Made by a program: the position numbers and the translations under genes. From the NCBI GenBank assembly GCA_038858525.1, contig JAWCFL010000001.1:30001-62000 (forward strand): 32,000 bases of DNA. Reading direction: 5' to 3'. The DNA comes from Candidatus Jordarchaeales archaeon (lineage in GTDB: Archaea > Asgardarchaeota > Jordiarchaeia > Jordiarchaeales > Freyrarchaeaceae). How positions within the stretch are numbered: position 1 is the first letter of the stretch; every line of letters starts with the position of its first letter. Below the pieces are notes generated by a model, which saw only the letters and a list, made by a program, of their open reading frames with translations, did no database searches and was not told the origin of the DNA. Positions 1 through 32,000 of this stretch are shown piece by piece.

Positions 1-248
1 ACGCCATTTTTTATAGTTTCAGTTTCCTTTTAATCAGCGAAATGTTTATTACTAGTTGCAGGCAATACGAACTTGAGCTCTAAAATCAATTTCTTCTAAA
101 ACAAGTTAAATTTATAAAAACAGAGGGCTGAAAATTCTTTCTTTCGAAAGAAAAAGCTTTGCGTCTCTCCTTGTGGCTTAATGCAGTTTCAATGTGAGTT
201 TAATTGATGAGTTAAGAAAAGTGAAAAAGTCAGGAAGGGTGCGAGAGG

Positions 249-2150
249 ATGTTTTACGAAGACATTGATGAACTTAAACAAGCGATTTTCGAGACGATTC
301 CAAAGTCGGCAGAAGTTACAGCAATAGAGTTGGAAGGACCTGAGATAGCAGTTTACTTGAAAAACCCAAACTTGCTGGTTGACGATGCTGAAGTAGTTAA
401 GGCTATAGCAAAGAAAGTTAGAAAACGCATAGTAATTAAGTCGGATCCTTCTGTTAGGCTTCCACCTGACGAAGCGGAAAGGATAATTAGGGAAAAAGTC
501 GATGAAGATGCGGGCGTCGGAGAGATCTCATTCGATAATAATCTGGGAGAAGTTATAATAGAGGCAAAGAAGCCTGGTCTGGTTATAGGAAAAAACGGTG
601 CAACATTGAGGGAGATAATAAGAGCCACCCGGTGGAGACCTGTAGTTGTAAGAGAGCCACCGATAGAGTCGAAGATGGTTAAGAATATAAGAGGAGTTCT
701 TCAGGCTGAAAGAGAGCAGAGAAAAGAAATCTTAAAGAACATAGGGTGGAGAATACATCGCCCATCAATCTTCAAAAATGGATGGCTAAGAATAATTACC
801 TTAGGTGGATTTAGAGAAGTTGGACGGACAGCTATTTTAGTTCAGACACCTGAAAGCTCGGTCTTAATAGACTGCGGAATTAATGTGGGAGGTGGGGAAG
901 GAGCTTTTCCACATTTAGATGCACCAGAATTTGATATAGAAAAACTAGATGCCGTTATAGTAACTCATGCTCATCTGGATCACAGCGGTTTTGTACCTTT
1001 CTTGTTTAAATATGGTTACGAGGGACCAGTTTACTGTACTACGCCAACGAGAAATCTTATGACTTTGCTTCAACTTGACTACCTTGAAGTAGCAGAAAGA
1101 GAAGGAAAAATAACGCCATATACTCAGAAGGACGTTAAAAAAATGGTGCTTCACACTATAACTTTAGAGTATGGAGAAGTAACTGATATAGCACCCGATG
1201 TGCGTCTAACTCTCCATAATGCTGGCCACATACTTGGATCAGCAATAGTTCATCTTCATATTGGTGATGGGCTACATAATATCGCCTACACTGGTGACTT
1301 CAAGTTTTCTAAGACCCGACTCTTTGAACCAGCATGTAACACGTTTCCCCGGCTTGAAACGATAATAATAGAGAGTACATATGGTGGGCCTGAAGACATT
1401 AAGCCATCTAGGAAAAGTGCTGAAAGAGCATTAGTTTCAGCAATAAATACCACGTTAAGTAGAGGAGGTAAAATTTTAATCCCTGTCCTGGGTGTTGGAA
1501 GAGCACAAGAGTTAATGCTGGTCATCGAGGAGTACATGAGACGAGGAATGATAAGTGAAGTTCCAGTTTACATTGATGGTATGATAAGTGAAGCTACGGC
1601 AATACATACGACACATCCGGAGTATCTTTCACGGGACTTACGAGAAAGAATATTCCATCAGGGAAGCAATCCGTTTCTTGCAGAGTGCTTTGAGACGGTT
1701 AAAAAAGAAGCTAGGCCGGACATAGTTGAGGGAGGCCCCTGCATAATAATGGCAACTTCGGGAATGCTTAGTGGAGGACCAAGCGTCGAGTATTTTAGAG
1801 TTATGGCTCCTGACCCAAAAAATTGCTTGTTATTCGTAACATATCAGGTTGAGGGAACTTTAGGAAGAAGAATACAGAAAGGATGGAGAGAAGTGCCGAT
1901 GAGAATGGCTGATGGAAAAACCGAAATAGTCCCAGTCAAAATGGAAGTAAAGACGATAGAGGGATTTTCCGGTCATAGCGATAGAAGGCAGATCATTAAT
2001 TACCTAAAAACGCTCAACTCGAAGCTTGAAAGGGTGATCACGTGTCATGGTGAGGGGAGCAAGTGTGTGAATATGGCGACGCTGATCCATAGGTCCTTTG
2101 AAATAGAGACGAGAGCGCCGCAGAACCTAGAAACTATAAGGCTTAGATGA
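249..2150 (+). CDS. fttA: aCPSF1 / FttA, beta-CASP ribonuclease with N-terminal KH domains (transcription termination factor)
   Basis: 633 aa; KH motif GLVIGKNG, metallo-beta-lactamase motif THAHLDHSG, HNAGHILGS, C-terminal GFSGHSD and HGE beta-CASP motifs. Confidence 0.96.
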   Translation: MFYEDIDELKQAIFETIPKSAEVTAIELEGPEIAVYLKNPNLLVDDAEVVKAIAKKVRKRIVIKSDPSVRLPPDEAERIIREKVDEDAGVGEISFDNNLGEVIIEAKKPGLVIGKNGATLREIIRATRWRPVVVREPPIESKMVKNIRGVLQAEREQRKEILKNIGWRIHRPSIFKNGWLRIITLGGFREVGRTAILVQTPESSVLIDCGINVGGGEGAFPHLDAPEFDIEKLDAVIVTHAHLDHSGFVPFLFKYGYEGPVYCTTPTRNLMTLLQLDYLEVAEREGKITPYTQKDVKKMVLHTITLEYGEVTDIAPDVRLTLHNAGHILGSAIVHLHIGDGLHNIAYTGDFKFSKTRLFEPACNTFPRLETIIIESTYGGPEDIKPSRKSAERALVSAINTTLSRGGKILIPVLGVGRAQELMLVIEEYMRRGMISEVPVYIDGMISEATAIHTTHPEYLSRDLRERIFHQGSNPFLAECFETVKKEARPDIVEGGPCIIMATSGMLSGGPSVEYFRVMAPDPKNCLLFVTYQVEGTLGRRIQKGWREVPMRMADGKTEIVPVKMEVKTIEGFSGHSDRRQIINYLKTLNSKLERVITCHGEGSKCVNMATLIHRSFEIETRAPQNLETIRLR

Positions 2151-2187
2151 ACGATGTAAAAGATAAAATAAAAAGGGTGTTAGTTAA

Positions 2188-3354
2188 ATGTATAAGTCTT
2201 CATCCGTTTTTAAGGATGAAAGTACTTTTTTTCATGAATACGTGCCACCTGAGCTCCCGCACAGGGAGAAACAGTTAGAACAACTTATGAGGTTTTTTAG
2301 GCCGATACTCACAGATAAATTTGTGAGCGTTAATGTTTCAATAATAGGACGAGCAGGCGTTGGGAAAACCGCTTTGGCAAAGCTCTTCGGCAAGAAGCTC
2401 GTCGAAGAGTCTAGGCGAAGAGATGGTAAGATAATTTTTGAGTACATGTATTGCAGTGCTGCAAGGACGCTTTCGGCTGTCTTAAGACAGGTAATATCTA
2501 AGAACTGGAGGAAGATACCTATTACTGGGATCACTGGAAGCGAACTCATAGTGGAGTTAAATGAGAGACTTGCTAAAGAGGATAAAAGGCTGGTTTTAGT
2601 CCTCGATGAGGCAAAACTTCTGGGAGGAGAAGAAATTCATGGGCTCATAAGGAGCGCTGAGTTTTTCGGTTATGGCAAAGCTAGGATAAACACGATAATC
2701 ATAAGTAGACCGGAGGATTGGATTGCGTATCTTCAACCAGACCTTTCAGAAGACGTGCACACGGTCATAGAGCTTCCAAGGTATTCTGAAGAAGAGTTGA
2801 GAGATATCTTGGAGTACAGGGCTAGAATAGGTTTCCATGAGGGAGTGATAAGCTCAGAAGTATGTGACATGGTGGCTAAAATAGCTAGCGAAACTGGAAA
2901 TGCACGGCATGGAATAGAAATACTTTACCATGCCGGGCTAATAGCTGAAAAAAGCGAGGAGAAAAAGATAACGCCGGAAATGATACGAATAGCCAAGAAT
3001 GAGGTTTACCCGGAGACTTCACCCGAGATTCTCAGGGGGTTGCACGTTCACGAACTTTTAACTTTACTTGCAGTTGCCGTTACTTTGAGAGACGAATTAG
3101 CAGCACCAATAGGAAGAGTATACGACAATTATAAAGTTGTGTGTGAAGAGTATGGAGCTAGGCCTCGTACAACCCGAAACTTTAGAAACTACTTGAGAGT
3201 TCTTTCAGAAATTAAAATAATAAACACGGTTGTCAAAAACCTCAAGAGAGGAAGAAGAACGGTAGTCACGTTGACCGAAATACCTTCATCTATTCTTGAG
3301 GAAAGAGTCAGGAGCCTTCTTGAAAGCAAGGCGCCTACGGACATAAAGGACTAA
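2188..3354 (+). CDS. cdc6: Orc1/Cdc6 family AAA+ replication initiator
   Basis: 388 aa; N-terminal YVPPELPHRE, Walker A GRAGVGKT, Walker B LVLVLDE, sensor-2 GNAR, C-terminal winged helix with GRRT wing. Confidence 0.93.
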   Translation: MYKSSSVFKDESTFFHEYVPPELPHREKQLEQLMRFFRPILTDKFVSVNVSIIGRAGVGKTALAKLFGKKLVEESRRRDGKIIFEYMYCSAARTLSAVLRQVISKNWRKIPITGITGSELIVELNERLAKEDKRLVLVLDEAKLLGGEEIHGLIRSAEFFGYGKARINTIIISRPEDWIAYLQPDLSEDVHTVIELPRYSEEELRDILEYRARIGFHEGVISSEVCDMVAKIASETGNARHGIEILYHAGLIAEKSEEKKITPEMIRIAKNEVYPETSPEILRGLHVHELLTLLAVAVTLRDELAAPIGRVYDNYKVVCEEYGARPRTTRNFRNYLRVLSEIKIINTVVKNLKRGRRTVVTLTEIPSSILEERVRSLLESKAPTDIKD

Positions 3355-3366
3355 GAGGGAGTTAGC

Positions 3367-4449
3367 TTGAAGATACTAGAAAATAAACTAGATAAGGGGG
3401 AGGTTACGTTGCATGTGGAAAATCACAATGACCTTTGGCATCTTTACAACATTATATGCAAAGGGGACCTAGTATACGCACGAACACATAGAAGGATACG
3501 TAAGGTCGGGGATGACTCTAGGTCAGATAGGGGAGAGAGAATACCGGTTTACTTGGGCATAAAGGTAGAAGACGTGGAGTTTCATAAATACTCTGACAGG
3601 CTTAGAGTTAAAGGGATAATAGTGAATGGCCCAGACGAGATCTCTAAAGGAGAGCACCATACGATAAACGTTGAAATAGGAAAAACATTAAAGATAGTGA
3701 AGGAAGATTGGCCATCATATATTATTGATAGACTGAGCGAAGCGTCTAGAGGTATGGAGGAACGCGTTATTATAGTTACAATAGAGGAAGGTGAAGCTTT
3801 CATTGCCTCGGTTGACAGAGTCACTCTTACCCCCCTGCTGAGGATTAGCGAAAGCATACCGGGAAAGAGGGCAGAAGAAGAAAGAGAAGTTGGCTTGAAG
3901 ACATTCTATTCGAAAGTAGCTAGAAGCATACTTCACCATGCAAAGCAGCTTAACCCTGTTAGTATAATCATCGCGGGGCCAGGATTAACGAAGAACCGCT
4001 TAAAGGATTACATAGCAGTCAATTATCCTGAGGTTGAAAAATTAATTGTGCTTGAAAATGCGAGTTATGGGGATGAAAATGGAATCTATGAAGTTATTAG
4101 GAGGGGGGCTGTGGATAAGGTAATAAGTGAAAGTAGAGCGGTGAAGGAGATAGAGGCCGTCGAGGAGTTTTTGGCTCAACTTGCGAAGAACCCAGAAAAA
4201 GTAGCGTATGGAGGGGAGCAGGTCGAAAAAGCAGCTCTTTATGGCGCTATCCATAAGCTTCTCATCACAACGAAGATGATAAGAGACGCCACACCTGACG
4301 AGAGAAGAAAGATAGAGGAACTGATTAAATCCGTGGAGAGAACGAGAGGAGAGGTTATTTTGATTGATGAAGCTCACGCGGCTGGGCAACAGCTTTCTAG
4401 TCTGGGAGGAATAGCAGCAGTGTTAAGATACTCGGTCAATGAAGCTTAG
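3367..4449 (+). CDS. pelA: Pelota / aDom34 ribosome rescue factor
   Basis: 360 aa, TTG start after GAGGGAG; NDLWHLYNII, DRLRVKGII, GEHHTINVEIG, C-terminal GQQLSSLGGIAAVLRY of the eRF1/Pelota family. Confidence 0.95.
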   Translation: MKILENKLDKGEVTLHVENHNDLWHLYNIICKGDLVYARTHRRIRKVGDDSRSDRGERIPVYLGIKVEDVEFHKYSDRLRVKGIIVNGPDEISKGEHHTINVEIGKTLKIVKEDWPSYIIDRLSEASRGMEERVIIVTIEEGEAFIASVDRVTLTPLLRISESIPGKRAEEEREVGLKTFYSKVARSILHHAKQLNPVSIIIAGPGLTKNRLKDYIAVNYPEVEKLIVLENASYGDENGIYEVIRRGAVDKVISESRAVKEIEAVEEFLAQLAKNPEKVAYGGEQVEKAALYGAIHKLLITTKMIRDATPDERRKIEELIKSVERTRGEVILIDEAHAAGQQLSSLGGIAAVLRYSVNEA

Positions 4450-4454
4450 GGAAA

Positions 4455-5255
4455 CTAAGTGTAAAGTTCCTTTACGAGAAACTCTTGTAATTTCGTTATG
4501 CCTTGAACGGCTGGAGAGTCAGGTGCATAATCGAGTAATGCTTTATCGGCTAGGTCAGCTTCTATGACGTTCTTGTCGTAGGGAATCCATCCAGCGACGT
4601 TGATTCCAATTTTGCTGGCAGCTTCCTCAATGAAGTATTTCTCTTCCTCGCTTGAAATTTTGTTTCCAACTAGGAAGACACGTTTTACACCTAAACCTAA
4701 GGCTAGATCCTTTATTTTTTCAGCTAAGGATATAGACCTAACTCCAGGCTCAACTACGATTAGCATCGCGTCCACATTTTTAGCGGTTCCTCTGCCAAGA
4801 TGTTCCACTCCAGCTTCCATGTCTAATATAACGACTTCCTCTCGTTTCAAAATAAGATGGGAAATTAAGGCTCTTACCAGTGCATTGCTCGGACACATAC
4901 ATCCTCCACCAGGATTAACTACTGTTCCAGCAACTAGAAGTTTTACTCCATCAGGCCCAACGATCATAAATTTGTCAGGGAGATCTGAAACCTTAGGATT
5001 TAGGATGAATACACTGCCCATTGACCCAGGTTTAGCACCTGTTCTTTCCTCGATTAAGTCGCTCATTTCAGAGATTGGAGTTATGCTGCGGGCAACTGTT
5101 TTTGATATTCCTAAAGAGGTGTGAAGGTTCATGCTGGGGTCCACGTCTATGGCAAAAACGTCGAAGCCACGCCTAGCAAGCAGACGAGCTAATGTGCCTG
5201 CGATCGTCGTTTTCCCAACGCCGCCTTTACCAGCCACGGCAACCTTAAATCCCAA
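4455..5255 (-). CDS. cooC: CooC/AcsF-like MinD-family ATPase (nickel insertion / CODH maturation type)
   Basis: 266 aa; GKGGVGKTT deviant Walker A, GGGCMCP metal-binding CxC, LDMEAGVEHLGRGT motif of CooC proteins. Function inferred from family only. Confidence 0.82.
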   Translation of the reverse strand: MGFKVAVAGKGGVGKTTIAGTLARLLARRGFDVFAIDVDPSMNLHTSLGISKTVARSITPISEMSDLIEERTGAKPGSMGSVFILNPKVSDLPDKFMIVGPDGVKLLVAGTVVNPGGGCMCPSNALVRALISHLILKREEVVILDMEAGVEHLGRGTAKNVDAMLIVVEPGVRSISLAEKIKDLALGLGVKRVFLVGNKISSEEEKYFIEEAASKIGINVAGWIPYDKNVIEADLADKALLDYAPDSPAVQGITKLQEFLVKELYT

Positions 5256-5276
5256 AGAAGACCACCAAGATCCATT

Positions 5277-6728
5277 TTAACCCTTAACGACACCTATGGG
5301 CCTCAATTTAGCCACCAATGATGCTATTCCCACTTTGTGGGAAACATCAACTACTAGGTCGACGTCCTTGTATGCTTCAGGCGCCTCTTCACTCATGACG
5401 ACTACGCTAGCCGCTTCTACCAGGATTCCAGACTTTTGAAGCTCATTCTTGACTTTTTCACCCCAAAACCTCTTCTTCGCAGTCGCCCTGCTAAGCCTCC
5501 GGCCCGCGCCATGCGCCGTAGAGCCAAAGCTTAACTCCATGGATTCAGCTCTCCCTCTTAGAACATAACTGGCAGTACCCATAGTTCCAGGTATAAGAAC
5601 CGGCTGGCCGGTTTCTCTATATTTCTGAGGAATATCTGGATGGCCCGGTGGAAAAGCTCTAGTGGCACCTTTCCTATGAACGCATAGAACTTTTTCTTCA
5701 CCGTCAACGCGGTGTTTCTCGAACTTGGCAATGTTATGAGCCACGTCGTACACTATTCGGATTCCAAGATCTTCAGGTGAGGAAGAGAAAACCTTACCGA
5801 AAGATTCACGCACCCAATGCGTTATGCACTGTCTATTTGCCCATGCAAAGTTAGCGGCGGATGCCATTGCTGCAATATAACTTTCTCCTTCCTTACTTTT
5901 TCCAGGAACTGCAGCTAGCTCCCTGTCTGGAAGTGATAGCCCGTATTTTCCCATGGCATGCTCCATAATCTTCAAGTAGTCAGAGCAGATCTGATGGCCA
6001 AGACCGCGTGAACCAGTATGTATAAGAACTGCTATTTGTCCCTCGAATAAATCCATCCGCTTTGCTGCTTCTTCATCGTAAACATGCTCAACATATTGAA
6101 TTTCGAGGAAGTGGTTTCCACTGCCGAGCGTTCCAAGTTGAGGTGCCCCACGCTCCCTTGCCTTAGAGGATACTTTGCTAGCGTCAGCGTTCTTGAGGCA
6201 ACCTTCCTCCTCACAGTACAGTCTGTCTTCCTCCCACCCGAAGCCTTTCTCTATAGCCCAGTTAACACCAGATTCAAGAACATCATCTAGTTCAGAGGAA
6301 GACACCCTTATTTTTCCTTCTGAGCCGACGCCACTAGGAATTTCTCTAAATAGAATGCTTAGTAGCTCTTTGAGCTTTGGGATAACTTCGTTCTTTGACA
6401 GGTTTGTTCTAAGCAAGCGAACCCCGCAGTTTATATCGTAACCAACTCCGCCCGGAGAGACAACTCCGTCCTCTTCGAAATCGACGGCGGCGACTCCCCC
6501 AATAGGAAAACCATACCCTTGATGCGCATCAGGCAAGGCTATAGAGTTTTTTTGAATCCCTGGTAGGCATGCAACATTCATAGCTTGAACCAGTGTTTGG
6601 TCCTTCTTCATTCCATCAAGAAGCTCTTCATTTGCAAAGATCCTAGCTGGCACACGCATACATTTTTTCGCGTCCTTCGGTATCTCCCATATTAAATTAC
6701 TTATCTTTTTTACAGGAAGCTGAGACAA
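5277..6728 (-). CDS. rtcB: RtcB RNA 2',3'-cyclic phosphate/5'-OH ligase (tRNA splicing ligase)
   Basis: 483 aa, TTG start after AAGGAGGA; PDAHQGYGFPIG, GYDINCGVR, GSGNHFLE, HTGSRGLG, YDVAHN, HRKGATRAF, HGAGR, EEAPEAYK; no intein. Confidence 0.97.
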   Translation of the reverse strand: MSQLPVKKISNLIWEIPKDAKKCMRVPARIFANEELLDGMKKDQTLVQAMNVACLPGIQKNSIALPDAHQGYGFPIGGVAAVDFEEDGVVSPGGVGYDINCGVRLLRTNLSKNEVIPKLKELLSILFREIPSGVGSEGKIRVSSSELDDVLESGVNWAIEKGFGWEEDRLYCEEEGCLKNADASKVSSKARERGAPQLGTLGSGNHFLEIQYVEHVYDEEAAKRMDLFEGQIAVLIHTGSRGLGHQICSDYLKIMEHAMGKYGLSLPDRELAAVPGKSKEGESYIAAMASAANFAWANRQCITHWVRESFGKVFSSSPEDLGIRIVYDVAHNIAKFEKHRVDGEEKVLCVHRKGATRAFPPGHPDIPQKYRETGQPVLIPGTMGTASYVLRGRAESMELSFGSTAHGAGRRLSRATAKKRFWGEKVKNELQKSGILVEAASVVVMSEEAPEAYKDVDLVVDVSHKVGIASLVAKLRPIGVVKG

Positions 6729-6902
6729 GTCGTATTCCTCCTTAATTTCTATTGCTGAACATCAGTTCTTTACTTGCAGGCAGTACTTCACTTATAGAAT
6801 AACTCGGGGAGGGGGAAAGACTAAATGAAGATAGTTAAGCCTAGTTTCGCAGGACACATTTTAGAAGACAAGAATAAATAAAACTATCGCGTTTTTAATT
6901 CT

Positions 6903-7241
6903 TTAATATATCCGCCACGTGTGTCTGCAGATGGTGCACCTGAGGAAGGTTGTTGACGCTTCATCAGCTCTTCGTGTTTGAACTTGCCAGTAGTACGCTG
7001 TAGTATTGCCACATTTTGGACATATGGCTTTCATAGTAGGCATTGTTTTTAATTGCTGGTCATCCTCGAGTATCAACGTTTTATCCTTAGGTGAATGTTC
7101 TATCTCTCTCTTAACGACAAATCTTTCTTTGTTACTAAATATAGGCCTTTCTTGATGACCGCAACTTCTACATATAAGCCTAATTTCACCTTTCTCTTTT
7201 TCAGGGTACATTAACATACCACACTTAGGGCAGAAGTCCAA
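6903..7241 (-). CDS. tfs: Transcription elongation/cleavage factor TFS
   Basis: 112 aa, TTG start after AGGTGA; two Zn ribbons (CPKC..CRSC; CPKC..CTIC) and catalytic QTRRADE hairpin. Confidence 0.95.
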   Translation of the reverse strand: MDFCPKCGMLMYPEKEKGEIRLICRSCGHQERPIFSNKERFVVKREIEHSPKDKTLILEDDQQLKTMPTMKAICPKCGNTTAYYWQVQTRRADEASTTFLRCTICRHTWRIY

Positions 7242-7301
7242 ATAACAGTCACCTTTTTTTGATAGACGGTTAGGAAGTAATGGATTTTAATTTTTCCGTA
7301 T

Positions 7302-7697
7302 TCACTCCACTTCCTTACTTAATTCCTCTACAACCTTTTTGAGGAGGAGCGTGAAGCCCAGCACTAAGTTCTCAAAATTATCCTTGAGAGGAACTTTGGA
7401 GTTAATTAGGGAAGCTATTGAGATCGCGACATCTTTTATTTCTATTTTTCCTTTTAACCAAGCGTATCCTATTAGGGCTTCTGCAGCATCGCTTAACCCG
7501 TATTTATCCTGTCTTGATGGAAGGCGAGAACGTAATCCTGACGCTTTTAGCGCTGTTGCAAGTATAGACCCCGGAAGCTTTGTTTTCTTTACTTCGCCTG
7601 TAGCAGTAAATAGTGCTAAGCTATATATTAAGTTAGAGACCCCATCACCTATTCTTGCGTATTGTTTGTTTAGTAAGATCTTACTAAAGGATTGCAG
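7302..7697 (-). CDS. Archaeal RNase III-like (Mini-III-like) protein, absent from the ORF track; probable CTG start
   Basis: Manual translation, 131 aa: (M)QSFSKILLNKQYARIGDGVSNLIYSLALF...GLRSRLPSRQDKYGLSDAAEALIGYAWLKG...EVE*. GD and DxxEALIG motifs resemble the RNase III domain; lies between rpoL and tfs; GGGAGGG SD upstream; no in-frame ATG/GTG/TTG near the 5' end. Confidence 0.82.
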   Translation of the reverse strand: MQSFSKILLNKQYARIGDGVSNLIYSLALFTATGEVKKTKLPGSILATALKASGLRSRLPSRQDKYGLSDAAEALIGYAWLKGKIEIKDVAISIASLINSKVPLKDNFENLVLGFTLLLKKVVEELSKEVE

Positions 7698-7703
7698 CTT
7701 GGT

Positions 7704-8012
7704 TTACCCTCCCGTAGAGGACTTAACTTTACTTAATTCGCTAAAGAATAAATCGCTGATCTTAGTAAGAGTGTCTTTAAGTCGTTTAATAGCGTCTCTT
7801 AATGCATCTTCAGGGGGGACCCCTTGGTTTGTCGTTATGTAAATTTTCGGGTTCGAAAGAAGAGGGTGGTCTATTCTGTAACCTGCAAAAACGACGTTTT
7901 CATCGTCTAGCAAGGCTTTTTTTAATAACGTACATAAAGTGTGATCTTCCCCCTCTATTTCCAGCTCCAAGTGATTTTCTGTGCGTTTTGTCACGCGTAC
8001 CTTCAACCTCAT
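7704..8012 (-). CDS. rpoL: RNA polymerase subunit Rpo11 (RpoL)
   Basis: 102 aa; IEGEDHTLCTLLKKAL, FAGYRIDHPL signature. Confidence 0.95.
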   Translation of the reverse strand: MRLKVRVTKRTENHLELEIEGEDHTLCTLLKKALLDDENVVFAGYRIDHPLLSNPKIYITTNQGVPPEDALRDAIKRLKDTLTKISDLFFSELSKVKSSTGG

Positions 8013-8021
8013 TCACCTCTT

Positions 8022-8597
8022 CTAAAGCTTTGATTTGCCATAATCAATCGAGATTTTCCTTTTTTCCTTATTGCCGCATGTACTGCAAGTTAAGACCCCG
8101 TTGCTCTTTGGGTCCAGTGGAGAGCCGCATTTAGAGCAGAATGCCAAAACGACTCCTAAATTTTTACCGATAGTGGATAACTGTATGAGCTCGCTTCGAA
8201 CTTCGATTATACGTGCCTTCACTATGTCTCCGATCTTAAAAGCATCTGACGGCTTATCGATGAACTGGTTACTTATCTGAGATACGTGAATTACTCCTGA
8301 ATATGGCGATGAAAGAGTCTTTCCTCCAATCCTTGCGATGTCAACCATACTTAAAATTTTTCCCGTATTAACGACCATTCCCAAAACTAAGCTACCTTTC
8401 TTGATGAATGGATGGGATTCGAAGGGGATAACCTTAACGCGCCTCTCCACTTTGTCTATAAGCACTATTCCTGCATGTGAGGCAAAAATTATACCTCCCT
8501 CGTCATATGTTCCTTCATTCGGCGAAAATTCCTCTATAACACCCAACCAGTCGCCTGGCAAGACGAAGCTGCCAGTTTTAGGTCTCTCCGCGCTCAC
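8022..8597 (-). CDS. csl4: Exosome cap protein Csl4
   Basis: 191 aa, GTG start after AGGAGGTG; FVLPGDWLG N-terminus, S1 domain (AFKIGDIVKARII), C-terminal Zn ribbon CSKC..CSTC, EKRKIS. Confidence 0.94.
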   Translation of the reverse strand: MSAERPKTGSFVLPGDWLGVIEEFSPNEGTYDEGGIIFASHAGIVLIDKVERRVKVIPFESHPFIKKGSLVLGMVVNTGKILSMVDIARIGGKTLSSPYSGVIHVSQISNQFIDKPSDAFKIGDIVKARIIEVRSELIQLSTIGKNLGVVLAFCSKCGSPLDPKSNGVLTCSTCGNKEKRKISIDYGKSKL

Positions 8598-9246
8598 TCT
8601 GAAACACCTCCTTCTCGTTTATCTTCAAAATTCTGTAAACATCAACTTCTACGACGTGAAATTTTTTCGAGTGGAAGTCAAACATTGCTGGGATCGGCAA
8701 CTTAACTGTGACAAGTTGATCAATGTATCCGCCTCTCTTCTCTACAAATCTTTTAATGAATTGCCTAACTTTAAAGTTTCCTTTATGTATAGAGTATACC
8801 ACATCGGCGACCTCAAGAGCTTTCTCTAAAAAAATTCTGTCACTAAAACGTCTTTGCACTCCGAATGGTGGATTCTGCACCACGGTATCCGCTTTACCCC
8901 TTAAATCTTTTAAGTTCATAGAAACCCACTCAACTCTATCTTCTACTCCAACTTTTTCAGCATTACGCTTAGCTACTTTCAACGCATCTAGGTCTATATC
9001 TACACCAACAACTCGCCTCGCACCGAGAAGAGCTGCACCTAAAGCCAACTTGCCATTCCCACATCCGAGGTCGTAAACAACTTTTCTCTCGATGTCGTTA
9101 AAAACATAGGCAGCCATAAAAAGAAGAGTTGCTGCAACCCTGTTATGTGTAGGATACTGTTCCAGCCAAACCTTAGGGGAAGGAGTATCCTCCAATCTTT
9201 CAAGGAACAGTTCAAGGTGTTTACGCTTAAGTTTAACCTTAACCAT
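8578..9246 (-). CDS. METTL5-family SAM-dependent RNA methyltransferase
   Basis: 222 aa from ATG 9246 (GGAGGAGG SD; the track start at 9306 overlaps dph2); LEQYPT, DLGCGNG SAM motif, NPPFG amino-methyltransferase motif, VYSIH. Confidence 0.9.
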   Translation of the reverse strand: MVKVKLKRKHLELFLERLEDTPSPKVWLEQYPTHNRVAATLLFMAAYVFNDIERKVVYDLGCGNGKLALGAALLGARRVVGVDIDLDALKVAKRNAEKVGVEDRVEWVSMNLKDLRGKADTVVQNPPFGVQRRFSDRIFLEKALEVADVVYSIHKGNFKVRQFIKRFVEKRGGYIDQLVTVKLPIPAMFDFHSKKFHVVEVDVYRILKINEKEVFQSERGET

Positions 9247-10261
9247 CTTCCTCCTCCACCTTTTCGTTGATGGAGGGGTATAGTTCCACCCAGTTTTTTC
9301 GCCCAATCACCACTTCAACCTCATCCGGAGTCAGAACAGGAATAGGAAAGCGGGGCCCATCTTCGATAGCGATCCTAGGGCAAGCTGTCACAACCAAAGC
9401 TTCAACGTCTCCTAAATTCATGAAACGTTCGGGAACAACTTCTCGCATCGCAAACAAATACGCTTCTTTTCCCGAGGAGCGTAAAGCGTCCCTTATACTT
9501 CTCGCTACATTAATGTGAGTCTGACCTGACTTTAATCCGATAATTATGCCGAACCTTTTAGCGTCCTTAGCTTTAGCTACGTGAGTATATCTTTCAAGAA
9601 GGAGACGTCTTACGTTTGGTGTCACATCGCGTACCTCGCCTGTGTATGGATCCAGGGAAATAACTCGTTTACCAGTAAAAAGGGCGACGCCAACAGCGTG
9701 AAAAAGACCGCCACCTATGAAGAAGGTGGTGTCAGCGTCTGGCGAGAAGGCATTGGAGTAGTCGCATCCTAAAACTTGTCCGGGATATGGGGCTCTCTTA
9801 CTATCTGACTTAAGAGTCACGCTGACGCCGGCATCCTCAAGCGCTTTTTTAACAAGTGGAAGCGTCTTAACATGCTGCACCGTTGACGTGAGAATTAGAC
9901 GTTTCAATCCTAAACTCAACGCGGCTTTAACTGCTTGCTCTGCGATTTCTCGCTTTGAAAAACATTCAACGAACAGTGCTGGAACCTTGGTTTGAGTAGG
10001 CCAAGGTGCATGTCCAAAATGAATGAGTAGGTCTGATCTAAGTGTTAAAGCTTCAGAGTCCGCTAGGTCGCATGCTCCCCAACACGGGTCAAGGGACGTC
10101 ACTGCTTCTACTCCTGCCTGCTCCTCTATTAGTGACGCTATTCGAGTAACATAGGGAAGAAGACCTTCAGGAAATTGAAGAAGAATACGTCTAGCATTCC
10201 TTGCTTTTACCTCCGAGATTATTTTTTCAATTTCAAAGGTAAGGTCGCCCATAGTCACCAT
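9239..10261 (-). CDS. dph2: Diphthamide biosynthesis radical-SAM enzyme Dph2
   Basis: 340 aa; LQFPEGL, CWGACD, HFGH, GQVLGCD, TACPRIAIED: three Fe-S cysteines of Dph1/Dph2. Confidence 0.94.
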   Translation of the reverse strand: MVTMGDLTFEIEKIISEVKARNARRILLQFPEGLLPYVTRIASLIEEQAGVEAVTSLDPCWGACDLADSEALTLRSDLLIHFGHAPWPTQTKVPALFVECFSKREIAEQAVKAALSLGLKRLILTSTVQHVKTLPLVKKALEDAGVSVTLKSDSKRAPYPGQVLGCDYSNAFSPDADTTFFIGGGLFHAVGVALFTGKRVISLDPYTGEVRDVTPNVRRLLLERYTHVAKAKDAKRFGIIIGLKSGQTHINVARSIRDALRSSGKEAYLFAMREVVPERFMNLGDVEALVVTACPRIAIEDGPRFPIPVLTPDEVEVVIGRKNWVELYPSINEKVEEEDG

Positions 10262-10365
10262 CGAGAAAACCGTCCAAAAATGCTTTTACATGAAAACTTG
10301 TAATGAGAGGAAATATTTTTCTTTGGTTAGAAAGAGAGGTGAAGGTGCTTTTCGAGGAAGAGGTG

Positions 10366-11607
10366 ATGAAGGTGAGTAGGATCAGGGATGTTAAAGCGCG
10401 AAGAATAATTGACTCAAGGGGAAACGCTACAATAGAAGTAATTGTTTATGCCGGAGATGTTGCCGTTAGTGCATGCGCCCCGTCAGGAGCAAGTGTTGGA
10501 CGACATGAGGCGCAAGCATTTCCTAAAGGAGGGGTAGAGGAGTCCATCAGGATGATTGAGGCATTATCACGTGTCCTGAAGGGAATGAGTGTTGAGGACC
10601 AGGAATCAGTAGATAAGGCGATCCGTGAGTTCGATGGTACAGGGAATCTTAGCAGGGTTGGCGGTAACGCGGCCATAGCTCTTTCGGTTGCTGTGGCAAA
10701 AGCTGCAGCAGCAATCAAAGGCGTTCCTCTTTGTAGATGCTTCAGCGACCGACTAGAAGCGCCATTCCCCTTAAGCAACATTATAGGAGGAGGGGTTCAC
10801 ACTAGAGGTGATTCTATAGACTTTCAAGAGTTTTTAGTTTTACCGGTTGGCGCTAAGAGTTTTGGTGAAGCGGCCAAAATAAACGTGATGGTTCACAGAG
10901 AAGTTTCCCGCATTTTAACGGAGCGATTCCCAAAATATGTGTTTGGGAGGAACGATGAGGGAGCCTGGGCGGCTCCATTAACCATAAGAGAGGCCCTTGA
11001 AGTCCTTTCCTCAGCAGTGCAGAGAGTTGAGGGCGAAGTGGGCGTTAAGATCCGGGTTGGAGTGGATGCCGCGGCTTCAAGCATCTGGAATGAGAAGAGG
11101 AATATGTATGTTTATAGAAAAGAGGGGTTCGAAAAGACGATTGAACAGCAGCTAGAATATGTTTCATCATTAATCGAGGACTACGGTGTGGCTTACTTTG
11201 AAGACCCGTTTAATGAGGAGGACTTTGACTCATTTGCAAAGTTGAAAGCGTCTCTGGGAAGAAAGTGTATAGTCACAGGAGACGACTTGACCGTGACTAA
11301 CAGAGAAAGAATAAGGAAGGCTGTGGAGAAGGACGCTATTAATGGAGTAATAATAAAGCCAAATCAGATAGGAACACTTACAGATACCAAGATGGCAGTT
11401 GAACTTGCTTCCTCAAGGAAAATAGTTCCAATAGCTTCTCATAGGTCGGGTGAAACATGTGACCCGGCATTAGCTCACATAGCGGTAGGTATGAGGTGCC
11501 CTATCATTAAAATAGGAATAATGGGAGGCGAAAGAATGGCAAAGATAAACGAGATCATAAGAATCGAAGAGGAACTGAGAATTAGGATGGCAAATCCTCC
11601 CATTTGA
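10366..11607 (+). CDS. eno: Enolase
   Basis: DSRGNATIEV, APSGASVG, NIIGGGVH, QEF, NDEGA, EDPF, GDDLTVTN, IKPNQIGT, SHRSGET. Real start likely ATG 10366 or GTG 10372 (GAGGTGA SD at 10360-10366) rather than 10303. Confidence 0.96.
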   Translation: MKVSRIRDVKARRIIDSRGNATIEVIVYAGDVAVSACAPSGASVGRHEAQAFPKGGVEESIRMIEALSRVLKGMSVEDQESVDKAIREFDGTGNLSRVGGNAAIALSVAVAKAAAAIKGVPLCRCFSDRLEAPFPLSNIIGGGVHTRGDSIDFQEFLVLPVGAKSFGEAAKINVMVHREVSRILTERFPKYVFGRNDEGAWAAPLTIREALEVLSSAVQRVEGEVGVKIRVGVDAAASSIWNEKRNMYVYRKEGFEKTIEQQLEYVSSLIEDYGVAYFEDPFNEEDFDSFAKLKASLGRKCIVTGDDLTVTNRERIRKAVEKDAINGVIIKPNQIGTLTDTKMAVELASSRKIVPIASHRSGETCDPALAHIAVGMRCPIIKIGIMGGERMAKINEIIRIEEELRIRMANPPI

Positions 11608-11608
11608 C

Positions 11609-12067
11609 ATGGAGGGATATAATATTTTCAATGAGATAGCGGAATTCATAGAAACAAGATATGCTAACGCACGTAAAATAATTGAAGTGGGGTTTGGAGG
11701 GCGGACAGAGACAGCGATTAAATTGGCGAAAAAAATTAATGCAGAGATAATTTTGACAGATGTAAATCCAGATTTCTTAAATACAGAGTTAAATGCAGAG
11801 CTTAAAGGTAGTATCAGAGTAGTTATAGATGACATATTCAATCCAAACTGGAAGTTATATGAAAAAGCGAATTTAATATATGCGATAAGGCCAAACCCTG
11901 AATTACAAAAACAGATAATTGATGTAGCCTCTAAATCAGGGGCGGATGCGCTTCTTAAAGTCCTAAGCGATGAATGGCCTGAAACAGAGAACATGAACAT
12001 GAAACATGAGGTAATTAACTATAAAGGGGTCATACTTCATTTTTTCGTAAACACTAAGCGCCATTAA
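11609..12067 (+). CDS. UPF0146 family protein
   Basis: 152 aa; KIIEVGFG, LTDVN, DDIFNPNWKLYEKANLIYAIRP.PEL pattern typical of archaeal UPF0146; starts one base after the eno stop. Confidence 0.8.
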   Translation: MEGYNIFNEIAEFIETRYANARKIIEVGFGGRTETAIKLAKKINAEIILTDVNPDFLNTELNAELKGSIRVVIDDIFNPNWKLYEKANLIYAIRPNPELQKQIIDVASKSGADALLKVLSDEWPETENMNMKHEVINYKGVILHFFVNTKRH

Positions 12068-12212
12068 AAATAAAGAAAGAAAAACAGAGAGTAAAGAAAC
12101 AATAGATGAAACAATAGATAGATAGTCGTTATAGAGTGAAAGTTTAACTACGAAAAGAGTTTTTCATTATGTAAAGAAAAATTTTACCTAATAAATATTA
12201 CGCAAAGAAGCC

Positions 12213-12220
12213 TTTATAAA
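12213..12220 (+). promoter_or_regulatory. TATA box of ppsA
   Basis: TTTATAAA preceded by purine-rich AAAGAAG (BRE-like), 47 nt before the TTG start; SD GGTGG at 12258-12262. Confidence 0.6.
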
Positions 12221-12266
12221 GAATCATAAAAAAACTCTTTAACCAAGGTTAAACGGTGGTGGCACT

Positions 12267-14692
12267 TTGTCAAGGAATGAGAAAATCGTGCTCTGGTTTG
12301 AGGAGATAGGAAAGGAGGACGTTGCGCTTGTAGGCGGGAAATGCGCAAACCTTGGGGAAATGATCACAAAGGCTAAGGTGCCTGTACCTCCGGGGTTTGC
12401 GGTGACGACGTATGCATATAAACGATTCATAAAGGAGACCAAGATAATGGACAAGATCTTCAGCAAACTCAGGGAAATTGACGTTAGAGATTTGAAGCAA
12501 CTGGAAGAGGCGTCTAGAGAAATAAGGAAGCTTATTGAGGGGACTAAGGTTCCAGAAGACATACAGTCAGCTATATTAAGTGCTTATGATGATTTAGCAA
12601 GAAGAGTTGGCAGAGAGCCGCTTGTAGCTGTCCGTTCTAGCGCGTCGGCAGAGGATAGAGACAGGGTCTCCCTCTCTTGCCGGGCGCTAGTTTTGCCGGG
12701 CAGCAAGATACTTTCCTGAATGTCTCTAAAGGTGAGCTTGTAGAGAGTGTAAGGCGTTGCTGGAGTAGCCTATTTACTCCTAGAGCGATAGCATATAGAG
12801 AGGAGAAGGGGTTTAGACATGAGGACGTGTCAATAGGGGTTGCCGTTCAGGAGATGGTTGACGCGAAAGCTGCGGGAGTTATGTTTAGCATACACCCAGT
12901 TACAGGGGATAAAAACAGAATTCTTATAGAGGCCAGCTGGGGACTTGGTGAGGCCGTAGTAAGTGGGGCTGTGACCCCTGACACATACATAGTAGATAAA
13001 AAAACTTTTGAAATTCTCGAAAAACAAATTGCAACTAAAAAAGTGGAGCATATAAGGGATCCTAAAACTGGAAAGACGATACATGTGGAGGTCCCGAAGG
13101 AGAGGCAAAACGTTCCAGCCTTAACGGATGAAGAAATAAAGGCGCTGGCGAGATACGCCCGCCAGATAGAGCAGCATTATGGTACGCCGCAGGACATGGA
13201 GTGGGCTATTGACAAAGACGGGAGGATATTTATACTCCAAGCAAGGCCAGAAACAGTTCACTCGACGGGATCAGCCATAGTGGAGCAACGATTAGTGGAG
13301 GAAAAGGAGGGGGAAGTGCTGGTGAGGGGATTGCCTGTTTCACCAGGAGTAGGGGCAGGGAAAGTCAAGGTAATCCTTAACGTTAAGGACATTGACAAGG
13401 TCAAAGAGGGGGATGTGCTTGTCACTAAGATGACTACACCTGACTGGGTTCCAGCCATGAAGAGGGCGGCAGCAATAGTTACGGATGAGGGAGGATACAC
13501 TTGTCATGCAGCTATAGTGTCACGCGAGCTTGGCGTCCCATGTGTTGTTGGGACTGGAAACGCGACAGAGGTGCTGGTGAATGTTGATGCTGTGACTGTT
13601 GATGGTGGAAAAGGATTAGTGTATCGCGGGATAATTAAAGCTGCTAAGGAGGAAGAATTTAGAGCTCCGGCTGTCGTTGAAGCTCAGATGATGATTCCGA
13701 CTGCTACGAAGATATACGTTAACCTCTCAATACCAGAAATCGCTGATAAGGTTGCAAGGGAGACAATGGCTGATGGAGTTGGGCTTCTCAGAGCGGAGCA
13801 CATGATGGTGACCATAGGCAAGCATCCTCGGAAGCTTATAGAGGAAGGTGGAGAAAACCTAATGGTTGAAAAATTCGCAGAGGGAATACGGAAAGTTGCA
13901 GAAGCGTTCTACCCGGGACCTGTAGTTTACAGGTTCTTAGACTTTAAGCCGGACGAGTTCCTAGCCTTAGAAGGAGGGGAAAAATACGAGCTAGAGGCGG
14001 GGCACGTTGGTCCAAATCCCATGATAGGATACAGAGGCCAGTACAGGTACGTTAAGGAGCCAGATATATTCAGGTTGGAGTGCAGAGCTGTAAAGAAGGT
14101 TAGGGACGAGTTTGGGCTGAAAAACGTGTGGGTTATGGTTCCCTTTGTCAGCACAGTAGAGGTCTTCAGAGAAGTAAAAAGGATAATGAAAGAAGAAGGG
14201 CTTGACAGGGAGAAGGATCCGGACTTTAAACTGTGGATAATGGTTGAGGTGCCAAGCAGCGTCTTTCTTATAGATAAGTTCTGCGAGGAGGGCATAGATG
14301 GGGTTTCCTTCGGCACTAACGACCTTACAATGCTGGTGCTAGGAGTTGATAGGAACGACGCAGCTGTCCAGGAACTCTACGACGAACGCAACTTAGCAGT
14401 TCTTAGAGCAATAGCGTACACGATAAAGATATGCGAAAAATATGGAGTCACTACATCCATATGTGGGCAAGCTCCCAGTGTTTACCCAGACTACTTAGAG
14501 TTTCTAGTGAGAATGGGCGCTACCTCGATAAGTGTAAATCCAGATGCTGTGAAGCGAACACGTGAGATGGTGGCAAGAATAGAGCAGAAGATCATGATGG
14601 AAAAAGCGCTGAACGTGAAGCCCAGAATCAAAATAGGAAAAAGTTTTCTTGAAGAGGTGGCGTTCTGGAAATTGATAGACGATGAGGCATGA
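12267..14692 (+). CDS. ppsA: Phosphoenolpyruvate synthase (pyruvate,water dikinase), two exons 12267-12656 and 12677-14692; 801 aa after splicing
   Basis: Exon 1 ends VAVRSSASAED, exon 2 begins LPGASFAGQQDTFLNV; joined they give the conserved RSSAxAEDLPxASFAGQ motif. Also GGKCANLGEM, QARPETV, phospho-His motif TCHAAIVSRELG, FGTNDLT, SICGQAPS. 2426-20 = 2406 nt = 802 codons. Confidence 0.95.
12657..12676 (+). other. Candidate mRNA intron with canonical bulge-helix-bulge motif
   Basis: AGAGACAGGGTCTCCCTCTC. Outer helix CGGCA(12646-50)/TGCCG(12678-82); central 4 bp GAGG(12651-54)/CCTC(12671-74); bulges ATA(12655-57) and TCT(12675-77); inner helix GAGAC/GTCTC with AGG loop. Cuts after the 2nd nt of each bulge fall exactly at the frame-restoring boundaries. 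Confidence 0.9.
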
Positions 14693-14702
14693 TGCGCCTA
14701 CT

Positions 14703-14734
14703 CTTTTTATCGCTTTTTTCCTTTGAAGTAATAA
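14703..14734 (+). terminator. Oligo-T terminator region after ppsA
   Basis: CTTTTTATCGCTTTTTTCCTTTG shortly after the ppsA stop; archaeal U-tract type. Confidence 0.5.
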
Positions 14735-14831
14735 ATCGAGAGGTAAGAGAGCTATCCGGGTTAGCGAAACACTTTAAAAAACATCGTGCTAATTTTCAAT
14801 TAGCCTTTAACCATATTAGGGGAGTGACATT

Positions 14832-16232
14832 ATATCAACGCAGAAGTATTACCGCACAATATCTGAGATTGCGGGGCCGCTTATTATAGTAAGCGGCGTA
14901 AAAGATGTGGCTTACAATGAAGTTGTCCTCATTGAACTACCCAACGGAGAGACGAGAAGAGGGACAGTCCTAGAGGTCGGTTTAGGCAAGGCGGTGGTTC
15001 AAGTATTCGAAGGGACAAGAGGAATTGATGCGAAGGATACTACTGTTAGGTTTACTGGGGAGACGATGAAGCTACCAGTTTCAATAGACATGATGGGGCG
15101 AATATTCAGTGGGTCGGGAGACCCGATAGATGGCGGTCCACCGATAATTCCTGAAGACGAGCTAGACATACATGGCTACCCACTTAACCCATATGCAAGG
15201 GAATACCCAAGAGAGTTCATTCAAACGGGTTTAAGCGTAATAGATGGATTGAACTCCTTGGTCAGGGGGCAGAAACTACCAATATTTTCAGGGGCAGGGC
15301 TACCTCACAACAGGATAGCAGTTCAAATCGCTAGGCAAGCAAAGGTTTTAGGGAAGGAGGAGGAGTTCGCCGTCGTCTTTGCTGCAATGGGTATAACGGC
15401 GGAGGAGGCAAGGTTCTTCAGAGCAGACTTCGAAAGAACAGGGGCACTAGAGAGAGTTGTTCTCTTTATGAATCTTGCAGACGACCCTGCGATTGAGAGA
15501 ATAATAACTCCACGTGTAGCCTTAACAGCGGCAGAGTACTTAGCATATGAGCATGACATGCACATTCTCGTGATACTTACAGACATGACAAATTATGCTG
15601 AAGCTCTGAGGGAGATAAGTGCTGCAAGGGAAGAAGTTCCGGGAAGAAGAGGATACCCAGGTTACCTTTACACTGACCTCGCAACTATATATGAAAGAGC
15701 TGGACGCATAAGGGGAAGGAAGGGAACGATAACGCAGATGCCAATTTTGACAATGCCTAATGACGACATCACTCATCCGATCCCAGACCTCACCGGATAC
15801 ATTACCGAGGGGCAACTAATAGTTGACAGAGGACTCCACAGAAAGGGAATATACCCGCCCATTGATCCTAGACCAAGCTTGAGTAGGCTTATGAAGGAAG
15901 GTATAGGAAAGGGAAGAACTAGGAAGGACCACAGAGAGGTCAGCGACCAGTTATATTACGCTTACAGTGAGGCTGTTGACCTTAGAGCGCTGGTAGCTGT
16001 CGTCGGTGAAGAAGCACTCCTCCCAAGAGACAGGAAATACTTAGAGTTCGGAGACCTCTTCGAAAGAAGATTCATAAATCAAGGGGAATATGAAGAACGC
16101 AGTATAGAAGAAACACTAGACCTCGGATGGGAACTACTAAGTATGTTTCCTGAAGGAGAACTAAAAAGAATAGACCCAGAAACCATCAATTGGGCGAAGC
16201 AAGAAGGAAAGTATACGTTTACTGGCGAGTAA
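14832..16232 (+). CDS. atpB: A/V-type ATP synthase subunit B; probable non-canonical ATA start (466 aa)
   Basis: Track ORF (GTG 14907) extends in frame to [27 protein letters not shown], the conserved N-terminus; in-frame TAG at 14817-19; SD GGGAGTGA ends 4 nt before ATA 14832. Body: [52 protein letters not shown]. Confidence 0.95.
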
Positions 16233-16242
16233 AAGAGCATCT

Positions 16243-16285
16243 TCATTTTTACTATTTTCTTTTAATTTTACAGTTAATTCTTTAA
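16243..16285. terminator. T/A-rich region between convergent atpB and DC2-like gene
   Basis: Several T runs on + (TTTTTACTATTTTCTTTTAATTTT) right after the atpB stop. Confidence 0.45.
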
Positions 16286-16341
16286 TAAATGTTAGATTTT
16301 CTGAGAGGAATTTGAAGAATTGTATTAGAAAAAGGGAATTA

Positions 16342-16776
16342 TTATGCTGCTCGGAAAAGCCAAGGTGCTTTTTGTATTAGCATCCAGTGGAGGAATATTA
16401 CTGATATTATAGTTAGAATTAATCCAACTGCTAGTAGTTTCGTGGCGTAGCTTGGATTATACACGTTCTTTGTGGCCTCATAGGCGAGGGTGATCCCTAT
16501 GAATCCGATAAATATTAGGATCGCTACAGCGATTCCTTCTGTTAAATATTGGTCTTGAAAGTTTGTGTTTATGAAGCCGAAGCTTATTTGGGAAGGATTT
16601 AGCATGAGATGAATCCCGCCGCTGAGAACAAACAGAGAGAAAACTACGAAAGCTGCGGCAAGAAGTATGTTTGGTGGATTACGTAGCCAAGTTATCCTCT
16701 TTGTTACCGTTTTCCTCGTCTTTGTTACCGTTTTCCGTAGCCACGCTACAATTTTCGCTGATGCTTTTCTGGACAG
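16342..16776 (-). CDS. OST3/OST6-family, DC2/OSTC-like oligosaccharyltransferase accessory subunit (3 TM); probable CTG start (144 aa)
   Basis: Track ORF (16605) extends in frame to CTG 16776 behind CAGGAGGG. Sequence MSRKASAK...NPPNILLAAAFVVFSLFVLSGGIHLMLNP..FGFINTNFQDQYLTEGIAVAILIFIGFIG..LLAVGLILTII..QKAPWL recalls DC2/OSTC motifs (GGIIYD..F....NGQYIMEG..KLPGYL); comparison by eye from memory. Confidence 0.72.
   Translation of the reverse strand: MSRKASAKIVAWLRKTVTKTRKTVTKRITWLRNPPNILLAAAFVVFSLFVLSGGIHLMLNPSQISFGFINTNFQDQYLTEGIAVAILIFIGFIGITLAYEATKNVYNPSYATKLLAVGLILTIISVIFLHWMLIQKAPWLFRAA
16698..16736. repeat. Tandem duplication, 18-bp unit at 21-bp period (RKTVTKT RKTVTKR)
   Basis: TCTTTGTTACCGTTTTCC at 16698-16715 and 16719-16736. 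Confidence 0.9.
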
Positions 16777-16821
16777 CTTCTTCCCTCCTGAAAAGCTATC
16801 TGTTAATGTAAGTTAAAGTTT

Positions 16822-17046
16822 TTAGTTTTTCTGTTTTTCGATCAGGTCTTTTGCAACTTCTTTGGCCCATTGCCCGGTGTTCTTATTTTCCATTATTTTT
16901 TGCAAGTATTCTTGCCAACTGATTTGAAGAGCGTCTTTCCAGTATTGATACTGCTTTTTTAGGTTTTCATATGCTAACTGATGATTTTCGCAATAAGATC
17001 CATTTCTAGAAGTTCTTTCTCCGCAGATCGGGCATTTTCCTGACAT
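16822..17046 (-). CDS. Small conserved-looking hypothetical protein with N-terminal CxxC...CxxH Zn finger (74 aa)
   Basis: ATG 17046 lies 2 nt after the topA stop; CPIC-x8-CENH then an amphipathic helical region (AYENLKKQYQYWKDAL..WQEYL..GQWAKEV). Confidence 0.7.
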   Translation of the reverse strand: MSGKCPICGERTSRNGSYCENHQLAYENLKKQYQYWKDALQISWQEYLQKIMENKNTGQWAKEVAKDLIEKQKN

Positions 17047-17048
17047 TT

Positions 17049-19112
17049 TCACTTGGCTCCTTGGCATTTTTGCCAGTTCACACATAGTTCTTGGGGGCGC
17101 CGTCTAGGTCTCCTGACGAGGAGCGTTGGAAAACCGCAGTTGGGACAGGTTTTACCTGTCGGTTCAAGTATCCCTGCTTGAGGGAGAGGGGCGCTAAAAT
17201 TGCATGTGCCACTCCAGTAGTTTAAGCAACCTACAAAGCGTTTCCTGCTCTTTCTAGATCTAATTATTTTTAGCTCCCCTCCACACAGGGGGCACTTACC
17301 GAGGGAGAATTGTTTCTGCTGAATCTTGAAAAGAGCTTCACGAAGTGCTTCTCCTATCTCTTTTTCCTTACGCTTGAAGTCTTCAAGTATTGGAGTCAGT
17401 TTTTCTATCGCGTCTACTATCACTTCCTGCCTCGTCTTTTTCTGTGACTCTATTTGGTTCATTGCTTCTTCAAGCTCGCGCGTTAAATCCACAGAGAGAA
17501 CCCTTGGACAATAAGCTGACAAGACGTTTATTACGGAGAGGCCGAGGTCTGTTATCTCGATTTGTCTTCCTGTTATGTAACGCCTCTCGTAGAGTGTTTC
17601 TATTATGTCTGCTCGAGTTGCCTTTGTCCCTATCTGGTTTGCCTCCATCAGCTTCAAGAGGCTATTAGGATTATACCTTGGAGGCGGCGCAGTGTACTTC
17701 TCCTCCAAGTTAACGTTAACTATCTTGACTTGTTCTCCTTCTCTTACTGGTGGGATCTCTATTTCTTCTGTTCTGACATATGGCTCGTAGGCTTCTTGCC
17801 AGCCAGCAACTTTTGTCTTCATTCCTCTTAGGTGAAAAATGTGGGAGGACACTGCGATCGTGACCTTTATGCTTTCCCGGATGGAGGGAGGACCAAATAC
17901 CGCGAGAAAACGTCGTACTATCAAGTCGAATAATTTTTCTTCTTCGGGTGAAAGTTTTTCTTCAGGCAACGTCCCTGTCGGATGTATTGGCGGGTGAGCT
18001 GGATCTTCTTTTTTACCTTCAGTGGGAGACAATTTTCCTCTCGAGAGAATACATTCAACGATGCGCGTATATCTCTCGTGCTCTCTTAATTGTCTTAAGA
18101 TGGATAACAAGTCTATGGAGGGGGGGAATTTTTGGCTTCCTGTTCTGGGATAAGAGATTAGAGCTGCTAGGTATAATCTTTCGGCTATCGCCATTGTTCT
18201 GCTGGGGGTGTAACCAAAGAGAGAATAGGCCTCCGACTGGAGGCTACTAATGTCAAATGGAGGAGGGGGGCTGAGCGTTCTTTCAGATGAGGAAACATCA
18301 GTAATTATTCCCACTTGGCCACTGCATTCTTCGACAACTTTTTCGGCCTCGCTTTTTGTTAGTATTTTTCCTTTCTCATATTGGAGGACATATAAGCCGC
18401 CATTTATTTCTGCCTGGGCTGAAATTGTCCAGTAAGGTTTTGGTACAAAACTTTTTATCTCTCGCTCTCTCCTCGCTATGAAGGAAAGAGTTGGACCTTG
18501 AACTCGGCCGGTACTTAGGGTATGATATTTCCCGGCGACGTTCTTTAGGGAAGTCATCAACGCCCTAGAGAGGTTTATGCCGTATATCCAGTCTATCTCA
18601 TGTCTTGCTCTGCCAGCCTCGATAAGTCCCCAATCGAGGGTTTGTGAAAGAGAGTAATATGCGTTGACAAGTTCATCTTTCGTTAAAGCTGAAAATTTCA
18701 TTCTTTTTGCTTTCGAGAGACTTTCTGTTCCGCACGCGTATTTAAGTATATTATAGGCGATTTGGCTGCCTTCTATATCGAAGTCGGTAGCAGAAATGAA
18801 TGAGTCGGCGTCTTTCGCGAGTTTCGATATAAGATCTATAAAGTGCTTAGTGTTCGAGGCACGCTTATTGACACGATAAGTAGCAACCCATTCCACGTTG
18901 AACACCGGGTAGGTCCAACCGCCACCTTTCTGGCTAACTGAGAACAGATGCCCTATAGCAGGTACTATTACTAGTTTTGTTTTGTCTCTAGTTGCTTTGT
19001 AGTAACGAACTCCGTTTTCCTCGTAAACCTCTGGCTTGCCATTCTCGTCAAGTGCCTTTGCAATACGCTCGGCAGCACTAGGTTTTTCGGCGATAATTAA
19101 GGTGTAACTCAC
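17049..19112 (-). CDS. topA: DNA topoisomerase IA with C-terminal Zn ribbons
   Basis: 687 aa; TOPRIM IAEKPS, ATDFDIEG, STGRVQGPTL, active-site ISYPRT, GTKATRADII, C-terminal CPLC..FVGCLNY..C and CPNC..C. Confidence 0.96.
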   Translation of the reverse strand: MSYTLIIAEKPSAAERIAKALDENGKPEVYEENGVRYYKATRDKTKLVIVPAIGHLFSVSQKGGGWTYPVFNVEWVATYRVNKRASNTKHFIDLISKLAKDADSFISATDFDIEGSQIAYNILKYACGTESLSKAKRMKFSALTKDELVNAYYSLSQTLDWGLIEAGRARHEIDWIYGINLSRALMTSLKNVAGKYHTLSTGRVQGPTLSFIARREREIKSFVPKPYWTISAQAEINGGLYVLQYEKGKILTKSEAEKVVEECSGQVGIITDVSSSERTLSPPPPFDISSLQSEAYSLFGYTPSRTMAIAERLYLAALISYPRTGSQKFPPSIDLLSILRQLREHERYTRIVECILSRGKLSPTEGKKEDPAHPPIHPTGTLPEEKLSPEEEKLFDLIVRRFLAVFGPPSIRESIKVTIAVSSHIFHLRGMKTKVAGWQEAYEPYVRTEEIEIPPVREGEQVKIVNVNLEEKYTAPPPRYNPNSLLKLMEANQIGTKATRADIIETLYERRYITGRQIEITDLGLSVINVLSAYCPRVLSVDLTRELEEAMNQIESQKKTRQEVIVDAIEKLTPILEDFKRKEKEIGEALREALFKIQQKQFSLGKCPLCGGELKIIRSRKSRKRFVGCLNYWSGTCNFSAPLPQAGILEPTGKTCPNCGFPTLLVRRPRRRPQELCVNWQKCQGAK

Positions 19113-19193
19113 ATAAGCGCCTCCCGGTGTAGTTAAATATACTAAGAAGATGGGGATATTGGGAAATAATAATTTTTTATCTTTTGCGTTTTA

Positions 19194-21623
19194 TCAAGCT
19201 TTTCTTGTAAGCGTGACTTTGGTAAGCGATGAAGAAAGTTGCCTTGCTTCAAGTTTTAATGGTAACTGATCGAGCACGCCTAGATGAGTTGTTATAACTT
19301 TGCTTCCGAAAAGCTTTTCGAGCTCTAACGCCAACTTAGCATCACGCTCATCGAGAAAAACTACTATCACAACGCCATGCTTCTCAACTGCTTTCTCGAG
19401 TTGCTGTGATAATTTTTTAATCTCTTTTTCTGTCTTGGTAAGCGCTAGTTTGAATGGATGGCCATTTATGAAGCCATCTAGTCCCAGCTTCGGATCTCTA
19501 AATTGAACCAACAGTAAGCCTGTTTCGCTGCATATTTTTTCGATTAAGTCGTAGGCATATGAGGAGACTACTTCATTTATTCCTCTTGTTTCGAGGAAGA
19601 AAACGGGGAGACGCTTTCCGCCGGGCATAGGGAGATAAGCACAATTGACGTGTGGTTTGGTCTTTCTTACTCTTCTTAGCGTTTCCCAAACGTCTTCTTT
19701 CGAAGCACCTGATGCTTGCGATATAAGTTTTTCCGTAACATAGGTAGAGTTTTCTAGCAGATGAAGGACTTTTGCCTCGAGCTCGGAGACAGGGTAACTG
19801 GAATTAATGGAAGTATCTCCTTGAGTGGAAGTATCTCCTTGCAATTGGAGATGAAAAATTAGTGGAGGACAATCGCTCCTTAAGAAAGAGAATGTCCTGT
19901 CATCTTGCTTAATGCTTTCAGTTTCCATTATAATAGATTTAAAGCGCTGAGAGTGATGAGGAGTGAGACTAGAAGCATTAAAGTTAAATGTTGAAAAAAG
20001 GAGAATAGGAGTCTTAGAAGCGTTGTCTGTAATGCCACATTCTAGTAGGTTAATAATAATTGATGGCGATGCAATTACTAGGATAGCATATTCATTTTTA
20101 GGACATAGATCAATGATTATGGAAGTTAAAAACTCGAGCGTGGTTAATGTAAGTCTAGATGATTGCTTGCTTAAGTCAAGGAAAATCTTTGGAGCGGGGA
20201 ATAGTTCTACCAATGTCGGATGATTTTCCTCAAAGAACTCGGTTAAAACACCACGCTTTATATCTGAAAGAAACTCTTTTGTTCTTTCCTCTTGACAAGT
20301 TTCATCTGACATTATGCGAGTTGCTTCAAGCAGAAATGAGACGATGCGTTCATGACTCGTTGTTCTTATAAGCTCTCGGATCATGCTACTTTCCGTAGCT
20401 GGAAAATTAAGCACTTTGGCTAGCAGGTTTACAAGTCTCGCAAGGTACTCGTGGAGAGGCATATTAGAGGAAGGGACAAGGGATATCGAGGTAAAACCGT
20501 TTTTCTCAGATAGGGCCAGCCCACCCATCGCATCCCTCAACTGAAACGTAATTCCCTGAAAATCAAGAATTAGCCATTTGTATGGTAGATGAAAAGCCAA
20601 ATTTTTGATGAGCAAAGCGAGTGAACTAGGTTGCCTTACTAAGAGCAAGGCAGGGTTAAGGAGGTTTTCGTCTATTTTAAAGTCAAGCACATGGTTTTTA
20701 ATAAGCAACTTTCCCAAAGTGACCGAGTGACTGATAGACGGAGGTGGTTCTGGAACACAAATGTGTTCTAGGAAATCACGAAGCATGTCAATGTCGCCTA
20801 AAAGAGGGGGAGAACTTGAAACGTAAAAACGGCAGGTAATCTTGAGCAAGTTCTTTAGAACCATTCTACTCTTCATGAGGGAAACACGGTATATAGGGTA
20901 CATGAAGGCTTTAATTTCTTCCACCGCTTCACTTAAAGAAGATAGACTTCTGCTTAAAAGAACTACGTAGGGCGATAGCTTAACGTTAAACGAACCACTC
21001 GCCGCATCCTCACGGGTTTTGCTAAGTTTAGAGGTGGAATTACTTATAGGTTTCATTGGTAAAATTAAATGAATGATTATATCGAATTTTTTCGATGCTT
21101 TTCTTAGCTCTTCGAGCAACTCGCTTATCCGTTGAGAAGAAATAGAGGAAAAAGTCATCACAGAAAGAAAGAACGGGGAGCCTGCATTTTCCAAACGCAA
21201 AACATTTTCTCTACCAATTAGAGAAGCTTTCTTAAACGTTTTATCCCCCAGAATTGAGAAAAACATCTCACTTAAATCAGTATTCGGCTCAACCTGTGTG
21301 AAACCTAACGAGTGAAGAAGAGTAGTTGAGGAACAGTAAAGGTATATGAGCCTGCGTTCTTTTTCCTTGGATATTGCTAATTCAAGTGAGGCCTCTAAGC
21401 CGCGCATCTTGATAACATTTTCTAATTGTTCTAATTGACTAGGAGAATTGAGGGGCAAAATAACACCGGCCTTAAAGAGCCTACGCTTTCTCATAAGCCA
21501 GATCTCGCTTTTTTTCACAACGAGTTTGAAGTGATTCCTAGTAAAATAAAAGTAAATAGCGAACAGTAACAGAAAAAAGAAAAGCAAAGTTAAAGTTCTG
21601 AGCGAAAGCAAACAGTTCACCAC
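19194..21623 (-). CDS. Large membrane-anchored hypothetical protein; possible degenerate HerA/VirB4-like fold plus C-terminal winged helix and nuclease-like domain
   Basis: 809-aa open frame; N-terminal TM (LTLLFFFLLLFAIYFYF); TLGK..LDFKIDENLLNPALLL..WLILDFQG echoes the HerA-type pattern but there is no Walker A/B. Domain calls are weak. Confidence 0.55.
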   Translation of the reverse strand: MVNCLLSLRTLTLLFFFLLLFAIYFYFTRNHFKLVVKKSEIWLMRKRRLFKAGVILPLNSPSQLEQLENVIKMRGLEASLELAISKEKERRLIYLYCSSTTLLHSLGFTQVEPNTDLSEMFFSILGDKTFKKASLIGRENVLRLENAGSPFFLSVMTFSSISSQRISELLEELRKASKKFDIIIHLILPMKPISNSTSKLSKTREDAASGSFNVKLSPYVVLLSRSLSSLSEAVEEIKAFMYPIYRVSLMKSRMVLKNLLKITCRFYVSSSPPLLGDIDMLRDFLEHICVPEPPPSISHSVTLGKLLIKNHVLDFKIDENLLNPALLLVRQPSSLALLIKNLAFHLPYKWLILDFQGITFQLRDAMGGLALSEKNGFTSISLVPSSNMPLHEYLARLVNLLAKVLNFPATESSMIRELIRTTSHERIVSFLLEATRIMSDETCQEERTKEFLSDIKRGVLTEFFEENHPTLVELFPAPKIFLDLSKQSSRLTLTTLEFLTSIIIDLCPKNEYAILVIASPSIIINLLECGITDNASKTPILLFSTFNFNASSLTPHHSQRFKSIIMETESIKQDDRTFSFLRSDCPPLIFHLQLQGDTSTQGDTSINSSYPVSELEAKVLHLLENSTYVTEKLISQASGASKEDVWETLRRVRKTKPHVNCAYLPMPGGKRLPVFFLETRGINEVVSSYAYDLIEKICSETGLLLVQFRDPKLGLDGFINGHPFKLALTKTEKEIKKLSQQLEKAVEKHGVVIVVFLDERDAKLALELEKLFGSKVITTHLGVLDQLPLKLEARQLSSSLTKVTLTRKA
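19808..19841. repeat. Tandem duplication, 16-bp unit at 18-bp period (QGDTST QGDTSI)
   Basis: TGGAAGTATCTCCTTG at 19808-19823 and 19826-19841. Confidence 0.9.
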
Positions 21624-21724
21624 TTTGATCTTTTCTTCTCTTTCTTACTTTCTTAAATTCAAAAAGTGATTTAAACCGCAATGTTCTGAATCAAATTAAA
21701 CTAACTCTGGAAGGGTGTCGAAGT

Positions 21725-22960
21725 TTGAGGGAAGCTGAAGTTGAGCTCAGAGGACACATAATAGACTCGTTAATTTTACCAAGGGTTTTCGCGGCGATAT
21801 ATGACTTAGATGGGGAGTTCGAAATTTTAGAGTTCAGTATAGGGAAAACAAAGAGCGAGCATTCATACGCTAAGATCCTTATAAAAGGAAAAAATGAGGA
21901 GCATCTTAAGGTTCTTTTAAAAGAAATCCAAAAAATGGGCGCGGTCATCGTAGAAGAAATAGAAGGAGTTAAGCTAGCGCCCGCCCCAGCTGATGGCGTT
22001 TTACCCGACAATTTTTACTCGACAACCAACCATCCAACTTATATTCGCCTTGACGGAAAGTGGGTTGAATGCGAAAACATCGAAATGGACAAGGTTATAG
22101 TTGTGAAAAACGGATTACCTATTTGCGTTCCCTTAAGAAAAGTTAAGAAAGGAGACCTTGTGGTCCTCAACGAGTCAGGAATAAAGGTTGTCCCCCCTGA
22201 AAGATCTAGAAAAAGAGAGATTTTTGAGTTCATGAGAAGCGAGGTCTCCCCAGAAAAACCAACGACGTCCCTTGTTAAAATGCTAGCAAAGGAAATGTAC
22301 CACATGAAGAGAAAAAATGAAAAAATAGTTGTGGTGGCCGGCCCAGCAGTAGTTCATTCCGGCGCGTCAGAAGCGTTGGCTGAACTTATAAGAAGAGGCT
22401 ACGTCGACGTGTTGCTTTCAGGTAACGCAATGGCTGTTCACGACATCGAAAGAAGCCTATATGGCACGTCTTTAGGGATGAATCTTGAAACACTCGAAAG
22501 CTATGAGGGAGGACACAGACACCACTTGATGGCGATAAATGAAGTTAGAAAACACGGCTCAATAAAAAAACTAGTGGAAGCGGGAGTTCTGAGAAAGGGC
22601 ATAATGTACGAGTGCGTCATAAATCAGGTGCCCTTCGTTCTTGCAGGTTCCATTCGTGATGATGGCCCCCTTCCAGAAGTCATAACAGACGTGCTCGAAG
22701 CACAAGACGCCATGCGTGACCATTTGAGGGGAGCAAAGCTCGTTTTGATGCTCGCTACAATGCTCCACTCCATAGCTGTAGGAAACATGCTACCTTCAAC
22801 CGTTAAAATAGTGTGTGTAGACATAAATCCTAGCGCAGTAACGAAACTAACAGACAGGGGAACATACGCCTTGGGTATAGTGAGCGATGTAGGCGCCTTC
22901 CTTCCACAGCTTGTTCAAGAATTGAAAAACATCGAAAGAGAAGCAGAACGGATGCCGTAG
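21725..22960 (+). CDS. TIGR00300 / LOR-SDH family protein (ornithine cyclodeaminase-like, deoxyhypusine-synthase-like NAD fold)
   Basis: 411 aa, TTG start; LRGHIIDS, APADGVLPDNFYSTTNHPT, VAGPAVVHSG, GNAMAVHDIE, LAGSIRDDGPLP, MLHSIAVGNM, KLTDRG. Confidence 0.85.
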   Translation: MREAEVELRGHIIDSLILPRVFAAIYDLDGEFEILEFSIGKTKSEHSYAKILIKGKNEEHLKVLLKEIQKMGAVIVEEIEGVKLAPAPADGVLPDNFYSTTNHPTYIRLDGKWVECENIEMDKVIVVKNGLPICVPLRKVKKGDLVVLNESGIKVVPPERSRKREIFEFMRSEVSPEKPTTSLVKMLAKEMYHMKRKNEKIVVVAGPAVVHSGASEALAELIRRGYVDVLLSGNAMAVHDIERSLYGTSLGMNLETLESYEGGHRHHLMAINEVRKHGSIKKLVEAGVLRKGIMYECVINQVPFVLAGSIRDDGPLPEVITDVLEAQDAMRDHLRGAKLVLMLATMLHSIAVGNMLPSTVKIVCVDINPSAVTKLTDRGTYALGIVSDVGAFLPQLVQELKNIEREAERMP

Positions 22961-23019
22961 ACGAAAAAGTTTACAAATAAAAAGAGGAGGTTTAAGTAAA
23001 AGATACGGGAGGGCGACTC

Positions 23020-24561
23020 TTGGAGTATTTAGTAGCGATAGATGCCGGAACAATAGGTTGCAGAACCATAATATTTGATGAAGAAGGAAGGGAGATCAGC
23101 AGAGCATATGAAGAGTACCCGAGCATATACCCTCACCCCACATGGGTTGAGCAAAGAGCGGACGACTGGTGGAGAGCAGCCTGTAACACTCTGAAAAGAT
23201 CACTTTCTCAAGCCAAGGTAAAAACTGACAGAGTGGCAGGGGTGAGCGTGACAAATCAGAGGGAAACCATAGTTCCAGTCAACGAAAATGGAACGCCATT
23301 AAGGAACGCTATAGTATGGCAGGACCGTAGAACGGTTAATGAGTGCGCAACAATAAAGGAAATAGTTGGAAGCGAGAAGATATATGAGATAGCCGGACTA
23401 ACTATAGACCCCTACTTCTCAGCTCCGAAAATTCTTTGGATAAAGAAAAATGAAGAAGAGATTTTCGAGAGGACCTACAAGTTCATGCTCGTCCATGACT
23501 ATCTACTGATGAAGTTAACAGGAGAGTTTGTAACTGATTGGTCTAACGCCTCAAGAACCATGCTTTTCGACATGAGAAATTTCGAGTGGTCTAAAGCAAT
23601 CTGTGACGCTCTAGAAATACCTTTAGAGAAGCTTCCAAGAGCGGAGCCACCCGCAAAGAAAATAGGGGAAATAACTAGGGAAGCCAGTGAAGCGACAGGA
23701 CTAGAGCCAGGAACACCCGTCATAACCGGAGGAGGAGACCAACAATGTGGTGCTGTAGGTATAGGAGTTGTTAGGGAGGGAAGGATAAAGGCTACAACAG
23801 GAACGGGAACCTTCATTCTTGCCTACTCTAACAAGCCCATGTGGGATAAAAACATGAGAGTGCTTTGTAGCTGCCATGCGGATCCAGGTAAATGGGTTAT
23901 CGAGGCAAGCATTTTTACGACAGGATCAGTATACAGATGGTTTAGAGACCAGTTAGGACACACAGAGAAAGCTTTAGCAGAGATACTAGGAGAGGACCCA
24001 TATAACATACTTAACAGGGAGGCTGAGGCTGCGCCGCCTGGCTCCGGCGGAATTCTCGTTTTGCCTCACTTCGTAGGGGCTGGAGCCCCATACTGGAATC
24101 CAAATTCTCGAGGAGTAATATTCGGACTAGCATTGGGACACACTAGGAAGCACTTGATAAGAGCGCTAATGGAAGGAGTATGTTTCGAGATAAGAAAAAA
24201 CATCGAAGTAATAAAACAGATGGGAATTACCGTTGACGAAATGCGAATCACTGGGGGAGCGACACGAAGCCAACTCTGGAACCAGATCCAAGCAGACGTC
24301 TACAACTTACCAGTCGTAATAGGAGCAGTTGAGGAAGCCACAGCGCTCGGCGCGGCGATACTAGCTGGAGTGGGGTCAGGCGTATACAAGTCCGTTTCGG
24401 ATGCAGCTGAAAAAGTAGTCCAGATAAAAGAAAGGAGAAATCCTGACCCTGCAAAGCGGAAAATGTACGATAAGCTTTACAGGTTACATTTAGAGCTATA
24501 TGATGCGCTAAACGAAAGAGGCCTCTTTGCGAAGCTGGCAGAGATAACAGAGCTAATATGA
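23020..24561 (+). CDS. glpK: Glycerol kinase (FGGY family)
   Basis: 513 aa; IDAGT, TNQRET, VWQDRRT, DPYFS, NASRTMLFD, GDQQ, GTGTF, GAPYW; GlpK glycerol-contact residues are retained; first gene before glpABC. Confidence 0.82.
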   Translation: MEYLVAIDAGTIGCRTIIFDEEGREISRAYEEYPSIYPHPTWVEQRADDWWRAACNTLKRSLSQAKVKTDRVAGVSVTNQRETIVPVNENGTPLRNAIVWQDRRTVNECATIKEIVGSEKIYEIAGLTIDPYFSAPKILWIKKNEEEIFERTYKFMLVHDYLLMKLTGEFVTDWSNASRTMLFDMRNFEWSKAICDALEIPLEKLPRAEPPAKKIGEITREASEATGLEPGTPVITGGGDQQCGAVGIGVVREGRIKATTGTGTFILAYSNKPMWDKNMRVLCSCHADPGKWVIEASIFTTGSVYRWFRDQLGHTEKALAEILGEDPYNILNREAEAAPPGSGGILVLPHFVGAGAPYWNPNSRGVIFGLALGHTRKHLIRALMEGVCFEIRKNIEVIKQMGITVDEMRITGGATRSQLWNQIQADVYNLPVVIGAVEEATALGAAILAGVGSGVYKSVSDAAEKVVQIKERRNPDPAKRKMYDKLYRLHLELYDALNERGLFAKLAEITELI

Positions 24562-24575
24562 AGAGTTGATGCAGG

Positions 24576-26069
24576 TTGAGGGTGGATGTGGCAGTAATAG
24601 GGGGAGGAGTTACTGGTCTAGGTGTTGCGAGAGACCTAGCTCAGCGGGGAGTAACGGTAGCTCTTTTCGAGAAGGGAGATCTAGCTTCAGGAACTAGTGG
24701 AAGGTCCCATGGGTTACTACATAGCGGAGCAAGGTATGCAGTGAAGGACCCAGTGTCAGCTAGCGAATGCGCGCAAGAAAACAGGATCCTGAAAAAGATA
24801 GCGTCCCATGTGATAGAAGACACGGGGGGAATGTTTGTAGCTGTTGAGGAAAGTGACTTAGAGTATGAAAGGGTATTCCTAGATGGGTGCAAAAAATCAG
24901 GGGTAAGAGTGGAGGAGCTCAGCATTAAGGAGAGCCTTAGCAGGGAGCCGTACTTAAACCCAAACGTAGTTGCGACTTATCTAGTAGATGACGCAGCAAT
25001 AGATCCCTTCAGGCTTGCGCTTGCAAACTTCCTTGACGCTAAAAGCAACAACGCTCAGATATTCACTTATACTCCAGTTAGACTTCTTGTTGAGCAAGGA
25101 GAGGTTACTGGTGTAAGACTGATTAAAAGCGGAGAAAACGTTCATGCGGACATTGTAGTTAACGCCACGGGTGCTTGGGCTGGAGAAGTGTGCAGGCAAG
25201 CTGGCATTAAACTCGAAGTCAAACCCAATAAAGGAACGCTTGTCGTCGTAAGTAAGAGAATAGTGAATACCGTTCTAAACAGGCTAAGGCCGCCCTCGGA
25301 TGGAGACATATTAGTGCCGCATCAGACAACTATGATTCTCGGAACAACTTCGACATACGTTAGAACCCCAGACAACCTTTTACCAACAAGGAAGGAAATA
25401 AAGCTAATTGTAATGGAGGAGGAGAAGCTTGTTCCGCTAGTTCGGCGGCTTCGGGTAATTAGAGCATTCTCGGGTGCACGCCCCCTCCTTGAAGGGGGAT
25501 CAGGAAGGGAAGCTGCGAGAACATTCCTAGTTATAGACCATGATGAGAGCGGCGTGAAAGGGTTGATCACGGTCACAGGGGGAAAACTTACAACATATAG
25601 ACTTATGGCTGAGAAAACCGCAGATTTAGTTTGCGCGAAGCTTGGAGTAAGAGCACCTTGCAGTACCGACAAGGAAGAGCTGCCGGAAGTGCCTGTGAAA
25701 AGCACGCTCGAACGTTACGAAGCACTAGAAGGGGAGCTTAGAGACGGAAAAGAAGTTGTTTGTGAGTGTGAAATGGTGACGCGCAGTGAAGTTGAGAAGG
25801 CATTCAATGTTCTGGCAGCTAGGACGCTGGGGGACGTTAAGAGGAGAACTAGGATGGGTATGGGGGAGTGCCAAGCGCAAATGTGCGCTTATAGAGTGGC
25901 TGATCTTATGGCGGAGTCGTTTGGATTCGGGGCTGATGAAGCTTTGAATATGTTGAGTGATTTCTTAAGGGAACAGTGGAAGATCAGTAGAGTTTTAGAG
26001 GGAAGCCAAAAGGCGCAAACAGAGTTTTTCAAAACAATGTATAGGTTGGCGGGTAGCCTTGACGGGTAA
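24576..26069 (+). CDS. glpA: Anaerobic glycerol-3-phosphate dehydrogenase subunit A
   Basis: 497 aa; FAD motif VIGGGVTG, GTSGRSHGLLHSGARYAV, RPPSDGDILVP, GGKLTTYRLMAE, C-terminal BFD-like VCECE..RTRMGMGECQ..C. Confidence 0.93.
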   Translation: MRVDVAVIGGGVTGLGVARDLAQRGVTVALFEKGDLASGTSGRSHGLLHSGARYAVKDPVSASECAQENRILKKIASHVIEDTGGMFVAVEESDLEYERVFLDGCKKSGVRVEELSIKESLSREPYLNPNVVATYLVDDAAIDPFRLALANFLDAKSNNAQIFTYTPVRLLVEQGEVTGVRLIKSGENVHADIVVNATGAWAGEVCRQAGIKLEVKPNKGTLVVVSKRIVNTVLNRLRPPSDGDILVPHQTTMILGTTSTYVRTPDNLLPTRKEIKLIVMEEEKLVPLVRRLRVIRAFSGARPLLEGGSGREAARTFLVIDHDESGVKGLITVTGGKLTTYRLMAEKTADLVCAKLGVRAPCSTDKEELPEVPVKSTLERYEALEGELRDGKEVVCECEMVTRSEVEKAFNVLAARTLGDVKRRTRMGMGECQAQMCAYRVADLMAESFGFGADEALNMLSDFLREQWKISRVLEGSQKAQTEFFKTMYRLAGSLDG

Positions 26070-27162
26070 AGTTGATGTATTGATCGTAGGAGCCGGCGTA
26101 GCGGGTTTGACCGCCGCGGAAATAATAGGTGAGGGCGGGTTTCAGGTTCTTGTTTTAGCATCCGGTTACGGTTGCAGCCAAGCGTCTTCTGGAACTATAG
26201 ACGTACTGGGGCGATACAAGGGTGAAAACGTCTTAGACGTTGAAGCTGCACTCGAGAAGTTCGTGGAGGAGAAACCGTGGCACATTTACGCTTTGGCGGG
26301 AAAGAAAACGGTTCTAAACGCACTATCTGATTTTCAATTTAGAAGCGGGGGACTTTATGCCGGAGGGGGAGGGCGGAACATGAAAATAATCACTCCGCTG
26401 GGAACTGTTAAGAGCACCTACCTCGTTCAGTTCACTATGCTCAATGCTTCTTTTGAATCACTCGCAGAGAGCAAGGTTATGCTGGTGGCTTTGCCAGGAT
26501 TGACAGGCTATGCTCCCCACATAATAGCGGGAAAAATGAGGAATAAAGGGATTGACGTGAAAATGACAAAATTGGACTTATTTGCCACAAGCCCCTTTCA
26601 GCTGGCGAGTAGTGTTGAATCTAACCCGGAAGTCTTAATTGAGAAGCTGAGAGAAGTAGGTGCAGGAGATCATGATTGGGTGGTTTTTCCACCGATTTTA
26701 GGACTCAGAAACGTAAAGGAAACATGGCAGGTAGTCGAGGAAAAACTGGGAACACGTGTAGTTGAGCTTCCATCTCTTCCACCCTCAGTTCCGGGAAAAA
26801 GATTATACTTCTTGCTAAGAAGACGGTGTGAAAAGGCGGGCGTCAGCGTGGTGCTTGGAAAAATAGTAAAAGGAATTAAGCTTATGGGTGGTAAAGTAAC
26901 GAGGGTCTTAACGAATGAAGGCAGCTATGTTCCCTCCGCTCTAATTCTATCAACAGGCTGGATGTTAGACCATGTTTTAAGGATCAGAGGAATGCCTCGG
27001 AGAGGCAAGAACGAGTACGGTATTAAGGTTGAAGGTGTGGAAAACCTTTTCTTTGCGCGAACCCTAGTCTCTCACGAGGAAAAAATAGGTCTAGGCGCCG
27101 CTATCACTGCAGGCTGGTTAGTGGGAAAGGCGGCGCTGGACTATTTAAGAGGGAGAAAGTAA
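26059..27162 (+). CDS. glpB: Anaerobic glycerol-3-phosphate dehydrogenase subunit B
   Basis: 367 aa; IVGAGVAG, SSGTIDVLG, ITPLGTVKST, ELPSLPPSVPGKRL; overlaps the glpA stop. Confidence 0.85.
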   Translation: MTGKVDVLIVGAGVAGLTAAEIIGEGGFQVLVLASGYGCSQASSGTIDVLGRYKGENVLDVEAALEKFVEEKPWHIYALAGKKTVLNALSDFQFRSGGLYAGGGGRNMKIITPLGTVKSTYLVQFTMLNASFESLAESKVMLVALPGLTGYAPHIIAGKMRNKGIDVKMTKLDLFATSPFQLASSVESNPEVLIEKLREVGAGDHDWVVFPPILGLRNVKETWQVVEEKLGTRVVELPSLPPSVPGKRLYFLLRRRCEKAGVSVVLGKIVKGIKLMGGKVTRVLTNEGSYVPSALILSTGWMLDHVLRIRGMPRRGKNEYGIKVEGVENLFFARTLVSHEEKIGLGAAITAGWLVGKAALDYLRGRK

Positions 27163-27163
27163 T

Positions 27164-28261
27164 TTGGAAGCTAAACTATTATACGAGACAGATAGATGCC
27201 TTCACTGCGGCTCCTGCTTATCTGTTTGTCCGTTAGTTAATGCTGGTGTTCCCGGTAACCCTAAGAAGGTCGGCGTGTATGCAGCTAGAGACATGAGGAA
27301 GGCGGATTACTTCACTACTACTCCTTTTAACTGTACTTTTTGTCTTGCGTGTGTTAATGCATGCCCTGTCAATCTTCCAACTCCAGAAGTTGTGAAACGT
27401 CTCAGAGGGAGGGTTAAACGTCCAGACTCAATAGAACAACTTGTGGAGAACGTCAAGTCAAGCGGGAACATTTTTGGAATGAGAAACGATGAAAGATGGA
27501 TATGGAGCATTGAACTAGACTTTCCTTTAGAGGAAAAAATAGACACTAAAGCTGAAGTCGGATACTTTGTAGGGTGTAATTCTGCTTTCGCTCCGTCACT
27601 CTCAGGAATACCTGTGGCAAATATTACTCTCCTTGAGAGGGCAAAAATTAACTACACGTTAATTTCCGGCGAGAAATGTTGCGGTATACCACTCGCGATG
27701 GCAGGGGAGGAAAGCGTGCTCGCAGAGATAGCGAAAAGCAACGTTGAAGAATACAAGAAGAGGGGGGTCAAAGTTCTGGTGACGTCTTGCCCAGCTTGTT
27801 TACGAGCATGGAGAGAAGTTTATCCCAGAATAGTGAAGGTGCCATTCAAGGTTCAGCACGCTACGCAGTTCATTTTTAGCTTGATAAAGAGGGGCAAAAT
27901 TAAACTTGCCAGAATAGACAGGAAAGTGACGTATCAAGATCCCTGCGAGCTGGCTAGAGGATGCGGCATAATAATAGAGCCTCGTCTTCTGATAAAGGAG
28001 ACGGGTGCATTGCTCTTGGAATTCAAAGAAAAAGGATTAGAGGCAGAGTGTTGTGGTGGGGGAGGTCTTTTGAGAGCGACTAATCCTCAGACGGCCACAC
28101 GGCTTGCTCTTTCAAAGCTACAAGAGGCAAAGTTGCTTGGATCTGAAGCGATAATAACTGCGTGTCCCGCGTGCAAGCAAAACCTCCTAAAAGCAGGAGG
28201 TGACATTCCCATATTGGACATAGGTGAGCTACTCCTCACCGCTCTTCCTTCTAACTCTTGA
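27164..28261 (+). CDS. glpC: GlpC/HdrD-like Fe-S subunit (two 4Fe-4S motifs plus CCG domains)
   Basis: 365 aa; CLHCGSCLSVCP, CTFCLACVNACP, EKCCG, TSCPAC, YQDPC, ECCGGGG, TACPAC; follows glpAB. Confidence 0.82.
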   Translation: MEAKLLYETDRCLHCGSCLSVCPLVNAGVPGNPKKVGVYAARDMRKADYFTTTPFNCTFCLACVNACPVNLPTPEVVKRLRGRVKRPDSIEQLVENVKSSGNIFGMRNDERWIWSIELDFPLEEKIDTKAEVGYFVGCNSAFAPSLSGIPVANITLLERAKINYTLISGEKCCGIPLAMAGEESVLAEIAKSNVEEYKKRGVKVLVTSCPACLRAWREVYPRIVKVPFKVQHATQFIFSLIKRGKIKLARIDRKVTYQDPCELARGCGIIIEPRLLIKETGALLLEFKEKGLEAECCGGGGLLRATNPQTATRLALSKLQEAKLLGSEAIITACPACKQNLLKAGGDIPILDIGELLLTALPSNS

Positions 28262-28651
28262 AAGCACTCTCTCAAAAACTCTCAACCCAACAGCGAGCTT
28301 AGCACTTCTAGCCATGAGACCAGCGATCATCATGACGTCAAATATTTCGTCGACAGATGCGCCCTCACGAAGCGCAGCCTCAACGTGAAAGTCCATGCAG
28401 TGTTCACATCCTAAAGCTACAGCCGCAGACAGTGCGACGAGCTCAGCCACTTTGCGAGTCAGAGCCTTCGGCCTCCTAAGCGTGAAAAGTGATAGAAGAG
28501 AATCCAGTACAAGCAGTTCAGGTCTGTTGCGTCCAATAGACTCTGATACAAAGGGCACGCGTCCATATTCCACGTGCATCTCACGGAAAAGCTCATCGAC
28601 CACAGCGTCCAAATTCCTAAATAAAGATTCAAGAAGAGACTTCAAACTCAA
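28229..28651 (-). CDS. Carboxymuconolactone decarboxylase / AhpD-like protein
   Basis: ELVALSAAVALGCEHCMDFHVEAAL..GAS.DEI with CxxC; start likely TTG 28651, 4 nt after GGTGA. Confidence 0.85.
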   Translation of the reverse strand: MSLKSLLESLFRNLDAVVDELFREMHVEYGRVPFVSESIGRNRPELLVLDSLLSLFTLRRPKALTRKVAELVALSAAVALGCEHCMDFHVEAALREGASVDEIFDVMMIAGLMARSAKLAVGLRVFERVLSRVRRKSGEE

Positions 28652-28788
28652 AATTTCACCCGGAAACGAGATCAACTAAACAAAATATATATTCGCTTTT
28701 CCCTTGAAACACGAGCTACATTCAAAATCAAAAAATAAATAAAGAGCGAGGAAACGTCAGTATGGCGAATGAACAGAAGAAGGAAAAA

Positions 28789-28796
28789 TTATAAGT
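28789..28796 (+). promoter_or_regulatory. TATA box upstream of tRNA-Leu(UAG)
   Basis: TTATAAGT preceded by purine-rich AAGGAAAAA, about 38 nt before the mature tRNA start. Confidence 0.5.
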
Positions 28797-28833
28797 TAGG
28801 GATAATCTTTGTTCAGTGAGAGAAGCGTACGGT

Positions 28834-28967
28834 GCGGGGGTTCCCTAGTTTGGCCAACTCTGAGACTGGCTAAAGGGGCCGGGCTTAGGTCCAGAGTGGT
28901 AAGAAACCCGGTGGTGTAGAATGTTAAGTAGCACAAACCTGCGTGGGTTCAAATCCCACCCCCCGCA
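28834..28967 (+). tRNA. tRNA-Leu(UAG) with three introns (28858-28873, 28890-28905, 28920-28936)
   Basis: Acceptor GCGGGGG/CCCCCGC+A, T-arm GTGGG-TTCAAAT-CCCAC, anticodon arm CCGGG-CTTAGGA-CCCGG; removing 16+16+17 nt gives an 85-nt class II tRNA; each intron has a 4-bp central helix with 3-nt bulges. Confidence 0.92.
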
Positions 28968-29029
28968 TCACTTGAGTGCTTTTGCAGTTTTGGAATTCCG
29001 TCTCTTCATTTAGAGGGAGGAATTTTTCT

Positions 29030-29821
29030 TTGGGAAAAGATGTATGGAAAGCCGAAGAAAGAGCAGATAAAGGAATATTAAAAGAGAAAGGATCTGAACT
29101 TTTTAAAACAGTTGAGGGTGTTCTCGACACAAGCACCTTAATGACCCTGTATGAACTGGAAAATAGAGGTTACTTCAGAAAACTTATGGGTGTGGTTTCA
29201 ACAGGGAAAGAGGCGAACGTTTATTGGGGGGTGGGTGACGGAGAGGAAGTTGCTGTTAAAGTTTACCGCACGGCGACGCTTGACTTCAAGAAGATTTGGG
29301 TTTACATAGCGGGCGACCCCCGTTTCTCTAGAATTAAAAAAAGTACGCGTGGAATGATGTTCATTTGGGCTGAAAAAGAGTTTAAAAATCTTAAGTTGGC
29401 ATATGAGGCGGAGGTAAGAGTGCCTAAGCCCATAGTTCAGCGCAAAAACGTTTTAGTGATGGAGTTTATAGGGGAAGACGGGGTGCCGGCTCCAAAAATA
29501 AAGGATGTTGAGCTTACCGCTCAAGAGCTGAGGGAGGCATTTGAAAAAGTGATCGATTACGTTGCTAAACTTTACAGAAAGGCGGAACTTATACATTCGG
29601 ACATAAGTGAGTATAACATTCTTTGGTGGGATGAGCCTGTGCTCATAGACCTCTCCCAAGCAGTAATGCTCAGCCATCCATTATCCCATGAGTTTCTCGT
29701 CAGAGACCTTAAAAATATATCAGTGTACTTTTCACGTGAAGGTGTAAGTGTACCATCCATAGAGGAATTATATTACCAAGTAACAGGAGAGGAGGCCCCT
29801 TGGAAGCAAGAGAGTACGTGA
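29030..29821 (+). CDS. rio1: RIO1 atypical Ser/Thr kinase
   Basis: STGKEANVY, AVKVYRT, WAEKEFKNL, LVMEFIG, IHSDISEYNIL, IDLSQAV; start likely TTG 29030 after GGGAGGA. Confidence 0.94.
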   Translation: MGKDVWKAEERADKGILKEKGSELFKTVEGVLDTSTLMTLYELENRGYFRKLMGVVSTGKEANVYWGVGDGEEVAVKVYRTATLDFKKIWVYIAGDPRFSRIKKSTRGMMFIWAEKEFKNLKLAYEAEVRVPKPIVQRKNVLVMEFIGEDGVPAPKIKDVELTAQELREAFEKVIDYVAKLYRKAELIHSDISEYNILWWDEPVLIDLSQAVMLSHPLSHEFLVRDLKNISVYFSREGVSVPSIEELYYQVTGEEAPWKQEST

Positions 29822-30357
29822 AGGTTCCTAAGGAACGCATAGCAGTAATAATAGGCAAAGATGGATGCGTTAAGAAAAGGCTGGAGCAAGAGACAAAAAC
29901 CAAAATAACAGTAGACAGCAACGAGGGAACTGTAACCATAGAAACAACAGAGGAGACAGAAGACCCTCTATCAATCTGGAGAGCAAGAGACATAGTAATT
30001 GCTATGGCGAGAGGGTTCAGTCCTGAAAGAGCCTTCCGCCTCCTGGACGAAGAACAAATGCTGGAAGTCATAGACTTAACAAAAATAGTAGGAGACTCCA
30101 GAAATACGCTTACAAGAATCAAAGGAAGGATAATAGGAGAAGAAGGGAAAAGCAGAAGAATAATAGAGGAAACCTGCGGAGCAGCCATCTCGGTATACGG
30201 ACATACGGTAAGCATAATAGGAGACAGCGACCAGCTTCAATGCGCAAAAAAAGCGATAATGATGCTCATCGAGGGCGCCCGTCACTCAACAGTCTATAGA
30301 GCAATACAAAGAATGGCTAGAGCCATAAAAATGAAGCGAATAATACCAACAACCTAG
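29800..30357 (+). CDS. Dim2/Pno1 (Krr1-like) KH-domain pre-rRNA processing protein
   Basis: 185 aa; RIAVIIGKDG, AMARGFSPERA, RIKGRIIGEEGKSR, ISVYGHTVSIIG, LIEGARHSTVY; usual neighbour of rio1. Confidence 0.93.
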   Translation: MEAREYVKVPKERIAVIIGKDGCVKKRLEQETKTKITVDSNEGTVTIETTEETEDPLSIWRARDIVIAMARGFSPERAFRLLDEEQMLEVIDLTKIVGDSRNTLTRIKGRIIGEEGKSRRIIEETCGAAISVYGHTVSIIGDSDQLQCAKKAIMMLIEGARHSTVYRAIQRMARAIKMKRIIPTT

Positions 30358-30543
30358 ACAACGTAAAAGTGCTTAAAACTGAATTTACATGAAGACGCAA
30401 AACAGCAGTAATTTAATGCGTTTATAACTTCATAAAAACTAGAAAACAAAGTGATAAAAGCTTAATTAAAAACAAAAGTTCAACAGTGAAATAGGAGAAA
30501 AGCCCTTATTTCGTTAGTCTTACAGGTGTTCATTAAGAACTGG

Positions 30544-31215
30544 CTAGATATTTAACTGGCGTAGTTTCTGTAGAAGGCTGGTTTTAATATACTTTAGCAA
30601 GACTAGGAAGTGCTTTAGGTAGTTTATCTTAAGTCTTCTTTTTCCATCAAGTCGAGGATGAACTGGAATGGGAACTTCGCGTATACGCGCACCCATCGTC
30701 GCCGCCTCCAGAAGAAGTGTTCCGCATGTGCTTCTGCTCTCAAGAGTCAGTCTTTGCGCAAGTTTTTTTCTAATGGCGATGAAGCCGCTTCCGGCGTCGT
30801 GAACTCTTACGAGGGGCCACACTAGTGCCGAAATTAGTAGTTCAGCTGGAGGGATGCTACTTCTGCGTCCGACAACGAGGTCTGCCTCGCCAGAAGCAAC
30901 CAGCCCAGCTAGCAACGGAATGTATGATGGGTCGTGCTGGCCGTCTCCATCTACACGGACGATGATGTCTCCCCTAGCTTCCCTGAAACCTGTTTTCAAG
31001 GCCTCGTTAATTCCTCTATTTTCTCCGTGACGGATAACTTTAGCACCAGTCTTCTCAGCAGCCTCGGCCGTTCCATCCCAGCTACCGTCATCGACGACAA
31101 TAACCTCACTAGCATACCGCAAACATCTCCTAACGACACAACTAATAGTTTTCACCTCATTAAAGGCAGGAATAATCACTGAAACATCATAACAACTGCC
31201 TAAAAATTTAAACAA
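30544..31215 (-). CDS. GT2 glycosyltransferase, polyprenol-phosphate mannosyl/glucosyltransferase (DPM1-like)
   Basis: 223 aa; VIIPAFNE, VVDDGSWDGT, DGDGQH, DLVVGRR, DAGSGF, IREVPI. Confidence 0.88.
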   Translation of the reverse strand: MFKFLGSCYDVSVIIPAFNEVKTISCVVRRCLRYASEVIVVDDGSWDGTAEAAEKTGAKVIRHGENRGINEALKTGFREARGDIIVRVDGDGQHDPSYIPLLAGLVASGEADLVVGRRSSIPPAELLISALVWPLVRVHDAGSGFIAIRKKLAQRLTLESRSTCGTLLLEAATMGARIREVPIPVHPRLDGKRRLKINYLKHFLVLLKYIKTSLLQKLRQLNI

Positions 31216-31350
31216 TTACGAACACCACCCGGAAACACTAAGTTCAAACGAAAAAACTATGCGTCCGATAAGACCGCTTCTAAAAAGATTTTTGAAAATC
31301 TTAGAAAGAAACATTGGGATTGATAAGTGGAGACGTTTGGTTAAAGGAAG

Positions 31351-31477
31351 TGGTGCAGGGGGTGGGATTTGAACCCACGCAGGCTTACGTTCCCAGTTTG
31401 GGTCTACGCCACGCGGGCCTCAGCCGCGTTCCTTTGACTTAGCCCATAGTATACACGTCTGGCTCGGACACCCCTGC
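31351..31477 (-). tRNA. tRNA-Leu(GAG) with two introns (31439-31458 D-loop; 31385-31403 variable loop) and encoded CCA
   Basis: Mature GCAGGGGTGTCCGAGCCAG|GTCAAAGGAACGCGGCTGAGGCCCGCGTGGCGTAG|GCCTGCGTGGGTTCAAATCCCACCCCCTGCA (85 nt) + CCA; central helices AGCC/GGCT and GCGT/ACGT with 3-nt bulges. Confidence 0.93.
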
Positions 31478-31503
31478 TCCATATTGGAGTATTAAAATGT
31501 ATC

Positions 31504-31511
31504 TTTTATAG
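31504..31511 (-). promoter_or_regulatory. TATA box of tRNA-Leu(GAG)
   Basis: CTATAAAA on the minus strand with GAAGAAAA BRE-like element upstream, about 27 nt from the tRNA 5' end. Confidence 0.6.
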
Positions 31512-31542
31512 TTTTCTTCGTAGCGAAAGAAAAAATTGCTTA

Positions 31543-32000
31543 TTACTGTTTTGATAGTATGATTCTGGCATCTACGGCCTTTGCTCCTTTGGGGTAGGCG
31601 AAGATTGGGTTTAAGTCTAGTTGGTCTATTTCAGGATGGTCTATGACGAGTGTTGAGACCTTCAAGAGTATGTCGATTAACGCTTCTATGTCTGCGGGGG
31701 GTTGTCCTCTTATTCCTTGTAGGATTGGATATGCTTTTATTTCTTTTATCATTTCTTCTGCATCATACCTTGTTATTGGGGCAACTCTGAAGGAAACGTC
31801 TTTGAGGACTTCTACGAAGATTCCTCCTAGCCCGAACATAAGTGCTGGTCCAAACTGGGGGTCTTTAGCCATTCCGACTATTACTTCTCTTCCTTCCGGG
31901 CAGAATTCTTGAACTAGAATTCCAGTGATTTTCGCGTCGCTTTTGTATTTTTTCACGTTTTCATGTATTTCATTATAGGCTTTTATGACTTCGTTTTTGT
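31543..32000 (-). CDS. ADP-forming acetate/acyl-CoA synthetase beta subunit (ATP-grasp), 3' part; runs off the window
   Basis: Frame stays open to the window edge (KNEVIKAYNEIHENV...); GILVQE, EVIVGMAKDPQFGPALMFGLGGIFVEVLKDVSFR, LDLNPI, AVDARIIL. Confidence 0.92.
   Translation of the reverse strand, partial: KNEVIKAYNEIHENVKKYKSDAKITGILVQEFCPEGREVIVGMAKDPQFGPALMFGLGGIFVEVLKDVSFRVAPITRYDAEEMIKEIKAYPILQGIRGQPPADIEALIDILLKVSTLVIDHPEIDQLDLNPIFAYPKGAKAVDARIILSKQ

Follow-up and report, generated by a model that had tools for sequence, protein, structure and literature searches.

The tRNA-splicing pathway of a hot-spring archaeon, which belongs to the Asgard group (Jordarchaeia) and not to the Crenarchaeota, very probably processes messenger RNAs as well. 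The leading case is ppsA, the gene for PEP synthase, which is interrupted by a short intron of the bulge-helix-bulge (BHB) type in a 32,000-nt stretch of DNA (hereafter the window) that was analysed as a whole. The ppsA intron, the RNA evidence for its removal and its conservation throughout the class are new results of this work.

The ppsA gene and its 20-nt intron

The coding sequence of ppsA is split into two open reading frames in different frames, 12267–12719 and 12677–14692 on the forward strand, as are all ppsA features given here. Exon 1 (12267–12656; 130 codons in translation, ending in ...VAVRSSASAED) covers positions 2–119 of the Pfam profile PPDK_N, and its frame, if unspliced, continues to a TGA at 12717–12719. 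Exon 2 (12677–14692; 671 codons and the stop) covers positions 115–317 of the same profile, followed by PEP-utilizers and PEP-utilizers_C, and the two halves have contiguous PPDK_N coordinates. Between them lie 20 nt (12657–12676, AGAGACAGGGTCTCCCTCTC), whose excision behind the second nucleotide of each bulge restores the frame and the stretch AED-LPGASFAGQQDTFLNV (AED-LPGASFAGQQ), which is uninterrupted in intact Asgard PpsA. The spliced product has 801 aa, and the open frames of intact homologues have 798–831 aa.

The motif scan places a strict hBHBh' motif at 12645–12683 (H1=6, H2=5, zero central mismatch). It consists of an outer helix of 6 bp including one G-U pair (12645–12650/12678–12683), a central 4-bp helix GAGG/CCTC (12651–12654/12671–12674), the bulges ATA and TCT (12655–12657 and 12675–12677), and an inner helix GAGAC/GTCTC of 5 bp (12658–12662/12666–12670) with the loop AGG. 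As in substrates of the EndA type, the two 3-nt bulges are on opposite strands and each is 3' of its central-helix strand. Folding of 12640–12690 with RNAfold gave −26.6 kcal/mol (z −2.77), and none of 200 shuffles was as stable. The structure score of 14.3 is the highest among the ORF-joining candidates of the genome, and the best mirror-geometry control reached 12.6. Cutting between the second and third bulge nucleotides regains the invariant motif AEDLPGASFAGQQ and the frame in the window and in seven relatives, and the same rule yields cloverleaves for both tRNA-Leu genes described below. Beyond ppsA, no further ORF-joining BHB was found in the window. A group I or group II self-splicing intron is ruled out by the length of only 20 nt and by the absence of Rfam intron families from the window, and the insert cannot be an intein because it shifts the frame.

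Conservation of the intron across Jordarchaeia

The ppsA frame is truncated at the intron codon in all nine Jordarchaeia genomes with a ppsA match, and in the eight of these that are readable (8/8) an intron occurs at this same codon, with a length of 18–30 nt, an unrelated sequence and the same fold. These eight genes represent three genera with protein identity down to 66%, and an intact frame of 671–685 aa stands behind each insert. The central helix is GAGG/CCTC throughout (CCCC in one genome), the bulges are of 3 nt and the spliced peptide is identical, whereas the inner helices vary (GAGAC/GTCTC, GAG/TTC, GGTT/AGCC, AAG/CTT). The introns measure 18, 19, 20, 29 (four genomes) and 30 nt; the 18-nt intron is in frame but contains a TGA, so that read-through is impossible. 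In seven other Asgard genomes, including those of Odin- and Baldrarchaeia, ppsA is uninterrupted.

The intron is absent from RNA contigs and present in DNA

The RNA evidence comes from contigs that were assembled from an environmental library and not from raw reads. In the metatranscriptome run X14, a 347-nt contig over 12353–12719 lacks exactly 12657–12676, and another contig of this run, which stems from a related strain, has ...GGCAGAGGAT joined directly to 12677, while DNA contigs of the runs X1 and X12, from two studies, retain the 20 nt. The cover of X14 across 20 kb is patchy, as expected of RNA, in contrast to the flat DNA runs. The main X14 contig differs from the window at four other positions and therefore comes from another strain, the DNA of which was not seen, so the absence from RNA holds at contig level and for that other strain. 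A 21-nt gap at 16698 in X14 was rejected as a splice, being a tandem-repeat polymorphism; it indicates that strain-to-strain indels do occur in this library.

These strain differences lend some weight to a polymorphism at the DNA level, in which the strains of the RNA library would have an intron-less ppsA allele and ppsA of the sequenced genomes would be a pseudogene, and RNA libraries can moreover hold contaminating DNA. Nevertheless, we consider this improbable, since the joint is found in two different RNA contigs and in none of the DNA contigs aligned to the stretch, the missing bases match the BHB cut sites to the nucleotide, and a single ppsA match exists in this genome; furthermore, a pseudogene would not be expected to keep an insert at the same codon in 8/8 readable genomes with an intact frame behind it. 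Since the genome is a bin of 63 contigs, an artefact of assembly or sequencing might be suspected, but this is refuted: the stretch is present word for word in 13 independent DNA runs of several studies (at least 0.96 of the sampled words), X1 and X12 keep the insert, and other Jordarchaeia assemblies have inserts at the same codon.

The 20 nt could also stay in the mRNA, to be passed by programmed frameshifting or translational bypass, of which T4 gene 60 is an example, or the gene could give two polypeptides, the second starting from the TTG at 12677. The overlap of the two ORFs in different frames and the TTG, a possible start codon, at the beginning of exon 2 would fit such readings, and cbf5 introns were formerly mistaken for frameshift sites (PMC2738675). 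However, the RNA-library contigs lack exactly the 20 nt, the inserts of the relatives (18, 19, 20, 29 and 30 nt) would need differing shifts while one RNA fold is kept, and the break is inside an invariant motif of a single domain, which makes retention in the mRNA very unlikely. The sequence around the insert also shows no evident slippery site and no evident pair of take-off and landing codons.

Introns in other protein genes

The preliminary description had conjectured micro-introns in mRNAs throughout the genome, and eight further introns were verified in seven genes besides ppsA: cbf5, kae1/tsaD, pcm, EF-2, gatE, a gene for an FAD-binding oxidase and aIF2-gamma (two introns). BHB inserts are thus located exactly at the breaks of other genes, contrary to the alternative named there that no other protein gene would have one, and the total is at least nine mRNA introns in eight genes including ppsA. 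For cbf5, kae1, pcm, EF-2, gatE and the FAD oxidase, the Pfam profile coordinates are contiguous across the predicted BHB splice. In aIF2-gamma, the P-loop GHVDHGKT is regained by excising inserts of 30 and 31 nt that flank a micro-exon of 16 nt. The cbf5 intron is between the first and second letter of the catalytic Asp codon. With at least seven other protein genes carrying similar introns, mRNA splicing appears to be routine in this archaeon.

ORF-joining BHB-like motifs are equally common in the mirror-geometry control (198 vs 212; 54 vs 54). Thus, the BHB motif alone is unfit for a census, and a motif with an ORF fusion but without homology is not evidence. Several high-scoring ORF-joining candidates were rejected, since they were simply neighbouring separate genes. 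The idea that introns spread from tRNAs into mRNAs received no support, as the shared sequence is limited to the bulge letters.

Introns of the tRNA-Leu genes

Neither ARAGORN nor Rfam at gathering score found a tRNA in the window. In a permissive Rfam run, acceptor and T-arm ends were detected 137 nt apart (28834–28970, forward strand) and 127 nt apart (31351–31477, reverse strand), and after excision of three and two inserts, respectively, ARAGORN gave clean class-II cloverleaves, tRNA-Leu(UAG) and tRNA-Leu(GAG); it made no call on either unspliced precursor. No further tRNA T-arm was found in the window beyond these two genes. The tRNA-Leu(UAG) gene (28834–28967, forward strand; from permissive Rfam, ARAGORN and the motif scan) has 134 nt for a tRNA of 85 nt and contains a 16-nt D-loop intron (28853–28868), the boundaries of which can slide by 2, a 16-nt intron at position 37/38 (28890–28905) with a strict hBHBh' motif (H1=6, H2=3), and a 17-nt variable-arm intron (28920–28936) with the central helix GTGT/GCAC. 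The tRNA-Leu(GAG) gene (31351–31477, reverse strand), with encoded CCA, has 127 nt for a product of 88 nt and contains a 20-nt intron at D-loop position 18/19 (31439–31458; central helix AGCC/GGCT, inner helix 4 bp) and a 19-nt variable-arm intron (31385–31403; central helix GCGT/ACGT).

These five tRNA introns and the one mRNA intron, of 16–20 nt, agree exactly in size and count with the preliminary description. It had called all six BHB-type, which holds for ppsA and for four of the five tRNA introns, where a 4-bp central helix stands between two 3-nt bulges exactly at the cut sites (by our estimate a chance of about 2% per site per register); no BHB was found at the D-loop insert 28853–28868, whichever of the five equivalent registers is taken. 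Except for the intron at 37/38, the outer helix in the tRNA introns has only 1 bp, the relaxed form.

The tRNA intron load of Jordarchaeia is already published and is nothing new. Multiple non-canonical tRNA introns were reportedly described by Sugahara in 2008 for Thermoproteales. They are documented for Freyr-, Jordi- and Atabeyarchaeia (Valentin-Alvarado 2024, PMC11291895; bioRxiv 10.64898/2026.10.13.758758), and neither of these papers on the intron-rich tRNAs of Asgard archaea speaks of introns in mRNAs. As in the window, the tRNAs of both groups have two to three introns per gene in the D-loop, the anticodon loop and the variable arm, of 16–20 nt and mostly at BHB motifs, and annotators miss their D-arm inserts, which often have no canonical motif.

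Splicing endonuclease, RtcB and the proposed pathway

The EndA of this genome is not of the strictly homomeric type that would have spoken against permissive splicing; there are two paralogous genes, for a catalytic alpha and a beta subunit. EndA alpha (191 aa) has the triad Tyr/His/Lys (VYE...DHAP...VRKK) with GPGIDHAP and is most similar to Aeropyrum pernix alpha (3P1Z_B; 168 bits, 1.6e-48, aligned end to end). In EndA beta (198 aa), aligned to M. jannaschii EndA, the catalytic His is replaced (EHS to EAA), so only one of the two subunits has the triad. The specificity loop IRKPKTPQFNKP aligns gap-free to VEKPRGADFEGP of A. pernix, and a lysine of the loop is aligned to K44 of A. pernix alpha (position counted on the alignment). 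The role of K44 and an Asgard (alpha-beta)2 EndA with an L1 loop have been reported (PMC5829648). EndA is accordingly predicted from its sequence to be a broad-specificity (alpha-beta)2 heterotetramer with an L1, or Crenarchaea-specific, loop. For cbf5, it was proposed earlier that pre-mRNA introns are made possible by a permissive heteromeric EndA (Yokobori 2009, PMC2738675, restating a previous proposal of the same group); the same interpretation of this genome in the preliminary description is supported, with the ppsA splice seen also in RNA.

The 3'-phosphate RNA ligase gene rtcB (5277–6728, reverse strand; 483 aa; Pfam PF01139, E 1.6e-180, profile 1–426/426) has one match across the whole genome and is thus single-copy, and RtcB is presumably the exon-joining enzyme. 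Nothing ties its position to the introns, and the closeness may be coincidental, as had been noted.

Judging from these genes, EndA and RtcB are probably the enzymes acting on the ppsA mRNA. The gene would be transcribed with the 20-nt insert, and GAGG of the exon (codons Glu-Asp) would pair with CCTC of the insert, forming the canonical BHB together with the exon-exon outer helix and the intron hairpin. RtcB would then ligate the 2',3'-cyclic-phosphate and 5'-OH ends, giving the mRNA for the full-length 801-aa PEP synthase, while unspliced RNA would give only a stub of 150 aa. The same pathway would excise the five tRNA-Leu introns as well as the short ones in at least seven protein genes besides ppsA. 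We infer that these introns do not act as regulators but are passengers that a permissive endonuclease tolerates.

Relation to known systems and significance

A BHB intron in the cbf5 pre-mRNA of Crenarchaeota is said to have been described by Watanabe in 2002 and Yoshinari in 2006. It is documented for Desulfurococcales and Sulfolobales (Yokobori 2009, PMC2738675), and in the literature searched, archaeal pre-mRNA splicing by tRNA-splicing enzymes was confirmed only for cbf5 in these two crenarchaeal orders (PMC2738675). The crenarchaeal cbf5 intron resembles that of ppsA in being a short (tens of nt) coding-gene intron with a BHB fold and cuts between the second and third bulge nucleotides, in a host with a heteromeric EndA, and in its variable interior with a conserved motif; in both genes the intron breaks an essential motif and must be removed. 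The differences are another gene, for an enzyme of central metabolism, another phylum (Asgard), and at least nine introns in eight genes instead of a single case. The cbf5 intron of the present genome has the same position as reported for Crenarchaeota.

In eukaryotes, HAC1/XBP1 splicing is regulated by stress and removes a short intron, which changes the reading frame; IRE1 cuts within loops of the mRNA, and the resulting ends carry 2',3'-cyclic phosphates. As with ppsA, a protein endonuclease excises a short mRNA intron, and ligation is by RtcB in metazoa, as is proposed here, but the endonuclease is IRE1, not EndA/TSEN, and recognizes another motif. A role of RtcB in XBP-1 splicing is described in PMC8718801.

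In this Asgard archaeon, then, mRNA splicing is needed by one gene of metabolism and by several that are central to translation, and spliced ppsA RNA occurs in an environmental transcriptome. Gene callers will give such genes as frameshifted, truncated or missing, which distorts metabolic reconstructions and completeness estimates of these lineages. How the coupling of transcription and translation can be reconciled with mRNAs needing prior splicing becomes a testable question, and the same sites in 11 genomes with differing intron sequences are a natural data set on the origin and spread of protein-spliced introns near the root of the eukaryotes; a descent of spliceosomal introns from these introns is not implied. 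On balance, we assume that a standing set of EndA/RtcB-dependent protein-gene introns, probably dozens, exists in Jordarchaeia and probably also in another Asgard family, including those in the core translation genes EF-2, aIF2-gamma, gatE, kae1 and cbf5. Unspliced transcripts would then have to be kept from ribosomes or tolerated, and the cbf5 intron, at the codon phase of Crenarchaeota, would be either ancient (before the TACK/Asgard split) or recurrent at a BHB-prone site. If this is true, expression of much of the informational machinery would depend on splicing in a prokaryote close to the eukaryotes.

The ppsA gene is interrupted by a BHB intron

The window lies at 30001-62000 of contig C1 (contigs are numbered C1, C2 and so on) of an assembly of 2.09 Mb in 63 contigs, 92.7% complete. 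Its source organism is an Asgard archaeon and not a crenarchaeon, with 'Candidatus Jordarchaeia archaeon QC4' of the same genus as the closest named relative, and the runs holding its DNA originate from hot springs. Pfam annotation of the long ORFs revealed the RNA ligase gene rtcB (5277-6728, minus strand, E 1.6e-180), fttA, cdc6, an eRF1-family gene, TFS, csl4, dph2 and enolase, as well as genes for A-ATPase B subunit, topoisomerase, glycerol kinase, glycerol-3-phosphate dehydrogenase subunits and RIO1, and the sole visibly split gene among those annotated is ppsA, encoding PEP synthase. Overlapping plus-strand ORFs at 7339-8134 were set aside as shadows of minus-strand rpoL-like and possible RNase III-like genes (named from sequence only), and a Pfam search up to E 0.001 gave no family for the 809-aa ORF at 19194-21623 (minus strand).

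In ppsA, the PPDK_N profile is covered from 2 to 119 in the ORF at 12267-12719, and from 115 to 317, with the remainder of the enzyme, in the ORF at 12677-14692, which is in another frame. The sequence at the frame change folds into a bulge-helix-bulge (BHB) with an outer helix (12645-12650/12678-12683), a central helix GAGG/CCTC, the bulges ATA and TCT, and an inner hairpin GAGAC-AGG-GTCTC. In BHB substrates cleavage falls just after the second of the three bulge nucleotides, a rule given for cbf5 (PMC2738675), and applied to this fold it predicts a 20-nt intron at 12657-12676 (plus strand). Its removal joins ...SSASAED to LPGASFAGQQDTFLNV, which is the sequence found there in the intact PpsA of other Asgard archaea, and yields a product of 801 aa, compared with open frames of 798-831 aa in the intact homologues.

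The same interruption occurs throughout the relatives. All nine Jordarchaeia species genomes with a ppsA match, the one studied here included, open the frame at the same codon, and the inserts at this codon in the eight readable ones measure 18, 19, 20, 29 (four genomes) and 30 nt. All of them fold into a BHB whose exon-intron central helix is the same, apart from a single A-C mismatch in one genome. Their inner helices are unrelated in sequence, and the predicted cuts give the peptide ASAEDLPGASFAG in every one. The 18-nt insert is in frame and contains a TGA. In the same-genus QC4 genome (locus L001, contig C46 of G001, about 10660-10700), a run of about 36 N, which is either a gap in the assembly or bases that were withheld, is located exactly at the expected intron site, and the query used gave no ppsA match in two further Jordarchaeia genomes, G003 and G005 (83% and 99% complete). 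Moreover, ppsA is uninterrupted in seven Asgard genomes outside the class, Odin- and Baldrarchaeia being named by the matching contig records. A pseudogene would not retain a 670-aa frame and an RNA fold across the protein identity of 66-87% that the Jordarchaeia sequences show in the first 208 residues encoded by exon 2, and independent assemblies would not share an artefact.

RNA contigs lacking the ppsA intron

Part of ppsA is present in one public metatranscriptome (X14), whose contigs were compared over 12000-31900. The evidence for splicing consists of assembled contigs, not reads. A 347-nt contig spans 12353-12719 without exactly 20 bases at 12657, and in a second contig, from a related strain, ...GGCAGAGGAT is directly joined to 12677. 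The insert is retained in the contigs of the DNA runs X1 and X12 from two other studies; the substitution that X12 carries in the intron (G>A at 12664) falls in the 3-nt hairpin loop and leaves the BHB unaffected. Over 20 kb the coverage by X14 is patchy, with several bins at zero, and that by the DNA runs is flat; the patchiness agrees with X14 being RNA. Nothing further on ppsA came from run X17 (labelled RNA, probably DNA).

The main X14 contig has four further differences from the window and thus comes from another strain, which might have an intron-less ppsA allele in its DNA. In addition, the same library has a 21-nt gap at 16698 that was rejected as an intron, since the stretch missing from the other strain's contig is simply a copy of a 21-nt tandem repeat. 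Because the data are at the contig level, the strain is another one and this gap exists, we keep a small probability for the intron-less allele. Splicing of the ppsA mRNA is the preferred reading. The repeat itself, at 16698-16718 in a small membrane-protein gene (16342-16812, minus strand), is a 21-nt tandem duplication encoding 7 aa of a KTVTK-type repeat, and the difference is a strain polymorphism.

Further mRNA introns in the genome

The preliminary description proposed that other broken genes of this genome may be spliced in the same way. The whole genome was scanned for BHB motifs that, once removed, leave two open frames fused. For the strict form with flanking outer and inner helices (hBHBh'), raw motifs numbered 28,080 and ORF-joining matches 577, most of which are junctions of adjacent genes, and a codon-usage filter did not remove such junctions. 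The true geometry and a mirror-image bulge control yielded equally many ORF-joining matches (198 against 212, and 54 against 54 in a second comparison), and an excess of the true geometry appeared only at the top structure scores (5 versus 1 at 12 or more). Since the motif is too common, a census based on it is not feasible, and candidates were verified by a spliced peptide like a known motif and then by contiguous Pfam profile coordinates on both sides.

By this means, introns were verified in cbf5 (C1:177182-177211, 30 nt; DKCLD in exon 1, TruB_N from position 17 in exon 2), kae1/tsaD (C1:187329-187342, 14 nt; TsaD 2-61, then 64-264), pcm (C1:145116-145146, 31 nt; PCMT 2-59, then 61-208), the EF-2 gene (C4:81118-81146, 29 nt; GTP_EFTU 2-80, then 82-187), gatE (C2:68773-68802, 30 nt; GatB_N 2-37, then 47-276) and a gene for FAD-binding oxidase (C13:45688-45711, 24 nt; FAD_binding_4 1-80, then 93-139). 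The aIF2-gamma gene has two, at C1:191171-191200 (30 nt) and C1:191124-191154 (31 nt), separated by a 16-nt micro-exon, and removing both restores GTAGHVDHGKTTLVQAL; this pair was identified by reading the sequence, and the two-intron search missed it because the second intron is without an outer helix. Thus, a BHB at the break is indeed found in other protein genes, and with ppsA the verified introns are nine in eight genes, a lower bound because the filters drop introns that keep the frame and contain no stop, as well as small exons and weak outer helices.

Three candidates proved by Pfam to be junctions of two separate genes: C11:1123-1156 (cdc6 and HTH), C3:32711-32730 (thiolase and DUF35-type OB) and C12:57737-57764 (oxidoreductase and thiolase). 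Four others (C3:105835-105865, C45:11319-11346, C25:8156-8184 and C8:18911-18930) have good BHB hairpins and would fuse two open frames, the Pfam families of their halves being none or non-informative, and C58:6007-6023 is a further candidate. Most of the introns in kae1, pcm, the EF-2 gene, gatE, the FAD-binding oxidase gene and the aIF2-gamma gene start with A and finish with AA; in terms of the bulges, A occupies the third place on the 5' side and AA the first two places on the 3' side. This pattern, which also occurs in the tRNA introns of the window, may be a bulge preference of the splicing endonuclease (EndA) of this organism.

tRNA introns

No tRNA was found in the window by ARAGORN or by Rfam at the gathering score, and in a permissive Rfam run two tRNA genes surfaced only as weak 'tmRNA' matches, with distances of 137 and 127 nt within their acceptor/T-arm pairs. 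The cloverleaf pointed to three inserts for the first gene and two for the second. After their removal ARAGORN calls tRNA-Leu(UAG) of 85 nt and tRNA-Leu(GAG) of 85 nt plus an encoded CCA, both with normal D, anticodon, long variable and T arms, and it makes no call on either unspliced precursor. In tRNA-Leu(UAG), the intron at position 37/38 (28890-28905, 16 nt) is a strict hBHBh'. For the insert at 28920-28936 (17 nt), and for those at 31439-31458 (20 nt) and 31385-31403 (19 nt) in tRNA-Leu(GAG), a central helix of 4 bp and two bulges of 3 nt each are in exact register, and the outer helices are short. Neither inspection by hand nor the scan gave a BHB for the D-loop insert of tRNA-Leu(UAG) (28853-28868, 16 nt) in any of five equivalent registers. 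The X14 contigs do not cover these introns. Freyrarchaeaceae and Jordiarchaeaceae are known to carry about two inserts per tRNA gene, many missed by annotators, and their D-arm inserts are often without a canonical motif (bioRxiv 10.64898/2026.10.13.758758; Valentin-Alvarado 2024, PMC11291895). The tRNA introns of the window match these, and they are real and already known for the class. The features first noted in the window, five tRNA inserts and one mRNA intron, all of 16-20 nt, and rtcB, were all confirmed.

Splicing enzymes

The genome has a single copy of rtcB and two gene matches to the EndA catalytic-domain family. The first (191 aa) can be aligned over the full length with the catalytic EndA alpha subunit of Aeropyrum pernix (3P1Z_B, 1.6e-48) and has the Tyr, the His (GPGIDHAP) and the Lys, as well as a lysine that lines up with K44 in the specificity loop; in the second (198 aa) the catalytic His is replaced. 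EndA is thus not of the strict homomeric type, and judging from the alignments the two gene products would form an (alpha-beta)2 architecture with an L1 loop. Such enzymes have been described in Asgard archaea and tied to the cleavage of relaxed, non-canonical substrates (Kaneta et al. 2018, PMC5829648). We infer that EndA and RtcB act on the ppsA mRNA. These genes and the nine introns support the earlier interpretation that a permissive EndA goes with mRNA introns genome-wide, and, as had been allowed, the closeness of rtcB may be coincidental, nothing tying its position to the introns.

Relation to known archaeal mRNA introns

The nearest counterpart in the literature is the intron in the cbf5 pre-mRNA of Desulfurococcales and Sulfolobales; according to the report describing it, splicing had been confirmed in no other archaeal protein gene (PMC2738675). 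In the present genome, the cbf5 intron (locus L096, plus strand) splits the catalytic Asp codon after its first letter (GHAGTL|D|PKV), the codon position reported for the crenarchaeal introns (Yokobori 2009, PMC2738675). Truncation of the cbf5 frame extends to every Jordarchaeia genome (11 of 11) and to G028 and G038, which belong to another Asgard family, and the frame is open over about 330-360 aa in most other Asgard genomes; the intron is either an ancient shared one or a recurrent insertion. The ppsA intron agrees with the cbf5 family in all sequence-level criteria and, at the contig level, in the RNA-level one, but it differs from the crenarchaeal intron in that it is in a different gene and a different phylum, and is one among many. 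The literature searched held no later report of mRNA introns for Asgard archaea or for ppsA. The tRNA introns and the connection with a permissive EndA were known before; new relative to that literature are the intron in ppsA, its conservation across the class, the RNA contigs without it and the breadth of mRNA introns in an Asgard genome. The Rfam tRNA model found only 5 tRNA genes across the 92.7%-complete genome. Most tRNAs of this lineage will escape standard annotation, in which its spliced protein genes will appear frameshifted or truncated.

What the first reader, a model, noticed from the sequence alone, without database searches (positions are those of the whole stretch)
12646..12682. 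Canonical BHB intron inside the PEP synthase mRNA
Seen: ppsA is split into two frames by exactly 20 extra nt (12657-12676). This segment folds into a textbook bulge-helix-bulge: 5 bp CGGCA/TGCCG, 3-nt bulge TCT, 4 bp GAGG/CCTC, 3-nt bulge ATA, 5 bp GAGAC/GTCTC. Cutting after the second base of each bulge removes precisely those 20 nt and gives GAG GAT|TTG CCG = AED|LPGASFAGQ. Established: archaeal EndA cuts BHB motifs and RtcB ligates them; the best-documented archaeal mRNA intron is in cbf5 of some crenarchaea. Inference: a central gluconeogenic enzyme depends on tRNA-type splicing. I know of no report of a ppsA intron but cannot search. An annotation pipeline would call this a pseudogene.
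Basis: partly seen in the sequence, partly recalled or inferred. Interest (0 to 1): 0.95.

Follow-up and report, generated by a model that had tools for sequence, protein, structure and literature searches.

The report
tRNA-type intron splitting Asgard ppsA
The only PEP synthase gene of this Asgard (Jordarchaeia-like) archaeon is broken by a 20-base insert shaped like a tRNA intron. A public metatranscriptome holds the transcript with exactly those 20 bases removed, so this protein-coding mRNA is spliced, which published work shows for only one archaeal gene (cbf5).

Summary
Window 12646-12682 folds as a canonical bulge-helix-bulge: outer helix CGGCA/UGCCG, central helix GAGG/CCUC, 3-nt bulges AUA and UCU, and intron hairpin GAGAC/GUCUC. 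The 20 nt at 12657-12676 split ppsA. The two halves abut without a gap on the PEP-synthase profiles (positions 131|132 and 125|126).

One RNA-Seq metatranscriptome contig (99% identical) covers 12353-12719 with exactly 20 letters left out at 12657. A second contig, from a sister species, lacks that species' 18-nt insert at the same junction.

All nine ppsA genes found in this order (Jordi- and Freyr-archaeal families) carry an insert at the same codon boundary. The eight that can be read are 18, 19, 20, 29 or 30 nt long, and the ninth is masked. Every readable one folds as a BHB, but the hairpin sequences differ. About 150 other Asgard genomes and about 75 other archaeal and bacterial ppsA loci show no insert.

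The genome encodes two EndA paralogues and RtcB. I verified BHB introns in cbf5, kae1 and pcm of the same genome.

I found no published report of a ppsA intron. This scan has noted similar mRNA introns in other Asgard genomes before. Verdict: a real EndA/RtcB-type mRNA intron, and a new member of the cbf5 kind.

The parts
12267..12656 (+). ppsA exon 1 (130 codons from TTG 12267; ends ...RSSASAED)
   Evidence: Translation. It matches PEP synthase profiles NF005057 positions 3-131 and TIGR01418 positions 2-125. It is intact and 63-75% identical across the order.
12645..12683 (+). hBHBh' splicing motif. Outer helix 12645-12650 / 12678-12683; central 4-bp helix 12651-12654 / 12671-12674; 5' bulge AUA 12655-12657; intron hairpin 12658-12662 / 12666-12670 with loop AGG; 3' bulge UCU 12675-12677.
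   Evidence: Sequence. BHB structure energy -17.6 kcal/mol. Fold z-score -2.8. The same architecture is present in all 8 readable orthologues.
12657..12676 (+). 20-nt intron (third base of the 5' bulge through the second base of the 3' bulge)
   Evidence: An RNA-Seq contig of run X14 spans 12353-12719 with exactly 20 letters left out at 12657. DNA runs X1-X13 hold 0.95-1.00 of the sampled words of 12300-13300.
12677..14692 (+). ppsA exon 2 (671 codons plus stop; begins LPGASFAGQ and contains the GGYTCHAAIVSRE phosphohistidine motif)
   Evidence: Translation. NF005057 positions 132-796, 858.9 bits against a cut-off of 598. It is 71-86% identical across the order.
5280..6587 (-). rtcB, the RNA ligase expected to join the exons (about 6 kb upstream; no functional linkage is implied)
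   Evidence: PF01139 full-length match, 601.9 bits.

Best explanation
ppsA of this Jordarchaeia-like Asgard archaeon carries a 20-nt archaeal bulge-helix-bulge intron inside the conserved RSSA-AED|LPGASFAGQ motif.

Proposed mechanism:
- The pre-mRNA folds so that exon 1 supplies the 5' strands of the outer and central helices. The intron supplies its own hairpin and the 3' strand of the central helix. Exon 2 supplies the 3' strand of the outer helix.
- The tRNA-splicing endonuclease cuts between the second and third base of each 3-nt bulge. This genome has two EndA paralogues, which suggests a heteromeric, broad-specificity enzyme.
- RtcB joins the exons, giving an mRNA for an 801-aa PEP synthase.
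- Unspliced mRNA can only give a roughly 150-aa fragment.

The intron was probably gained once in the common ancestor of the Jordi- and Freyr-archaeal families and kept since. It is one of several such mRNA introns in this genome.

Shown: the motif, its conservation with changing sequence, the spliced RNA junction, and the presence of the enzymes.
Inferred: which enzymes act, the end chemistry, the fate of the intron, and any regulatory role.
For: - Geometry and exact frame repair.
- RNA: X14 contig 1 (347 nt, depth 8.3, 4 mismatches) has 20 nt left out at 12657. X14 contig 2 matches the ppsA flanks of sister species G002 at 29/30 and 30/30 and joins ...GAGGAT directly to TTGCCG, without that species' 18-nt insert.
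- Comparative: 8 of 8 readable orthologues in the order have an insert at the same site (18, 19, 20, 29 or 30 nt). The 18-nt one is in frame but carries a TGA. All have 3-nt bulges and the 4-bp helix. Hairpin stems differ (GAGAC/GUCUC, GGUU/AGCC, GAG/UUC, AAG.AAUGG/CCGUU.CUU), with changes on both sides at 2 of the 3 aligned stem pairs. 89% of cells are paired, against 45-66% when the partners are slid.
- Both exons are open and conserved.
- No insert in Odin, Baldr, other Asgard, Bathy-, Kor- or bacterial ppsA.
- ppsA is single-copy.
- EndA x2 and RtcB are present. One EndA is closest to crenarchaeal heterotetramer chains.
- The same genome has BHB-split cbf5, kae1 and pcm with contiguous Pfam profile positions.
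- The cut-site rule is taken from PMC2738675.
Against: - The RNA evidence is assembled contigs from one metatranscriptome run, not raw reads. No DNA run from that same sample was laid, so an intron-less DNA allele carried over into the library is not formally excluded.
- Three raw-read RNA runs gave no reads at all, which is no test.
- The central helix of one Freyr genome (G006) has an A.C mismatch.
- The nearest relative's intron is masked (N) and could not be read.
- The MFE fold uses a slightly different register from the BHB.
- There is no enzymatic or proteomic evidence.
Confidence: 0.92

Rival explanations
1. The 20-nt-less contig in the RNA library comes from DNA, or from the transcript of a closely related strain whose gene has no insert. 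In that case the insert in this genome need not be spliced.
For: The tool warns that an RNA library can contain DNA. The contig differs from the window at 4 of 347 positions, so it comes from a slightly different strain. The 'joined form in other runs' table was not available.
Against: All 8 readable genomes of the order keep an insert at this site, and the ninth is also split there. Thirteen DNA runs hold 0.95-1.00 of the sampled words of the intron-containing stretch. The same RNA run also holds a second species' transcript that precisely lacks its own 18-nt insert. No intron-containing contig was present in that run.
Confidence: 0.03
2. The gene is expressed as two separate polypeptides (a split ppsA) that assemble after translation, and the hairpin is only an intergenic structure.
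For: A mechanical ORF call finds a TTG at 12677. Split genes are known in some small archaeal genomes (my own knowledge).
Against: The break falls inside a contiguous conserved motif with no residues lost or added. The TTG is simply the Leu codon of the motif in intron-less relatives (CTG/TTA/CTT there). Insert lengths and sequences vary while the BHB cut sites stay fixed. The spliced RNA was observed.
Confidence: 0.02
3. The ribosome deals with the insert by programmed frameshifting or translational bypassing (hopping over the 20 nt).
For: The paper on cbf5 notes that the first cbf5 introns were confused with translational frameshifting by other authors (PMC2738675).
Against: Inserts of 18 nt (in frame, with a TGA), 19, 20, 29 and 30 nt would each need a different recoding event. 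The RNA itself lacks the insert. The structure matches the EndA substrate exactly.
Confidence: 0.01
4. The gene is a pseudogene, or the insert is an assembly or sequencing artefact.
For: An annotation pipeline would see a frameshift.
Against: It is the only ppsA in the genome. Both halves are open and 63-86% identical over family-level divergence. The insert is present in nine independently assembled genomes and in DNA runs of several studies.
Confidence: 0.01

Closest known systems
BHB intron in the cbf5 pre-mRNA of Crenarchaeota (Desulfurococcales, Sulfolobales; Watanabe 2002; Yokobori 2009, PMC2738675)
   Same: Both are short introns inside a coding sequence, bounded by a bulge-helix-bulge and cut between the second and third bulge base. 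In cbf5 the cut is made by a heteromeric EndA. Both interrupt a conserved motif, and annotators misread both as frameshifts.
   Different: The host gene differs (central carbon metabolism, not RNA modification) and so does the phylum (Asgard). The ppsA motif is a strict hBHBh', whereas cbf5 motifs are often relaxed. The two are not homologous. This genome also has its own cbf5 intron.
Intron-rich tRNA genes of Freyarchaeia/Jordarchaeia and Atabeyarchaeia (PMC11291895; bioRxiv 10.64898/2026.10.13.758758)
   Same: Same lineage, same kind of motif, and presumably the same enzymes. The tRNA introns are short and lie at many non-canonical positions.
   Different: Those papers describe introns in tRNA genes only. 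Term searches within them found no statement about mRNA or protein-coding introns.
BHB intron in the 5' UTR of HVO_1309 mRNA, Haloferax volcanii (PMC7714728)
   Same: An mRNA substrate of the archaeal splicing endonuclease, confirmed in vivo and in vitro.
   Different: It lies in the untranslated leader, so it does not interrupt the reading frame.
IRE1-dependent HAC1/XBP1 mRNA splicing in eukaryotes (reviewed in PMC13149111)
   Same: Spliceosome-independent removal of a short intron from an mRNA by a protein endonuclease acting at stem-loops, followed by a tRNA-type ligase. It changes the reading frame.
   Different: The endonuclease (IRE1) and the recognition motif are different, and the event is stress-regulated. 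This is an analogy only.

Membership tests
Archaeal BHB (hBHBh') intron, EndA/RtcB-spliced | Two 3-nt bulges on opposite strands separated by a 4-bp helix | tested here: met
   AUA (12655-12657) and UCU (12675-12677) flank GAGG/CCUC. The same holds in all 8 readable orthologues, with one A.C mismatch in G006.
Archaeal BHB (hBHBh') intron, EndA/RtcB-spliced | Flanking helices on both sides of the motif | tested here: met
   Outer helix of 5-6 bp and intron hairpin of 5 bp. In Freyr genomes the outer helix is 3 bp, and the MFE fold adds a further GCCU/AGGC stem.
Archaeal BHB (hBHBh') intron, EndA/RtcB-spliced | Cleavage between the second and third bulge bases, with exon ligation giving a functional product | tested here: met
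   The RNA contig lacks exactly 12657-12676. Profile positions are contiguous across the junction. The rule is from PMC2738675.
Archaeal BHB (hBHBh') intron, EndA/RtcB-spliced | Structure conserved while sequence varies (covariation) | tested here: met
   There are four different hairpin stems. Both sides changed at 2 of 3 aligned stem pairs, and 89% of cells are paired against 45-66% when slid. Few independent lineages are available, so support is moderate.
Archaeal BHB (hBHBh') intron, EndA/RtcB-spliced | Splicing endonuclease and RtcB ligase encoded by the organism | tested here: met
   PF01974 matches twice (110.7 and 80.6 bits) and PF01139 once (601.5 bits). PDB matches are to EndA chains.
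Archaeal BHB (hBHBh') intron, EndA/RtcB-spliced | Cleavage by EndA in vitro or in vivo, 2',3'-cyclic phosphate and 5'-OH ends, excised (often circular) intron | not testable with these tools
   Needs biochemistry or circRNA sequencing.
Phosphoenolpyruvate synthase (pyruvate, water dikinase; NF005057 / TIGR01418) | Full-length match above the curated cut-off | tested here: met
   The C part alone scores 858.9 bits (cut-off 598) and 836.8 bits (cut-off 739.75). The N part adds 144 and 139 bits over the preceding profile positions.
Phosphoenolpyruvate synthase (pyruvate, water dikinase; NF005057 / TIGR01418) | Phosphohistidine swivel-domain motif | tested here: met
   GGYTCHAAIVSRELG is present in exon 2. 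That this is the catalytic His motif comes from my own knowledge.

The most novel reading that the evidence does not exclude
The ppsA intron is one instance of genome-wide EndA/RtcB splicing of protein-coding mRNAs in the Jordi/Freyr-archaeal lineage of Asgard archaea. On this reading, a dozen or more housekeeping genes each carry 14-31-nt BHB introns, typically inside their most conserved motifs, and these were inherited from the common ancestor of the two families. That would make this the first prokaryotic lineage in which interrupted protein-coding genes are routine, in the closest known relatives of eukaryotes. Four genes were verified here (ppsA, cbf5, kae1, pcm), hypD is probable, and unchecked scan notes list more.
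Probability: 0.7. Interest if true: 0.9.

Novelty: new member of a known kind. Interest (0 to 1): 0.8.

Why it matters
- **Literature.** It names cbf5 as the only archaeal coding sequence shown to be spliced at a BHB motif. This adds a central-metabolism gene, in Asgard archaea, with an RNA-level junction.
- **Annotation.** Pipelines will call ppsA and similar genes pseudogenes or two ORFs. That distorts metabolic reconstructions of these uncultured lineages, for example 'no gluconeogenic PEP synthase'.
- **Biology.** Expression of an essential-looking enzyme depends on the tRNA-splicing machinery.
- **Evolution.** Together with the other split genes in this genome and the extreme tRNA-intron load of the lineage, it gives a concrete, testable system. 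It can be used to ask how protein-spliced introns spread into mRNAs in relatives of eukaryotes, and how splicing coexists with coupled transcription and translation.

Tried and rejected
- **Raw-read RNA runs.** X24-X26, from a study whose DNA runs hold the stretch, gave 0 reads on 12300-13100 at 3-5% sampling, so they are no test.
- **Nearest relative.** The intron of G001 / 'Jordarchaeia archaeon QC4' reads N (masked) and could not be used.
- **Genome-wide BHB plus open-frame scans.** They showed no overall enrichment: 847 candidates against 830 expected, and 206 against 238. Alternative frames and gene boundaries pass the filter too easily. Only ranking by helix quality plus Pfam profile contiguity separated real cases. 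A codon-usage filter did not help.
- **Candidates rejected as adjacent genes.** Thiolase/DUF35-type OB protein, thioredoxin-reductase-like/thiolase, amidohydrolase/LarA, an unannotated 98-aa ORF followed by Cas10, and a coiled-coil protein/HTH protein were rejected. HcyBio-CBS / NIL-ferredoxin was left undecided.
- **Other BHB-like hits inside the window.** Hits at 13326, 15468 and 6049-6095 lie within intact ORFs in non-coding frames and were dismissed.
- **RNA gene searches.** Rfam and ARAGORN found nothing in the window.
- **Literature.** Searches for a ppsA intron or for Asgard mRNA introns found none.

Full report
**1. What is there**

The sequence at 12646-12682 is CGGCA GAGG ATA GAGAC AGG GTCTC CCTC TCT TGCCG. 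Two same-strand ORFs abut here. ORF 12267-12719 reads as the N-terminus of PEP synthase up to ...VAVRSSASAED at 12656, then runs out of frame to a stop. ORF 12677-14692 begins LPGASFAGQQ....

Against NCBIfam, the N part covers positions 3-131 of NF005057 and 2-125 of TIGR01418. The C part covers 132-796 and 126-784. Removing exactly 12657-12676 therefore restores the protein with no residue lost or gained (801 aa).

As RNA, the stretch forms:
- an outer helix of 5-6 bp;
- a 4-bp central helix, GAGG/CCUC;
- two 3-nt bulges on opposite strands, AUA and UCU;
- a 5-bp intron hairpin.

This structure evaluates at -17.6 kcal/mol. The unconstrained MFE (-22.4 on that 46-nt segment; -26.6 on the 51-nt segment) uses a slightly shifted register. 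The 51-nt segment folds better than all 200 shuffles. The published rule for archaeal BHB motifs is cleavage between the second and third residue of each bulge (PMC2738675). That rule predicts exactly the 20-nt excision.

**2. Whose genome**

The best named relative of the C part is a MAG labelled Candidatus Jordarchaeia (89% aa), followed by Baldr- and Odinarchaeota. A 2026 preprint places Jordiarchaeaceae and Freyrarchaeaceae in one GTDB class and shows that they have the most heavily interrupted tRNA genes among Asgard archaea. A 2024 paper reports that 92-95% of tRNA genes carry introns in Freyarchaeia and Atabeyarchaeia (PMC11291895).

The window's assembly (2.09 Mb, 92.7% complete) has a single ppsA-like locus.

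**3. Comparative evidence**

ppsA was found in 9 of the 11 genomes of the order. In all 9, the open frame containing the C part starts at the junction (671-685 aa). Eight can be read; the ninth is masked with N. Every readable one has an insert at the same codon boundary:

| Genome(s) | Insert length |
|---|---|
| this genome | 20 nt |
| G004 | 19 nt |
| G002 | 18 nt (in frame, but carries a TGA) |
| four Freyr genomes | 29 nt |
| G006 | 30 nt |

Each insert keeps the two 3-nt bulges and the 4-bp central helix; G006 has one A.C mismatch there. The hairpin stems differ: GAGAC/GUCUC, GGUU/AGCC, GAG/UUC, and AAG.AAUGG/CCGUU.CUU.

On the alignment, 89% of pair cells are standard pairs, against 45-66% when partners are slid. 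The three alignable hairpin pairs are 100% paired, with changes on both sides at two of them. There are only about four independent lineages, so this is moderate support.

Both exons are open and conserved. The N exon is 63-75% identical and the C exon 71-86%. That excludes a pseudogene.

No insert is present:
- in about 75 other ppsA loci from Odin-, Baldr-, Hod-, Bathy- and Korarchaeia and from bacteria;
- in six further Asgard genomes examined at the nucleotide level.

Among 161 Asgard genomes with a match, frames that begin at the junction occur only in this order. Other short frames lie at contig ends or belong to a distant ~975-aa paralogue, where a few were not examined. One gain in the common ancestor of the two families is the simplest history.

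**4. RNA evidence**

The index lists 13 DNA runs, from several studies, that hold 0.95-1.00 of the sampled words of 12300-13300. It lists one RNA-Seq metatranscriptome, X14, that holds 0.42.

Laying X14's contigs gave two informative records:
- Record 1 is 347 nt at depth 8.3, with 4 mismatches. It covers 12353-12719 with '20 letters left out at 12657'. Shifting the deletion by one base in either direction gives a different product, so the junction is unambiguous.
- Record 2 is 283 nt at depth 11. It aligns to 12677-12708, and its flanks match G002's ppsA at 29/30 and 30/30. In G002's genome those flanks are 50 nt apart (18-nt insert plus 32 nt of exon). In the RNA contig they are 32 nt apart. 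The sister species' intron is therefore also absent from the RNA.

No insert-containing contig was found in X14. Three raw-read RNA runs had no reads on the stretch, which is no test.

Caveat: these are assembled contigs from one run, and no DNA from that same sample was laid.

**5. Machinery**

The genome has two EndA-domain genes (PF01974; 110.7 and 80.6 bits) and one RtcB. RtcB lies inside the window at 5280-6587 on the minus strand.
- One EndA paralogue is closest to chains 3p1z_B, 3ajv_B and 2zyz_B. From memory, these are catalytic subunits of the heterotetrameric Aeropyrum and Pyrobaculum enzymes.
- The other is closest to 5x89 and 1a79.

Two paralogues suggest a heteromeric enzyme. The literature associates that type with broad substrate range and with the cbf5 intron (PMC2738675; PMC5829648 abstract). 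The subunit composition here is inferred, not shown.

**6. Not an isolated case**

My scan of the genome for BHB geometry that repairs a broken frame gave no statistical enrichment overall. Its best-structured hits, checked for Pfam profile contiguity, include:

| Gene | Position in G000 | Intron | Profile evidence |
|---|---|---|---|
| cbf5 | C1:177182-177211 | 30 nt | N part DKCLD domain; C part TruB_N from profile position 17; junction restores GHAGTL-D-PKVTG |
| kae1/tsaD | C1:187329-187342 | 14 nt | TsaD 2-61 \| 64-264 |
| pcm | C1:145116-145146 | 31 nt | PCMT 2-59 \| 61-208 |
| hypD (probable) | C44:4886-4901 | 16 nt | C part starts at HypD profile position 29; N part too short to match |

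Unchecked notes of this scan list further genes in the same genome (rpl44e, aIF2-gamma, infB, queE, leuD and others). Follow-up reports describe comparable introns in other Asgard genomes. In the four cases I verified, the intron sits inside a highly conserved motif.

**7. Mechanism**

- Shown: the motif, its conservation, the spliced junction in RNA, and the presence of the enzymes.
- Inferred: EndA cuts at 12656/57 and 12676/77, leaving a 2',3'-cyclic phosphate and a 5'-OH. RtcB ligates the exons. The 20-nt intron is released, possibly as a circle. Unspliced mRNA yields only a ~150-aa fragment.

Because archaeal translation can start on nascent RNA, splicing must be fast, or some transcripts are wasted. 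Whether this is used for regulation is unknown. The intron is too short to encode a guide RNA or a protein.

**8. Comparison and novelty**

Papers state that cbf5 is the only coding-sequence BHB intron confirmed in archaea, besides a 5'-UTR intron in Haloferax (PMC2738675; PMC7714728). Seven full-text searches found no report of a ppsA intron or of mRNA introns in Asgard archaea. Subscription journals are not covered by those searches.

The mechanism is that of the cbf5 intron, so this is a new member of a known kind. Its interest lies in the host gene, the lineage, the RNA-level support, and the indication that such introns are numerous there.

**9. Verdict**

Confidence that this is an mRNA intron removed at the BHB sites is about 0.92.

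Noticed in passing
G000 C1:177182-177211 (+), outside the window; locus L108: cbf5 of the same genome is split by a 30-nt BHB intron inside the GHAGTL-D-PKVTG motif. The N part matches the DKCLD domain, and the C part matches TruB_N from profile position 17.
   Followed up: partly
G000 C1:187329-187342 (-), locus L109: kae1/tsaD is split by a 14-nt BHB intron with an 8-bp outer helix, inside FSQGPG-L-GPCLR. TsaD profile positions are 2-61 and 64-264 on the two sides.
   Followed up: partly
G000 C1:145116-145146 (-), locus L128: pcm (protein-L-isoaspartate methyltransferase) is split by a 31-nt BHB intron inside QTISAP-H-M. PCMT profile positions are 2-59 and 61-208.
   Followed up: partly
G000 C44:4886-4901 (-), locus L123: hypD is probably split by a 16-nt BHB intron inside FMHVCG-T-HEQ. 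The C part starts at HypD profile position 29. The 40-aa N part is too short to score.
   Followed up: partly
window about 14829-14910 (+): The A-type ATPase subunit B gene downstream of ppsA has its conserved N-terminus ([18 protein letters not shown]) upstream of the first GTG, with no ATG/GTG/TTG after the in-frame stop. In four Jordi genomes a conserved ATT follows a Shine-Dalgarno-like GGAG(T/A)G, which suggests an AUU start codon.
   Followed up: partly
window 10303-12067 (+): Enolase (10303-11607) and a UPF0146 protein (11609-12067) lie directly upstream of ppsA on the same strand. This puts two enzymes that make or use PEP side by side.
   Followed up: no
window 5280-6587 (-): rtcB, the presumed exon ligase, lies about 6 kb from the spliced gene. 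This is probably coincidence.
   Followed up: no
loci L003/L016/L097 (G001, 'Jordarchaeia archaeon QC4'): The stretch holding this relative's ppsA intron reads as 33 N (withheld). Spacing suggests an 18-nt insert beginning AGAGG.
   Followed up: no
L104 (G006, complete Freyr genome): The central BHB helix of its ppsA intron has an A.C mismatch (GAGG/CCCC), while a G-to-A change in the hairpin turns a U.G pair into U-A. It may be a relaxed motif that is still cut.
   Followed up: no

Follow-up and report, generated by a model that had tools for sequence, protein, structure and literature searches.

The DNA analyzed here, referred to below as the window, is a stretch of 32,000 nucleotides from a Jordarchaeales genome in which the ppsA gene, the sole PF01326 gene of that genome, is split by a 20-nt BHB intron at 12657–12676, which separates the Asp codon of the PEP synthase motif from the Leu codon that follows. 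Both exons are on the forward strand, and the arrangement of the elements around the junction is as follows.

12267..12656, +, ppsA exon 1, 130 codons, the last being the Asp of SSASAED
12651..12654, +, BHB central helix (4 bp), exon strand, pairing with 12671–74 (97.7% of cells paired across 11 alleles)
12655..12657, +, 5′ bulge AUA; cut predicted at 12656/12657 from the BHB rule, the junction being identical in an excised contig (L194)
12657..12676, +, intron, 20 nt, with an inner 5-bp hairpin (12658–62/12666–70) plus the strand that it contributes to the central helix (12671–74)
12675..12677, +, 3′ bulge UCU; cut predicted at 12676/12677; all-pyrimidine in the source species only
12677..14692, +, ppsA exon 2, 671 codons and stop, annotated in the database as a separate truncated protein
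12717..12719, +, stop codon met by the unspliced RNA

The geometry is that of a canonical BHB, in which a central helix of 4 bp lies between two bulges of 3 nt, one on each strand, and the exon and intron helices have 13 and 5 bp. Removal of the intron, with each bulge cut between its second and third bases, produces an open 801-aa PEP synthase frame containing the conserved motif. The products of the two exons tile positions 2–130 and 126–784 of TIGR01418, and the intron-free P0142 scores 958.5 against this model (cut-off 739.75). Without splicing the reading frame ends at 12717–12719 and yields a 150-aa truncated peptide, as the initial annotation had stated. A sigma-70 scan was uninformative, the host being an archaeon. 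The gene is preceded by enolase and a UPF0146 gene in both of the Jordarchaeia families that carry the insert, and its 3′ neighbor is V-ATPase subunit B here and ribosomal L16 in the other family (10303–12067 +, 14907–16232 +). Two copies of a direct repeat of about 20 nt lie in an intergenic region at about 16690–16735.

Distribution and probable excision of the insert

An insert is present at this one codon boundary in all 14 distinct alleles identified, which represent two Jordarchaeia families and range through lengths of 18, 19, 20, 28, 29 and 30 nt. These alleles derive from the eight readable ppsA-bearing genomes of the order plus all further assemblies retrieved; two genomes have no ppsA match, and a ninth (G001), outside the readable set, is masked at the insert site with flanking coordinates that imply about 19 nt. 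The intron-bearing ppsA genes form a single clade (SH-aLRT 98 in a quick tree search) and their proteins have diverged to 71–74% identity. Because the insert occupies the same boundary throughout a single clade with this degree of divergence, the intron is old and has been retained, as expected of the established intron, rather than recent insertion, that had been suggested from the sequence initially. Comparison of the alleles indicates that it was likely gained once, in the ancestor of both families. As a consequence, ppsA is mis-annotated as a truncated protein throughout the order. The central helix has four of four pairs in every allele except those of one species with three of four, and in the second family the inner helix is less tightly paired. 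In Candidatus Freyarchaeum deiterrae (L012, L206) there is an A–C mismatch in the central helix (3/4 pairs), implying a relaxed enzyme.

An exactly excised form is known for a single allele, from a relative that belongs to the other family than the source genome. Logan contig L194 (SRR28530378) is identical to L208 (SRR28530383) across 15,894 nt apart from missing exactly the 30-nt insert, at the predicted junction, and runs within one series assemble ppsA in either an intron-bearing or an intron-free form. Similarly, a full-length EF-2 gene (L284:5150–7351, from the neighboring run SRR28530379) is identical to the split EF-2 present in three other Logan contigs. A mixture of RNA and DNA reads would be expected to leave different genes without introns from run to run, as in this series, and the excised contig is probably RNA-derived. 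A precise genomic loss may also be its source, because an uninterrupted EF-2 occurs in some genomes of the order. The EF-2 intron is patchy within the order, being missing from some genomes, unlike the ppsA intron, and the contig with the full-length EF-2 also carries genes for an EndA subunit and a CCA-adding enzyme. No spliced-junction pattern was found in viral contigs.

The enzymes that would be needed are encoded in the genome, which has two EndA paralogues (PF01974) and one RtcB (PF01139), all over cut-off, and these presumably act on the ppsA intron. The ligase gene lies in the window.

5277..6728, -, gene for the RNA ligase RtcB, which probably joins the exons, 5.5 kb upstream of ppsA

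We consider it extremely unlikely that there is no splicing at all, with the two halves made separately, joined through a programmed frameshift or left as a pseudogene, and with the RNA stem around the junction serving some other role. Such an arrangement would fit with exon 2 opening on TTG or CTG, either of which could serve as a start codon, and being annotated as its own protein, but the inserts span all three frames among the alleles, which is beyond any single frameshift, and those that are in frame contain stops. Moreover, the break falls within a nucleotide-binding motif, the BHB cut rule restores exactly the intron-less protein, an exactly excised contig exists, and ppsA is single-copy in the genome.

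The exon-exon stem and the codons that form it

The initial annotation described an exon-exon stem of about 13 bp around the BHB, and this pairing is confirmed position by position. It consists of seven Watson-Crick pairs (12637–12643/12684–12690), a U12645–G12683 pair, and five pairs at 12646–12650/12678–12682, with G12644 bulged. All 13 pairs form here, but only about nine are conserved in relatives; the outer three, together with a second exon-exon helix of 8 bp (12627–34/12697–704) that lies outside the stem and had been overlooked, are mostly specific to the source species. The pairs of this extra helix have probabilities of 0.89–1.0 at 60°C and a z of -2.9 against synonymous recoding.

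12627..12634, +, extra 8-bp helix, 5′ strand; pairing strongly here and sporadically among relatives
12637..12650, +, 5′ arm of the 13-bp stem; conserved core 12640–12645 and 12648–12650
12678..12690, +, 3′ arm of the 13-bp stem, Leu-Pro-Gly-Ala-Ser codons; conserved core 12678–80 and 12682–87
12697..12704, +, extra 8-bp helix, 3′ strand

The structure is predicted to be far more stable than shuffled sequence. The 81-nt region has a folding energy of -45.6 kcal/mol (z -5.1), equalled by none of 200 shuffles, and the spliced junction, which retains the stem with a 7-nt loop, is the strongest 46-nt hairpin in the 2.4-kb coding sequence (-22.4 versus -15.8 for the next best). For the cut exons at 60°C, the full stem gives a duplex of -15 kcal/mol versus -3.4 for the proximal pairs alone. 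Recoding of the distal codons lowers the predicted BHB occupancy at 60°C from 0.185 to a median of 0.03, and none of 100 recodings matches the native value; the effect is weaker in the second family, where 9–29% of recodings reach the native value in most tests. There is also a 9-nt direct repeat (12677–12685 and 12694–12702) generated by the codons, the second copy of which pairs in the extra outer helix. As a competing partner for the 5′ arm this repeat can be dismissed (probability 0.0).

Several lines of evidence suggest that synonymous codons have been selected to hold the splice structure, as originally proposed. First, the exon-exon duplex here is -21.8 kcal/mol, with a z of -3.8 (p ~0.003) against synonymous recodings of the same peptide with its own codon use. 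Those of the other intron alleles range from -14.4 to -20.3 kcal/mol (z -1.4 to -4.0; for the distal helix alone z is just -0.5 to -2.8 per allele), and the intron-less orthologs have a mean of -8.4 and a z of +0.1. Eight genes of the 162 in the intron-less set, which included the excised contig L194, reach -14.4 or lower, and seven of these eight have a GC3 of at least 0.59. Second, among the 366 ten-codon windows of ten intron-bearing genes the junction has the strongest synonymous conservation, ranking first with a mean z of 1.72 (0.73 for the best window elsewhere), and it stands out within each family separately; in seven intron-less Asgard genes the same window ranks 76 of 296. Third, Ser AGC (-5) and Gly GGC (+3), which lie beyond the minimal BHB and pair with each other's neighbors, are invariant in 10/10 genes, a property shared elsewhere by none of 58 six-fold and one of 154 four-fold codons. 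Finally, eight or nine of the nine core pairs form in every intron allele, and at most seven do so across 161 intron-less orthologs (3–7 in the nearest Asgard outgroups); the refuting outcome named in the initial annotation, equal complementarity in intron-less orthologs, is not what is seen. L194 was left out of both this 161-gene set and the codon-conservation test.

The codon constraint around the intron is thus well supported by sequence comparison, with the qualification that the alleles share one origin and are non-independent, so that p-values across alleles overstate. There are no two-sided compensatory changes in the nine core exon pairs, and one in a peripheral pair. Because the core has no such changes, its support is invariance from a single origin, along with one-sided U-A/U-G and A-U/G-U swaps, rather than covariation. 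These features would also be seen if the codons were invariant because a protein or guide RNA reads the sequence, or through hitch-hiking from the single origin, with the pairing incidental. We think this very improbable: synonymous sites elsewhere in the intron-bearing genes are near saturation (0.38–0.40 identity), so that ancestry alone is insufficient, and the invariant positions are the paired ones, with the Ser codon at -3 taking any of the four bases at its third position, which is unpaired.

S-A-S-A-E-D is encoded by all intron alleles, and the Ser that here replaces a Thr is missing from each of 169 intron-less loci and from 206 other full-length proteins. The U introduced by the Thr-to-Ser change pairs with A or G in 11/11 aligned alleles and adds up to 1.7 kcal/mol. 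The change may have been fixed by drift, because it is one event.

Our favored interpretation, to which we assign a probability of about three in four, is that a tRNA-type BHB intron was gained once in the ppsA mRNA and is spliced by EndA and RtcB, and that the flanking codons provide a constitutive exon-exon clamp under selection. The splicing endonuclease, with its two EndA paralogues, would cut in both bulges, and RtcB would ligate the Asp130 codon to that of Leu131. The tRNA body that would otherwise hold the site is missing from an mRNA, and the flanking codons would supply the clamp in its place, closing the BHB and, following cleavage, holding both exon ends close for ligation; a role in both folding and ligation is likely, judging from the predicted structures. 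The peptide S-A-x-A-E-D-L-P-G-A is partly self-complementary through its amino acids, and purifying selection at synonymous positions, perhaps along with the one Thr-to-Ser change, would complete and maintain the helix, which may then have been extended to 13 + 8 pairs in the source species. Where transcription and translation are coupled, a stable stem would refold fast after passage of the ribosome.

The stem may have been built after the intron arrived or have been partly present before. It is conceivable, if doubtful, that the stem is the older of the two, and that the intron landed on a hairpin which the motif already formed and whose 7-nt loop gave it the shape of an anticodon arm, with its codons retained thereafter. 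The peptide does force part of the pairing, since intron-less orthologs with Leu-Pro-Gly mostly have 5–7 of the nine core pairs, the spliced RNA keeps a stem that closes just such a loop, and two GC-rich intron-less genes match ppsA here in duplex energy. However, none of the 161 intron-less genes reaches 8/9 in register, the nearest Asgard outgroups fall short as noted above, and the Ser is absent from all of the intron-less proteins surveyed. Retention across saturated synonymous divergence would still need selection, and this scenario differs from a clamp acquired after the intron in timing only.

Relationship to other mRNA introns

The best parallel for a BHB intron in an mRNA is that of cbf5 in the Desulfurococcales and Sulfolobales, where the intron is 16–44 nt and both cDNA and an enzyme assay demonstrate splicing (Yokobori et al. 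2009, PMC2738675). The ppsA intron resembles it in being short (18–30 nt here), in lying within a conserved coding motif at an Asp codon, in its cuts between the second and third bulge bases, its variable interior and its apparent single gain, and in having been overlooked by annotation. It differs in that ppsA belongs to central carbon metabolism and to the Asgard phylum, and in that the indication of excision here is a presumably RNA-derived contig. There is no synonymous-constraint analysis in PMC2738675 (the word 'synonymous' has no occurrences). In the literature searched a BHB intron within coding sequence is confirmed only for cbf5 (PMC2738675, PMC7714728), and no codon constraint around a BHB intron was found in that search, in which subscription journals were thinly covered. 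Another mRNA substrate of the archaeal splicing endonuclease is the HVO_1309 BHB intron of Haloferax (PMC7714728), which is in the 5′ UTR, outside of the coding sequence, and hence free of codon constraint, unlike that of ppsA.

Within the Asgard archaea, the non-canonical BHB introns described for tRNAs (PMC11291895; bioRxiv 10.64898/2026.10.13.758758) appear, from the portions of these sources available, to share lineage, motif, size range and enzymes with the ppsA intron; there the exon helix comes from the tRNA body, whereas in ppsA it comes from codons. The same portions report no coding-sequence introns, and PMC11291895, to that extent, lists PEP synthase in Freyarchaeia with the split gene unremarked.

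By analogy, the closest functional precedent for the clamp may lie in XBP1 mRNA (stem S1/ES1; Peschek et al. 2015, PMC4687415), in which an endonuclease releases a short coding-sequence intron and RtcB seals the exons, whose ends are juxtaposed by a long stem formed between them. XBP1 differs in that IRE1 cuts two 7-nt loops and there is no BHB, the splicing is stress-regulated, and a zipper rearranges post-cleavage. In ppsA, a gene of central metabolism has come to depend on a BHB intron in an Asgard order, and its coding sequence bears a measurable second code for splice structure. This raises the questions of what an mRNA requires to become a substrate for tRNA-splicing enzymes, and whether there is an archaeal counterpart of XBP1/HAC1-type mRNA splicing by an endonuclease and RtcB.

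Other introns of the genome and the slipped register

ARAGORN and Rfam identified no tRNA in the window until introns were removed manually, after which ARAGORN recognizes two tRNA-Leu genes with five introns between them.

28833..28969, +, tRNA-Leu(UAG), three introns (28858–73, 28890–905 and 28920–36)
31351..31477, -, tRNA-Leu(GAG), two introns (31439–58 and 31385–403)

Eight more BHB-type inserts of 16–31 nt, all ending in AA or AG, were located in coding sequences of the source genome through homology to an intron-poor relative (G011); on its contigs they are at C1+177182, C1+178227, C1-145146, C2+68773, C21+5929, C25-8184, C4+81118 (EF-2) and C44-4901.

The initial annotation pointed to two peculiarities of the ppsA site, and both are borne out. 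The 3′ bulge is all-pyrimidine (UCU), compared with AAA, AAA, AAA, AAG and AAG in the tRNA introns, and 12651–53 can slip onto 12674–76, a register predicted to be populated (0.39 at 37°C, 0.28 at 60°C) above the full BHB (0.10 at 37°C, ~0.18–0.19 at 60°C). It had further been suggested that these make the site weak or switchable, and we find this part of the proposal distinctly unlikely: splicing would be conditional, with PpsA, and so gluconeogenic PEP formation, switched by temperature, substrate or EndA level. The predominance of the slip over the BHB, with all registers within ~0.6 kcal/mol at 37°C, would be compatible with a switch, as would the 3′ bulge, which is the only one of the 14 introns examined in the genome without AA or AG, and the assembly of both intron-bearing and intron-free ppsA from one run series. 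A negative regulatory role has also been put forward, by proposal only, for the cbf5 intron (PMC2738675). Nonetheless, the slip is possible in only two of the 14 alleles, both of the source species, and the start of the 3′ bulge varies freely among alleles (UC, AG, AA, UA or CA). The energy differences are within the error of the model, which ignores enzyme binding, and the BHB share is nearly flat, at just 0.10–0.18 across 37–70°C. The truncated product is not conserved, varying from 130 to 155 aa, and a conserved partner or sensor element was looked for and none found.

Comparison with other sites points in the same direction. The predicted BHB occupancy of 0.19 (60°C) in ppsA is above the median of 0.10 for the 13 other introns of the genome; essential tRNA introns span 0.00–0.44, with weaker-looking sites among them, and for the allele represented by the excised contig two-bulge occupancy is predicted at 0.02–0.03. 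Since low predicted occupancy is common at such sites, it does not point to a switch. The first bulge base is where EndA stacks (PMC12397907), and the UC bulge may for this reason be cut more slowly; we read it as tolerated drift. A strong stem as compensation for the pyrimidine bulge was also considered and is unsupported, as the core stems of L003 and L004 are just as strong and their bulges are purine. It is unlikely, taking the strongest form of the proposal, that ppsA splicing is incomplete and regulated so as to gate gluconeogenesis through EndA/RtcB with an XBP1-like stem, and that RNA structure fixed an amino-acid change in the most conserved motif of the enzyme.

The constitutive clamp that we favor for ppsA does not appear to extend to the genome as a whole. 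The exon stem is significantly strong or comparable in only one of the eight other mRNA introns (that of EF-2), with a mean z of -0.6, and a genome-wide rule of long exon stems is unsupported in this small set, for which the screen was insensitive. With seven of the eight having no comparable stem, a long clamp is not generally required. Two further loci were noted. Several frameshifts at C1 113500–114500 (-) have no BHB-like hairpins and probably mark a decayed helicase-like gene, and near C21 14226–14248 (-) there is another frameshifting insert with a hairpin, the boundaries of which fit a canonical BHB poorly.
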